Part shown: one piece after another, positions 1 through 64,000 of the stretch | How the letters are laid out: each line of letters opens with the position of its first letter | How positions within the stretch are numbered: the stretch's first letter is position 1 | Assembly (NCBI RefSeq): GCF_022045235.1 | Contig: NW_027266286.1 | Span: 75,392,001 to 75,456,000 of the forward strand | DNA from: Haliotis cracherodii | Taxonomy: Eukaryota | Direction: 5' to 3' | Length of the DNA stretch: 64,000 nt | Made by a program: the position numbers and the translations under genes | Notes under the pieces: generated by a model | The model's input: only the letters and a program-made list of their open reading frames with translations | The model's database searches: none | Told to the model about the DNA's origin: nothing

Positions 1-289
1 TGAGGGCAGCGTCATGAACTACATGGAGTAACCGCGTGGTCACCACAACGTCACAGATTTAACAAATGTTATATTTGGGATAACACTTTCTTTGTAAAGT
101 ACAGATTCTCGTCCTTTTTTGGGTTGAGTCCCGTCCCGTCCCAAATATAACATTTGTTACATTTGACCACTTTCTAAATGGCATTGTGTATTCATAGCTT
201 TCGGCCATGGGAGCCGTGCCAATTTACACTTGTCAGAGGGGTACTCAAAGTACGTGATCTAGACTACCAGTTGTCGGACTTTCATTTTT

Positions 290-460
290 GCGGAAGCCTT
301 GGTGGCTGAGTGGGTTTGATCGCTGAGTTTGTGTGCTGGCGATTAGGTGCCTCACTCTGGCAAGTGTGGGTTCGAATTTCGGACGGGACTCAACCCAAAC
401 AAGTACGAGAATCTGTACTTTACTAAGAAAGTGTTATCCCAAATATAACATTTGTTACAT
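290..460 (+). mobile_element. tRNA-derived SINE with inverted and direct partial duplicates at 60-192
   Basis: ggtggctgagtgg...gggttcgaat head; 61-138 is the reverse complement of ~381-457; 139-192 repeats 438-491. Confidence 0.6.
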
Positions 461-1659
461 TTGACCACTTTCTAAATGGCATTGTGTATTCGTCACAGAC
501 TTAATTTTGCATATGGTCATCACATTAACCTCGGTTGTTTCATATTACATACTGATACTTCTTTTATTGTTTGTTCGTCCTACAGAACCCACTTTCAGTT
601 CACTATACTGCTTATGAGTACAATGCATTACATGTATAAACTGTTGATACAAGTGAAGGAAGATTATCATCGGGAGAATACACAAGACTTTCATTAAGAC
701 ATCTGCTTTACGTCGGTAAAAGTAAATAACTGTACCAGTTTAATCTTATAGCGTCTTTTCCAATAGTATGGCTTTATGTACAGTTTTCTTAAGCTATCAC
801 ACGATGGACACTTGAGAATGAAATTGCAATCATCTTCTATTTCTAGAGGACATACATGATATTCTGTGGGACGAATGTAAACCTTGGTGTCTTCCAGTTT
901 CTGTTGATAACGTGAGATGCAAGCCTCAACTTGAATATATACTGTCTGTTAATGACTAGAATGAACTTTTTAAATAATATTGTATTGAGGGTATCAATAA
1001 GACATCTAAACAATATACATTTAGAAGAAACATATCTCTGCCCTCTCACTGCCTGTGTGGCTTCATAAACAAATGTCTGCTTTTTTACAGGTACATAATT
1101 AGAAATTAACTTCTGCTTATTCCAAATGTCTCCGTGCCAATGGAAATAATATATTATAAACCTTAAACATTTAAGTGTATTTTTTTTATTGCAATTTAGT
1201 ATACTTAAATGTACATGTAACAACCTTTAAGATAACAGTTATTGGTTACTATAGTAACTTACTTCAATATTTGATTATGTTAAACAACCCAATAAATCTA
1301 TATAGAATACTAAACGAGGTCCCGTATAATACCAATTCCAGAAACGAGTGAATAGTTCGGCGTTTTTCCACTTTTATCAACTCGTGTTGATATATTTGAT
1401 ATCAAAAGACACGAGGTTGGGATTCTCGATATATCATAGCATTACAAGCTGATCTATTAATATCGAGCATTCATTTACAATATTTCGATAGTATCTCCCT
1501 CATGTGAACCCAACACTTAGACGTATAAGATAAAATGCTACCAACATAGTAACTTAGATAATGACTAGCTCATGAATAACGGGTATCAATTATAGGAGCA
1601 TCGTCAGACAACGATGTAGCTGCTGGTACAGGCTTGTGGTGGAGGAGTGATGGAGGAGT

Positions 1660-1817
1660 GATTGAGTGAGTATTGGTTTACGTGGCTTTTAACAATATTC
1701 CAGAGGAGGGAGACACAAGACATGGGCTTCACACATTGTACCCGTGTGGGGAATCGAACTCGGGTTTTCGGCGTGTCGAGCGAACGCATTAACCACCAGG
1801 CTACCCGACCGCCCCTG
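1660..1817 (-). mobile_element. tRNA-derived SINE (family A; copies at 9638-9768 minus, 25470-25612 plus)
   Basis: A/B-box-like head (tagcctggtgg...gttcgattcc) and (cact)n tail. Confidence 0.8.
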
Positions 1818-1889
1818 TGGTGCGAATCTCTTTGTTTGTATATATGGAACTGATTCATATCATCTGCATGGTTTGTATCCCCATCTTAC

Positions 1890-2006
1890 TGCAGCCGGCT
1901 TCATCCGTGGAGTCTGCGCAGTCGGGTTGCGCGTCGCAGTACAGCTGCAGCGACACGCACTGGCTGTCACCGCACCGGAAGCCAGAACACACAGCCTCAC
2001 TTTCAT
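1890..2006 (-). CDS. Mosaic gene exon 22: LDLa repeat
   Basis: CSGFRCGDSQCVSLQLYCDAQPDCADSTDEAGC; ttgtag| and A|gtaaga; not in ORF track. Confidence 0.9.
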
Positions 2007-5000
2007 CTACAAGAGAAGAGCGACTCAGCGATTAAACACGAGAAGCCTCCCGCGGATGCATGAGTGCGATGGCAGATGAAATTTAGAAAAACAAAACCAT
2101 ACGTCAAACAAAGTATTTTCCCGTACATGTAAAATTCGTGAATTTTATTGGTCGGTGACGTTTTGATTACGTTCCGTGTACGCCGCTACAGTGTAAGTGT
2201 GTACAACTGAAGAAAGTATACCCCGTCCCCATGGCAACAGACATTTTGCAGATCTTAGCAATTTCCGCTATTCATCTGCAGTTCAAGTTCCTTACTGAAC
2301 AACAGAAGTTCCTGTGACACTGAATAAGATTTAATGCAAAGTTATGTTTTTTACCATATCTGAAACAATTCCGGTTTGCAACAGATAAAAGACTCCTGTA
2401 AGTGTTCACAAGTGGTTTAATTTGCCATACTAACTTCAGAAAATGCGTGATTTCATAAACCACATGAACTTGCCAAAATGTCAATTTACAAATCAATAGC
2501 GTGTGTGTCCACCTCTGGTTGCGATGCAAACAACACATCGTCTCATGGAATGGACCAGGTGTCGCACAAAGTCCTGTGGGATATCTGTCCATATCTGCTG
2601 GAGCATGTTTCGAAGTTCCCGGAGTGTCTGTGGAACACGTGGTTGACGTCGAAGGCGCCGATCCATCTCGATTGGTGAGATTTCAGGGGAGCGAGCCGGC
2701 CAGAGCATGACATTCACGTTGTTTTGTTGAAGAGAATCCTGAACAAGTCGATCAATATGAGGCCGTGCGTTGTCATGTTGAAAGGTAAAGCCTGGGGCAT
2801 GACGACGCAAAAACGGTAGAACAACAGGGGCGATGATCTCGTTCCGGTAACGCTGTCCATTGAGATTTCCCTCTACCACTACCAAACGGGTCCTCTGTCT
2901 TGCTGTAATCCCACCCCATACCATAACGCTGCCGCCCCCGAACCGATCTTCTTCCATGACACAATGATTGACGTAACGTTCACCTCGACGTCGGTACACT
3001 CGAATCCGTCCATCGCTGTGGCTGAGGTGAAAACGAGACTCGTAAGTGAATAGAACTTGTCCCAACTGCATGGCCGTCCAGCGTAGACGTTGTCTGCACC
3101 ACTGTAGACGTGCTTGACGGTGGTTTCCTGTCAAAATGGGACGTCTGGCGGGTCTTCTGGCGACAATCCCTGCACATCTTAGGCGACGACGTTCGGTTTG
3201 TGAAGATATTCGTCGAAGGCCAGGGATGCTTCATGCAGTCACTGTTGCTGGCTGGAATCGATTTCGTAGGTGTGTTGTTCGAATCCAGTTGTCTTGTCGA
3301 TTATTGGTTACGCGTGGCCTGCCACTCCGAGGATGGTCTCTGGCTGCATTCGTCTGTTGCCAACGTTGCCATAAACACCAAATGCTGTTTCTGTGGACGT
3401 TAAATTGTCTTGCAACATCACGTTGACTCGATCCTGCTTCAAGCATACCAATGGCTCGCAGAAGCTCATTTTCGGACAGGCGTGGCATTTCGTAATGTTG
3501 AATAAATGCGTAATTTTGTTGTTTTTCTGAGTGGTTGTTGTCAGCACGATGCTAAACAATGCATATGGAGTCCCGTTAACGCACATGTTTTTATACCCAT
3601 TCTTGGGTAGTGAAATGCATGGGGCTTGCATAAATGTCAACTTTTGCATGGAATGCATGCTTTTCTGTAGCAGTTGCGTTTTTGTAACTTGATTCCATAG
3701 ATGTACTACAATATTGAAAACCAAACTTTACTTGTTTGAAAAATACACTAAAATATTGGTGTCACAGGAACTTTTGTTGCTGAGTATATCATAACATTGT
3801 CTCAACATAAATAAATTGTCCTCGGAAGCTCATCTGGCAACACCAGAGGAAGCATGTCATTTTGTTATATGTCATAAATGATAAACAAGGTGGAAATATA
3901 AATTCCTTCGACACACAACGGGTATATCAAGCCGTATACCCTTGGGATAAGTCCAGTACAGCTAATACTATGGAATATATGGTTGCAGACAGCCATATTG
4001 CAGATACTGTTTGTTTGTTTGTTGTTTAACGCCGCACGGCAAGCGTAGTCGCCTCTTACGACAAGCATAGTCGCCTCTTACGGCAAGCATAGTCCACTCT
4101 TACGACAAGCATAGTCGCCTCTTACGACAAGCATAGTTGCCTCTCGCAGAAACCTGAAACTGTCACATGAAGCACCTGAAGCGGTCGTATTGCAGTCTTC
4201 GTCAGTGGCATCGTAGCAGTCGGCCGCACCATCACACCTGTACACGTGGCTGATGTACTCCCCATTGTCACACCTGTACAGGTAGGTGATGTTGGTGATG
4301 TCTGGCGGGGAGTGAGTGTGGGGAAGCGTTGGGCGCCCTGAGTCTGGGGGGAATAGATAATGTATATTGTTATACGTAGTTTGTTCATGTACTGTGCACT
4401 CAGTAGCACTCACCTTACGACGCTGGAAATGTCAGAAACAGATAACAATTGAATACTCAATTCTAATATCTCCTTCGTTAATAGCAATATCGCATGTTTA
4501 AATCGGGGCCAGTGCCTATGATTAAAGATGATATATGCCAGGTTGAAAGCACGGTCCAGACACAGAAGAGAAGAGGCCGGGAGAAAGGGCGAACAATCAA
4601 ACAAACTATTGAATGATCCGATGTTTTTCTCGCAGACAAACTGGGTAATCTGGTCGAATGCGCATGCGACATCGTGCCACGTGGCCGTGGACTGCAAAGT
4701 TGATATGACCAGCATGCCACACAACTCCTGGTCCAACCCGTCTGGCTGGGAGATCCTGGTCCCCGGATCCTGGTACCTGCAACAACAGACATGACCTGGG
4801 CATGACCTGCATGCCACACAATCCCTGCCCCAACCCGTCTGGGAATACTTCATCCAATTAGCAAATGATTTGCTATTTTTCCAGGTAAACCTGTAGCCGA
4901 AACAAAATCCACGCTGCCGAAGAATGATGTCACACAATCAGCAAGTGACAACTCTGAAATCACGTGATCCTCATTTAACTCTAGAGTTAAATATTTCGTA

Positions 5001-8000
5001 CAAGGGGGGTATTCAAAAGGAAGTGAGGCAAATAGTTTCTGTATCCCTTTTCAATATATTAACGTCATTTCCTTTATTCCAATTATTCTTCAAGCTACTT
5101 ATGCCAGAAACAGACTCCCCTGACTGGTCCATCAACCACCCTTCTGTGTCGTCTTCAGATCGGGGTCGGCTTTCAAAGACCAGAACAGATAGAGTGATCA
5201 TTAAGGGAAAAGCCTTTGCCGTCTCAGAATCCCAAGGGTTTTCGCGACGGTTGTATATTATCGCCGAATCAAGACACGACTCTAATTTAAGTCAGAAGCG
5301 TTCAATCTCATTTTAAGATGACTGCCAAACATCAACGTAGATTCGATGTCTGTGGACGCTATGTTTAAGAAAACATTTGAAAAGACGACAAACGTGCTCT
5401 GCATTAAGAACACATAATTTCTTTTCTCGAAAGTTCCCGATACTTCCTATTACCGGAAAATGTCTCACCAGTCAGTGTAGGACAGCGGTCGCCCATCAAG
5501 CCACGACCAGCCAGCCCCAGCAGTCTTCCTCAAACCTGCAATACATATCAGTGAATGCGTGAGTTTAACACAGTTTTTTTCATTTATATCATAACCAGGC
5601 AGCTTACCAAGGGAGGAGGTCGCAAAGAGGTCTTTGACGTTTAATACCACTTTGGTTTAAGCCCGAACACGAGTGTTGTGCAGACAGAGCAAAGGTCAAT
5701 GCCAGGGTCAATCATGGACCCTGTCATGCCTAAGGGACGCAACTCTGCAAAGCGGATTCAACCGTTATAAACAAATGGGGCACCACGTGAGTTAAACGAA
5801 GGAAAATTGGTTATATTAGTTGACTACTGACCAATGAAGACCTCTCGGCGGCGGAAGACGTTCGTTGCGAGTATGAGTGCGTACACAGCCGCCATCTCCT
5901 GCTGGTCCCGAATGCTGACAAGATGGCCGCCACTTTGGCTGCAGTTGTCACGTGCTTCCTCCCACGTGATCCCAGTGTCGTGCACGTTGAGCTTGTACGC
6001 ACTGTCGCCCAACGTGTACCATCCGTCGTCGCTTGGTGCACCTGGGCAAATATAGTACATCTGGTCTCTCCTATACACGGACATATAATTATATCTTTAC
6101 AGATAGTTTTTGTTTTAGTTTTGTTTTATGGAATAAATAAAGAGAGAGAGAGAGGTCTTGGCCGTACGATGGTGATTAAACTGTTGAAAGCCACAGTTGC
6201 GGATGTTGGTTGCCTCCTGTTTGACATCAACATCAGCATCATGGCCCCTGGGACTGGAGATCGCATGTGGTCAAGCCTAAGTCCTCCCTTTGATTCCCAG
6301 AACACGTGCTTCCACTGTAAAGACTCCCATGTGCTGACTCCGCGTCTCACTCACCACCTGTAACTAGCCGTGCATGGAAGATGGCTGGATTTTGAGGTAC
6401 CCATCAAGCAGTTATCTTCATCATACCCACATGCTCTTGAGGTATTGCGGAAACACTGTCATAAGATATTCTACCTCAAGCGAAACCACAATCATCGATT
6501 AATGTTCCAATATATAGATCATATACAGTTCTAATGCGTTATCGACAGCCATTGATATATATATAGGCTAACGATATATTGATGTAATCATTCCTATGGT
6601 TTGTGTCTGGAAATGCTTGTTAATTTAGAAGTATCACATGGAATTTGATACCTGATTTGAATCATGTTTTGATCAATTAGAATCAAGCATCCCTTGTTCC
6701 CGAATCCAAACTTATTTACAGAATGAACTCAATGTAATGTTTCAAACACTTCAGATGTTTTTTCACGTGTTTAACACCTAAAAACATGGTCGCTAAATTA
6801 GCCTTAAAGAAAGGCTAACCGTAACCCGATAATTTAATCTTAATACCTTTGCTTGTTGGAATGTTTTGTGAACACTGCATTTTAGATATTAAAGAATTCC
6901 ATCTATTGCTTGGCGAATGTTTAAAAGTGACATTGAGAGCCATGAAGACATATAGAGATGGATTACCATGAGTGGGGTTCATTGTTTATAGTGAGTGATG
7001 GAGTCAGTGGTGTTTAACATGCACGGGGAAGGTATAACATGTACGATGAGGATATAACATGCACGGGGTGGTTATAACATGTACGATGAGGATATAACAT
7101 GCACGGGGTGGTTATAACGGGGAGAATATAATATGTACGGGGTGGGTATTACATGTACGGTGCGGGAAAGGCATAACATGTACGGGGTATGTATGACATG
7201 CACGGGTTAGGTATGACACGTGCGCTGGGTAGGTATGGCACGTACTGGGTAGGTATGGCACGTACGGGGTAGGTATGGTACGTACTGGGTAGGTATGACA
7301 TGTACGGGGTAGGTATGTCACGTACGGGGTAGGTATGGCACGTACTGGGTAGGTATGGCACGTACTGGGTAAGTATGTCATGTACTGGGTAAGTATGGCA
7401 TGTATCATGAACTATGTGTGGGGTGACTTGCACGTGACACTTCTTATCTCGAGGCCCCTGGGAAGTCGCCAGCCGGGACATTCCAGCTGTTGCCCGGGAG
7501 TGCCTCCCGCCCCTATCTACCTGTACCAGTGTTCATAGACACACGGTGCTGTGATTTATCTTGCTGACAGTCAGAGTGCGCGTAGAAATGTATTCTGGAG
7601 TTCACTGTGTAATGGAAAACTTTCTTGCTTCTTGAGTGGTTGTCAGAGTATAAATGCTTGTCGTACGTGCTGATAGCGTTGACTCATCCCATAGCGTAGA
7701 CTCATCCCACAAAATGACCGAAGTCGATCTAATTGGCAATCTTGTGAAAGTGAGGCAGTGAGTGAGGCTTATATAATTAAGTCGCTTATCCCAGCAGCAT
7801 GACGGCGTGAGGCTAACATTCGGCGTCATGTGTTCATGTGAGAATCGAACCTGGTCCTTGGATCAATGTACCCGCTAGCTTACACTGTAACATCATTACT
7901 AAGATGTAACTTCTGCAACACGTCAGTGCCAACATACCCGCGTCTATACCAAGGCTTGTTCTCACTAGACTGTACTTGATCTGGAAGCCGGTCCCACGCC

Positions 8001-11000
8001 GACCCCCGTCACTGTAGAACTCCACCCCTAGAGAGCTCCAGCTGGACAGGATGTCACCGTTGGGTCGTCGTTCTGTGCAGTGTCGTGCTAGAGGGGTGCG
8101 CGTCCCCTCCATGTCGTAGTCAAACAGCTGCACGTAGTCCCCGTCACAGTCCTACAGGGGGATCATAGAACGCACGAAAACATATATGTCTTTCATCTGG
8201 GGACCAAATCATCGATATATTGTATGATTATATAGGCGTCATTGGACACTGTGGTTTGTAAACGGCCGAGCAGTGAATAGAGGAGCGCCTAAAGGATAAC
8301 ATATATTTTGCAGACGATAGTGTGAAATGGCCATTTGTTGTCCCGAAAAAAAGCATGCACTTCAGGTCCGCGTGATTCCGGTTATCTCGAACAATGCTTG
8401 ACTTCATGTAATCCACTCCCTCTCCACGCTATAACCTTACTACACGTACACACGCCGGCAAGCACGCACACACACACATGCACGCCGGCAAGCACGAACA
8501 CACATACACGCCGGCAAGCACGAACACACATACACGCCAGTAAGCACGAACACACATACACGCCGGCAAGCACGAACACACGAACACACATACACGCCGG
8601 CAAGCACGAACACACATACACGCCGGCAAGCACGAATACACATACACGCCAGTAAGCACGAACACATATACACGCCGGCAAGCACGAACACACGAACACA
8701 CATACACGCCGGCAAGCACGAACACACATACACGCCGGCAAGCACGAACACACATACACGCCAGCAAGCATGAACACACGAACACACATACACGCCGGCA
8801 AGCACGAACACACATGCACGCCGGCAAGCACGAACACACATGCACGCCGGCAAGCACGAACACACAAACACACATACACGCCGGCAAGCACGAACACACA
8901 TGCACGCCGGCAAGCACGAACACACATACACGCCAGCAAGCACGAACACATGAACACACATACACGCCGGCAAGCACGAACACACATACACGGCCGTCAT
9001 GCACGAACACACGAACACACATGCACGCCGGCAAGCACGAACACACGAACACACATACACGCCAGCAAGCACGAACACACATACACGGCCGGCATGCACG
9101 AACACACGAACACACATACACGCCGGCAAGCACGAACATATTTACACGCCGGGAAGCACACACACACATATACACGCACGAACACACATACGCGTCAACA
9201 AGCATGAAAACTATCCAGCAGGCACACTCACGCACGCCAACAAGCACGCACACACGCCAGAAAGTACGCACACACACACGCCAACAAGCACACACACGCA
9301 CGCCAGCAGGCACGAACATAGTCCCCATTAAGCACACACATACACACACACACGCACGCACGCCACCAAGCACGCAGATCCTTTAAAACGAAGATGCTAC
9401 AATGTTACCCTGTTGTCCCCGATGACGTCGAGCCAGAGAAACGTGACGTTGATGTATTCCAGCTCTCGTCCCTGTATCCGCCACTGGCAGTTCGAGAAGT
9501 CGTTGTACATGTGGGGGAACAGGGGGGAGTTGATGTAGCCACATTCACCCCCGCATTTAGGAACGCCCGAGCACGTTCTACCCACGTGCTGACACCCGCC
9601 ACAATCTGCAATGACATGCCTCGTGATCCATATAGTGAGTGAGTTACGCCCCTTTTATAATTATGTCGGCGGGGGAACCAGAAATGGGCTTCACAGCTTG
9701 TACCCATGTATACCTGGGTATTCGGCGTAACGAGAGAATGCTTTAACCACTAGGCTACCCCACCGTCCTAATTTATCGGTATATCACACCAGGACAATAC
9801 CACCCAAGTTACGAAGTGGTCAAAAACACGTGGGGAGACCGACACAAACTGCCGGGCAAAGACCCATGTTTGTGGGTGGCTAAATACGAAACAAATAGGA
9901 AATGGTTATTCGAAGTGATGTACTTGATACGGGTATCATAGTTATGTTTTGAACCTTAAGATCGAAGTGTTTCGGTGACTGTTTTCATGTTAGTAACGTT
10001 TTGATAACGTTTGTTTTTAATCCAATTCTCAAGTGTATATTTATTTTGCCAGACAGGTTAGGTTGACAGAGTGAGGGACCTGACTTAACACATTGAACAG
10101 ATACTAGTACACCACCGAGGACGCATGTAATCATACATAAATACATGAACTAGAATATCCACTTTGTAAACTGCCGTACCTGACTCATTGATGTGTAAGG
10201 TAAATCCCCTGGCGGCTGTCTCACTGAGTCTATAGCAAGATTTGAAGGTGAAGGTCATCTGAGATTCACTGCTGATGAGCTGACTCTCCCGGAAGTTGAC
10301 AGAATCTGTCCCTGTCACGGACCACAGCGGCTGCGACCCCACCCCCGGGCCGTCGTGCACGATCAGGGTATCCTCGCACTGCCCCAGGGTCGGGCTGTAG
10401 AGGGACTGAAGGGGAGAGTATAACATTAACATAGGTCAGCACCAAGTCACATTGGGTGTAAGAATCTACATCGAAACGTCGCTATATGCAATAAACCAGA
10501 AGTTGTAATCTATTAAGTTGGACGTTTTCCTACTTACTTGCCAACTTCTAGAATGCCAATCAAAGAGATTGGAATGTATCTCCGAGAGTGACCGTATTGG
10601 TGTTAAATGAGTGTACAGACAGGCCCCACAATCCTTCAAAAGATTGTGAATTAAGTTTAGAAAAAAATCCACTTCATGTCTTACTAATTTGGTTTGCTGT
10701 ATGGTCCATTTCACGAAAACTGTTTCACAACGCGCCTCAGCCTGATGCGACGTTAAAGTTGAACTCATTCACTAACAGTACTGTCAGAGTAATGGCGTTT
10801 CACCGTACAACATGCCTCACCCTGATCTGCGTCTGGAGGGGAGCAAGTTCGATGTCTACCACTGTCAGCTGGATGAACACCCCCGGGGGAAACTGTACCT
10901 TCCACTCGCACTCCAGCCCCTCCCCATAGTACAGAGGGTAGGAGGGGGAACGCAGCTCTGTGGACGACGTGACAGTCGCGTGACATTCGTGGAAGCGGTG

Positions 11001-11592
11001 GACACCTGTCACGTAGGAATTCAATGAAACAGGAACGCATGGATCTATTTCTTTAGTAAGAAAGTGTTATCCCACAATATAACATCTGTTATCACTTGGA
11101 GTATTTGCGGTCATACTGTTTTCCCACACGGGAAATAGCCTATGTTCTAGGTTCTAGGAAAATGGGTGACCCCAAGTACCTCAGCTGGTGATCTCACCTT
11201 CAATGCACATGCGCTGTGTGTAGGCCGCGGCCACGCCCTCCCCTCTGAGGAACCACTGTTTGGTGTGTCGGCTGTAGCGGTTCCCCACGAGGTGTTGGCA
11301 CTGTCCGGTCTCTGCCTCGTACGTGAAGCCCGCGCACCTGTCCGTCACCACCATGTCGCACGTGTCCGCCCAAGTGGCTTGTGCGCATTTATTCACAGTG
11401 TCGTTGCTGCAAGCCGCGAAGCAGTCTTCCCACGTTGCCGCGAACATCTGAGTCGTCGTGGTCTCCAACAGAGGAGGACGGAGTTTGTATCTTCTCATCG
11501 TCTGCCACCCCAAGGTCATGCTTGTCGGAGACGCACAGCGCAAGTCAAAGTTGGCTGAAAGGGAGGTAAATCTGAACTACAACTACAACTAT

Positions 11593-11634
<42 letters not shown>

Positions 11635-14600
11635 AACTACTACGCTTTCAGTACCGACATAACAACCATGTGGTAGTAAGGTCTGCCACATACGTCTCAT
11701 GGGACATCCAAGTAGCTCCATCTTGACGCAGGCATCGCCACGTGGGAAGGTCAGTCGTATCTGACGGGCAAGCACCTGCCTCCCTAGGGTCAGTGTCTGG
11801 GGCGTGGCAGGGTGAAGGTCGGGATCAACACGGAACTCCTGGACAGCAAACAGCACCACGTCAAGACACTTGGCGGACCTTTGTCCAATGTAGCAGACAG
11901 ACATCGTTATGTTGTATTTAAGAATCTCCCGAAATAAAAACTCACCCTTCCCGTGACCAGTCAAAGTCAACGCTATTTATTGCATGTAAGGCTTCCGGCC
12001 CATAAAAACAAAGGAGTTACATATAAGTAGTTTTACATATTCGGATATATACTAATGTTTAACAATTCGTATATGAGGGAAATTTCCTTTTTAACATATG
12101 TAACCAGTTTTAATATCACAGCATCATCTTTGTTAGAGAAAGGATACAGGATAACTCGACAGATGGCGCTCTGGTATAAACCTGTTTCTTAGATCACAAT
12201 ACTAAGGACATACAAAAGTAAAATGAATTTCATTTTCCATAGCTAAATGACATAATGGGCATAACCTCTTCGATGTTTCAGTGGACATTTTTTTATCATG
12301 ATATCTGACAATCCGAATTGAATAAATGGACGTCGAAGGGTTCTTGATGTTAATGCAGATAAGTATTTGTCTGGTTGAAAAAGACTCTTAAAAATTATAT
12401 ACAAGTCATGACTGTTTTCAAGAGTGGAATGCCATTCCTGATAAAACATATTTGCAGATTGTTCACGAAATTGTTTCAAATAGAGTTTAACACCACCATC
12501 TGTTTGGGTTTAACCATACAATTCCGTAGCCAAGAGGTTTCTCATATGTGATGTTCATGTTACTTTGACCATGCCATCTAAATGTACAAGCATATTATAA
12601 GCAAGTTTGGGGATTTGTCGTTCATGTATTCCAAAAATATTAAACCAGTATTTGAAGCATCTAACTTGGGAGTTGATATATCACACCATGACACAAGCTA
12701 CTCACAGTAGCGCTGCCTCCATCTTCTGTCCCCAGCAACGTGAAGCTGCCATTGCCCGTGCGGTAGCCCACGTTGAATGACGTCACAAAGCGGACGTTGC
12801 TGCCCTCTGTCCATCCCTGCACCACCACAGCGTCCACCACAGACGGAGTTAGGAGGTCTACCTACGCGACAACACAGTCCTGTTCAGTATTCATGTTGTG
12901 TGGAAGAGTAGTGGATGTTGTTAATATATGTGACGTAATTGTCTGTTCCAGCAAATGATTGAACGACAGGTAACAAAATATCATGAACTGTCGTGGCCCA
13001 TTTGAACTCCAGTGGACAGCGTCAAGAGCAACAAGGGGGAGATTCCAGACTCATTTCGACCTGACTTGATCCTAGGCAATGGTGGATCGAGCATGTTTAA
13101 AAGGATGTTCCTCTCTTAGTCTTTTTTACTGCACTTCATCATACTACATTTGTTTTTCAAAAGAGGAGAGGGGACCCCCTGGAGCCCCTGGATCCGCCTA
13201 TGCTTAGTGTGCATACCTATGTGGAAACATAATTTTCAACACAACTCTTGATTTAAGAACGGAGACATGCCTGTTTCAAGACATTGGACAGTGACAAACA
13301 TCTGCAAATTCGTGGGTGCACGAGCATCAACGCTAGGGCCTGTCACTTATAGCGGATGCCACTTACTATATTGACTATTTCTGTTGTAAGCCTGGCGCTG
13401 TGGGTTAAATATAACCTTTTGATTATTCTCTGATCTTGCGTGGTCATTTACTGATATCACAGTTCTTTGTTGTGGGTTAACCTCTGCGTTTCAAGTTAGA
13501 AATTACCTCGCAGCATGTACGAATATCACAGATGTACACAGTATTACGTCTAGATGTGTCCCCGGTAGTGTAGTGGACTGTGTTTACATCGCCAATCAGT
13601 GTGATACTGTTTCCCGTAATTATATATGTGCGTGCATATTGATGATGTTCTTGAAATGAAAGATGGCTTAACTAACATGTGTTTTTATTGAGAACTAAAA
13701 AGATGAAAACACGACAGTTATATATCGTTGCTTGTCAAAGCTAAGGTGTTTTTGGTTAAGAAATATGTTTGATCACACTTACGCAAATATTCAGATTGAT
13801 AAACAAAACACACACGTGATAACAGAATAACATTATTATCTCGATACTGAAGACGACGTAGCGTGATGATCCTGACAGTATACACTAAGGAAGGCACTGT
13901 TCGATCTACGTCGACATGTGCCCTTCGAGTTATGGAGATGCGATTGCAGTTGTGAGGTTACCTCTATATATGGCTGTGTGTCATCCGGGCTACTGCACCA
14001 TCCCTTTTCACGATGGAGGCGCGCATGCGTAGAGAGACTGTCACGACTGTCGGATGAGGAGAAAATCTGGAAGTCTTGTATATACCCTGATGTGACACCC
14101 ATTGTACGACCACACCCTGTGTCTGAAGTAGAAACAAGCCTGTATATACCTGATTTGACCCCCATTATATGACTACACCCTGTGTCTGAAGTAGAAACAA
14201 GCCTGTATATACCTGGTGTGACCCCCATTGTACGACCACACCCTGTGTCTGAAGTAGAAACAAGCCTGTATATACCTGGTGTGACCCCCATTGTACGACC
14301 ACACCCTGTGTCTGAAGTAGAAATAAGCCTGTATATACCTGGTGTGACCCCCATTGTACGACCACACTCTGTGTCTGAAGTAGAAACAAGCCTGTATATA
14401 CCTGATGTGACCCCCATTGTACGACCACACCCTGTGTCTGAAGTAGAAACAAGCCTGTATATACCTGATGTGACCCCCATTGTACGACCACACCCTGTGT
14501 CTGAAGTAGAAACAAGCCTGTATATATCTGATGTGATTACCATTGAATGACTACACCCTGTGTCTGAAGTAGAAACAAGCCTGTATATACCTGATGTGAC

Positions 14601-17600
14601 CCCCATTGTAAGACCACACCCTGTGTCTGAAGTAGAAACAAGCCTGTATATACCTGATTTGACCCCCATTATATGACTACACCCTGTGTCTGAAGTAGAA
14701 ACAAGCCTGTATATACCTGGTGTGACCCCCATTGTACGACCACACCCTGTGTCTGAAGTAGAAACAAGCCTGTATATACCTGATGTGACACCCATTGTAC
14801 GACCACACCCTGTGTCTGAAGTAGAAACAAGCCTGTATATATCTGATGTGATTACCATTGAATGACTACACCCTGTGTCTGAAGTAGAAACAAGCCTGTA
14901 TATACCTGATGTGACCCCCATTGTAAGACCACACCCTGTGTCTGAAGTAGAAACAAGCCTGTATATATCTGACGTGACCCCCATTGTACGACCACACCCT
15001 GTGTCTGAAGTAGAAACAAGCCTGTATATACCTGATGTGACCCCCATTGTACGACCACACCCTGTGTCTGAAGTAGAAACAAGCCTGTATATACCTGATG
15101 TGACCCCCATTGTTCGACCACACTCTGTGTCTGAAGTAGAAACAAGCCTGTATATACCTGATGTAACGAGATACACCCATACACTGTAGTGGTTTTTAGA
15201 ATTTAACACAGACGAGACTTCAAAACATGATTAGAAATGTATCTAAATCCTAAACGGAATACACATTTAGCTCTACACACATGAAATAAGCTATCGCATG
15301 ACAGCCTAAACACCTCCTAAACACAACATTCCCATAATGTAAACATGTTCAGAAATTAACACCTTAAAACATGTTTGGAATTTAAACTTGTTTAAAGTTA
15401 AAATATATTTAGAGTTTAAAAATGTTTACAATTTGAACATGTTTCAATAAAGTTCACATTATTAAGCAAAAAGTTAAAATCAAATATAGATACGATGTGC
15501 AAATCTGCTTCACAGGCACTTGCCTAACACATATACAGCGTACAGCGACCTGACACCTGTGACGACATGTCTCCGTGGCACAGGTGGTAGCGTAAAGGAC
15601 CACACATCAAGAGGTTGCGGGTTCGTATCCCACCCAGGATATGTGTTCATAAATGTGTTGTTGCTTATGACTAATAATGCATCTCTCATACAGCAAGCTG
15701 ACAATGAAAGTATATCTCATTACTACTATAGACTTTTAACGTATATGTTAGCACCACAAATTAATAAAATAGCGGTGAACACGCCCCCCTCGTCCACACA
15801 CACACAAACACACACAGACACGTTTTTGTTTCCCTTTTAAACGCAAATCAAAATATATACAGCACCCCTTTTTAAATTACCTACAGTGAATGTCAAGTGG
15901 TGTATATGTTACAGTCAATGCATATAATCAGTCAATATGTATATTGACAGAACACTTCAGTCAATATGTATATTGACAGAACACTTCAGTCATTATGTAT
16001 ATTGACAGAACACTTCAGTCAATATGTATATTGACAGAACACTTCAGTCAATATGTATATTGACAGAACACTCCAGTCAATATGTATATTGACTGATTCA
16101 CTCGGGCAATGTACGTATTGACTGAAAAATGAGACTGGATTTTAGACAGATTGACTGAAATAAATTACACAGTCACTCCTTAATATGATCTCAACATTTT
16201 AACTCGGATCTACTTTAAACTTACGAAGATCAAAGTAACTTCTGTAAGTAATTAAAAATGTTTTCACAATGAATTGTTTGGTTGTTCAGACATGGATAAT
16301 CCAGTCCTCTTTTACGTCACTTATCTTGATTCGTTTACACTTCTGATTTGAGAAGTAGAAGAGATTTGTACAGTTCTACAACCTCGCGGGTGATATTAGC
16401 ATATTCAGACTTCTACTCGGAGTTGATCTTCTCACAATATTGAATGACAAACTAATTCTGCCAGTGTATAGCTTGAATATAGCTGAGTACGGCGTTAAAC
16501 AAACAAACAAACAAACAAACAAACATATCCTGCAGCTAAATGAGTCTGAGGGAAAGTGTGAGATAAGAAGGACGTGGATAACCTGGCAATCCTGGTACAA
16601 GCAGGGACTGTAACGGTTTATCTGTTCAGTGAGCCTCCTACCTTCAACGTAGATTTCTATTTCCGTCACGTGCAGGCTGTTCAGTGTTCCTTGGTTCACC
16701 TCCGGATCCCAGTGCACGAAGTCCTGCACTGTGACGTAACGAGCTCTGATTGGCTGATCACATTCGAATGCAAAGACAGAAGTTTTATGTGTGCTGTGGG
16801 GTCCACCGCAAACATGGGCACCAAAGGTAAAGAAATCCCACTGTCGCCTGCTGAGCCACGTGACCGCATCCCAGAAGGCGTATGGTGTTGCCACTATGTG
16901 AGAGCAACAAAGAGTCTTAGTCAAAGTTGTTGCCAAGGAAACTGGAAAAATACTTTTTTTAAAATTCATAACTATCAAAAGGCACCAGTTCACAACTAGA
17001 CCTATGTATGTGCCAAGTTTGGTTAAGACATCTGTCACGTGTTTTGAGTTTTGCTCTGGAAACGAAACGTGGCGGAAGGAGGGACAACGGACAGCACCCA
17101 CTCCTACATGCCCCTTCAGCTTCGTGGCTGGGGGTAATAAACAGACATGAGTCATGTTCAGAGATCACCAATGGGTTGGAATCGGCCCCAGTATTGCAAA
17201 ACTAGATGCTTGTCGCATGAGGCAGCGGGCAGATTCAGGGAAGGGAGGTCACTCTCAGTTTATTGCACGGAACTTGACATTTAGTTATGTACATGAAGTA
17301 CAGTCAGACAATTACTCAAATAATAGCCTCAGCTTGAGACCGTAGCGCTGGGTCATCATCATGATGAAACACATTCACTCACGAGGGGCAGATAATCCGG
17401 AACTCACTGACATTTTAAGAAGGAAAACGTTAGAAATGTTAGGAAAGGGGCACGTTGCAAGCCACGAATCGCTTAGATAAAGCAAAGTAGTTGCTCAGCC
17501 CGGGGTCTGCAACAGCTCGAAGCGCTTACGCACTCTTCCAAAATTAAGAACGTAATAGAAGAGGCTCGATGACCAGCCGATAGATTTGTGACTACTTTGT

Positions 17601-20600
17601 AGATGTGGAGCAGACCGAGGATGGTGCGATGTTAACTGCCTTTGCTAATTTCCCAGTTGATCCAGTCAAGAATTTCTTGTTCCACTGTCAAACGCAGCCG
17701 CCATTTTGGTTTGAGAACGAAGCGACCTCAGCCACCGATTGTCGCGCTTGCAAGCGGCTGAAAATAAGCGCACCGTTTTAAGGCGAATCGCTGTGCATCG
17801 CTTGCAAGCGATTGGTGCTTTGCAACGCACCCAAGATTAACTCCACTGAAGGCGTTCAGATAACGTCGTGTTGAACGTCATATTGAATTTTCTCAACAAT
17901 AAAGCACTGCGACGTCATATGGGTTTAATTGAAAAATCAGCAATGATAATCGCTTAAATGCAAATGTGAACATATCGGGAAGTTATCACAATCACTCTAC
18001 CCAGAAGGGTAGTTTAAGGTGTTATCTTTGCTGGTGTGCAGGAACTGAAAATAGCAAACAAAGAGAAAACAGTTTATCATCCAAAACTGGCTCCCACAGG
18101 AGATATAGCTTGGGTGAAATTGCATGACAATGCATTGTGACATCATTGGTTACCATGACGTCACAATCAAATGACATCACTAATGGATCTGCTACTGAAG
18201 CTGTAAGCAGGACATTTTACGCTTAAGACACTGCTTATTACTGTCTACAAGCTAAAAAAGTTGGAAGAATGATGTTGGATGATAAATAAAATCTCACCCT
18301 CGTGTCTTTTGATACCAAATATATCAACACTCATTGATATATTTGATATACAAAGCCACTCGGTGAGATTATCTATATATTCTCACCGTTTGTAAGGTAT
18401 ACAATGACTTTGTGAACGATGACGTCACGCATGACGTCGACTTGTATCCAAGGTTCCACCAGAGGTCTCCGGCTAATGAAGGCAGCGTTAGCTGGAACAG
18501 TAATATGTGTACGTGTCGTTCTACTGTCGTCAGTAGCAAGCAAATAGTGTGTACAGTATACATCAAGCGCGTTTCATTGCAGTGACAGAACAAATCTTTC
18601 AGCACCATTGCTTTTCCACATGTTTTGCGATAGTTACTTGTTAAACCGTCAACGACAGATCTCCTGTCCGATCCCTCCGCCTCGTCGCAGGAATACAGCG
18701 GATAGCCCAGTGACGTCATTTTGTGCACGCGGGCAGATAACTCGGCTGAAACAAGTAAAAACAGACAATGTAGGCAATGTAACAAAGGTTTGAGATCGAC
18801 ACGACAGACACAGTGCAACTTCAAACGTCGCAGAGCACAACGTCATCAACGACAGACAGGAAGAGGAGAAGGTGTGACGTACGACAGCCAGGAAGTGGAG
18901 AAGGTGTGACGTACGACAGACAGGAAGAGGCGAAGGTGTGACGTACGACAGACAGGAAGAGGAGAAGGTGTGACGTACGACAGACAGGAAGTGGCGAAGG
19001 TGTGACGTACGACAGACAGGAAGAGGCGAAGGTGTGACGTACGACAGACAGGAAGTGGAGAAGGTGTGACGTACGACAGACAGGAAGTGGAGAAGGTGTG
19101 ACGTACGACAGACAGGAAGAGGCGAAGGTGTGACGTACGACAGACAGGAAGTGGAGAAGGTGTGACGTACGACAGACAGGAAGTGCAGAAGGTGTGACGT
19201 ACGACAGACAGGAAGATGCGAAGGTGTGACGTACGACAGACAGGAAGAGGAGAAGATGTGACGTACGACAGACAGGAAGTGGCGAAGGTGTGACGTACGA
19301 CAGACAGGAAGAGGAGAATGTGTGACGTACGACAGACAGGAAGAGGAGAAGGTGTGACGTACGACAGACAGGAAGAGGAGAATGTGTGACGTACGACAGA
19401 CAGGAAGTGGAGAAGGTGTGACGTACGACAGACAGGAAGAGGAGAAGGTGTGACGTACGACAGACAGGAAGAGGAGAAGGTGTGACGTACGACAGACAGG
19501 AAGAGGAGAATGTGTGACGTACGACAGACAGGAAGAGGAGAAGGTGTGACGTACGACAGACAGGAAGAGGAGAATGTGTGACGTACGACAGACAGGAAGA
19601 GGAGAAGGTGTGACGTACGACAGACAGGAAGAGGAGAAGGTGTGACGTACGACAGACAGGAAGAGGAGAATGTGTGACGTACGACAGACAGGAAGAGGAG
19701 AAGGTGTGACGTACGACAGACAGGAAGAGGAGAAGGCGTGACGTACGACAGACAGGAAGAGGAGAAGGTGTGACGTACGACAGACAGGAAGAGGAGAATG
19801 TGTGACGTACGACAGACAGGAAGAGGAGAAGGCGTGACGTACGACAGACAGGAAGAGGAGAAGGTGTGACGTACGACAGACAGGAAGAGGCGAAGGTGTG
19901 ACGTACGACAGACAGGAAGAGGAGAAGGTGTGACGTACGACAGACAGGAAGTGGAGAAGGTGTGACGTACGACAGACAGGAAGTGGCGAAGGTGTGACGT
20001 ACGACAGACAGGAAGAGGAGAAGGTGTGACGTACGACAGACAGGAAGTGGAGAAGGTGTGACGTACGACAGACAGGAAGAGGAGAAGGTGTGACGTACGA
20101 CAGACAGGAAGAGGAGAAGATGTGACGTACGACAGACAGGAAGTGGCGAAGGTGTGACGTACGACAGACAGGAAGAGGAGAAGGTGTGACGTACGACAGA
20201 CAGGAAGTGGAGAAGGTGTGACGTACGACAGACAGGAAGAGGCGAAGGTGTGACGTACGACAGACAGGAAGAGGAGAAGATGTGACGTACGACAGACAGG
20301 AAGTGGCGAAGGTGTGACGTACGACAGACAGGAAGAGGAGAAGGTGTGACGTACGACAGACAGGAACAGGACACAGTTGAAGGCCTTCCACAGATTCATA
20401 CTGCACGCAGACAGGCCCCCCGGGAGCGTCTTCCAGCGCCCGACAGTAGCGCGCCTCAAGCAAGGAGGGGGCCACGTCTCCACCGAGAGCGTTCCACTCC
20501 TTCGTCCTCGTCCATTCGTTGCAATGCCCGCCGTCAGATAATGTTTCATGACGTCCCCGGTAGGATGCGCCCTTGTCCTGTCTATCCCAGCATTCTCTCC

Positions 20601-23600
20601 GGGCTAATAAATGCAGAAACACGGATTAAAAGAGAATATAACAAATGCTTGTATTTTAGTAATACTCCACGAACGATGTTTTACGTGTTATGTCGACCGC
20701 ACCTGCACAGAATGTACAACACAATGTAATATGCGTACCATACGGCACATAGTGGCACAGCCCGAGGTTGAGGTCCGGGGTACCCGGTAGAAAGGTGAAC
20801 GTGTGGGAGTTGAGAATCATACCCTTCAGGGATGGGCAGGCCGTAAACGAAGTTCTCTGGGGGTGAAAAGCATATTTTAGTTACATAATAATTTCCTTGT
20901 TGAGAAAAAAGTGCCTGGGGCAAAAAACATGGTAAAAAAATTCTGGTCAAGGTTGCTGTATTTGTTTTTTTTTCCAGAACATATTGTACATCTGGATGAC
21001 ATGCGCACGCACTTATATACACTTCCCTCACCTCCCTATTCTTGTATGTACAGTGTTATGACGTCACCCAGCCTATGATGACGCAGAAAATATGACGTCA
21101 CAGTCCGCTTTAATAAGGTGGTTACGATGTCCGACATGGGCCCCGTTCCACAAAACGATCGTAGCGTTAGACGATCATAATTCCCATACTTTAATATAGA
21201 CTTAGTCAGTCTTAGAGTTAAGATCGCTTTGTGGAACGGGGCGATATTGCCTCATCATACCACGACCGCCTGCATCGTTCTTCAAGTTGATTTCCAATCG
21301 TGTGGCTGGTCCAGGTTTCGTGACTTAACATGCTGCCTTGACAAGGCTGGAATATTGCTGATTGCGGCGTTACAGAACATGCACTCACACACATAGATCA
21401 TTAACCATGTTTAAGCAGGGCAAAGCAGATCTAGACATTGGTGTTCGTAATGCGGGCACACCTGGAGTAACACGAACGCCGACGATGTTGGAAGGTGGAA
21501 GGCTTTGCTCGGGTCTTCGTCGTCCCTGCAGCATAGACCCAGACTAAAGGACAACGTATCTGCTGAAAAGTCGACAAGGATGGCGGCGTCTCTGTCTGTT
21601 GTCGTCACAGCGTAGTTTTCAAGTGTCATGGCGTCGTAGCGGAAATCTGTGGAGGGCGAAGGCTGGGCTGAGAGTTTTGCTGAGAGTGCCCAGGAAAGTG
21701 CTTGGTATGAGAAACATGAAGTAGTTGCCATAGGTACTGATAAGAGACTCGCTTCCGGGTTTCACATCGGACAATACATTGTAGCTGTTTCAAATCGAAC
21801 AATACATTGTAGCTGTTTCACATCGGACATTACATTGTACCTGTTTCACATCGGACATTACATTATAGCTGTTTCACATCGGACAATACATTGTACCTGT
21901 TTCACATCGGACATTACATTGTACCTGTTTCACATCGGACAATACATTGTACCTGTTTCACATCGGACATTACATTGTAGCTGTTACACATCGGACTATA
22001 CATTGTACCTGGTATATCAGATTATTCATTGTACCTGTTTCACATCGGACAATACATTGTACCTGTTTCACACCGGACAATACATTGTAGCTGTTTCACA
22101 TCGGACTATACATTGTACCTGTTTCACATCGGACTATACATTGTACCTGTTTCACATCGGACAGTACAATGTACCTGTTTCACATCGGACAATACATTAT
22201 ACCTGGTATATCGGACTATACATTGTACCTGTTTCACATCAGACAATACAATGTACCTGTTTCACATCGGACTATACATTGTAGCTGTTTCAAATCGGAC
22301 TATACATTGTACCTGTTTCACATCGGACTATACATTGTAGCTGTTTCACATCGGACAATACAGTGTACCTGTTTCACATCCGACAATACATTGTACCTGG
22401 TATATCGGACTATACATTGTACCTGTTTCACATCGGACAATACAATGTACCTGTTTCACATCGGACAATACATTGTAGCTGTTTCACATCGGACAATACA
22501 ATGTACCTGTTTCACATTGGACATTACATTGTACCTGTTTCACATCGGACATTACATTGTTCCTATTTCACATCGGACATTACATTGTACCTGTTTCACG
22601 TCGGACATTACATTATAGCTGTTTCACATCGGACTATACATTGTACCTGTTTCACATCGGACTATGCATTGTACCTGGTATATCGGACAATACATTGTAC
22701 TTGGTATATCGGACTAACCATTGCACCTGGTATATCGGAGTATACGTTGTACCTGGTATATCGGACTATACATTGTACCTGGTATATCGGACTATACATT
22801 GTACCTGGTATATGGGACTATACATTGTACCTGGTATATCGGTCAGACAGTTCACGTGGTTATTAATGTATCTTATGGGAGACACAGAAATCATAGCCCA
22901 GTTTGTCGTTTGTAATGATATCGAAATTCACATGGGCATACACGCCCGCATATATGATTACGGCCATACGGAAATATTCATAAGTCTAAACACATTGTTT
23001 GATCAAATCTGAACTGTTGCGTATTAATACTTGATATTATTTTGATAATCGTTGTTAGCATGCTAAAATATTGATATGTTGCAGTGATAGAGATTGTTGT
23101 ACGTTTGTTGGTCAGTGACAGCAAATAATTGAGTGATGTTGAATGATAACGAAATGTCAGTGGAATTTAGAATTACCTCCTCTGTTGTTTATCAACAAAA
23201 CAGGTTTGATCGTTGGGGAAGTTTCAGGATGGGACAGTTTCGATGAGGCTGAGTTTAGCAGACCGAGACGGGGAGAGTGGGGGTCTATGTCGGCCTGACT
23301 TGTCGAATCCCGGTTCGCGCCCATTATGTTTCTAGGTTTGTCAGCACCATGCCCGTGCTCCTGGTTTTCACCAAATTGGTAAACGTCTGAGACCTGCATC
23401 ACTTCGGGCTTTCCTCCGACATGAAACCGACACGCCGTGATGTGACGGGAATACTGCTAAAAGCGGCGTTAAAACCAACTCACTCACTCACATACTCGTT
23501 TTAGTACAAAACAGAAGAAGGCATGAACACCTAAAATACCTAAAAAAACTCTTTATTCAACTGCATAATCAGCCTTTGCCTCTCTGTGCTGGACATTAAC

Positions 23601-25800
23601 TGTTGTATCAAAATATGCCAAATGTGTGTTTATATGATTGTGAGCAACGGACAGGTTGACTTACCTGTAGGACAATCCCCCGGGACGACCTTCACCAGGC
23701 AGTAGGACCCCCGGGGCCAGGGGGGACGGGAAACGTTGCCCGCCTCATCAACCTCCCCTCCATCCCCCTCATGCTCCACTCTCACACACAGGTTCAGCTG
23801 AATGGTCCGGTAATGGTAGGGTCCTAGCAGAGGGAGGTTGTTGGTCCATGTTTGTCTACCGTCGCTGCTGTTGTTGCCAACGTAGGTGAGATTGATGAAG
23901 GTGGTCGTCCATCCATGGTTCTCACTCTCAGGGCATCCCGTCGAGGTGGACAGCAGGCCGTATGACCCTATGGGCCAATCGCTCTCCCGCCTTTCTGAAA
24001 ATAGCACGTGTGAACGTCAGAACTTGTATCACTGTTTCAGGAAACGTGCTGCAGATTTCAACAAGATGACAGTAATAATAATAAGAACAATAAAGATAGT
24101 AATACTGAGCATCCGTCGTTACACAGTCTGAAATAGTAACACTGAAGCATCACTTTCTTTCCCAGTATACTCCGACAGCTTTATATCAATGTATTTGGTA
24201 TGCACCGACAGCCTTATATCAATGTATTTGGTATGCACCGACAGCTTTATATCAATGTATTCGGTATGCACCGACAGCCTTATATCAATGTATTCGGTAT
24301 GCACCGACAGCCTTATATCAATGTATTTGGTATGCACCGACAGCTTTATATCAATGTATTTGTTTTACACCGACAGCCTTATATCAATGTATTTGTTTTA
24401 CACCGACAGCCTTTTATCAATGTGTTTGGTATCATGGCTAAAACAATTGTGAAGTTTGTTTTACAGCAATTCGAAAGTGTCCGAGAAAAAATATTACAAG
24501 TTTCATAAGTATATGCGATGTACATGAAAACAATATGTGCTGGTGTCGTTTTTCGAAAAAAAGGTTCTGTTCCAAATAATGCTGATGGTGTTGGACAGCG
24601 CGATATAAGCCAGGCTACGCGTCCATATAAGCCACGCAGTGCTGCGATATAAGCCTATAAACACAAAGATAAGCCATGTTACATGGCAATGTAATCCATG
24701 TAACGCATTGATGTAACTCACTCAACAGGCTGATGAATTCCACGGATAATGGTTTGCATCGATATTAGCTCGGCAACGAATCCTGGAAAGGGCATTCTTT
24801 CATGTACTACAGATTTGTTGATGTAAAGTGAGTGAGTTAAAAGTTAACGTCACATCGTGTGGATGTAAATGTCATCTTATTGGACTATGCGCGCAATTCG
24901 CCTTTCTTCTTGAAGTAATTGACGTGAGAGGTTTGTTTGTATGTTGTTTAAGGCCGCGCTCAGCAATATTCCAGCTGTATGACGGCGGTCTGTAACTAAT
25001 CTAGTCTAGACCAGACAATCCGGTGATTGATATCAAGAGCATCGATCCACGCATTTGGGAAGCGATGACATGCATCAACCAAAACAAGCATAGTCACCTT
25101 TTGCGACAAGCATGGGTTTTTAAAGACCTATTCTACCCCGGATCGTTACGGTCGAGAGAGAGGTCAGACAGGTCAGATAGGTCAGAGAAGCACGTGTATT
25201 TACCAATGGCACAGAAAGTGCCCGTATATCCTGGTTCACAGTCGCAGACGCAGCCAGTGTTGTTGAGGACGCCTCTGCTACCACACTGCAGCCAACGACA
25301 TTCTGACAGAAAACACAAAACTATTATATTGACATGCCTTGATACAACACTGTTAGCGCCATTAATACCTGTTCTTGTTGTGTAACGCTATACGTGAACT
25401 TGAAGGGTATGTTATATCCTAGGAATACTCATGGCGATTAGTACTGACTACTAATTTCTAGTAAGCAAACTGTGGTAGCCTAGTGGTGAAAGCGTTTGCT
25501 CGTCACGTAGAAGACCCGTGATCGATTCCTAACTTGTGTGAATCCCATTTGTGGTGTTCCTCGCCGTGATATTGCTGGAATATTGCTAAAAGCGGCGTAA
25601 AACCATACTCACTTATATGCAACTTAAGCCAGTGGTTATTTGATAATCGCTCATGTCTTAAATGATGTTTACACGCTTCGCTGACTGACCTGGCAGGAAC
25701 TCTCTCACCTACCTGGCACGCCCTCGTCCCACAGAATGTACGCCGACACTGTCGTGAACGAAAACAACGTCATGACAAAGGTGGTTGACATCGCCGGCAT
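1890..25800 (-). CDS. Multi-exon mosaic extracellular receptor/lectin (SP-EGF-ApeC-kringle-FTP-F5/8C-PAN-CUB-CUB-CTL-LDLa-LDLa...), 3' end probably outside the window; possibly a GRL101-like LDLa-containing GPCR
   Basis: 22 exons with GT-AG boundaries and consistent phases summing to 3907 nt (1302 codons + 1). Domain motifs recognised exon by exon (see below). One donor (4606) is weak. Confidence 0.85.
2295..3784 (-). mobile_element. Tc1-family DNA transposon, near full length, disrupted transposase
   Basis: Imperfect TIRs (ct.a.caaca.aagttcctgtgacac) flanked by TA; ORF pieces 3488-3231 (MPRLSENE, HTH, RSGRP) and 3134-2493 (FTYESRF, VWGGI, QHDNARPH, WPARSP, GGHTRY); stop, frameshift and first catalytic D changed to Y. 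Confidence 0.92.
4176..4343 (-). CDS. Mosaic gene exon 21: linker + LDL-receptor class A repeat
   Basis: YRCDNGEYISHVYRCDGAADCYDATDEDC (four-Cys variant). Confidence 0.85.
4607..4776 (-). CDS. Mosaic gene exon 20: C-type lectin part 3 (3' boundary uncertain)
   Basis: QPDGLDQELCG...WHDVAC...FVCEK; only a weak phase-1 donor (A|gtttgt) found. Confidence 0.75.
5469..5535 (-). CDS. Mosaic gene exon 19: C-type lectin part 2
   Basis: GLRKTAGAGWSWLDGRPLSYTDW; phase 1-2. Confidence 0.9.
5832..6041 (-). CDS. Mosaic gene exon 18: C-type lectin part 1
   Basis: GWYTLGDSAYKL...TWEEARDNCSQSGGHLVSIRDQQE...VFIG. Confidence 0.9.
7015..7400. repeat. ~20-bp degenerate minisatellite
   Basis: ggtaggtatggcacgtactg / ataacatgcacggggtgg units. 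Confidence 0.85.
7938..8151 (-). CDS. Mosaic gene exon 17: CUB domain 2 part 2
   Basis: CDGDYVQLFD...LARHC...LGVEFYSDG...GFQIKY. Confidence 0.85.
8445..9375. repeat. CA-rich ~28-bp minisatellite
   Basis: cacacatacacgccggcaagcacgaa units, decaying toward 9375. Confidence 0.9.
9409..9605 (-). CDS. Mosaic gene exon 16: CUB domain 2 part 1
   Basis: CGYINSPLFPHMYNDFSNCQWRIQ...INVTFLWLDV. Confidence 0.85.
10180..10405 (-). CDS. Mosaic gene exon 15: CUB domain 1 part 2
   Basis: CEDTLIVHDGP...ISSESQMTFTFKS...RGFTLH. Confidence 0.85.
10821..11005 (-). CDS. Mosaic gene exon 14: CUB domain 1 part 1
   Basis: ELRSPSYPLYYGEGLECEWKVQ...IQLTVVDIEL. Confidence 0.85.
11198..11554 (-). CDS. Mosaic gene exon 13: PAN/apple-like domain
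   Basis: TWEDCFAAC...CAGFTYEAETGQCQ; tttcag| and G|gtgaga; phase 1-1. Confidence 0.8.
11575..11643. repeat. (TAC)n microsatellite
   Basis: actactactac run inside the short intron between exons 12 and 13. Confidence 0.95.
11694..11838 (-). CDS. Mosaic gene exon 12: F5/8C part 3
   Basis: EFRVDP...VLARQIRLTFPRGDACVKMELLGCP (AR.IRL...MELLGC discoidin end). Confidence 0.85.
11960..12680 (-). mobile_element. 3' end of a non-LTR retrotransposon (LINE) remnant
   Basis: C-terminal ORF2-like peptide (FYQEWHSTLENS...KYL...F) followed by AATAAA and a short repeat tail. Confidence 0.55.
12706..12861 (-). CDS. Mosaic gene exon 11: F5/8C part 2
   Basis: VDLLTPSVVDAVVVQGWTEGSNVRFVTSFNVGY...; cgtag| and T|gtgagt; phase 0-0. 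Confidence 0.85.
13962..14122 (-). CDS. Mosaic gene exon 10: F5/8 type C (discoidin) part 1, using the last of 17 repeated acceptors
   Basis: DTGCGRTMGVTSGYIQDFQIFSSS...ARLHREKGWCSSPDDTQPYIE; donor GAG|gtaacc; the 5' boundary could be any in-frame acceptor up to 15130. Confidence 0.8.
14085..15166 (-). repeat. 63-bp minisatellite, 17 copies, each holding the exon-10 splice acceptor and first 36 exonic nt
   Basis: Unit (minus) gtatatacaggcttgtttctacttcag|ACACAGGGTGTGGTCGTACAATGGGGGTCACATCAG; first and last acceptors 1008 = 16x63 nt apart. Confidence 0.95.
15928..16125. repeat. 29-bp tandem repeat with palindromic core
   Basis: cagtcaatatgtatattgacagaacactt x5-6. Confidence 0.9.
16642..16893 (-). 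CDS. Mosaic gene exon 9: FTP-like part 3
   Basis: ...HVCGG...FECDQPIRARYVTVQ...LHVTEIEIYVE; phase 1-1. Confidence 0.85.
17448..17832. mobile_element. MITE with ~27-bp TIRs and 3-bp target duplication (Harbinger-like)
   Basis: gggcacgttgcaagccacgaatcgctt ... aagcgattggtgctttgcaacgcaccc, flanked by aag on both sides. Confidence 0.65.
18387..18491 (-). CDS. Mosaic gene exon 8: FTP-like part 2
   Basis: NAAFISRRPLVEPWIQVDVMRDVIVHKVIVYLTN (PWxxVD motif); ttccag| and G|gtgaga. Confidence 0.8.
18638..18745 (-). CDS. Mosaic gene exon 7: F-type lectin (FTP)-like domain part 1
   Basis: ELSARVHKMTSLGYPLYSCDEAEGSDRRSVVDGLT; tttcag| and A|gtaact; phase 1-1. Confidence 0.75.
18849..20366 (-). repeat. 32-bp minisatellite, ~47 copies, each holding the kringle-exon splice donor
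   Basis: Unit (minus) TTCCTGTCTGTC|gtacgtcacaccttctcctc; first and last donors 1472 = 46x32 nt apart. Confidence 0.95.
20355..20603 (-). CDS. Mosaic gene exon 6: kringle domain
   Basis: ECWDRQDKGASYRG...HCNEW...RYCRALEDAPGGPVC...CPVPVC, six Cys; donor C|gtacgt is the first unit of the 32-bp array. Confidence 0.85.
20739..20856 (-). CDS. Mosaic gene exon 5: ApeC part 3
   Basis: RTSFTACPSLKGMILNSHTFTFLPGTPDLNLGLCHYVPY (C...GM ... C.Y); not in ORF-track frame; phase 0-1. Confidence 0.75.
21140..21242. mobile_element. Short MITE with inverted termini
   Basis: gccccgttccacaaaacgatc ... gatcgctttgtggaacggggc; related end at ~61737. Confidence 0.65.
21462..21646 (-). CDS. Mosaic gene exon 4: ApeC part 2
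   Basis: DFRYDAMTLENY...LCCRDDEDPSKAFHLPTSSAFVLLQ (CCRxD...LPT..PF.L type motif); phase 1-0. Confidence 0.8.
21760..22842. repeat. 27-28-bp minisatellite, ~40 copies
   Basis: tgtttcacatcggacaatacattgtacc units. Confidence 0.95.
23665..23994 (-). CDS. Mosaic gene exon 3: apextrin C-terminal (ApeC) domain, part 1
   Basis: WPIGSYGLLSTSTGCP...WPRGSYCLVKVVPGDCPT matches the WPxGxY...GCP/WPxGxYC ApeC pattern; ttttcag| and G|gtaagt. Confidence 0.85.
24170..24430. repeat. 33-bp tandem repeat, ~8 copies
   Basis: caccgacagccttatatcaatgtatttggtatg. Confidence 0.9.
25204..25302 (-). CDS. Mosaic gene exon 2: EGF-like domain
   Basis: ECRWLQCGSRGVLNNTGCVCDCEPGYTGTFCAI; tgtcag| acceptor, G|gtaaat donor, phase 1-1. 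Confidence 0.85.
25713..25800 (-). CDS. Mosaic gene coding exon 1: signal peptide
   Basis: MPAMSTTFVMTLFSFTTVSA-YILWDEGVP; donor CCAG|gtaggt, phase 1. Confidence 0.7.
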
Positions 25801-25844
25801 GCTTCTGGCCACAGACACGACCTGACTGGTTGTGGTACGTTTCC

Positions 25845-26121
25845 CAGTCCCCCACCGCTGTGTCCGAGTCCACCACTGCTGTGTCCGAGTCCCCCACCGC
25901 TGTGTCCGAGTCCCCCACCGCTGTGTCCGAGTCCCCCACCACTGTGTCCGAGTCCCCCACCGCTGTGTCCGAGTCCCCCACCGCTGTGTCCGAGGCCCCC
26001 ACCGCTGTGTCCGAGTCCCCCACCGCTGTGTCCGAGTCCCCCACCGCTGTGTCCGAGTCCCCCACCGCTGTGTCCGAGTCCACCACCGCTGTGTCCGAGT
26101 CCCCCACCGCTGTGTCCGAGT
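25845..26121. repeat. 21-bp GC-rich tandem repeat, ~13 copies, just upstream of the mosaic gene start codon
   Basis: gagtcccccaccgctgtgtcc units. Confidence 0.95.
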
Positions 26122-26617
26122 GCGCCCGTGGGGTGAAGGACACCACGTTCTGTACGTCGCCGTTGGATCAAGGGCACTACCTCCTGTACGACGCACTGCG
26201 TCGTGATGGCCGACAGACACATGATCAGTTATAAACAGAGACTTGTTTTGACTACAGTAAGTCGCGGCTTGGCCATCGACTGTATGTTGATGTTACTGAG
26301 TCCTCATCAGTGTTGTCGCAGTGGTGTCTGGTGTAGCTACGGCTGTGGTTGGTTGAAGTCGAGGTTATCAGTATAATCCCCCAGTGTCACCTGAGGCAAG
26401 GCTATTATTTTGATTGGGAACATGAAGACACTTCTTTATTGTTTCTCAACACCAGGGGTTGCGCCAAGATCAGGTGATAAAGTGGAAGTAACGCAGCGAG
26501 CCTTGCAGGAGAAATGATGATAACATGTGTCAGATTCATAAACAAGGAAAATAAGTCAATGCGATTTATAATTCACAGGATTTGTCGTGGACAAGGTGTG
26601 CACGTATGGGGGTCAGG

Positions 26618-28400
26618 ATGTGTGGTGGGTCTGTGTCTGGATCTGTGTGGTGGGTCTGTGTGTGGATCTGTGTGTTGATCTGTAAGGTGGATCTGTGTGG
26701 TGGGACTGTGTGTGGATCTGTGTGGTGGGTCTGTGTGTGGATCTGTGTGGTGGGTCTGTGTGTGGATCTGTGTGGTGGGTCTGTGTGTGGATCTGTCTGG
26801 TGGGTCAGTGTGTTGGTCTGTGTGCGGATCTGTGTGGTGGGACTGTGTGATGGATCTGTGTGGTGGGTCTTTGTGTGGATCTGTGTGATGGATCTGTGTG
26901 GTGGGACTGTGTGTGGATCTGTGTGGTGTGACTATGTGTGGATCTGTGTGGTGGGTCTGTGTGTGGATCTGTGTGGTGGGACTGTGTGTGGATCTGTGTG
27001 GTGTGACTGTGTGTGGATCTGTGTGGTGGGTCTGTGTGTGGATCTGTGTGGTGGGTCTGTTTGGTGGGATTTAGTGTGGATCTGTGTGGTGGGACTGTGT
27101 GGTGGATCTGTGTGGTGGGTCTGTGTGTGGATCTGTGTGATGGATCTGTGTGGTGGGACTGTGTGTGGATCTGTGTGGTGGGTCTGTGTGTGGATCTGTG
27201 TGGTTCGGTCTGTGTGTAGATCTGTGTGGTGGGACTGTGTGTGGATCTGTGTGGTGGGTCTGTGTGTGGATCTGTGTGGTGGGTCTGTGTGTGGATCTAT
27301 GTGGTGGGTCTGTGTGTGGATCTGTGTGGTAGGTCAGTGTGGTGGGTCTGTGTGTGGATCTGTGTGGTGGGACTGTGTGTGGATCTGTATGAGGTGGGAC
27401 AATGTGTGGATCTATGTGGTGGAACTGTGTGTGGATCTGTGTGGTGGGTCTGTGTGGTGGATCTGTGTGATGGATCTGTGTGGTGGATCTGTGTGGTGAG
27501 ACTGTGTGGTGGATCTGTGTGGTGGGTCTGTGTGATGGATCTGTGTGGTGAGACTGTGTGATGGATCTGTGTGATGGATCTGTGTGGTGAGACTGTGAGG
27601 TGGATCTGTGTGGTGGGTCTGTGTGATGAATCTGTGTGGTAGGTCTGTGTGAGGTGGGTCTGTGTGGTGGATCTGTGTGGTGGGTCTATGTGGTGGATCT
27701 GTGTGGTGGGTCTGTGTGATGGATCTGTGTGATGGATCTGTGTGAGGTGGGTCTGTGTGATGGATCTGTGTGAGGTGGGTCTGTGTGATTGATCTGTGTG
27801 AGGTGGGTCTGTGTGGTGGGTCTGTGTGGCGGGTCTGTGTGGTGGGTCTATGTGGTGGGTCTATGGGATGGATCTGTGTGGTTGGTCTGTGTGGTGGATC
27901 TGTGTGGTGGGTCTGTGTGGTGGATCTGTGTGGTGGGTCTGTGTGGTGGATCTGTGTGGTGGGTCTGTGTGGTGGGTCTATGGGATGGATCTGTGTGGTT
28001 GGTCTGTGTGGTGGATCTGTGTGGTGGGTCTGTGTGGTGGATCTGTGTGGTGGGTCTGTGTGGTGGATCTGTGTGGTAGTTCTCTGGTAGGTCTGTGTGG
28101 TGGGTCTGTGTGGTGGGTCTATGTGGTGGGTCTATGGGATGGATCTGTGTGGTTGGTCTGTGTGGTGGATCTGTGTGGTGGGTCTGTGTGGTGGATCTGT
28201 GTGGTGGGTCTGTGTGGTGGATCTGTGTGGTGGGTCTGTGTGGTTGGTCTGAGTGATGGATCTGTGTGATGGATCTGTGTGATGGATCTGTGTGGTGAGA
28301 TTGTGTGGTGGGTCTATGTGGTGGGTCTGTGTGCTGGGTCTGTGTGGTGGATCGTTGTGGTGGATCTGTGTGGTGGGATTGTGTGGTGGGTCTATGTGAT
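26618..28400. repeat. GT-rich ~13/26-bp minisatellite
   Basis: ggatctgtgtggtgggtctgtgtgt units. Confidence 0.95.
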
Positions 28401-28959
28401 TACAAAAAGAACACATTTATAAACACAACGATTGTTATACCTCGGTGGAATTTGAACCTGCCACCTTTTGATTTATAGTCCGTCACGCGACAACGTGTGC
28501 TACGGAGACTGTTGTCGTCACAATTGTCAATTTTCCATCAGCTTGTTTTATTTGTACAATGTTTAGTTAATATTGTACCAAGTTCGTTGTACGTCGGTAG
28601 TACATACGTTATGCAAGTTGCCTTGGCACATCTAATTTCAATATGTATCAACCTGATTATATGTACTTTATTAAACATGTTAAGTTCTAACACATACCAA
28701 CACCACAAGAAGATTGATACACATGCTAACATACCCACACTACAAGGGTATTGAAAAATTTGCAAGCACATATCAACACTACAAACATATTGATTGACAT
28801 GCCAACACATATAGACACTACAAACATATTGATAGATTTGCAAGCACATATCAACATTACAAACATATTCATTGACATGCCAACACATACCAACATGCCA
28901 ACACATACCAGCACTACAAACATATTGATTGACATGCCAACACATACCAACGCTATAAG

Positions 28960-29235
28960 TTTTGTTTGTTTATTTATTGTTTAACGCCGCACTGAGCAAA
29001 ATTCAAGCTATATGATGTCGGCCTTTAAAAAATCAAGTCTGGATCAGACAATCCAGTGATTGACACCATGAGCATCGATCCACGCATTTGGGATACAATG
29101 ACATGCATTAACCAAGTCAGGTCAGCGAGCCTTACCACCCGATCCTGTTAGTCGCCTCCTACGACAAGCATAGCCGCCTTTTACGGCAAGAATGGGTTGC
29201 TGAAGGCCTTTTCTAACCTGGATCTTCACGGGTCT
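28960..29235 (-). mobile_element. SINE (family C; copies at ~4010-4150, 24930-25152, 30205-30470, 39015-39130, 51160-51370)
   Basis: Shared gtttaacgccgcac...cgacaagcat...acccggatcttcacgggtc body with (aaac)n tail. Confidence 0.75.
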
Positions 29236-30639
29236 ACTTTTTGTAGTATAAGGTAACTAAACTGATTGACTTATCAGTTGGACACCACTTGGCAATGACG
29301 AAACTTCTCTCTCTTTTGAATTTTTGCCATTCCTGGAGCAGTGCCTGGGGCAGTTCATTCAGGTTTTAAACTGGAGGGTCTCTAGCTATCAGGGGCGCCA
29401 GTAAAGTTATACAACATGCATTGTTCCGTCATTTCACAGTAATTTTCAGAATTGGATTTTGTATCAGGTGGTGCTTAATTAATGCGCATGTGTGTATTTA
29501 TATATTGTCACGCTAATCATCAGGACGGTAATCTGTGCTGCGCAATCCTAAAGCTGGGGATGATGGATACAGGGAGTGATCATTCAATCTGCATGTTATC
29601 AGGCTGTGCTGATAACATTCCTTGACAGGAGCTGGACAGGAGGAGATGAAATGACTTACGCTCACTCACCAATCTGAGGTCACACTAAAATACTTGTCAG
29701 CCCAGTCTCGCTGGCCACGGACTAGAAAGTGTTTTTTTTTATTGACACTGTGACTGGTGTTTAATGTATTGATTTGTTTCTGTATGGACTTTGGCACTGT
29801 CTGCAATCTCTGTCAGTTAGCACATGCCTTTATATAGGTCAAACAGATCACACAGGTCAGTATTTGAACATCTAGGCGTCGACTGATAAAAGAAGACACC
29901 AGCTCATTTTATAGGAATAGTATTTAGGTGACCAATACAGTGAGATAACGCATAATGCTGAAGTAGAGACATTCCAGCATGTGTTCATAGAGCCGCGGTT
30001 CTCTATAGCTCATCAGACAATTCCGACCACTAAAGCTATGCTTCAGATAATTATAGAGTGTTGCTTTTAATTTTCTTGATGGACTTCGGCACTGACAATT
30101 CGCCATCTGGTGAATATGTATCCCCTGAATGATATGTTTGACTGTGCTGAATCAGTATTAAGTTTCTTTAGCTTATGATACGGTGTCAGCACACCAACAC
30201 GTGCGGTGAGTTGGTTTGTTTGTTCCTTGTTTAACGCCGCACTCCAATATTCCAGCCATATGACAGCGGTCTGTAAATACGAGACAATCCAGTGTTTGAC
30301 ATCGCGAGGATCCACCAACGCAGTTGGGATAAGATGACATGCTTCAACAAAGTCGGCGAGCCTGACCACCCGATCCCGTTAGTCGACTCTTACGACAAGC
30401 ATAGTTGCCTTTTAACGGCAAGCATGGGTTGCTCAAGATCTATTCTACCCCGGATATCTACGGGCTCTACAGTGAGTGAGCTTCCCTAATTGGGGAACAG
30501 AACCCTGGCCTACGAGAGAGAGACAACGCTTTAACCGCTAGGCTTCCCACACTGACAGAAATAGTTAGTAATATCACTGTCCACTCAAGACACCAACATG
30601 TTAGTAGACTTTGACTACCAATTAGTTAATATAGACAAT

Positions 30640-32792
30640 ATGGTAGTGTCAGGCTGTGTGAGGGTAGTGGCAGCCTGTGTGATGGTAGTGCCAGGTTGTG
30701 TGATGGTAGTGCCAGCCTGTATGAGGGTAGTGGCAGCCTGTGTGATGGTAGTGCAAGGCTGTGTGATGGTAGTGCAAGGCTGTGTGATGGTAGTGCAAGG
30801 CTGTGTGATGGTAGTGCAAGGCTGTGTGATGTTTGTGCCAGGCTGTTTGATGGTAGTGCAAGGCTGTGTGATGTTTGTGCCAGGCTGTTTGATGGTTGTG
30901 CCAGGCTGTTTGATGGTTGTGCCAGGCTGTGTGATGGTTGTGCCAGGCTGTTTGATGGTTGTGCCAGGCTGTGTGATGGTTGTGCCAGGCTGTTTGATGG
31001 TTGTGCCAGGCTGTGTGACGATTGTGCCAGTATGTGTGATGGTTGTAGCAGCCTGTGTGAGGGTAGTGCCAGGCTGTGTGATGGTAGTGCCAGGCTGTGT
31101 GATGGTAGTGCCAGCCTGTGTGTGGGTTGTGGCAGCCTGTGTGAGGGTAGTGCCAGGCTGTGTAAGGGTAGTGCCAGGCTGTGTGATGGTAGTGCCAGCC
31201 TGTGTGTGGGTTGTGGCAGCCTGTGTGAGGGTAGTGCCAGGCTGTGCGATGGTAGTGCCAGGCTGTGTGTGGGTAGTGGCAGCATGTGTAAGGGTAGTGC
31301 CAGGCTGTGTGATGGTTGTGCCAGGCTGTGTGATGTTTGTGCCAGGCTGTGTGATGGTTGTGCCAGGCTGTGTGATGGTTGTGCCAGGCTGTTTGATGGT
31401 TGTGCCAGGCTGTGTGATGGTTGTGCCAGGCTGTGTGAGGGTAGTAGCAGCCTGTGTGAGGGCAGTGCCAGGCTGTACGATGGTAGTGCCAGGCTGTACG
31501 ATGGTAGTGCCAGGCTGTGTGAGGGTAGTAGCAGCCAGTGTGAGGGCAGTGCCAGGCTGTGTGATGGTAGTGCCAGGCTGTACGATGGTAGTGCCAGGCT
31601 GTGTGAGGGCAGTGCCAGGCTGTGTGATGGTTGTGCCAGGCTGTGTAATGGTAGTGCCAGGCTGTGTGATGGTTGTGCCGGCTGTGTGAGGGTAGTGCCA
31701 GGCTGTGTGAGTGTAGTGCCAGGCTGTGTCACGATTGTGCAATGCTGTGTAATGGTTGTGCCAGGCTGTGTGAGGGTAGTGGCAGGCTGTGTGATGGTTG
31801 TGCCAGGCTGTGTGATGGTTGTGCCAGGCTGTGTGATGGTTGTGCCAGGCTGTGTGATGGTTGTGCCAGGCTGTGTAATGGTAGTGCCAGGCTGTGTGAG
31901 GGTAGTACCAGCCTGTGTGAGGGTAGTGCCAGGCTGTGTGAGGGCAGTACCAGGCTGTGTGAGGGTAGTGCCAGGCTGTGTGATGGTTGTGCCAGGCTGT
32001 GTGATGGTTGTGCCAGGCTGTGTGAGGGTAGTGCCAGGCTGTGTGAGGGTAGTGCCAGTCTCTGTGACGATTGTGCCAGTATGTGTGATGGTAGTGCCAG
32101 GCTGTGTGAGGGTAGTGCCAGTCTGTGTGACGATTGTGCCAGTATGTGTGATGGTAGTGCCAGGCTGTGTGAGGGTAGTGCCAGGCTGTGTGATGGTAGT
32201 GCCAGGCTGTGTGAGGGTAGTGCCAGGCTGTGTGATGGTAGTGCCAGGCTGTGTGAGGGTAGTGCCAGGCTGTGTAATGGTAGTGCCAGGCTGTACGATG
32301 GTAGTGCCAGGCTGTGTGATGGTAGTACCAGGCTGTGTGAGGGTAGTACCAGACTGTGTAATGGTAGTGCCAGGCTGTGTGATGGTTGTGCCGGCTGTGT
32401 GAGGGTAGTACCAGGCTGTGTGATGGTAGTGCCAGGCTGTGTGACGATTGTGCCAGTATGTGTGATGGTTGTGCCAGGCTGTGTGTGGGTAGTGGCAGCA
32501 TGTGTAAGGGTAGTGCCAGGCTGTGTGATGGTTGTGCCAGGCTGTGTGAGGGTAGTGCCAGACTGTGTAATGGTAGTGCCAGGCTGTGTGATGGTTGTGC
32601 CGGCTGTGTGAGGGTAGTACCAGGCTGTGTGATGGTAGTGCCAGGCTGTGTGAGGGTAGTGCCAGGCTGTGTGACGATTGTGCCAGTATGTGTGATGGTT
32701 GTGCCAGGCTGTGTGAGGGTAGTGCCAGACTGTGTAATGGTAGTGCCAGGCTGTGTGATGGTTGTGCCAGGCTTTGTGAGGGTAGTACCAGG
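30640..32792. repeat. 21-bp minisatellite, ~100 copies
   Basis: gccaggctgtgtgatggtagt units with occasional 20-bp units. Confidence 0.95.
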
Positions 32793-33241
32793 TGTTGTTT
32801 TTTAGTTTTCTGCTCTTTTGTCTTGTTCCAAACAAACAACCACTCTAGTCTGTTTGAAAAAGTGGGTGGTGCATATTATACACCTTCAACGCTTTGCCTT
32901 GCTGCAGCAGTTACAACATTAGTTATCCACCATTGAGGAAACGCACAAACAAACGTCCTTTTTCTATCTGCGTCCATTCACCGCCATCTTTCTGTTGTAA
33001 CATAATCCAGAAGACAATATTTAATCCACCATGTGTTGAGTCCCAGAGTGGCCGATTGACGTCCCAGGTATGCAACGAAAGTATTCCAGCTCCTGCAATG
33101 AATGCCTCCCAAAGCAGATACCATCTAATGCTTGACAACCAGGGCATCTGTGAACTTGGTATGATTTAGACGTCAGTGATGTATTCAGAACGTGTCAACT
33201 CGGGCAACCTGGTCCGACGACCCCCTGGTATCGCCCCTATG

Positions 33242-33280
33242 GTCACGTGGACTCGACCTCGCTATCGGAGTGTATATACA
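33242..33280 (+). promoter_or_regulatory. E-box/CLEAR-like GTCACGTGG plus TATA-like TGTATATACA upstream of GM2A-like copy 1
   Basis: Motifs ~85 and ~55 nt before the ATG, same spacing in all three paralogs. Confidence 0.5.
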
Positions 33281-33326
33281 GGTTGCCAGTCAGTGTCTGG
33301 TTCTACTCGGTCAGCTAAGGTTTATC

Positions 33327-36300
33327 ATGTTGCTGTTGGTCGTAGCTCTCATCGTTCCTGCCCTGGGGGCCCGCCCAGGATTCCACTCCACGGGCAGTCT
33401 AGAGTGGAGAGACTGTGGTATGTAAATTGATTGAGTGAATTAATATTTTAACATGGCAATGTCAGCACTACAGCGCCGAGAACACATCCTACATTGTTGG
33501 TGGTTCGATTCCCAAATTCGCCATGAATACGATTCTAGATTTGTCTGCACCATATCCATGTGATGTGTTCTCTCAAGTCCAAACTTTAAACCATGTAGTC
33601 CTTCGGGCTTTCCTCCACGTCAAGATGACACGCCGTCATATAACTGAAATAGTGTTCAAAGGGGGGTTAAACTCACTTCACTCACTCACTCGCATATTGT
33701 AGACACTGATCATACGTTTTGAAAAGATACATGGGGATGGTTCGCAAGCAGTGATAAAGACCCCATCCACCAACAGATGTATAAAACGTTTGACGTGACT
33801 TTGTTGGCACAATACACGATGACTAGGAGGTAACAGTTGTATCATAATAAAGTCCGAATCTGTTGAAATCATTCAGATGAAAGATAACTATTAATAATCA
33901 ATCACACGTACATGCAAAGTTGATATCGATAGAATTTGTTGATTTTAATCGCCTACCAATGTCCCGAATCTATCGGAGTCTATACCCTGTGAGGCATGTC
34001 ACTATTCTATACGAGCCTATCAGAAACTATATACTGTAAGCTTTGCCTCGAAATGTTATGTGGACATGAGTGTATCTAATTCCATATACTGTAAGTGATG
34101 GCTCGAAATGTTATGTGGACATGCGTGTTTCTAATTCTATTTACTTTAAGGTATGGCTCGAAATGTTATGTGGGCGTGAGCGTCTCTAATTCTATAAACT
34201 GTAAGGCATCGCTCGAAATGTTATGTGAACATGAGTGCATCTAATTCCATATAATGTAAGTCATGGCTCGAAATGTTATGTGGACATGCGTGTTTCTAAT
34301 TCTATTTACTTCAAGGCATGGCTCGAAATGTTATGTGGACATGAGTGTATCAAATTCCATATACTCTAAGTCATGGCTCGAGATGTTATGTGGACATGAG
34401 TGTATCTAATTCTATTTACTTCAAGGCATGGCTCGAAATGTTATGTGGACATGAGTGTATCAAATTCCATATACTCTAAGTCATGGCTCGAGATGTTATG
34501 TGGACATGAGTGTATCTAATTCTATTTACTCTAAGGCATGGCTCGAAATGTTATGTGAACATGCGTGTTTCTAATTCTATTTACTTCAAGGCATGGCTCG
34601 AAATGTTATGTGGACATGAGTGTATCAAATTCCATATACTCTAAGTCATGGCTCGAGATGTTATGTGAACATGAGTGTATCTAATTCTATAAACTGTAAG
34701 GCATGGCTCGAAATGTTATGTGGACATTTCTGAGAATGTATGTTATTTGTCCAATGTCCTTTCATGGAGTTAGTTTGAAGCAAGCTATGTTTTTCCTTGA
34801 GATATTTATGTCATGTGTACTTCCATGTCAGGTGTGGGCTCCTCCTGGATTTCCGTGAAGCAGTTCGACATCAAGCCCAGCCCCATTGTGATCCCCGGAG
34901 ATATGACCGTGTCTCTTGATGGCACCATCAGCCACAAACTCGCAGACCAGGTCACACTGGACGTTCTCTTTGAGAAGTCGCTGCTCGGACGTTTCACCAA
35001 AGTGCCCTGCAAGGCTGATGTTGGCACATGGTAAGGGCCCTGCAAGTCTGATGTTGGCACGTGGTAAGTGCCCTGCAAGTCTGATGTTGGCACTTGGTAA
35101 GGGCTGAGAAAGTCAGTTGTTGGCACGTGGTAAGTGCCCTGCAAGTCTGATGTTGGCACATGGTAAGTGCCCTGCAAGTCAGATGTTGGCACATGGTAAG
35201 TGCCCTGCAAGTCTGATGTTGGCACGTGGTAAGTGCCCTGCAAGGCTGATGTTGGCACATGGTAAGTGCCCTGCAAGTCTGATGTTGGCACGTGGTAAGT
35301 GCCCTGCAAGTCAGATGTTGTCACTTGGTAAGGGCTGAGAAAGTCAGTTGTTGGCACGTGGTAAGTGCCCTGCAAGTCTGATGTTGGCACATGGTAAGTG
35401 CCCTGCAAGTCTGATGTTGGCACTTGGTAAGGGCTGAGAAAGTCAGTTGTTGGCACGTGGTAAGTGCCCTGCAAGTCAGACGTTGGCACGTGGTAAGTGC
35501 CCTGCAATTCTGACGTTGGCACGTGGCAAGTGCCCTGCAAGTCCGATGTTGGCACGTTCTGAGTAAGCTTGTTGTCAGCACATGGTAAGTACTGAGTAAG
35601 TTATTATTGCCGAATTTTGCCTACACGTCATCGTCAGGCACGCCTAGCCTTGTGTCGACAGCGAGGCTCAGAAGACAAGACTGGTCAGGCATGCTATTCA
35701 AGTTTCATCTTGACAGCTCTGATGGTCGTGCAAGGGCCTATGTGCATCTTGGAGAACGTTTTAGCGACGCCTGCGTTACTCAACGTCGTCTGTTTGAGGA
35801 TGGGAGTGTAATGGCATGGGGTGGTATCACAACTCATGGGAGAACACAACTCATCGTTGCTAATGAACATTTTAATGGTGTACGCTATCGGGGCGACATC
35901 GTCAGAGATCATATTCTACCCTTTGAGCAAATGCAGGGACATAACTTCACATGGCAGCAGGATAATGCCCGCAGACTTTTGAGGCAGAATAAAATTGCTG
36001 TACTGTCATGACCAGCTGTTTCTCGAGACCCATACAACATGTCAGGGATGAAATGGAACGATGCTTACGACAGGACCAGAACCAGCGGGTAACGCGAACT
36101 CAAGAGTAACATCCCTCTGGCTGTTTTCAATCATCTGGTGTCTTCAGTGTACCGCTGCTGCTTCTCTTGTATGAACACAAATTGTGGTCACACCCAACAT
36201 TGACATCGTATTTGAGTTGCTGCACCGCCCCTCCTGGTACCAAGTCTTTGTCAATACATTTCTCATGATAGAACATTAATAAGACGAATGACCAAATAGT

Positions 36301-36994
36301 ATGTTGTTATTTCAATACAAAAACATTTACATCACTTCGTATGAAGCATAACGTTTTCCGCTCTGATGTAAACAAATAGGTTAAAGTTTCACACTGTGAT
36401 AAAAGCAACGATCTGAGATAGTAATGACCTGCCCACAGCCACTACACCGACCCCTGCCACTTCCTGAGCGCCTTCAAACAACAGGGCACCTGTCCTGCCC
36501 AGCTGACTGCCAACGGCCTCCCCTGCACCTGCCCCTTCAGCCCCGACAAGCTCCACATGCCTCCTTCCAAGTTCACCGTCACCAACATCAGTGATGCCTG
36601 GAAATTCTTGGCCGACGTAAGTGAAGTTTGTTAACCAAACGTGTGATTTGGTTTCATTTGTACAGGTATTTCACGCCTTGGATAGTAAGGATTATGCCGA
36701 ATCTTGGCAAGACTTCTTAGACAATATAATAATTGAGAACTTTTAATTGTAAATGTATTCTTTATATCAAAGACTGACAATAGATTGAAACGAAGCGCAT
36801 AACCTTTCGGCTACCTTTCGTGATCTATGAGACGTCACTATAGTTCAGCGCTGGGGCATATTCCCATATTTACATTTTAAAATCACCCTGTTTATTTCCA
36901 GGGCGAGTACCACATAAAGATCACCATGAACGACAAGCACACTAGACAACTCCGTGCCTGTATGGAGGCCTACCTGACTATCGGCGTCAAGTAA
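33327..36994 (+). CDS. GM2A: Ganglioside GM2 activator-like ML-domain protein, copy 1 (exons 33327-33417, 34832-35030, 36439-36616, 36902-36994; 186 aa)
   Basis: Signal peptide MLLLVVALIVPALG, W.DC, P.PI.IPG, KVPC...GTC.Y.D.C, GLPCTCPF, GEY.I.I...RAC; GT-AG junctions in phase; AATAAA at ~37020. Confidence 0.9.
34025..34727. repeat. 55-bp tandem repeat, ~13 copies, in intron 1 of GM2A-like copy 1
   Basis: ggctcgaaatgttatgtggacatgagtgtatctaattc... period 55; related units at 62375-62680 in copy 3. Confidence 0.9.
35000..35600 (+). repeat. 33-bp minisatellite, ~17 copies, containing the exon-2 donor of GM2A-like copy 1
   Basis: Unit gtgccctgcaagtctgatgttggcacatg|gtaa; GT donors every 33 nt from 35031 to 35493, then one GC variant, plus a final GT donor at 35585. 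Confidence 0.95.
35607..36203 (+). mobile_element. Tc1 transposase fragment
   Basis: FHLDSSDGRARAY...SVMAWGGIT...QQDNAR...GHTQH. Confidence 0.85.
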
Positions 36995-37267
36995 AGTGAA
37001 ACACTTGTACAGTGAAGATAATAAATAACAACATATGTGTTTCTGATTGTCTTTGTAGAACAAATCCTTGCTAAATGTTACTGACATTTCATATTTAGTT
37101 GAAATAAAACTAGGAAGACATTATTAATTTTAGTATGTTTGGAAACATTCGACACGATTAGTCTCTATTGTGAATATACAACGTGGATGCCAGAGAATAA
37201 CTAAGCTTACTTATCCAAGGGAGACAAATGCTATTGGGCGTAAAAGGCGACATAGCGGTGAACATGA

Positions 37268-38175
37268 TACCGGGGCTGCTCACAAAGTTCAAAGCCTAAC
37301 AAACAGTACAAACAATTATTGTAAAAATGATTTTAATTTTATTTTTCAACATAACCCATTGCTTTTCATTACACTTCTCATATCGATGGTGAAGCTTTTT
37401 AATTTTGGTCAGGAAAAATGAGCCACCACGAAAAACCCAATCACCGCAAATTTGAGGTCAGGGTTGTCGTCATAGTGCTTTCCACGAAGGTGTCCTTTCC
37501 GTTAAGGAAACAAGTTGGAATCACTTGGAGCCAGGTCTGACGAGTATGGAGCTCTTCAAACCCACATTGTCGCACAGCAGCCTTTGCAAGTCGAGAGGTT
37601 TGAGAAGAGGCATTGTCATGAAGTAGTAGAACTCCAGCAGTCAGCATTCATCACCGCTCTTCTTTGATAGAATCTCTCAGGCGATAAAGCAAATCAGCAT
37701 AGTAGGCACCGGTAATCGTCTTTGACTTAATAAGTAATCAACAAGAATCACACTTTGCATCTCAGAATTCAGTGGCCATAACTTTCTTCACTGATCTTGA
37801 AGACTTGAATGCCGGAGAAGTGGAATGATGCCATTCCGTGGATAAACGTTTTGACTCGGGATCATAGTGGAAGACACATGTTTCATCACCCGTTTCTATT
37901 CTCTTTTTGAATTTGACAAAATCCTGCTCAATTGCCTCTAAATATTCTCTGTCCGTTTTTTCCCCTTAAGATCAGAATTTAGAAACTTTGGCACCCAACG
38001 AGCAGATATATTGTTCATCTGTAAATGTTGAGGAAAAATAGTTTCAATGGATCCACCTGTGTCTTCCTCAAGGTCAGCAATGCTAATACGTCTATCTGAC
38101 AGTATAAGTTTTTTCTATCTCCTTGACTGAATCTTCATGCATTGATTGAAGTTGAGGGACGTCCTGGAATTCTAT
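37268..38175 (-). mobile_element. Mariner-like transposase remnant
   Basis: GDETCVFHYDPESK and VLLLHDNASS...GFEEL motifs on minus strand, many disruptions. Confidence 0.8.
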
Positions 38176-41100
38176 CGAAAAAATATATATTGTCCCCGAA
38201 AATGTTTGAAAAGAATAATTATGCTTCCGGTTGTTCAAATGATAAGAAATTGCCTGCCATAATACTTACATTGTTGCAAGTATATTTCTTTATAAAGGCC
38301 CATAGTTTTAAATGAAAAGGAAATCTGGCGTGTAGCTGTAGCTGAACAAATATCTAATCTCGATACGAAATCCCAGCAGCCACTCCCCTTCCCCCACAAT
38401 ATCAGATGGTCGCACAGAGATTCACTTAATAAACCAATAAACACAAACCTTTATTTACTTATTAAGAAGCAAAGCACAACAATCACCATATACATTTCGG
38501 ATGGCATCAACATATAAAATTCAGCCTGTGTTAGGTTACGCCACTGTCCAAATTTGTGATGCCACGACGGTAATCGATGATCAGAGCGCATTTTGTTATT
38601 GCAAAGACCCCACAGTCGGAACTCACGCTCTTGTTTCACCCATGCATACATTTATGGCGTTTCAATCATTTGCTCTAAATGGGGAAAAACAGTCAATATA
38701 ATTAGGTGCTCAATAACCATGTTGATGCATCTACAGTTATTTTGGAACAAAGACAAACAGAAGGATCTCTGTCAGTGATTAACAAAATACACTGAAAAAT
38801 GATTCAGTTCAAATAAACCATCAAGGGGTAGACTGCCCCCTTGTTTATGGAATATCATTCTGCACTGTGAGCAGGGATCAAAGTGCACAAAAGGTATAGG
38901 AAAGTCACGACTATAATAGACCATCACTGTGGCGACTGCACTAGGTTATGGGAATTATTCTGCCCTCTGAGAACAAATTAAAAGGCGTGTGAGAATACTG
39001 TTACATTAGAAGCATAGACTCGTGAAGATCCGGGTCTTCAGCATCCCTTGCTTGTCCTTAGAGGCGACTAACAGGACTAATGGTGCATGTCATCTCATAC
39101 AAATTGCTTGGATCGATGCTCATGATGCTCAAGCTCAGACATGAGTCATCATGGACATCATCAAGGCCACCACAACTTATCACAAGGACAGAACTTTGTA
39201 ACGCTCAGCAACCTTAACTAAGTACAATGCACCACAGAGACAGAGACAGTCCTCCGGCATACCAAAATACCGACCCCAAGAACAAGCCTTGTTGTGGTTA
39301 GAATATAGGTTACAAAGTCACCAATAGCAATTATTTCACAGTTTTGGTCTCGTTATTGGGGTGATTAGTCAAGGATCTACACATGATAACTTCATTGTCA
39401 GAGACTGGTGTTTGGCGGTTTTAAACTGATTCCTTTAATTTACCGCTGCTTTGATGACAGGCCTCATGACATGTTGCTCGTGTTGAGGCAGCCGATGGCA
39501 ACTGCCTTGGAATTCAGTGTGACAAGGCCTTGTTTGGGATCCTGACGAAGCAATTACTCTTGTAATTCTCCTGGGTGGTTCTTCCCATCAACAGGATTTT
39601 TCTTTGAGATGTTACTCTTTCCAAATTCCAGAGTGAGTCGATGCTACTTGCGAAGGATTTTTTGTTTTAAGTTGACAAATCCAGGGGCGGGATCAGGTCA
39701 TCATGGGTAAAGAGCTTGACCAAGAGTTGGGCCCCTCTTGTCATCTATGATGAACGACGTAGTGAACTCGCGCATATGATTCCCTTCTCATTACATCAGT
39801 GCATTCTACGTGCACTGTGGTTAATTACAACTTGATGATCAAGCACAACGTGTGTTCAAGCACACTGGTGTCAAGATTTGGACACAGTGTCTATTGCCTT
39901 GTCAAGATCCAAAGCAAAAAAGTATCGAGCACATACTCGTCAGAACTTGATGTCTAAGGGACGATCCAACACAATGTGCAAAGTTGTTAGTAGACATCTA
40001 ACACCTGTCTGCGAAGAACAATTAGCTCATGACCGGAATTGACTGGATCTGAATGTTTGACCACAGGCAAGTTGTCCTTGGATATGGTGACTGACGGAAG
40101 GTAAATTTTCACATGTCTTATATTTCTCAATTTCTTTGGTGGCCTTGTGCCTTTGAGAAGGTGAGCATTGCCTGGCTCAGATCTTGGCCACTTTCTTGGA
40201 TAGTGCTCCTGGCTGTTCTGGTAGTGAAAGTTCACTAATTGTTTACTGATCTGTTTCTCACAACTGCCTATTCTGAGATCTGCGGGAAACAACTGACATT
40301 TCTTGTCATCAGATATATGAACCTGAATTATGGAGTCCTTGTCGCCGTTGTCGAGTCCTCAAGAACTGTTGCTGGCACATTTGGCAAACCTATTCATGTC
40401 CCCCGATTGTATGTGGATGGCCTGGGAGATTGGGGATCCATATTGTTCCTGACACAGTTTGACGGATCTGGCCAGGCCGGACAGTGTGAATCAGTAACTT
40501 TGTATTGTCCTGCTGCTCAGTGTCTTCACCCTGACCATAAATTTCCTGTCACTGTCGGGAAGGAATTTGCTATCACTAAGAGAATGTCCATCATCGCCAC
40601 GTCCTGCAGCCTTGAACAGTGGACTTGTTTTCGTGAACTTCAGAGGCATACGTTTACAATTTCGTTTACATTTTAGCATCCTCACCTAACAGGATTTCAT
40701 CACAATCAAGGCCAGGAGCCTGTGAAATTTCCCGTTTTACTAATTCAATGGTTCTGGAGCGGAGATCGGTGCCATAACGTTACTTGACTAATCTTGTTGA
40801 GCCAAGTCTCAGCCAATGATGTAAAATGTTCTTTGTGTTCTTCTTGAGCTACCCTAGTGGGATACTCCCCCCCCCCCCCCCCCCCCCAACACACACACAT
40901 CATGCCAAAAGAGGAGTATCTTCCACACATGAGTCTCTGAAACAGGTCTTTGGGTATCTCATCTGGTTCAGTTAGATTTCAACTAAGTCGAGGAAAAGTA
41001 CCACTGTTGTTTGAAACCCAAAGTGAAGGTGGTTTGTATGAAATCCAAAGATGTTGATGACCTGATAATTGTGTTTCTCAATATAGTCTTTGCAAATGTA

Positions 41101-41254
41101 GGGGATACTCGATATTAGTTTCTTGTAATTGTCGTGAAAATGATGAACGAATTAGGAACACATTACAGCGGCAGTGAGGTATGACAGAAACTGTTATGAC
41201 CGCCAAAGATCTTGAAAGATGACAGATGTAAGATTGGAAGTTAAACATTGGAAC

Positions 41255-41650
41255 ATTCATTCATTCCACGAAGAATACTGCGTATCAGTCTCCCAATGGC
41301 GATTTGGGGCAATCTATCCCATTCTTCTTGGAGCACCTGGTTAAGTTCAGCCAACGTGGTCAGCAGCCACGGTATTCTATGGATGTGATGCTGCAGGAGC
41401 CGAGCATTGACGATCTGTGAAGACGAGCACGGGTGTTGTCGTCCTGAAAGACAAAACGTCGACCCACACACCTTGTAAACAACTAAGGGTGTCAGTATGT
41501 TGTCCTGATAGTACTGCCTAGTGACCCTTCCTTGTACAACATGGAGTGGGGTTTACTCAGTCGTACACCTAACCCCATAACCGATCCACCACCAAATCTG
41601 TTATAAGGTCTCGAGTCGACATTGGCTTGACGTTCAATTCGACGTTGTCA
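41255..41650 (-). mobile_element. Tc1 transposase fragment
   Basis: LAELNQVLQEEWDRLPQIAIGRLIRS. Confidence 0.7.
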
Positions 41651-41654
41651 GTCA

Positions 41655-43720
41655 CATCCACCCTCACACAAGTCTCACACAAATCTCTAAACCCTAACAC
41701 TGGTCTCTCCACCCTAACACTGGTCTCTCCATCCTCACACAAGTCTCTCCATACTCACACTGGTCTCCCCATCCTCACACTGGTCTGCCCATCCTCACAC
41801 TGGTCTCTTCATCCTCACACTGGTCTCTCCATCCTCAAACTGGTCTCTCCATCCACACACTGGTCTCTTCATCCTCACACTGGTCTCTTCATCCTCACAC
41901 AAGTATCTCCATCCTCAAACTGGTCTCTCAATCCTCACACTGGTCTCTTCATCCTCACGCTGGTCTCTCCATCCTCACACTGGTCTCTTCATCCTCACAC
42001 AAGTATATCCATCCTCAAACTGGTCTCTCAATCCTCACACTGGTCTCTTCATCCTCACACTGGTCTCTCAATCCTCAAACTGGTCTCTCCATCCTCACAC
42101 TGGTCTCTCCATCCTCACACTGGTCTCTTCATCCTCACACTGGTCTCCCCATCCTCACACTGGTGCCTTCATCCTCACACTGCTCTCTCCATCCTCACAC
42201 TGGTCTCTTCATCCTCACACTGGTCTCTTCATCCTCAAACTGGTCTCTCCATCCACACACTGGTCTCTTCATCCTCAAACTGGTCTCTCCATCCTCACAC
42301 TGGTCTCTGCATTCTCAAACTGGTCTCTCCATCCTCACACTGGTCTCTTCATCCTCACACTGGTCTCTCCATCCTCACACTGGTCTCTCCATCCTCACAC
42401 TGGTCTCGCCATTATCACACTGGTCTCTCAATCCTCACACTGGTCTCCCCATCCTCACACTGGTCTCTCAATCCTCACACTGGTCTCTTCATCCTCACAC
42501 TGGTCTCTTCATCCTCACACTGGTCTCTCAATCCTCACACTGGTCTCTCCATCCTCACACTGGTCTCTCCATCCTCACACTGGTCTCGCCATTATCACAC
42601 TGGTCTCTCAATCCTCACACTGGTCTCCCCATCCTCACACTGGTCTCTCAATCCTCACACTGGTCTCTTCATCCTCACACTGGTCTCTCCATCCACACAC
42701 TGGTCTCTTCATCCTCAAACTGGTCTCTCCATCCTCACACTGGTCTCTCAATCCTCACACTGGTTTCTCCATCCTCAAACTGGTCTCTTCATCCTCATAC
42801 TGGTCTCTCAATCCTCACACTGGTCTCTTCATCCTCACACTGGTCTCTTCATCCTCACACTGGTCTCTCCATCCTCACACTGGTCTTTCCATCCTCACAC
42901 TGGTCTCTCCACCCTCACACAAGTCTCTCCATCCTCACACAAGTCTCTCCACCCTCAAACTGGTCTCTCAGTCCTCACACTGGTCTCTCCACCCTGTCAC
43001 AAGTCTCTCCATCCTCACACTAGTCTCTCCACCCTCACACTAGTCTCTCCACCCTCAAACTGGTCTCTCAATCCTCACACTGGTCTCTCCACCCTCACAC
43101 AAGTCTCTCCACCCTCAGACAAGTCTCTCCACCCTCACACTGGTCTCTCCATCCTCACACTAGTCTCTCCACCCTCACACTAGTCTCTCCACCCTCAAAC
43201 TGGTCTCTCAATCCTCACACTAGTCTCTCCACCCTCACACAAGTCTCTCCACCCCCAGACAAGTCTCTCCGACCTCACACAAGTCTCTCCATCCTCACAC
43301 TAGTCTCTCCATCCTCACACTAGTCTCTCCACCCTCACACTAGTCTCTCCACCCTCACACAAGTCTCTCCACCCTCACACTGGTCTCTCCACCCTCACAC
43401 AAGTATCTCCACCCTCACACAAGTCTCTCCACCCTCACACTGGTCTCGCCATCCTCACACTGGTCTCGCCATTATCACACTGGTCTTTCCATCCTCACAC
43501 TGGTCTCTCCACCCTCACACTGGTCTCTCCATCATCACACTATTCTCTCCATCCTCACACTGGTCTCTCCATCATCACACAAGTCTTGCCACCCTCATAC
43601 TGGTCTCTCCATCATCACACAAGTCTCGCCACCCTCACACTGGTCTCTCCATCATCACACAAGTCTTGCCACCCTCACACTGGTCTCTCCATCATCACAC
43701 TGGTCTCTCCATCCTCACAC
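41655..43720. repeat. 20-bp minisatellite, ~100 copies
   Basis: tggtctctccatcctcacac. Confidence 0.95.
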
Positions 43721-44208
43721 TTGTACTCAGCTCTGTCCCTGAATCAGTGTATAGCATAGTTAAACTTCACTTTCACAAGCTATGCTCACCAGATGGGGGA
43801 TTTTCCCTGCGTCTCTTATATGCCAAGTACCGATGTTCATTCACAAAATTAGTAAAAAATAATAAATATCTGTAATTACTTATCTATAAAATACTGCTCT
43901 GAGAAGTTACATTTGATTTTTGTATGTTTAATGTGCTTTGCAGGAGTGTGACATTATATGCCTACATTAGTCACGTTTATAAAATGTTATAGCTGGTTTC
44001 TTGTATTAACAGTCGTCGCTTAAATGCACAAATGCTGACGCTCATTGTGTATCAAGCTATGCCGATGACCTCTATGGCGGCATATGCGAACTGACAGAAA
44101 CTGCAGACAGTGCAAAGTCCATACACAAATAAATCAATGCATTAAACACCAGTCACAGTGTGAGTTAAAAGACACTTTCTCCTCTGAAGGACTTGGCTGA
44201 AATGTATG

Positions 44209-44302
44209 GTGAGTGAGTGAGTGAGTGAGTGAGTTGGTGGGTGAGTTGGTGGGTGGGTTTGAGTGAGTGAGTGAGTGAGTGAGTGAGTGAGTGAGTGAGT
44301 GA
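44209..44302. repeat. (GAGT)n microsatellite
   Basis: gtgagtgagt run. Confidence 0.95.
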
Positions 44303-45108
44303 GCTTTATATCAATCCACATGTCATCTCCACACTGACAAAGTGAGCCAAGGACATCTACTCCAGCATCCTTGATTTAAACATGAACTTTATCATCTGCA
44401 CCATGTCTTCACCAACCTCAACCAGTATCCTACCGAACTAGGAGGACCATCCCACAACACTCCAGCCCAAACCCAAACCGACCTGACCAGACCGTACCTA
44501 TATTGGCAAGATTTCACATCAAATCATCAGATTACTGAGGCAGCAAGCATGCATTGATACCATCTTCACTGGCATCCCATCCCTCAGGACCATCCTCCAC
44601 GCCACAACCCTCCCTCCAGGAGGCAACTCGACAAAGGAGATTAATTGTAACTGTAGCGATTCGTACATTGGTGAAACCAGCAAAGACTCACTACCTCGCT
44701 ACCGAACATCAGAAAGAAACGTCGCTAAATGTTAAAACCCCTAAAGTTGTACATGCTATGCATAAAGTTGTATGCCTTGTCAGCCCTTATAAATATCTGA
44801 TATAAAATATGTTTCAAAATGCTGTGTCTATACTGTTACAACATCAGCTATGTACCATTTAGGAAACGTTCAAACAAAAGTCCTTCTGTGTCTTTGCGTC
44901 CATTCACCGTCATCTTTCTGTTGCACATATAATCCAGGAGACAATATTTAATCTACCATGTGTTGTGTCCCAGAGCGGGCGTTTGACGTCTAAGGTAACG
45001 AAAGTATTGCAGCTCCTGCAGTGCATGCTTCCTAAAGCATATGCTATCTGCTACTTGACATCCAGGGCATCTGTGAACCCGATTCGGCGAACCCCTGCAC
45101 GCCCCTTG

Positions 45109-45147
45109 GTCACGTGGACTCTCCCTCTCTATCGGAGTGTATATACA
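45109..45147 (+). promoter_or_regulatory. E-box/CLEAR-like plus TATA-like motifs, copy 2
   Basis: gtcacgtgg...tgtatataca conserved although the adjacent upstream segment is deleted in this copy. Confidence 0.5.
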
Positions 45148-45194
45148 GGTTGCCAGTCAGTGTCTGGCTCTACTCGGTCAGTGTAAGGTTTATC

Positions 45195-48100
45195 ATGTTG
45201 CTGTTGGTCGTAGCTCTCATCGTTCCTGCCCTGGGGGCCCGCACAGGATTCACAGACACCGGCAGTCTAGAGTGGAGAGACTGTGGTATGTAAATTGATT
45301 GAGTGAATTAATATTTTAACGTGGCAATATCAGCATTACAGCGACGAGAACACATCCTACATAGTTGGAGGTTCGATTCGCAGATTCGCCCTGAATACGA
45401 TTCATGGTTTGTCTGCACCATATCCATGCGATGTGTTCTCTAAAGTCCAAACGTCAAAACTTGCAGACCTTCGGGATTTCCTCCACGTCAAGATGACACG
45501 CCGTCATATAACTGAAATAGTGTTCAAAGGGGCGCTAAACTTCACTCACTCACTCGCATATTGTAGACTCTGATCATACGTTTTGAAAAGACATCATTGG
45601 GATGGTTCTTAAGCAGTGATAAAGATCGAATCAACCAACAGATGTATAAAACGTTTGACGTGACTTTGTTGGCACTCACTCACAAATACATGATGTATCA
45701 TCATTGGGATGGTTCCCAACCAGTGATAAATAAAGAATACTAAACGAGCTCCCGTGTAATACCAATGTTATGAAACGAGTGAAAAGTTCTGGTATCTGAC
45801 GAGCGAAAGCGAATCAGATACCCCAGGTATTTACGAGTTTCATAACATTGGTTGTACTAGGGAACGAGTTTAGTATTTTATTTATCACTTGCCATTTATA
45901 ACGTTTTTAGAGTATGCCATGTGACGTCAGCCTAGCAACAAGGTTGCGCGGGTCATCGAGTGTGCATAAGCTCCTCTCAGTGATCATCTCCACAGGAATA
46001 TCGTTGAATAAGCCAAGGGATGTTGAGTGCTTTCAATATTTGTTCGTGAAACGTGTTCCGAGGATACACAAGCACGCGTTTTGATATTACACAATGTTTA
46101 ATACAGCTGTATGTTTATTAAACGGGTGATGTCTTCACGGGTAAGTAATAAAGATAAAGATCCCACCAACTTACATGAAAAAATACCCTAAATACTTGAT
46201 GATATTTCTTGGCTGAATTAGGGTATGCCTTGATAAGGTATGTGGATATGTTTGCATATAGCTGGACCAGTTGCATTTTCGTGAACTAAATTTAGAACCT
46301 AGCCATGTGGTTCTTTGAAATAGTTATGTTATTTGTCTTCACATGTCAGGTGTTGGGGATTCCTGGGTTAATGTGACGACGTTCGACATCACCCCCACCC
46401 CCATCAAAGTTCCCGGAGATATGACCGTGACCCTTGATGGAACTATCAGCCACGATCTCACTGACCAGGTCACACTGGACGTTCTCATGGAGAAGAAGCT
46501 GCTCAACATTTTCACCAGGGTGCCCTGCCAGGGCAGTGTCGGCACATGGTAAGTGTTGAGCAAGTCAGATGTCGGCACATGGTAAGTGTTGAGCAAGTCA
46601 GATGTCGGCACATGGTAAGTGTTGAGCAAGTCAGATGTCGGCACATGGTATGTGTTGAGCAAGTCAGATGTTGGCACATGCTAAGTGTTGAGCAAGTGTG
46701 ATGTTGGAATATGGTAAGTGCTGAGCAAGTGTGATGTTAGCACATGGTAAGTGTTGAGCAAGTGTGATGTTGGAATATGGTAATTGCTGAGCAAGTGTGA
46801 TGTTAGCACATGGTAAGTGTTGAGCAAGTCAGATGTTGGCACATGGTAAGTGTTGAGCAATTTAGATGTCGGCACGTGGCAAGTGTTAAGGAAGTCAGAT
46901 GTTGGAATATGGTAATTGCTGAGCAAGTCAGATGTCGGCACATGGCAAGTGTTGAGCAAGTCAGATGTTGGCACATGGCAAGTGTTAAGGAAGTCAGATG
47001 TTGGCACTTGGTTAGTGTTGAGCAAGTGTGATGTTGGAATATGGTAAGTGCTGAGCAAGTCAGATGTCGGCACATGGTAAGTGTTGAGCAAGTGTGATGG
47101 CTGCACATGGTAAGTGTTGAGCAAGTGTGATGGCTGCACATGGTAAGTGTTGAGCAAGTGTGATGGCTGCACATGGTAAGTGTTGAGCAAGTGTGATGGC
47201 TGCACATGGTAATTGTTGAACAAGTCAGATATTGGCACATGGCAAGTGTTAAGGAAGTCAGATGTTGGCACATGGTTAGTGTTGAGCAAGTGTGATGTTG
47301 GAATATGGTAAGTGCTGAGCAAGTGTGATGTTAGCACATGGTAAGTGTTGAGCAAGTGTGATGTTGGAATATGGTAATTGCTGAGCAAGTCAGATGTTGG
47401 CACATGGCAAGTGTTGAGCAAGTGTGATGTTGGCACATGGTAATTGCTGAGCAAGTCAGATGTTGGCACATGGTAAGTGTTGAGCATGTCAGATGTCGGC
47501 ACATGGTAAGTGTTGAGCAATTCAGATGTCGGCACATGGTAAGTGTTGAGCAAAACAGATGTCAGCTCATTGTAAGTGCTGAGCAAGTCAGATGTTGGAA
47601 CATGGTAAGTGTTGAGCGAGTCAGATGTTGGCACATGGTAAGTGTTGAGCAAGTCAGATGTCGGCACGTGGCAAGTGTTAGGAAGTCAGATGTCGCCACA
47701 TGGTAAGTGTTGAGCAAGTGTGATGTTGGAACATGGTAATCGCTGAGCAAGTCAGATGTCAGCACATGGTAAGTATTGAGCAAGTCAGATGTCGGCACAT
47801 GGTTAGTGTTGAGCAAGTCAGATGTCGGCTCAAGGTAAGTGTTGAGCAAGTCAGATGTCGGCACATGGTAAGTGTTGAGCAAGTGTGATGGCTGCACATG
47901 GTAAGTGTTGAGCAAGTCAGATGTTGGAATATGGCAAGTGTTGAGCAAGTCAGATGTTGGCACATGGTAAGTGTTGAGCAAGTCAGATGTTGGCACATGG
48001 CAAGTGTTGAGCAAGTCAGATGTTAGCACATGGCAAGTGTTAAGGAAGTCAGATGTTAGCACATGGTAAGTGTTGAGCAAGTCAGATGTTGGCATATGGT

Positions 48101-51100
48101 TAGTGTTGAGCAAGTCAGATGTTAGCACATGGTAAGTGTTGAGCAAGTGTGATGTTGGAATATGGTAAGTGCTGAGCAAGTCAGATGTTGGCACATGGTA
48201 AGTGTTGAGCAAGTCAGATGTTGGAACATGATAAGTGTTGAGCAAGTCAGATGTCGGCACATGGTAAGTGTTGAGCAAGTCAGATGTCGGCACATGGGAA
48301 GTGTTGAGCAAGTCAGATGTTGGCACATGGTAAGTGTTGAGCAAGTCAGATGTCGGCACATGGTAAGTGCTGAGCAAGTCAGATGTCGGCACATGGTAAG
48401 TGTTGAGCAAGTCAGATGTTGGAACATGATAAGTGTTGAGCAAGTCAGATGTCGGCACATGGTAAGTGTTGAGCAAGTCAGATGTCTGCACATGGCAAGT
48501 GTTGAGCAAGTCAGATGTTGGCACATGGCAAGTGTTAAGGAAGTCAGATGTTGGCACATGGTTAGTGTTGAGCAAGTCAGATGTTGGCACATGGTATGTG
48601 TTGAGCAAGTCAGATGTTAGCACATGGTAAGTGTTGAGCAAGTGTGATGTTGGAATATGGTAATTGCTGAGCAAGTGTGATGTCAGCACATGGTAAGTGT
48701 TGAGCAAGACAGATGTTGGCACATGGTATGTGTTGAGCAAGTCAGATGTTGGCACATGGTAAATGTTGAGCAAGTCAGATGTCGGCACATGGCAAATGTT
48801 GAGCAAGTCAGATGTTAGCACATGGTAAGTGTTGAGCAAGTCAGATGTTGGCACATGGTATGTGTTGGGCAAGTCAGATGTTAGCACATGGTATGTGTTG
48901 AGCAAGTCAGATGTTAGCACATGGTAAGTGTTGAGCAAGTCAGATGTTAGCACATGGTAAGTGTTGAGCAAGTGTGATGTTGGAACATGGTAATCGCTGA
49001 GCAAGTCAGATGTCAGCACATGGTAAGTATTGAGCAAGTCAGATGTCGGCACATGGTTAGTGTTGAGCAAGTCAGATGTCGGCTCAAGGTAAGTGTTGAG
49101 CAAGTCAGATGTCGGCACATGGTAAGTGTTGAGCAAGTGTGATGGCTGCACATGGTAAGTGTTGAGCAAGTCAGATGTTGGAATATGGCAAGTGTTGAGC
49201 AAGTCAGATGTTGGCACATGGTAAGTGTTGAGCAAGTCAGATGTTGGCACATGGCAAGTGTTGAGCAAGTCAGATGTTAGCACATGGCAAGTGTTAAGGA
49301 AGTCAGATGTTAGCACATGGTAAGTGTTGAGCAAGTCAGATGTTGGCATATGGTTAGTGTTGAGCAAGTCAGATGTTAGCACATGGTAAGTGTTGAGCAA
49401 GTGTGATGTTGGAATATGGTAAGTGCTGAGCAAGTCAGATGTTGGCACATGGTAAGTGTTGAGCAAGTCAGATGTTGGAACATGATAAGTGTTGAGCAAG
49501 TCAGATGTCGGCACATGGTAAGTGTTGAGCAAGTCAGATGTCGGCACATGGGAAGTGTTGAGCAAGTCAGATGTTGGCACATGGTAAGTGTTGAGCAAGT
49601 CAGATGTCGGCACATGGTAAGTGCTGAGCAAGTCAGATGTCGGCACATGGTAAGTGTTGAGCAAGTCAGATGTTGGAACATGATAAGTGTTGAGCAAGTC
49701 AGATGTCGGCACATGGTAAGTGTTGAGCAAGTCAGATGTCGGCACATGGCAAGTGTTGAGCAAGTCAGATGTTGGCACATGGCAAGTGTTAAGGAAGTCA
49801 GATGTTGGCACATGGTTAGTGTTGAGCAAGTCAGATGTTGGCACATGGTATGTGTTGAGCAAGTCAGATGTTAGCACATGGTAAGTGTTGAGCAAGTGTG
49901 ATGTTGGAATATGGTAATTGCTGAGCAAGTGTGATGTCAGCACATGGTAAGTGTTGAGCAAGACAGATGTTGGCACATGGTATGTGTTGAGCAAGTCAGA
50001 TGTTGGCACATGGTAAATGTTGAGCAAGTCAGATGTCGGCACATGGCAAATGTTGAGCAAGTCAGATGTTAGCACATGGTAAGTGTTGAGCAAGTCAGAT
50101 GTTGGCACATGGTATGTGTTGGGCAAGTCAGATGTTAGCACATGGTATGTGTTGAGCAAGTCAGATGTTAGCACATGGTAAGTGTTGAGCAAGTCAGATG
50201 TTAGCACATGGTAAGTGTTGAGCAAGTCAGATGTTGGCACATGGTATGTGTTGAGCAAGTCAGATGTTAGCACATGGTATGTGTTGAGCAAGTCAGATGT
50301 TAGCACATGGCAAATGTTGAGCAAGTCAGATGTTGGCACATGGTATGTGTTGAGCAAGTCAGATGTTAGCACATGGTAAGTGTTGAGCAAGTGTGATGTT
50401 GGAATATGGTAATTGCTGAGCAAGTGTGATGTCAGCACATGGTAAGTGTTGAGCAAGACAGATGTTGGCACATGGTATGTGTTGAGCAAGTCAGATGTTG
50501 GCACATGGTAAATGTTGAGCAAGTCAGATGTCGGCACATGGCAAATGTTGAGCAAGTCAGATGTTAGCACATGGTAAGTGTTGAGCAAGTGTGATGTTGG
50601 AATATGGTAAGTGCTGAGCAAGTCAGATGTTGGAACATGGCAAGTGTTGAGCAAGTGTGATGTTGGAATATGGTAATTGCTGAATAAATCTGATGTTGGC
50701 ACACGGTAAGTGTTGAGCAAGTCTGAAGTTGGCAATTGGTAAGTGCTATGTTTCGGAACCGAGTGGAAAGTCAGTGTTAAAAACCTTTCTCAGCTGTCCG
50801 CAAGAATTTGGTGTTGGGCTTAAAGGAAAGAGTTCATCGACCCAGAAAACATATAAAACATATCAGCCACACGCCAACAAATACACGATGTGCGAAAACC
50901 TTGTTTCACAACCATGAGCGTTTCCAGCTAAGACTGACCTGTGGTGAGCAGAGATTCAAGCTGGTATTTTACGTCGTGAGAGAAGTTTCCATTTAGGCCT
51001 TACGTGAGGTTAGCGGAATTTCTAGCACAGGTGAATGCAGTTTCCAGCTGAGTTATACATGAACTGTACGGGGTTGCAGACGTTTGTGAGGTGAGCCGCT

Positions 51101-51953
51101 TTTGGTGTAAGACGACCAAGTGATGGTTCCTACTCCGACGTCCTGGGTAGATCTGTGGTAGAATACGTCTTCAGCAACCCATGCTTGCTATACTATAGCA
51201 GGCGATCTGTGACTTGGTTGATGCATGTCATCGTATCCCAATTGTGTGGATCGATGCTTATGATGTCAATCACTGGATTCCCTGGTCCAGAATCTATTAT
51301 TTACAAACTGCCGTCATATAGGTGGAATATTACTGAGTGCGACATTAAACAACAAACAAAAAACAAAACAAATCCTTCTCCGACGTCCGCGCATTGTCGC
51401 TCCTCAAATATATAAAGTTAATGCTCCACTCTCAGTGATATACCTGCGAACTCGGTTGTGTTGCTGTGCATACAGAAGTTGGTTACATAACAGGTGGTTA
51501 AAGGCGATGTATGTTAATCAATGTAGACTGGCGTCGTGGCATTTAACCTCAGTAGATTTGTAACACCCTCTGTGTATGTAGATGGGGTGAGTTGTGTATT
51601 AGAACTTACAAGTTACTATTGGTGATGCTAACTTGTCTATATTCGTCTGTTAGACGGACCACTGTGAGAGTCCAATAGTAGTTTGCTGGACTTCCTCATT
51701 GATAACATCTGTGTAAAATTTGCAGGTAAGACGTTTAGGCAAGAAGTAGGAAACCACAGCTTTCCCTTTCTCAGGCAGTGTGAACGGCAACCAATATGTC
51801 GGGACATGCTCACCCATTTTCGTGAACACATCGTGTCATCACTGAATTCAGTTGCCCGTTCATATAATTTTCGCAGCTATTTTGCTCTTTATGCCAAATT
51901 TAAATGTGTTTCGGCGTATAATGTAGAAGGGTTATTCTCTTGCATTGAAAATG

Positions 51954-51984
<31 letters not shown>

Positions 51985-54900
51985 CAGTATTACAGTTCTA
52001 TCACTGTGTGTCAGATTGTTTGTCAGTTTGGTTAAACCAACCAGCACGAGTATGGTGCTGACAAACCTTGAAACATAATCGAGGGGAACTGAGATCCGAA
52101 CCCACAATCAGGTTTCGCGTGTGCACAAGATATACACATGTGGTGGGTGGAGGTTGCAGCTCAGACTAACATCCGGATATTCCCTCGAAGTTTACCATGT
52201 GGTGAGCTCAGCTCACAGCTCAGATACACTTGGGGTGAGTACAGGTCCAGATCTGACATTCATGAAGCAAGCAGAAGACTGAGATGAAGTTCGGGGAATT
52301 TCCAGTTCAGCTTAACATATAGTGAGCGGTTCTTCCAGCACAGAGCAACATGAGTTAAGTTTCAAATTCAGACTAATGTATAGTGACCGGATATTCCTGT
52401 GAAGATGAACATGAGGTGAGCAGAGTTTCCGGCTCAGACATACTTGAGGTGAACGTAGATTCCCACTCAAACTAAATTGAGTTGTGCTGAGTTTTCAGGT
52501 TAGACATACTTGAGGTGTACACGATTCCAGTTCGGATGTATACACCTCGTCAAAATTATCGCACCACAACATTTTATGATAATCAGAAAAGAGATTTGTA
52601 GGGAGAAGCTGCAAACAAAAGCAATCAAAAGTGTTACAGAATATCAAATATGATGTTAATTCTTTTTAATTATAGGAAAATGAGCATTTGCAAAGAAAAA
52701 AGCAACCATATTAGCCAGCGTATACAAGGACTGTAATTGGGGATAAATAGAAGCAGTTAAAGTATGGTAACTGTCAGGAATGAGATGGACAGATCTTACA
52801 ACGTTGCACTCATGTCATAAATGACATAATCATAAATGATCAACAGTGTAAGTCAATACCTGGTGTAGGCACCCCGTACACGAATCACATCTCCTCATGC
52901 CAAAATTAAACGCCTTATTCTCAGGTGATGGATGTGTTGCCATTCCTGGTGCAATGTGTATGTTGAATCATTGGAGGGTCTACTGGGGAGTGTGTGTCAT
53001 GTTTGTCTAATATGGTATCTGGTATGGTACTTTTGTCCATTTAATGTCCCCTAGCTGTGCCCAAATCAGGTTTACAATTTTCAAAGGAACAACATCCCCC
53101 CGATTGAGCCCCCACCATGTGCTATCCTGGATGTTGCGCTGATGATAAGATGTATCTGTAAGCCTCCAGACATCCTACCGTTAGTATGGTGCAATAAAAA
53201 CCGACTCTCGTCAGACCAATCAGTCCTCCTCCATGGCCTCAAGTTCCAGTGAGCTCGAACCTGACACCAGGCTCAACGACCAGCATGTGTTGGGGTCTTA
53301 TTAATCTTCTGGCCCTTAATCCTGCATTCAGTCAATGCCTGATGGTGCTTAATGGCACTCTGGTGTGGATATGCCAGTGATGACAGAGAACAGTGCAAGT
53401 TGTATTTGGACCTGGACCTCTCTGGCACTGGTGTTCCGTGGACGTCCTAATCTCAGCAAGTCACTCATATGTCCAGTCAATGTGTGTTTTCTAATGAGTA
53501 TGCTTAATGTTCAACATAGTGGCAACAGCCCGAAATGACAAGCCAGTTTGGTGCATGCCAATGATTTGCAATCTTTGATTTTCTGGGACAGAACCCTGAG
53601 GCATTTCAGTTACAAAGAGAGATTTCCAAATTGGTAGAACATTCATTCAAAATTAATTGCAGTAAAGACGCATGATGAACTTTCTGTCATCAAACATGAA
53701 TTTCTCTTTAGAGACCCCTGAGGTATGTATACGGCTCGCATAAACGCACCCACAAGGTTGGGCAGTTAAGGTGCAGGCAGATGATGTGTCAACACACAGT
53801 GTACCATTTGAACATCTCTTCACTGAAAATGAACACAAAATATGGTGGTGCGATACTTTTGACGAGGTGTATACATGAGTCGAGTGGAGTTTCCAGCTCA
53901 GATATACATGTGCTGAGGGTAGTCCGGATGACTGACTTTCAACGAGTCGTTCATCAGGTTGCAGGCGTCATATCATTTACTGGACATCAAACGATGCACA
54001 GTGAGAACAGTGTGTGTTTTCAAGAGTTGTGTGAATCACTCAGGTCAACTATATTCACGACTATGACTAGCTTCCCCGAAAAAGTGTCAAAATCCGAAAT
54101 CAAAAAGGGATCTTTGCACGCTGCACGTGCAGTGGAGGCGTTGCCTTTTGTTATTACCTAGTGACCGTGAATGTGCCACTTTTCCTAAATTCCAACATGG
54201 ATCGTTTCTTAAAAAAATCGAATATGATTTTCGATATTCCATACTTTGTTTTGCCAGTGTGTTACAATCATATAGGTGTTGAGATTAAAAAGTTAGCAGA
54301 CGGGGGGGGGGGGGGGGGGGATATAGCTGATAACATTGACATTACATACTAGTGGATGCTTTACATTGGACTGAATGAAAAGGCAATACAGCTACATGTT
54401 TGATTAAAGTTTGCGCGAAACCCTTATAACAATACATTATACAAATAAATAAAGTAAGAAAAAGGTGTAAGTTTTACACTGTGATAAAAGCAACGTCCTC
54501 AGATTTCTTGGTTGCCCACAGCCACTACACCGACCCCTGTCACTTCCTGGACACCTTCAAAAATCGGGGCACCTGTCCGCCCCAGCTGACTGCCAACGGC
54601 CTCCCCTGCACCTGTCCCTTCAGCCCCAAAGCGCTCCACCTGCCCCCGTCCACGTTCACCGTCACTGGCATCAGTGATGCCTGGAAGTTTGCTTTGGTGG
54701 ATGTAAGTGAAGTCTTTTAACCAAATGATGTGATTGATTTCACTATTTCACAAAACGTGGTACTAGGAATCAGTTGTACAGATGAAAAACGATCTTGGCA
54801 TGATCGTTTTGACATAATTATTGACAAATTCTACTTGTAAGGGTGTTCTTCAAGGACAGAACACTGAAAAAAGCTAAAGAAAGCGAATAACCTTTAGGTG

Positions 54901-55088
54901 GTATTTCTTTTCTTCCATTTAACATCTCAGTTCCATGATTAAACAAAGGTTTCATAGATTCAAATAGTAACATTTTTCTATCCTCACGTTTATTCCAGAG
55001 CGAGTTCCACGTAAAAATCTCCATGAACGACAAGCAAACTAACCAACTTCGTGGCTGTGTGGAGACCTATCTGATTATTGATGTGTAA
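45195..55088 (+). CDS. GM2A: GM2 activator-like protein, copy 2 (exons 45195-45285, 46350-46548, 54522-54702, 54999-55088; 186 aa)
   Basis: Same four-exon structure and Cys pattern as copy 1; intron 2 expanded to ~8 kb by a 33-bp array and a Tc1 element. Confidence 0.9.
45735..45880. mobile_element. Hairpin (foldback) dispersed element; copies at 61425-61572 and partially 1303-1360
   Basis: aatactaaacgagctccc...gagcgaaagcg...gggaacgagtttagtatt imperfect palindrome. Confidence 0.65.
46538..50746 (+). repeat. 33-bp minisatellite, ~127 copies, containing the exon-2 donor of GM2A-like copy 2
   Basis: Unit gtcggcacatg|gtaagtgttgagcaagtcagat; includes a 1254-bp (38-unit) higher-order duplication. 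Confidence 0.95.
52543..53869 (-). mobile_element. Tc1-family transposon remnant with intact TIRs and TA target duplication
   Basis: TA-cacctcgtcaaaattatcgcacc ... ggtgcgatacttttgacgaggtg-TA; degenerate transposase (IIGMHQTG, SDESRF, WGAQS, GAYTRY). Confidence 0.85.
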
Positions 55089-55279
55089 ATAGCAGGTCCA
55101 GAAATGAGTACAGTTAGATATATATACGTGTGTATTTGATAATTGAAAGTAAAGACAATAAATAACAAAATATGTGTTTCTGTCTGTCCATGTAGAAAAG
55201 TCCTTTACTAATGACAATTATTCCTCTATATTTATTTTAAAAAAGAAAGAAAGACATTTTATACTAAGTCTCCAACGTG

Positions 55280-57112
55280 ACTTTCATTGCTTTGGGACTG
55301 AGAACACCATGACAGTACAGCCTGGGTAGAACCTCTGATCATCCTTATACCTATGATAAAACTGTGATTCAGCTAACCAATCCGCTGGTTTACCAAGTGT
55401 TATATGGCAGTGTATTTTATTGTTTAACAGTGATGGTAACTGTGTCAGTCAATGTGGGGTTGTAGAAACTCTCCCTGTTAAAAGGTGTAGACTTGCTTAT
55501 TGGGAATGATTTGGCAGGGAGGAGATATTTGGCTGATTGTTTGTCTTGACCTTAACGTTTTGGAAAGTACTGAAAATCTTGAAAAATAAATTCCGGGTAT
55601 TTTTCCTTTGTGTGGTGTTACTCGTGCTATGGCTAAGTAAATAAAGTGACAAAACCCTTTCCATATTCAATAGATAGCTCTGCATAAAGCAGAGTCGATT
55701 CTACAATTCCGACTATATCATGAAAATGTATTTGAGAATCACTATCAAACAGTGCTCGCGAAATGATGAGAGTATCCTGCCCCACCGGTAGCATCCGTCA
55801 CAAACATATGCAAAGTCAAGAGAATTGTTCACCTGAGACAACACGGGAACAATTGGTACAAGTCAATATCGGGAATACCATCGGACATAGGTCAAATAGG
55901 GAAATGTCCTCAACATGTCTACCATAAAACCTTTTGGATAGCTTTTCTCAATGTTCCTATGATAATGATTCCAGCTGTGATTTGGTTGGCACTTTAATGG
56001 ATCATTTTGATGACCTGTCTAAATTTTCGAGGGAGAGTACTCAAAATGCTGATAGTTTGGCTGTTGAGGAATCAGTTCTGGGTAGGGAGCAGTTAGTTTA
56101 GTTACAGAGGGAAAACTCAAAGTTCTTGCTAACAGGGCACTCTCTTCAGAAGAAACTGACAAGGTTCCAGTTTGCTTTTATTTCCAGGATAGGGCTTTGA
56201 TTAGGAAATGAAATAGATAACCGCCAAATGTACCTGCTGATAATGAATGGAAGGCTTTCCATCAAATTGTTCTTCCATTTTCATATAGAAAACATGTTTG
56301 AGTGTGGCACATGTAACGCCTTGAGCAGGTCATTTGGGCGTGAACAAAACTTGTGACAAAATGATGTCTTATTTCTTTTGTCCTAATTTAATATACCTTG
56401 AAGGAATCTCAGGACAAAATGAAAGTACATTGTGACAAAAATGTCTCAAGAGAGAAATTTCAGTCCTGGCGATAAAGTCTTAGTGTTTTTGCCAATCCCT
56501 GGTCAACCATTACGTGCAAGGTACCACGGTCAGTGATACTGACAATGTTGTACAAACACCAGACAGTCGTAAAAAACACAACTTCTTCATATCATATGAT
56601 CAGAAAGTATCATGAAAAAATCACAATGCACCTACTCAGTGTGTTGCCACTGTTTCTCCTTTGCATATTGCATCGGATTGTGATACTGATGTGAATTGTG
56701 ACTTTGTCAAGTTTGATGACATTGCTGACTATGCTAGCCTTATGCTAAACAATTCTGGAGTTTAACTAAGTTAAATCTTTTAAATTCTGAGCAAAAGGCT
56801 GAAGTGTCAGAGTTAATTGTTTGCTCACTTGTTCACGGATGTGCCTGACCATACAGATTTAGTGTGTCATGATGTAGATGTAGATGGCGCTGTGCCTGTG
56901 AAACAACATCCCAACCGGATGAATCCAATCAAGCCTGAAGCTTATTCAAGTGTACGCTGATCACAATCCACTGGCTTTCCTTCATAAAATGAAGAACAAA
57001 AACTTACTCCTGATGCGCTGGAGCCTGTCTTTGCAAGAATATTATTTAGACAACAAGCATATCAAAGGCAAAGACAACGTTATTGCGGATGCATTATCCC
57101 GAGTTGATTTAA
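55280..57112 (+). mobile_element. Ty3/Gypsy LTR-retrotransposon remnant with integrase before RT/RNase H (Gmr1-like order)
   Basis: LPVKGVDLLIGNDLAG; AGHLGVNKT (integrase N-term); PGDKVLVFLPIPGQPL; then DHNPL...RWSLSLQEY...IKGKDNVIADALSR; heavily deleted. Confidence 0.8.
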
Positions 57113-57654
57113 TGTGATCAGTTTAGAACCAAGGTGCATTATTAGGATACTTGGAGGAGGTATTTCTTGCAGCTGAATCATGATATAATTCCATAAAGGT
57201 CCATCCATCTCATAGTAGTTGCAGCACCGATCCGATACGAGTGCGACTTATAGGGCTCATACCTAAAAACTTGTTAGATTGTGATACCATTGCAGAATAC
57301 GGATATCTTGTTCATACGTCAAAAGAAAAAGTCAGAACCATTAGGCCTTGCAGCTAAATCCTTGAACTTTCATCAGTGTCTGTCACAGATGGAACTGGTT
57401 GGATGTTGAACCGAGTGGAGAGCATCGCTGTGCTGGATGTTTGTTTTCACAGTTGGAGCAGATGTCATGAAATGTGCACCTTTGTCGATATCACTGGCTT
57501 TGGTTGAACTGATTGCATGTGGGGACAAGACGTAGGAACTGACCGTGAAATGAGCTTCCATACTTTGATTGATCATCGTGTTTGCACATACATGAACTTG
57601 GACTTTCCTAGGTTTATGGGGTGTGCACATACGACATCTACAAGATTCCTCTTG

Positions 57655-57935
57655 CCCAGCACGCGTGGCCCAGTCGTCTAAGGCGCCGCGATTCGCTGTG
57701 TAGAGTTGCGTCCTTTGGGCACGCCAGAAACCCATGATTGTGGGTTCGAGTCCCTGTTCGCACTGATTATATTTCTAGGTTTGTCAGCACCATATCCATG
57801 CTCGTGGGTTTCACCGAAGTGGTAAACGTCTGATACCTGCATCATTTCGAGCTTTCCTCCCACATTAAGCTGACACGCCACAATTAGCTGGAATACTGTT
57901 AAAAGGGCCTTAAACCCAAGTCACTCACTCGCTCA
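57655..57935 (+). mobile_element. tRNA-derived SINE (family B; copy at ~23280-23490)
   Basis: tggcccagtcgtctaagg...ggttcgagtcc head, shared body tttctaggtttgtcagcacc, cactcact tail. Confidence 0.75.
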
Positions 57936-58659
57936 GTTTTTCCCTCATAGGTTTGCTGGATTGTGTGCCTGACATAATCTGAATTGTTCATCTTACACTC
58001 TGACGGACAGGAGCTTGATAGATGGTATTCATATACAGTAAACTACGTTCATAACGGACACGTTCATAGCGAACAGACAGATATAACTGTTTTTATTAGT
58101 TCCGGCCATTTGCTTTATATATGCTGTATATATGCTTATAACGAATTACAGTTATAAAGAATTAAAATTACTGGTCCCTTCGAGCTCGATATAACCGTAG
58201 TTTAGTATATTTGAATAGCCCGTGGACAGCTGAAGGATGTCTTTGAATGTAAATACCAACATAAATCACAAAAAGTTGATGTCCAGTCTGTTATCTGTTT
58301 CATTTCTTTAGGACTTTGGCTTTTAACAAGATGGACATCCTTGCTCACAAACACAGCTGGACATGTAGTAACACGCTCTCACTTGGAGCAGCCGAGAATA
58401 CTCACAACTCAAGATTGATTTTAGTGCGTATGTGTGCACTTAATTCGTCATCAACACCATCCATGATAGCTTAAAGAGGCAAGCTGGTACTTGAGAGGTG
58501 TGCAGATATAAATGCAGTATTTATGTGTTGAAAATTATTAAGTGTGTTTCAGTGACATAATGCCCATCTATGTGTAAACTAAACAGATTGCCGTCAACAT
58601 TTGGAAGAGTTTGTGTAGATACTGTAAATCATGAACTGAATGCGGCAAGAACATATCAG

Positions 58660-58985
58660 TAAAATGATAAGAAAGCTAGTCCTATGATTAATTACGTGAA
58701 GAAGAGTACCGCTTGAGTTCGGGAAAACGCTGGAATCAATGTATGTATCTATTATTTTGCTTGTACTCACTTACCACTTCAATATATGGGATAATGTTAT
58801 ATCTCTTGAACTACTTTTAGAGGCGCTTCATCTTAATGCCTTGAGAACAATATGTCGTGCAACACGTGGTGCAAGCCATTGTAAATTATGTAAAGAGACT
58901 GGTCTTCAGCCTCTCAGGAAAACAAGAGAAGCCAAGAAACTATGTTTATATTACAAAATGATAAATCCGAATGAAATCCGGTCAT
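58660..58985 (+). mobile_element. CR1/L2-like LINE ORF2 fragment
   Basis: LEALHLNALRTICRATRGASH.KL.KETG...L.LYYKMIN. Confidence 0.6.
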
Positions 58986-59899
58986 AAAGTGCTTAAGTGG
59001 TGAGTGGTATATACAAAGAACATAACCCCCAAACAGTATTCAATGTGACAGTACTGCAACAGTCTGAAGAGCATTGAAAACATCATCCATCAACATCTTG
59101 CATATCTAAGGTGTCATCCAAGATGGGAACCCAGGAACCTCAGTCTGCAAGGACTCCACCATGTAATAACTCAGACGAAACAAAGTTTATATATGTTTGG
59201 TAACGGGTAATGAGGCGTAGGTTCATCATCGGGTTCCAGAGACTGAACTTGCATCAATTCAATGTAAACACCCAACATTTTCTGCGCCTAAGACGTTTCG
59301 GAGTTATATCTTACAAATAAACTTATTAACAAATCCGAAACAACATTTACAAAAACAATTTTATGTTTTCAACATACGATCCATGAACCTTAGGAAACAG
59401 GCGTAAAATATATCTGACTGGTGTACAAGTAAAGTCTGTTTGCCTACAGAGTACTGGCATTCTCGTCCACGTGCATCCTACGAATTTTCTCAGGTTGTCC
59501 ATCGAGGATTGTGGCATACGAAAGGTTGCTGTGTGATGGTCTGGTTTGGTTTGCTCGAACGGGTCATCACCAGGATAGCATCTGCGATCATTTATATAAA
59601 GTCTGTCAGCTGTAAGATTTGCCTTTAGACCTCGTCGTTTAGCTTCCTTGAAGACTCATCGTGTGTTCCCTGTTTATCATGTTACAGTATTATCCTTCTG
59701 TTGTCATTACTTAACCTATTCATGTTAATCTCTCTCATGTTTGCAATTGTTCTTACTGTTAATCCTCCAACTACTATATATATTCTGGACCGTGTTAATT
59801 AATTCCGTCGCCTTTAGGTGAATAAAGAAGTTGTTATCCATAAATTGTGCCTACTTTGAAATCGGTTTCAGATTGCAACTTTGGCTGTCAGCAGCATCC

Positions 59900-60440
59900 C
59901 TGGATTATGTCTGATTAGTGCTGTAAGGCTTGACTGAAAGGAATCGGTAACGGGAGCATAACATCCGACAACGACTTCTAGGTGTACGTCACTTTGCTGC
60001 CACGACACTGAACTTCACGCCTGGCAAGGTCAATCTGAGGTTCAGATTACAAGGATCGGCTTTTAGTCCACTTCGCAGATGAGTGCAGGTTTCATCTTGA
60101 CAGCATCGAAGCTGTCAGCGTGTTCATCGACGAAGGATGGAGCGTTAACCAGACGTTCAACGTTCTGCATCCCGTAATGCGGGGAACCATCACTGTACAT
60201 CACAGGACCTCTCAGGTGGTGTTCGATAGAAATGTTACAGGTGCACAGTACCGTGATTAACTTAACCGTTAACCCTCAAGACCCCCCCCCCCCCCCCCGT
60301 TCCTTCAGATCCATGGACGTCACATCACTTTACATCAGTGTGGGATAAAATGCAACGCCGTTTACTTCCAAGCCAACCAGTGAAGTTGGTCAAGCTACGT
60401 CCGACAGGCCTCTGTGACGTTTACAGAGGACATATGTTGA
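59900..60440 (+). mobile_element. Tc1 transposase fragment
   Basis: FADECRFHLDS...GTITVHHRT...NVTGAQYRD pieces. Confidence 0.65.
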
Positions 60441-60796
60441 CACTACCATAATGAATTCGTGTTTCATTGACATCAATATATTGTTTTGTTTCAATGTACA
60501 TCTTTGTTTGTGTTGCTTTATTATTTCCAATGATAGTCAGTCATGTACAGGAATTTTTAAAAAGTATATCAGGCAACAGGGTATGTAATCTACCATATGT
60601 TGAGTCCCAGAGTGACGGATTGACGTCTCAGGTTTACAACAAAGGTATTGCAATTAAATGCTTCCCAAAGCAGATACTATTTAATATTTGATAACCTGGG
60701 CATCTGTGAACTAGATGTGATTTAGACGTCAGTGATGTATTCAGAACGTGTCAACTCGGGCAACCTGGTCCGACGACCCCCTGGTATCGCCCCTTG

Positions 60797-60835
60797 GTCA
60801 CGTGGACTCACCCTCGCTATCGGAGTGTATATACA
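60797..60835 (+). promoter_or_regulatory. E-box/CLEAR-like plus TATA-like motifs, copy 3
   Basis: gtcacgtgg...tgtatataca. Confidence 0.5.
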
Positions 60836-60881
60836 GGTTGCCAGTCAGTGTCTGGCTCTACTCGGTCAGCTAAGGTTTATC

Positions 60882-62980
60882 ATGTTGCTGTTGGTCGTAG
60901 CTCTCATCGTTCCTGCCCTGGGGGCCCGCCCAGGATTCACAGACACCGGCAGTCTAGAGTGGAGGGACTGTGGTATGTAAATTGATTGAGTGAATTAATA
61001 TTTTAACGTGGCAATATCAGCACTACAGCGATGAGAACACAACCTACATAGTCGGAGGTTTGAGTCCAAGATTCGCCACGAATACGATTCTAGGTTTGTC
61101 TGCACTATATCCATGCGATGTGTGCTCTAAAGTCCAAACTTTAAAACATGTAGTCCTTCGGGCTTTCCTCCACGTCAAGATGAAACACCGTCATATAACT
61201 GAAATAGTGTTCAAAGGGGCGCTTAACTCACTTCACTCACTCACTCGCATATTGTAGACTCTGATCATACGTTTTGAAAAGACATCATTGGGATGGTTCC
61301 CAACCATTGATAAAGATCGCATCAACCAACAGATGTATAAAACGTTTGACGTGACTTTGTTGGCACTCACTCACAAATACATGATGTATCATCATTAGGA
61401 TGGTTCCCAACCAGTGATAAATATAGAATACTAAACGAGCTCCCGTGTAATACCATTTTTATGAAAACGAGTGAATAGTTCTGGTATCTGACGAGCGAAA
61501 GCGAATCAGATACCACAACCAATCACGAGTTTCATAACATAGGTTGTACACGGGAACGAGTTTAGTATTTTATTTATTACTTGCCATTTATAACGTTTTT
61601 AGAATTATACTGTTGAGTGTGAATAGGCTGACACCTATATGATCCATGGCATAATCCAATTGAATCATACTTCAAACACGTCAAAAGTTGAAACGGTTGA
61701 ATTTAATACTATACAACGGTCCACCTTTAGAATTCAGGCGTCCGTTCCACAAAATTATCGTAGCGCTAAAGTTATCGCAACTGTGGCATGTAAACTGCGT
61801 GCGTGACTTATAAATACGATTCTATGGTTGTCAGCTTCATATCCATGCCTTAAGTTCACCAGAATGGTGACGTCCAAAAACTGCAGACCTTCGGGCCTCC
61901 CGCGCACGTCTAAAACCTGCAGACCTTCTGACCTCCCTCCAACATCTAAAACCTGAAGACCTTCGGCCCTCCCTCCCTCGTCTAAAACCTGAAGACCTTC
62001 GGCCCTCCCTCCCTCGTCTAAAACCTGAAGACCTTCAGACCTCCCTCCCACGTCTAAAACCTGAAGACCTTCGGCCCTCCCTCCCTCGTCTAAAACCTGA
62101 AGACCTTCAGACCTCCCTCCCACGTCTAAAACCTAAAGACCGCAGAGGCTTCACTTCCACATCAAGCTGACACACCATAATATAACTAAAATAGAAAACG
62201 TTAAACTGTCTTCACTCTCACACTCGGAAATATTGTTGACGCTGATCATATGTTTTGAAAAACACAACATATTATCATTGGGATGGTTCCCAACAATCAT
62301 AAAGAAACTCATCAACGGACATATGTATAAAGCCCCTTAAATGATTGTGTTTTACTGTTACAAATCATGAACAACTGATGTTATGTGGACATATCTCAGT
62401 CCATATTAGCTTATCTGACCCTATATGCCGAAAGGCATGCCTCGATGTGTGTGGACATGTCTGAGTCTATCTGAATCTATTTGAGTTTATATTCCGTATG
62501 GCATGTCTCGATGTGTTTATGTGAACATGTCTGAGTCTATCTGAGTTTATCTGACTCTATATGCCAAAAGGCATGCCTCGAAATGGTATGTGGATATGTC
62601 TGAGTCTATCTGAGCTTATCTGACTCTATATGCCGAAAGTCATGCCTCGATATGTTATGTGGACATGTCTGAGTCGATCTGGACCAGCTGCATGTTCCCT
62701 GTACAAATTTCTTTCAACGGCTACTGTTTGAACCAATCTATGTGAAAAGAGATAACTTTTCAATTTGTTTATCCATGTCAGGTTTTGGCGACTCCTGGGT
62801 TTCCGTGAAGCAGTTTGACATCACGCCCCTCCCCATCAAGCTTCCCGGAGATATGACTGTGTCCCTTGAGGTAGAAATCAAACAGTATCTCTCTGACCAG
62901 TTCACAATGGATGTTTTCATAGAGAAGAAGCTGCTCGGGATTTTCATCAAGGTGCCCTGTTTCCATGATTTGGGCACATG
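60882..62980 (+). CDS. GM2A: GM2 activator-like protein, copy 3, partial (exons 60882-60972, 62782-62980; remainder beyond window)
   Basis: MLLLVVALIVPALGARPGFTDTGSLEWRDC|GFGDSWVSVKQFDITPLPIKLPG...KVPCFHDLGT. Confidence 0.85.
61870..62160. repeat. 36-bp tandem repeat, ~8 copies, amplified from a SINE-internal segment
   Basis: tctaaaacctgaagaccttcggccctccctccctcg; single-copy relative at ~45455-45490. Confidence 0.85.
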
Positions 62981-64000
62981 GTAAGTGTTGAGTAAGGTTG
63001 ATGCTTGATTGAGAGATTGAGTGGCTAGATTAAACCCAGTTTTGAACAGTGTTTCGGAAATAACATTTAACAGTTGCCTAAGAAGACTGCGGAACGTGTG
63101 TGCTTGGAATTGTCAGGGCGAATTGATAGCAGCAGTGTAAAAAGGTAATAAATTACAGCTTACGTAAAAGACTCCCACAGTCACCGTCTTGAAATCCATT
63201 TTGGGTTTCCATCTGAGATATACAAAGGTGAACGGTGTTTCCAGCATTGACTAACATGAGGTGAACGGTACACCACTATCCCACATGACAAACTTAAGGA
63301 ATAACTTCATTCGTTGATCCATGGGGCTTAAGTTACAAAATGTGGTGACCACAGATACAGTTACGTATTTATATTCAGAGGTTTTAGCATTGACTGATAT
63401 AAGGTGTACGGAGTTTTCAGCAAAGACTAACATGAGGTAAACGGAGCTTCTAGCACTGACTAACATGAGGTGAGCGGAGTTTTCAGCATTGTCTATTCGA
63501 CATGAGCTGAGCGGAGTTTCCAGTACTTTCCAACACGATGTGAGCGGAGCCTCCAAATTCGATGTTTGTAGGGTGAGCGGAGTATCAAGCTGTCAAACTT
63601 GTTTTGAGGATAAATTCCGAATGCTTGTACCCACAAAACGTTCGTCAGGTTGCAGTTTATCTATTCAACATTAAACGATGCTCGGATGGTAAGATTGTAT
63701 GTAAACGATGCTCGGGTGGTAAGTGTGTGTATAAACGATGCTCGGGTGGTAAGTATTGGAGAAAACACGCTCACGAGGTTTTTGTGGACAGAGCATTCCC
63801 TTGGTGAGAGGGAAAAATCAAGGGGGCATGCTCTGTTTACCAAAACCGAGGGAAAGTGTTTTTCCATGCTTATAAACCGAAAAAAGAAACTTAAAACAAC
63901 ATTTATCAACATTTTTATGTTTCGAACATACCTTCCATGAACCTTAGGAAACGCGCGTAAAATATCTGTTGCTGGCGTACGGATCTTGAAAAGGACATTC

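What the first reader, a model, noticed from the sequence alone, without database searches (positions are those of the whole stretch)
1890..25800. Unusual multi-recognition mosaic receptor: ApeC + kringle + F-type lectin + discoidin + PAN + 2 CUB + C-type lectin + LDLa
Seen: all these domains join in one phase-consistent ORF, with domain borders at phase-1 introns, the classic exon-shuffling signature. Established: ApeC is an invertebrate domain implicated in bacterial cell-wall recognition, and FTP, discoidin and CTL are glycan-binding folds. CUB/CTL followed by LDLa repeats resembles the N-termini of molluscan GRL101-like LRR GPCRs. Inference: this may be a pattern-recognition ectodomain on a GPCR or other membrane anchor outside the window; the full combination may be undescribed.
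Basis: partly seen in the sequence, partly recalled or inferred. Interest (0 to 1): 0.7.

Follow-up and report, generated by a model that had tools for sequence, protein, structure and literature searches.

The report
Giant mollusc GPCR with dead-kinase tail
This abalone gene encodes a predicted 2,384-residue surface receptor that joins a long chain of sugar- and microbe-binding-type modules to a G-protein-coupled signalling core and a shrunken, likely inactive kinase-like tail; oysters and scallops share the design, and it likely senses microbial or other sugar-coated surfaces.

Summary
The 22 minus-strand exons in the window continue for 11 more exons to the left. Together they give one 33-exon, 2,384-aa reading frame with no internal stop: signal peptide, EGF, ApeC, kringle, F-lectin-fold, discoidin, PAN, 2 CUB, C-type lectin, 4 LDLa, fibrinogen/COLFI-like domain, 3 LDLa-like repeats, LRR, hinge, class A 7TM, and a cytoplasmic tail. 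It is a GRL101-like (type C2) leucine-rich-repeat GPCR. It is not unique: 16 public proteins from 9 named mollusc species and 2 unnamed contigs carry ApeC and 7TM in one chain, and this genome has seven such 7TM exons, five in tandem. Three scallop members were listed in an ApeC survey whose text never mentions a 7TM. New here: the full gene (orthologue models miss 500-1,000 residues), two splice joints seen in one run, and a conserved tail that folds like a truncated kinase lacking the catalytic residues. The F-lectin lacks its fucose motif; the C-type lectin keeps QPD/WHD. The ligand is untested; glycan or microbe sensing is the best guess (about 0.5).

The parts
25713..25800 (-). Exon 1: start codon and predicted signal peptide (aa 1-29)
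   Evidence: First ATG of its open frame; hydrophobic 11-mer KD 1.78; bivalve homologues have a like signal region ahead of EGF
25204..25302 (-).
   Evidence: Pfam EGF_Teneurin 1.2e-4; aligned in bivalve homologues
23665..23994 (-). Exon 3: ApeC, first half
   Evidence: Pfam ApeC 1.4e-11; 92% identical to the split abalone model P0001
21462..21646 (-). Exon 4: ApeC, middle
   Evidence: Pfam ApeC 0.024; joint to exon 5 seen in run X5
20739..20856 (-). Exon 5: ApeC, end (eight Cys in all; about 19 aa shorter than homologues)
   Evidence: Family alignment; spliced contig
20355..20603 (-). Exon 6: divergent kringle, six Cys
   Evidence: Pfam Kringle 5.9e-7; present in 12 of 14 homologues; joint to exon 7 in run X5
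18638..18745 (-). Exon 7: F-type-lectin-fold domain, part a
18387..18491 (-). Exon 8: F-type-lectin-fold domain, part b (no His/Arg fucose motif)
16642..16893 (-). Exon 9: F-type-lectin-fold domain, part c (an alternative in-frame acceptor lies at 16941)
   Evidence: Collinear with homologues; 35-40% identical to paralogue exons
13962..14122 (-). Exon 10: discoidin (FA58C), part a; its acceptor is the last of 17 in-frame copies
   Evidence: 87% identical to P0003; acceptor copies
12706..12861 (-). Exon 11: discoidin, part b
   Evidence: Pfam F5_F8_type_C 0.016
11694..11838 (-). Exon 12: discoidin, part c
   Evidence: Match to P0003
11198..11554 (-). Exon 13: PAN domain
   Evidence: Pfam PAN_1 1.1e-4
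10821..11005 (-). Exon 14: CUB1, part a
   Evidence: Pfam CUB 1.2e-6
10180..10405 (-). Exon 15: CUB1, part b
   Evidence: Match to P0003
9409..9605 (-). Exon 16: CUB2, part a
   Evidence: Pfam CUB 7.9e-7
7938..8151 (-). Exon 17: CUB2, part b (public 1,384-aa models start inside this exon)
   Evidence: Pfam CUB 2e-5
5832..6041 (-). Exon 18: C-type lectin, part a
   Evidence: Pfam Lectin_C 7.4e-5
5469..5535 (-). Exon 19: C-type lectin, part b
   Evidence: Identical to P0002 here
4607..4776 (-). Exon 20: C-type lectin, part c, with QPD, Glu and WHD
4176..4343 (-). Exon 21: LDLa 1
   Evidence: Pfam Ldl_recept_a 1.4e-6
1890..2006 (-). Exon 22: LDLa 2. The gene goes on left of the window in 11 exons (L002 9925-613, L003 9381-6486): LDLa 3-4, fibrinogen/COLFI-like domain, LDLa-like 5-7, LRR, hinge, 7TM, kinase-remnant tail
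   Evidence: Pfam 1.5e-9

Best explanation
This is one 33-exon gene for a predicted 2,384-residue GRL101-like (type C2) leucine-rich-repeat GPCR of a conserved gastropod-bivalve subfamily, whose stacked outer modules likely capture sugar-coated microbial or foreign surfaces and likely switch on G-protein signalling, with a predicted catalytically dead kinase remnant likely serving as an intracellular docking site. Steps: (1) shown: one open frame, all domains, intact class A motifs; (2) inferred: the calcium-dependent, galactose-type C-type lectin is the most credible sugar site and ApeC may bind peptidoglycan, while kringle, F-lectin fold, discoidin, PAN and CUB act as spacers or protein-binding modules; (3) inferred from other LGRs (recalled): binding moves the LDLa/LRR arm so that the conserved hinge peptide engages the 7TM; (4) inferred: the tail cannot phosphorylate and recruits partners. 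Confidence in the anatomy is about 0.93; in this function about 0.5.
For: One gene: 7,155 nt, 33 exons, only stop at codon 2385. Two joints in the unannotated block appear in contigs of run X5: kringle to F-lectin (30 of 30 loose letters equal window 18716-18745) and ApeC exon 4 to 5 (29 of 30 equal 21466-21495), compared by eye. 12 of 102 hits and 10 of 11 (16 distinct) carry ApeC and 7TM in one chain, two of them from unnamed contigs of 8.5 and 7.4 kb, too short to hold the introns. In G000 the 7 best of 17 7TM matches (58% or more) each have an ApeC exon upstream on the same strand; the other 10 do not; the six paralogous loci show the same exon order. Signalling core: seven hydrophobic segments; DRF, CWFP and NPVIY motifs; the hinge is the best-kept part against paralogue and bivalves, 60-80%. 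Sugar site: QPD or QPN plus WHD in 13 of 14 homologues. Function leads: mollusc short ApeC proteins bind peptidoglycan, one even with all DXED motifs changed (PMC9585378 passages); a tandem cluster of CTL-LDL-LRR GRL101-like genes lies in a schistosome-resistance region of Biomphalaria sudanica (PMC12297450 passages); heterobranch GRL101-like proteins fall on the same side of a 100/100 branch as this gene; tandem expansion with most divergence in kringle, F-lectin, CTL, fibrinogen-like and LRR parts. Tail: AlphaFold pLDDT 84; 50 of 50 VIA rows (top Z 10.8 Rad53, 10.6 RNase L, 10.1 PAN3) and 40 of 40 shown Foldseek rows are kinase-fold chains; none of the 16 full-length rows of the 18-row alignment has the catalytic Asp or a DFG.
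Against: No ligand, tissue or challenge data for any member. The F-lectin fucose triad is missing in the window gene and all 14 homologues, canonical ApeC DXED motifs are missing, and the kringle lacks the usual lysine-site pattern (motifs recalled, FBP32 alignment). No positive selection among the five tandem paralogues: dN is at or below dS in every cell with a defined dS, as expected of a receptor for a fixed ligand. In the Biomphalaria study the top variants lie in a neighbouring Zn-RING-IAP gene, not in the receptors. GRL101 is an orphan proposed to bind IGF (PMC8286064), and snail and starfish GRL101-like genes are reported in sensory organs. The splice joints come from 1 of 7 runs laid, at depth about 4, and the run is only guessed to be RNA; no contig spans ApeC to 7TM of this gene. 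All public orthologue models start inside the ectodomain. The best Foldseek E-value for the tail is only 4.9e-3, and rmsd values are 3.5-12.6 A.
Confidence: 0.5

Rival explanations
1. A receptor for an endogenous insulin-like or relaxin-like peptide (or its carrier complex): the LRR/LDLa/hinge core binds the hormone as in type C1 LGRs, and the outer modules tune localisation or availability.
For: Type C LGR core with conserved hinge; IGF hypothesis for GRL101 (PMC8286064); purifying selection in all domains.
Against: That hypothesis concerns single-copy canonical GRL101 with 10-12 LDLa, which forms a separate 99/99 clade. Seven copies with fast-diverging LRRs (37-42% to paralogue and bivalves) fit a single hormone less well.
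Confidence: 0.22
2. A matrix, adhesion or chemosensory receptor (epithelial contact, mucus or shell matrix, settlement cues) rather than an immune sensor; the long ectodomain binds self or environmental glycoproteins.
For: CUB, discoidin, PAN, kringle and the fibrinogen/COLFI-like domain are common in matrix and adhesion proteins (recalled); apextrin was described in larval apical matrix (PMC8361754); GRL101-like genes are expressed in tentacles and palps (PMC6573481, PMC6267866).
Against: The apple-snail 'GRL101' family was not shown here to be this subfamily; no expression data for this gene.
Confidence: 0.23
3. Two genes, or a decaying 5' block: a secreted ApeC protein upstream of a shorter GPCR, as public annotation has it.
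For: Public models split the locus into a 194-aa ApeC protein and a 1,384-aa receptor; the F-lectin to discoidin joint was not seen in RNA; a partial ApeC-to-CUB2 copy exists on C56 and one C45 copy has a stop in ApeC.
Against: 2,961 coding bases upstream of the public start exon are open and in phase; run X5 splices ApeC exon 4 where the 194-aa model reads into the intron, and joins kringle to F-lectin; the 1,384-aa model begins inside CUB2 with no signal peptide; full-length homologues align from residue 3-31 onward.
Confidence: 0.05

Closest known systems
GRL101 of Lymnaea and its orthologues (type C2 LGR)
   Same: Several LDLa repeats, LRRs, hinge and class A 7TM; orphan (PMC4079206, PMC11863921).
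   Different: Canonical ones have 10-12 LDLa and little else, form a separate clade and did not match the tail profile (0 of 6). This protein adds about 1,200 residues of other modules, splits seven LDLa-like repeats with a fibrinogen/COLFI-like domain and has the kinase-remnant tail.
Biomphalaria SudRes2 GRL101-like receptors (PMC12297450)
   Same: CTL-LDLa-LRR-7TM core, tandem cluster, gene presence and length differences among copies, proposed recognition role.
   Different: Described with CTL, LDL and LRR only; 'kinase domain' occurs 0 times in that text; the Biomphalaria hit P0067 has a 13-residue tail. Orthology to SudRes2 genes was not tested.
Mollusc ApeC-containing proteins, complex groups 8/9 (PMC9585378)
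   Same: OWF35041.1, XP_021343350.1 and OWF42800.1 (P0011, P0194, P0111) are in its Supplementary Table 1; groups 8 and 9 are called highly complex, with more than ten domains.
   Different: The text has no occurrence of 7tm, LRR, CUB or transmembrane and tests only short secreted proteins. I could not see Figure 1B, which may draw this architecture.
Echinoderm mosaic GRL101-like receptors (P0041, P0044, P0049)
   Same: Discoidin, CUB, CTL, LDLa, LRR, 7TM; P0044 and P0049 match the tail profile (1.2e-8, 6.5e-12).
   Different: No ApeC; three discoidins, EGF, different order; other side of the long 7TM branch.
Pseudokinase scaffolds (RNase L, PAN3, IRAK3) and lectin receptor-like kinases
   Same: Kinase fold without catalytic residues; lectin outside, kinase-like module inside (recalled).
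   Different: Here only about 125 residues of the fold remain and they hang on a 7TM receptor; no function is shown.

Membership tests
Type C2 LGR (GRL101-like) | Class A 7TM domain | tested here: met
   7tm_1 1.6e-23 on exon 29, full 1-260 in orthologue P0002; seven hydrophobic segments
Type C2 LGR (GRL101-like) | LRR array followed by a Cys-rich hinge | tested here: met
   LRR_8 1.2e-38, 4 stretches; 5 strict repeats by pattern; hinge 60-80% conserved
Type C2 LGR (GRL101-like) | Multiple LDLa repeats before the LRRs | tested here: met
   Six exons with Pfam LDLa hits plus one divergent repeat seen by eye (exon 27, no hit)
Canonical GRL101 orthologue | Groups with arthropod and mollusc GRL101 (10-12 LDLa) in a 7TM tree | tested here: not met
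   The six rows I labelled canonical form a 99/99 clade beyond a 100/100 branch; the model sits with abalone and limpet paralogues, 98/96 (82 of 87 rows, 5 dropped for short 7TM match)
ApeC domain | About 200 aa with eight conserved Cys | tested here: met
   Pfam hits on exons 3 and 4; eight Cys in the alignment
ApeC domain | Three DXED motifs | tested here: not met
   Absent at the expected places in the gene and its homologues (positions recalled); one DDED follows the CC pair
ApeC domain | Peptidoglycan binding | not testable with these tools
   Shown only for short secreted proteins (PMC9585378)
F-type lectin | Galactose-binding-like jelly-roll fold | tested here: met
   Tested on paralogue P0008: model pLDDT 64; Foldseek lists discoidin, CBM32 and F-lectin chains, highest TMq 0.53 (3CQO) and 0.52 (1K12); best sequence hit FBP32
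F-type lectin | His...Arg-x-Asp...Arg fucose-binding motif | tested here: not met
   No His at the FBP32 position in the gene or any of 14 homologues; the window gene also lacks the first Arg
Calcium-dependent C-type lectin | QPD or EPN motif, Glu and WND-type motif, four core Cys | tested here: met
   QPD, Glu, WHD in the gene; QPD/QPN and WHD in 13 of 14 homologues; binding not tested
Active protein kinase | Gly-rich loop, VAIK lysine, HRD aspartate, DFG | tested here: not met
   Tail too short for the first strands; no Asp at the HRD position in 16 of 16 full-length aligned tails; one scallop relative outside the alignment (P0038) keeps HGD
Kinase-fold (pseudokinase) remnant | Structural match to the kinase core | tested here: met
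   atlas score 0.94 to a Pkinase cluster; Z up to 10.8 over about 120 residues, rmsd 5.5-6.4 A for the top three

The most novel reading that the evidence does not exclude
Molluscs (and, with other outer modules, echinoderms) have an unrecognised class of hybrid innate sensors: a multi-lectin, ApeC-tipped ectodomain on a GPCR that also carries a miniature pseudokinase, so that one chain couples microbial recognition to both G proteins and a kinase-scaffold pathway, expanded in tandem and diversified segment by segment.
Probability: 0.25. Interest if true: 0.8.

Novelty: new variant of a known kind. Interest (0 to 1): 0.55.

Why it matters
GRL101-type receptors have been orphans since 1994. A conserved mollusc subfamily with an intact lectin site and an ApeC tip gives concrete ligands to test, and links to a snail parasite-resistance locus. 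A kinase-fold remnant on a class A GPCR tail did not turn up in my literature searches and can be tested directly. In practice, public models of this locus lack 500-1,000 N-terminal residues, so expression and association studies in abalone miss or split it.

Tried and rejected
Search with the ApeC exon for longer proteins was capped at 2,000 residues and found only the split 194-aa model. The representative search gave 92 hits, mostly fragments, two over 2,000 aa. No RNA holder is on record as RNA. (window 16250-18830, runs X1, X2, X3, X5) was swamped by intronic repeats; X1-X3 gave no cover of the F-lectin exons, X5 gave short pieces and no joint was listed; X7, X9 and X11 gave nothing: none of this is evidence on expression. 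A strong-looking donor at 4414 and acceptors at 4337, 4301 and 4273 were considered for the CTL-LDLa joint and rejected for 4607/4343, which match P0002 and P0003. A possible linker exon near 7520 was rejected on the same ground. PDB sequence search with the fibrinogen-like exon found nothing; that domain rests on the atlas (GON/COLFI/Fibrinogen_C clusters, 0.85-0.93) and on my recalled likeness to CASPR proteins. Gene conversion among tandem copies: dS varies from 0.3-0.6 to saturation by domain, but inside the big exon the change is gradual, so only a weak hint. Literature: ApeC + GRL101, 0 papers; apextrin + GPCR + LRR + oyster, 0; searches listed nothing that describes this architecture or a kinase-like LGR tail by title or abstract start; PMC2246102 has 0 occurrences of 'kinase'. 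The 2021 ApeC survey (doi 10.1016/j.ympev.2020.107009) is not held and may describe the architecture. No earlier scan findings. No complex prediction was run.


Full report
1. Observation. The gene lies on the minus strand. Reading frames and splice sites give 22 exons from the ATG at 25800 to 1890. Per-exon Pfam scans confirm ApeC, kringle, discoidin (weak), PAN, two CUB, C-type lectin and two LDLa, and add an EGF exon. The three exons read as F-type lectin have no Pfam hit. A profile of them with four homologues finds FBP32 first (E 0.003) and eel agglutinin sixth among 9 PDB sequences, and a model of the paralogue's domain matches the galactose-binding-like fold. All 16 domain-border introns are phase 1, against 7 of 16 internal ones.

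2. The rest of the gene. The window is G000:C23:75392001-75456000. The 20 kb to its left hold 11 more exons: LDLa 3 and 4, a domain that the atlas places with GON/COLFI/fibrinogen-C clusters, three more LDLa-like repeats, a 1,554-base exon with LRRs, hinge and TM1-6, then TM7 and a tail. The corrected model has 33 exons, 7,155 nt and 2,384 residues with a single terminal stop. Abalone proteins P0198 (100%) and P0002 (97%) match residues 1001-2384 and P0003 (85%) residues 519-2381; the ApeC part is a separate 194-aa record. So public annotation truncates or splits the locus.

3. One gene or two. Contigs of run X5 cross two introns of the unannotated block exactly at my predicted sites (compared by eye). 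This is 1 of 7 runs laid, depth about 4, kind only guessed as RNA. Homologues settle the design: 12 of 102 hits of the LRR-7TM exon and 10 of 11 hits of a scallop N-terminal region have ApeC and 7TM in one chain, 16 distinct proteins of 2,007-2,413 aa from an abalone, four scallops, three oysters, a protobranch clam and two unnamed contigs. They align with the model at 34-39% identity over nearly its whole length. In G000, the 7 closest of 17 7TM matches each follow an ApeC exon; five are tandem on C45, one is on C56, with the same exon order. Among the C45 copies dN is at or below dS in every domain with a defined dS, ApeC included. That was measured on paralogues, not on the window gene.

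4. Which modules look functional. From the family alignment: the C-type lectin keeps QPD, Glu and WHD, the calcium and galactose-type pattern (recalled), as do 13 of 14 homologues (7 QPD, 6 QPN). ApeC keeps eight Cys but not the DXED motifs; a snail ApeC with all three changed still binds peptidoglycan (PMC9585378). The F-lectin-fold domain lacks the fucose triad family-wide. The kringle keeps six Cys only. The 7TM has DRF, CWFP and NPVIY, and the hinge is the most conserved segment, as expected if it acts as the tethered agonist known from other LGRs (recalled).

5. The tail. After TM7, 168 residues contain a block conserved from abalone to oysters, scallops, mussels, clams and two echinoderms, and absent from the six canonical GRL101 rows. 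The atlas ranks a Pkinase cluster second (0.94); one homologue has a weak Kdo-kinase hit (0.006). The AlphaFold model from 20 tails has pLDDT 84. Foldseek gives no match under E 0.001, but all 40 rows shown are kinase-fold chains; VIA gives 50 of 50, led by Rad53, RNase L and PAN3 (Z 10.8, 10.6, 10.1). By eye it spans roughly helix C to helix F and lacks the Gly-rich loop, the catalytic Asp and DFG. It is best read as a dead, truncated kinase remnant; any docking role is inference.

6. Placement. In a 7TM tree of 82 rows (5 of 87 dropped) the model groups with abalone and limpet paralogues (98/96). A 100/100 branch separates 51 rows, whose named members are all molluscs and include Biomphalaria, Aplysia and Elysia GRL101-like proteins, from canonical GRL101 and echinoderm rows. 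The tree is unrooted and several rows are long branches. The protein is a type C2 LGR but not the GRL101 orthologue.

7. Mechanism. I favour a surface sensor of sugar-coated, probably microbial or foreign, material: lectin and ApeC modules capture, the LDLa/LRR/hinge arm transmits, the 7TM activates a G protein, and the tail docks partners (about 0.5). Support is indirect: ApeC biochemistry, the intact lectin site, tandem expansion, and a related receptor cluster in a snail resistance region whose top variants lie in a neighbouring gene (PMC12297450). Rivals are an insulin-like peptide receptor (PMC8286064) and a matrix or chemosensory receptor (PMC6573481, PMC6267866). The lack of positive selection and of several binding motifs counts against a fast-evolving immune receptor.

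8. What is known. Papers seen as passages only: PMC8286064, PMC8361754, PMC2246102, PMC12297450, PMC4079206, PMC6267866, PMC6573481, PMC11863921. PMC9585378: passages, section 18 and part 1 of 2 of its supplement; figures not visible. Three scallop members of this family are in its list, so the architecture may be drawn there or in the 2021 survey that I could not open. My searches found no text describing an ApeC-tipped GPCR or a kinase-like LGR tail; subscription journals are largely missing from the library.

9. Verdict. Real, correctly seen, and larger than the window. A known receptor type with a conserved, little-noticed mollusc architecture and an apparently undescribed kinase-remnant tail: new variant of a known kind, interest 0.55.

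Noticed in passing
window 14122-15130 (minus): A 63-base satellite repeats the acceptor and first codons of exon 10 seventeen times, all in frame and in an open frame; use of an upstream acceptor would insert multiples of 21 residues between the F-lectin and discoidin domains.
   Followed up: partly
window 18920-20360; L002 near 9028, 7178 and 613: Satellites that carry splice donors: the kringle donor 12-mer occurs 46 times at a 32-base period; three L002 donors are followed by arrays holding donor-like motifs.
   Followed up: partly
G000:C45:46.02-46.21 Mb: Five tandem paralogues with the same exon order; the fifth has an in-frame stop in its first ApeC exon in this assembly; divergence differs strongly by domain.
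   Followed up: partly
G000:C56:5.314-5.365 Mb: A partial unit (ApeC to CUB2) sits directly before a second unit that reaches the 7TM and showed no PAN or CUB2 match: a truncated duplicate or a doubled ectodomain.
   Followed up: no
window about 33000-63000 (plus): Three or more tandem ML-domain (GM2-activator-like, recalled) genes; ML domain hits at 34801, 46319 and 62673. ML proteins bind lipids and some act in immunity (recalled).
   Followed up: partly
window 2496-3551 (minus): Tc1/mariner-type transposon with a broken transposase in the intron between LDLa 1 and 2.
   Followed up: yes
L004 7236-2848 (minus): Next gene downstream is a proteasome lid subunit PSMD13/Rpn9.
   Followed up: yes
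P0022, P0024-P0028, P0030, P0033, P0034, P0037, P0038, P0040, P0044, P0049: The kinase-remnant tail also occurs in mussel, clam, scallop and echinoderm GRL101-like models without ApeC: 36 of 74 extracted tails match, 16 of them outside the training set and its clusters (14 of 88 proteins gave no tail).
   Followed up: partly

What the first reader, a model, noticed from the sequence alone, without database searches (positions are those of the whole stretch)
14085..50746. Recurrent splice-junction minisatellites: four large arrays in two unrelated genes are amplified splice sites
Seen in sequence: four arrays in this window are each built from an exon-intron boundary, with the canonical splice dinucleotide in most units. 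They are the kringle donor (47 x 32 bp), the discoidin acceptor (17 x 63 bp), the GM2A-1 donor (~17 x 33 bp) and the GM2A-2 donor (~127 x 33 bp). In every case the array starts exactly at the exon edge and grows only into the intron, so the native protein stays intact. Inference: four events among roughly 55 splice junctions looks too many for random placement. Possible explanations are a mutational process targeted at splice junctions (e.g. transcription/spliceosome-coupled R-loop slippage) or selection for arrays of splice sites acting as tunable splicing or length switches and U1/U2AF landing pads. I do not know of this described as a system, but cannot search the literature.
Basis: partly seen in the sequence, partly recalled or inferred. 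Interest (0 to 1): 0.9.

Follow-up and report, generated by a model that had tools for sequence, protein, structure and literature searches.

The report
Splice-junction minisatellites in abalone-like genes
Four long tandem repeats here are amplified copies of an exon edge plus its splice site, a repeat type already described as 'mirage' minisatellites in amphioxus and in human F7, and in this repeat-rich mollusc genome they occur at close to the chance rate.

Summary
Tandem Repeats Finder gives 63 bp x 17.3, 32 bp x 47.6, 33 bp x 16.9 and 33 bp x 127.6. In each array the unit spans a real exon-intron junction: the start of a discoidin exon, the end of a kringle exon, and the same exon end in two ML-domain (GM2A-like) paralogs.

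- The two ML arrays share unit length, register and 27 of 33 bases, so there are three origins, not four.
- Minisatellites cover 29% of the window. Random seeding predicts about 1-1.5 junction-spanning arrays here.
- In 137 kb around dynein exons elsewhere in this genome I found 7 junction-spanning arrays among 53. About 3.5-4.4 were expected. The excess is 1.6-2.7-fold and marginal.
- In the 127-unit array the GT decays no more slowly than other positions.
- Sense-strand GC skew is mixed, which does not fit the R-loop idea.

This type is already described as 'mirage' minisatellites in amphioxus and as the human F7 intron 7 VNTR. The scan also found it on other DNA of this genome, where another agent reached the same classification. 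The genome carries sperm-lysin genes, so it is probably an abalone. I could get no RNA data. Most likely these are tolerated by-products of very active minisatellite formation.

The parts
14077..15164 (-). Acceptor-junction minisatellite, 63 bp x 17.3. The unit is 18 nt of intron end (polypyrimidine tract plus CAG) followed by 45 nt of exon start. It is in frame (21 codons) and stop-free.
   Evidence: TRF; sequence; AG intact in 16/16 units
13962..14122 (-). Native exon that starts a discoidin (F5/8 type C)-like domain (CGRTMGVTSGYIQDFQIFSSS...). Its first 46 nt lie inside the array's last copy.
   Evidence: Translation. Pfam F5_F8_type_C is seen only weakly (E 0.019, profile positions 39-82) in the next exon, 12664-12861. 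The domain start is read by eye.
18849..20371 (-). Donor-junction minisatellite, 32 bp x 47.6. The unit is about 12-16 nt of exon end, then GTACGT, then about 16 nt of intron.
   Evidence: TRF; sequence; GT intact in 47/47 units
20355..20595 (-). Kringle exon. The exon and the Pfam Kringle match both end at the last cysteine.
   Evidence: Pfam PF00051, E 5.4e-7, profile positions 3-79 of 79; coordinates
34831..35030 (+). ML-domain (GM2A-like) paralog 1: the exon whose tail seeded the array.
   Evidence: Pfam PF02221, E 1.1e-3; sequence
35000..35557 (+). Donor-junction minisatellite, 33 bp x 16.9. The unit is the exon tail plus GTAAGT. Every unit has an in-frame TAA.
   Evidence: TRF; sequence; unit profile
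46349..46548 (+). ML-domain paralog 2: the homologous exon.
   Evidence: Pfam PF02221, E 2.8e-4; sequence
46537..50745 (+). Donor-junction minisatellite, 33 bp x 127.6, homologous to the paralog-1 array. It contains a near-perfect 1,254-bp internal duplication at about 47680-50190.
   Evidence: TRF; sequence; GT intact in 99/126 units; lag analysis
62781..63014 (+). ML-domain paralog 3: the same exon end and donor, with only one degenerate unit (GTAAGTGTTGAGTAAGGTTGATGCTTG...) and no array. It serves as an internal control.
   Evidence: Sequence; Pfam; no TRF row at this site

Best explanation
These are 'mirage'-type minisatellites. A short segment (32-63 bp) that happened to span a splice junction was duplicated in tandem, then amplified by slippage or unequal exchange.

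The genome makes minisatellites at a very high rate: about 0.4 arrays per kb in genic DNA, and 29% of this window. Many seeding events therefore fall on junctions by chance.

Such arrays survive because the copy that stays contiguous with the exon keeps the only productive splice site. The other copies sit in the intron as decoys.
- In the ML genes, use of a later donor would bring in an in-frame TAA.
- In the kringle gene, most later donors would shift the frame.

Shown here: the anatomy, the high base rate, the shared origin of the two ML arrays, and the lack of extra conservation of GT.

Inferred from amphioxus and human F7, not shown here: that only the exon-proximal site is used.
For: - Anatomy of all four arrays.
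- Array density: 27 arrays covering 29% of the window. In 137 kb around dynein exons, 53 arrays at 0.39 per kb.
- Base rate: in that unbiased sample, 7 arrays span a junction and 4 more end within 6 nt of one. That is 13-21% of arrays, the same share as in the window (4/27). Random seeding predicts 3.5-4.7 of 53.
- Position of the junction within the unit is scattered. The exon share runs from about 10% of the unit (24/230) to about 77% (34/44), for example 12/31, 16/31, 18/31, 53/82 and 45/63. Scatter is what random seeding predicts; a junction-directed break would not give it.
- ML-2 array: GT intact in 99/126 units, and +2 T matches the consensus in 83% of units against about 92% on average.
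- Whole genome: triple periodic GGTAAGT gives 5,329 matches, against 6,813 for the reversed control. In the first 16.9 Mb of contig 1 there are about 12-15 arrays against 8-9.
- Unequal exchange is visible as a 1,254-bp perfect internal duplication.
- Literature: amphioxus mirages do not disturb splicing (PMC3087553, PMC3902484). In human F7 IVS7 the most upstream of identical donors is used (PMC1557585).
- Another agent of this scan reports normal splicing for one such array in this genome (unchecked by me).
Against: - A mild excess at junctions remains. The automated test gives 10-11 arrays against 3.8-4.2 expected (P about 0.002). The offset control gives 8 against 2.9 (P 0.01).
- The excess is concentrated in long arrays: about 5 of 16 touch a junction against about 1.5 expected.
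- Two dynein intron positions each carry independent arrays in two ancient paralogs (ELPDNLK| and PLTDR|).
- The ML array has outlived a gene triplication whose exons are now only 75-78% identical, which is long for a purely neutral array.
- There is no RNA evidence from this window.
Confidence: 0.7

Rival explanations
1. There is a real junction bias. Either tandem duplications arise preferentially at splice junctions, or junction-anchored arrays last longer. In the second case the exon-proximal unit is held constant by selection and keeps re-seeding the array.
For: - A 1.6-2.7-fold excess in the dynein sample, strongest for long arrays.
- Arrays recur at the same intron position in ancient paralogs.
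- The ML array persists across a gene triplication.
- Many first-reader notes of the same thing in this genome. Their number is roughly what the base rate predicts.
Against: - For strictly spanning arrays the excess is not significant: 7 against about 4.4, P about 0.16.
- The junction sits at scattered places within the units.
- Sense-strand GC skew is mixed, which argues against R-loop slippage.
- Periodic strong-donor arrays are not in bulk excess over the reversed control.
Confidence: 0.2
2. The arrays are functional. They could be tunable sets of splice sites or U1/U2AF landing pads. For the in-frame 63-bp acceptor array, they could be a source of variable-length protein (21 aa per unit).
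For: - The discoidin array is in frame and stop-free.
- The kringle array is stop-free in the two sense frames I translated across its first units. A first-reader note says all three.
- GT/AG are intact in most units.
Against: - In the young arrays nearly all positions are intact, so GT/AG conservation says nothing.
- In the old ML-2 array GT decays like any other position.
- The ML units carry an in-frame TAA, and the 32-bp unit shifts the frame.
- ML paralog 3 has no array at the same junction.
- The amphioxus and F7 precedents show silent decoys.
Confidence: 0.07
3. Some or all of the array length is an assembly artefact.
For: A 1,254-bp stretch inside the ML-2 array is repeated at essentially 100% identity. 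This could be a mis-join.
Against: - The arrays have structured internal variants.
- Homologous arrays occur in two paralogs.
- The same anatomy occurs at many unrelated loci.
Confidence: 0.03

Closest known systems
'Mirage' minisatellites of amphioxus (Adh3, globins BflGb6/BflGb9, troponin C, PGBD5; PMC3087553, PMC3902484, and Canestro et al. 2002 as cited there)
   Same: Both are minisatellite-like tandem duplications whose unit spans an intron-exon boundary. Both occur at donor or acceptor sides, carry AG/GT in most copies, and have unit lengths of tens of bp. Several unrelated genes are affected.
   Different: This is a mollusc, probably an abalone, not a cephalochordate. Copy numbers are far higher (up to 127, against a handful). 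Normal splicing and length instability were shown in amphioxus but could not be tested here.
Human F7 intron 7 37-bp VNTR (PMC1557585)
   Same: The first repeat element spans the exon-donor boundary, so the authentic donor is followed by identical pseudo-donors.
   Different: F7 has 6-9 copies and experimental proof that only the most upstream donor is used. Here there are 17-127 copies and no transcript data.
Intron gain by tandem duplication of an AGGT-containing segment (Rogers model; my own knowledge, and the model discussed in PMC3087553)
   Same: Tandem duplication creates extra donor/acceptor pairs. The internal copies of the 63-bp array contain both an acceptor (TTCAG|) and a donor-like CAG|GTATAT.
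   Different: Here an existing junction is copied and no new intron is shown. The 27-nt spacing between those sites is probably too short for an intron.
Ordinary polymorphic intronic minisatellites of abalone (27-bp unit in TSSK1-like intron 3, PMC6905558)
   Same: Abundant, long arrays within introns, with units of tens of bp.
   Different: That array is not reported to include a splice junction.

Membership tests
Mirage minisatellite | Head-to-tail tandem array with minisatellite-sized units | tested here: met
   TRF: periods 63, 32, 33 and 33; 17-128 copies; 86-95% matches
Mirage minisatellite | The repeat unit contains both exonic and intronic sequence of one exon-intron boundary, including the splice signal | tested here: met
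   Exon identity from Pfam. Exon edges are inferred from reading frame, domain ends and consensus, not from RNA.
Mirage minisatellite | Only the terminal copy is contiguous with the rest of the exon; the others lie in the intron | tested here: met
   The ML units carry an in-frame TAA. The open frame into the domain continues only from the terminal copy.
Mirage minisatellite | Regular splicing is not disturbed (authentic site used) | not testable with these tools
Mirage minisatellite | Length instability or polymorphism between haplotypes | not testable with these tools
   Only one assembly was available. The homologue search was blank. The 1,254-bp internal duplication indicates recent unequal exchange.
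F7-IVS7-type donor VNTR | The authentic donor is followed by pseudo-donors of identical sequence | tested here: met
   Kringle: 47/47 units carry GTACGT. ML-2: 63/126 units carry the full G|GTAAGT.
F7-IVS7-type donor VNTR | Only the most upstream donor is selected | not testable with these tools
   No RNA data. The in-frame TAA (ML) and the 32-nt period (kringle) mean later donors would not give the native protein.
Coding tandem repeat (variable-length protein region) | The repeat lies within the mature coding sequence | tested here: not met
   ML units contain an in-frame stop, and the kringle unit is not a multiple of 3. For the 63-bp array the point stays open: it is in frame and stop-free, with no RNA.

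The most novel reading that the evidence does not exclude
Splice junctions in this mollusc may be true hot spots, or long-term refuges, for minisatellites. Junction-anchored arrays would then arise or persist 2-4 times more often than elsewhere in introns and grow larger. The cause would be either a break-prone state at exon edges or re-seeding from the selectively frozen exon-proximal unit. This would give natural series of up to 127 identical competing donors.
Probability: 0.2. Interest if true: 0.6.

Novelty: new member of a known kind. Interest (0 to 1): 0.33.

Why it matters
The claim of a new splice-site amplification system does not hold. The repeat type is already named, and its frequency here is largely explained by the very high minisatellite load.

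Two things are still worth keeping:
- Mirage repeats have so far been discussed as an amphioxus peculiarity. Here they are common in what appears to be an abalone, which suggests they appear wherever minisatellite formation is intense.
- Arrays of 47 and 127 near-identical donors, and of 17 in-frame acceptors, are extreme natural test cases for how the spliceosome picks the exon-proximal site. They also bear on intron-gain-by-duplication models.

A proper genome-wide count could settle whether the residual two-fold excess is real.

Tried and rejected
- **RNA evidence.** No human-likeness was stated.
- **Larger genome sample.** The myosin search returned coordinates only. The unbiased sample is therefore limited to L001-L060 (137 kb).
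- **Homologues elsewhere.** A search with the ML-2 exon found nothing, so there is no cross-individual or cross-species comparison.
- **Organism.** A paper search for the dispersed 22-mer was blank. The H. discus hannai TSSK1 minisatellite consensus has no match in this genome (uninformative). Egg_lysin did match.
- **Periodic GGTAAGT against its reversed control**. The match counts are dominated by a few giant arrays, so I use them only as a weak check.
- **R-loop idea.** Sense-strand GC skew of 12 junction arrays is mixed.
- **A possible fifth junction array at 21759-22833.** Rejected: it ends about 110 nt before the likely acceptor of the ApeC exon.
- **Spliced models.** Exons were searched singly by reference.
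Full report
**Observation**

- 14077-15164: 63 bp x 17.3
- 18849-20371: 32 bp x 47.6
- 35000-35557: 33 bp x 16.9
- 46537-50745: 33 bp x 127.6

It also returns about two dozen other minisatellites. Together, 27 arrays cover 18.5 kb, or 29% of the window.

**Anatomy of the four arrays**

ML (GM2A-like) arrays, plus strand. The exon ends ...GTTGGCACATG|GTAAG, and the unit is that exon tail plus GTAAGT. Every unit has an in-frame TAA.

Kringle array, minus strand. The exon ends ...CCTGTCTGTC|GTACGT, at the last cysteine of a Pfam Kringle match that runs to the last profile position (E 5.4e-7). The 32-bp unit repeats that junction.

Discoidin array, minus strand. The unit is TTGTTTCTACTTCAG| plus the first 45 nt of an exon. 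That exon reads CGRTMGVTSGYIQDFQIFSSS..., the start of an F5/8 type C-like domain. The Pfam support is only weak, in the next exon (E 0.019).

The ML-domain assignment is weak but consistent in three paralogs (E 3e-4 to 2.5e-3).

The splice dinucleotide is present in 47/47, 16/16, about 15/16 and 99/126 units.

The terminal copy overlaps the exon by 14-46 nt, so the unit spans the junction and does not begin at it.

**How many independent events**

The two ML arrays have the same period and register. Their consensus units share 27 of 33 bases. The ML-2 units match the ML-1 exon tail (23/29) better than their own exon tail (18/29).

The third paralog, at 62781-62980, has the same donor followed by a single degenerate unit and no array. 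The three exons are 75-78% identical.

The array therefore most likely predates the gene triplication. The window holds three origins, not four.

**Is this more than chance?**

Three or four were observed. That is unremarkable for a window chosen after the fact.

For an unbiased test I used whole-genome family searches for two dynein heavy-chain domains, PF12774 and PF12781. These delivered 60 loci (137 kb) centred on 96 exon hits from about 18 ancient paralogs.
- TRF finds 53 arrays with period 7 or more, at 0.39 per kb.
- The automated test counts arrays touching an exon-hit end. It gives 10-11 against 3.8-4.2 expected (P about 0.002).
- The empirical control compares the junction bin with equal bins deeper in the same introns. 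It gives 8 against 2.9 (P 0.01).

After reading each case, seven arrays truly span a junction:
- Donors: C56 31x27 (LPDNLK|GTGAGT), C56 44x14, C56 31x2.2, C2 31x2.7, C4 230x2, C67 about 125x2
- Acceptor: C3 82x11

Four more end within 6 nt of a junction.

Expected numbers are 3.5-4.4 for strict spanning and 4.7-5.9 when the abutting arrays are included. The excess is therefore 1.6-2.7-fold, with P between 0.01 and 0.16. It is concentrated in long arrays.

Junction arrays are 13-21% of arrays near these genes, the same share as in the window (4/27). The window is typical of the genome, not exceptional.

A whole-genome pattern count points the same way. Three periodic GGTAAGT give 5,329 matches, against 6,813 for the reversed control. 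In the first 16.9 Mb of contig 1 there are about 12-15 arrays against 8-9. This shows no large bulk excess.

In the ML-2 array, the only one old enough to vary, GT is intact in 79% of units. The +2 T matches the consensus in 83% of units, against a mean of about 92% for all positions. The splice dinucleotide is therefore not preferentially kept.

Sense-strand GC skew of 12 junction arrays ranges from -0.49 to +0.68. R-loop-driven slippage would predict consistently G-rich sense strands.

The junction lies at scattered positions within the units, from 10% to about 77% exon. This fits random seeding, not a break at the junction.

Expansion by unequal exchange is visible as a near-perfect 1,254-bp (38-unit) duplication inside the ML-2 array.

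**What is known**

Full-text searches show the type is described. [quoted passage not shown] They do not disturb splicing and have been proposed as a route to intron gain (PMC3087553; PMC3902484).

The human F7 gene has a 37-bp VNTR whose first element spans the exon 7 donor. Only the most upstream of the identical donors is used (PMC1557585).

I found no description for molluscs. Abalone introns are reported to hold long polymorphic minisatellites (PMC6905558).

**Organism**

The genome is 1.18 Gb in 80 contigs. It has collinear exons matching the sperm-lysin family PF01303 over the cut-off, with a paralog 50 kb away. As far as I know, that family is specific to abalone and related vetigastropods.

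The nearest Atlas clusters for the ApeC exon are mostly molluscan. Another agent of this scan calls the genome abalone. It classified similar arrays elsewhere in the genome as mirages and reports normal splicing in one tested case (which I did not check). Many first-reader notes report the same thing in other windows.

**Conclusion**

The arrays are real and are built from splice junctions. They are new members of a known kind, in a new lineage and at extreme copy number.

The best reading is tolerated by-products of very active minisatellite formation. They survive because the exon-proximal site keeps working and the other copies are decoys.

A residual two-fold junction excess and the long persistence of the ML array are not explained. 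They keep a junction-bias hypothesis alive at about 20%.

**Limits**
- No RNA data.
- The genome sample was capped at 137 kb.
- Exon edges are inferred from frames, domain ends and consensus.
- Exons were searched singly.

Noticed in passing
L025 (G000:C56:15944403-15945243) and L011/L026 (G000:C8:28297464-28298056); L017 (C2:53554532-53554616) and L015 (C4:26337581-26338041): Two homologous intron positions of anciently diverged dynein heavy-chain paralogs (after ELPDNLK and after ITPLTDR) each carry independent arrays at the donor in two different paralogs. This could be chance or a site-specific propensity.
   Followed up: partly
window 47680-50190: Inside the 33-bp array, a 1,254-bp block (38 units) is repeated in tandem at essentially 100% identity. 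It is either a very recent unequal exchange or an assembly duplication.
   Followed up: partly
window 34027-34727 and 62378-62681: A second, non-junction minisatellite (55-bp and 69-bp units sharing ATGTTATGTGGACAT...GGCATG) lies about 80-100 nt upstream of the same exon in ML paralogs 1 and 3. About one copy is seen upstream of paralog 2. It too seems older than the gene triplication.
   Followed up: no
window 4036-4144 and 29149-29190; also L009 (C56:41907397-41907438): A 22-bp unit (ACGACAAGCATAGTCGCCTCTT) recurs as short arrays at dispersed places in the genome. Related-looking 22-bp units occur in L022/L030 (C78:53755630-53755674) and L057 (C23:53093880-53093932). It is probably part of a mobile element. 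No paper holds the sequence.
   Followed up: partly
G000:C12:64.59-64.96 Mb: A tandem cluster of about 17 myosin-head (PF00063) loci on both strands, which looks like a large expansion of myosin heavy-chain genes.
   Followed up: no
G000:C7:25242357-25249832 and 25190671-25199471: Two neighbouring genes match the sperm-lysin family (Egg_lysin PF01303), consistent with lysin and its paralog. This points to an abalone or related vetigastropod.
   Followed up: partly
window 2496-3551 (-), 35589-36008 (+), 41244-41647 (-), 60039-60257 (+): Open frames that look like Tc1/mariner-type transposase remnants by eye. One sits inside the ML-1 intron just after the array. None was checked against a family library.
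   Followed up: no
window 14123-15164 (-): Array copies differ from the native exon by one G (CAGGTATAT instead of CAGGGTATAT). Each internal copy therefore carries a donor-like CAG|GTATAT 36 nt after its acceptor, giving potential 36-nt micro-exons separated by 27 nt.
   Followed up: no
window 21414-24016 (-) and 25136-25387 (-): The minus-strand gene region also encodes an apextrin C-terminal (ApeC) domain split over two or more exons, plus a weak teneurin-like EGF match. These lie upstream of the kringle exon on the minus strand, an unusual domain mix.
   Followed up: partly
window 25842-26121 (-): A 21-bp x 13 array lies inside a 195-codon open frame (repeat TRTQRWG). Whether it is coding is unknown, and Pfam finds nothing.
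   Followed up: no
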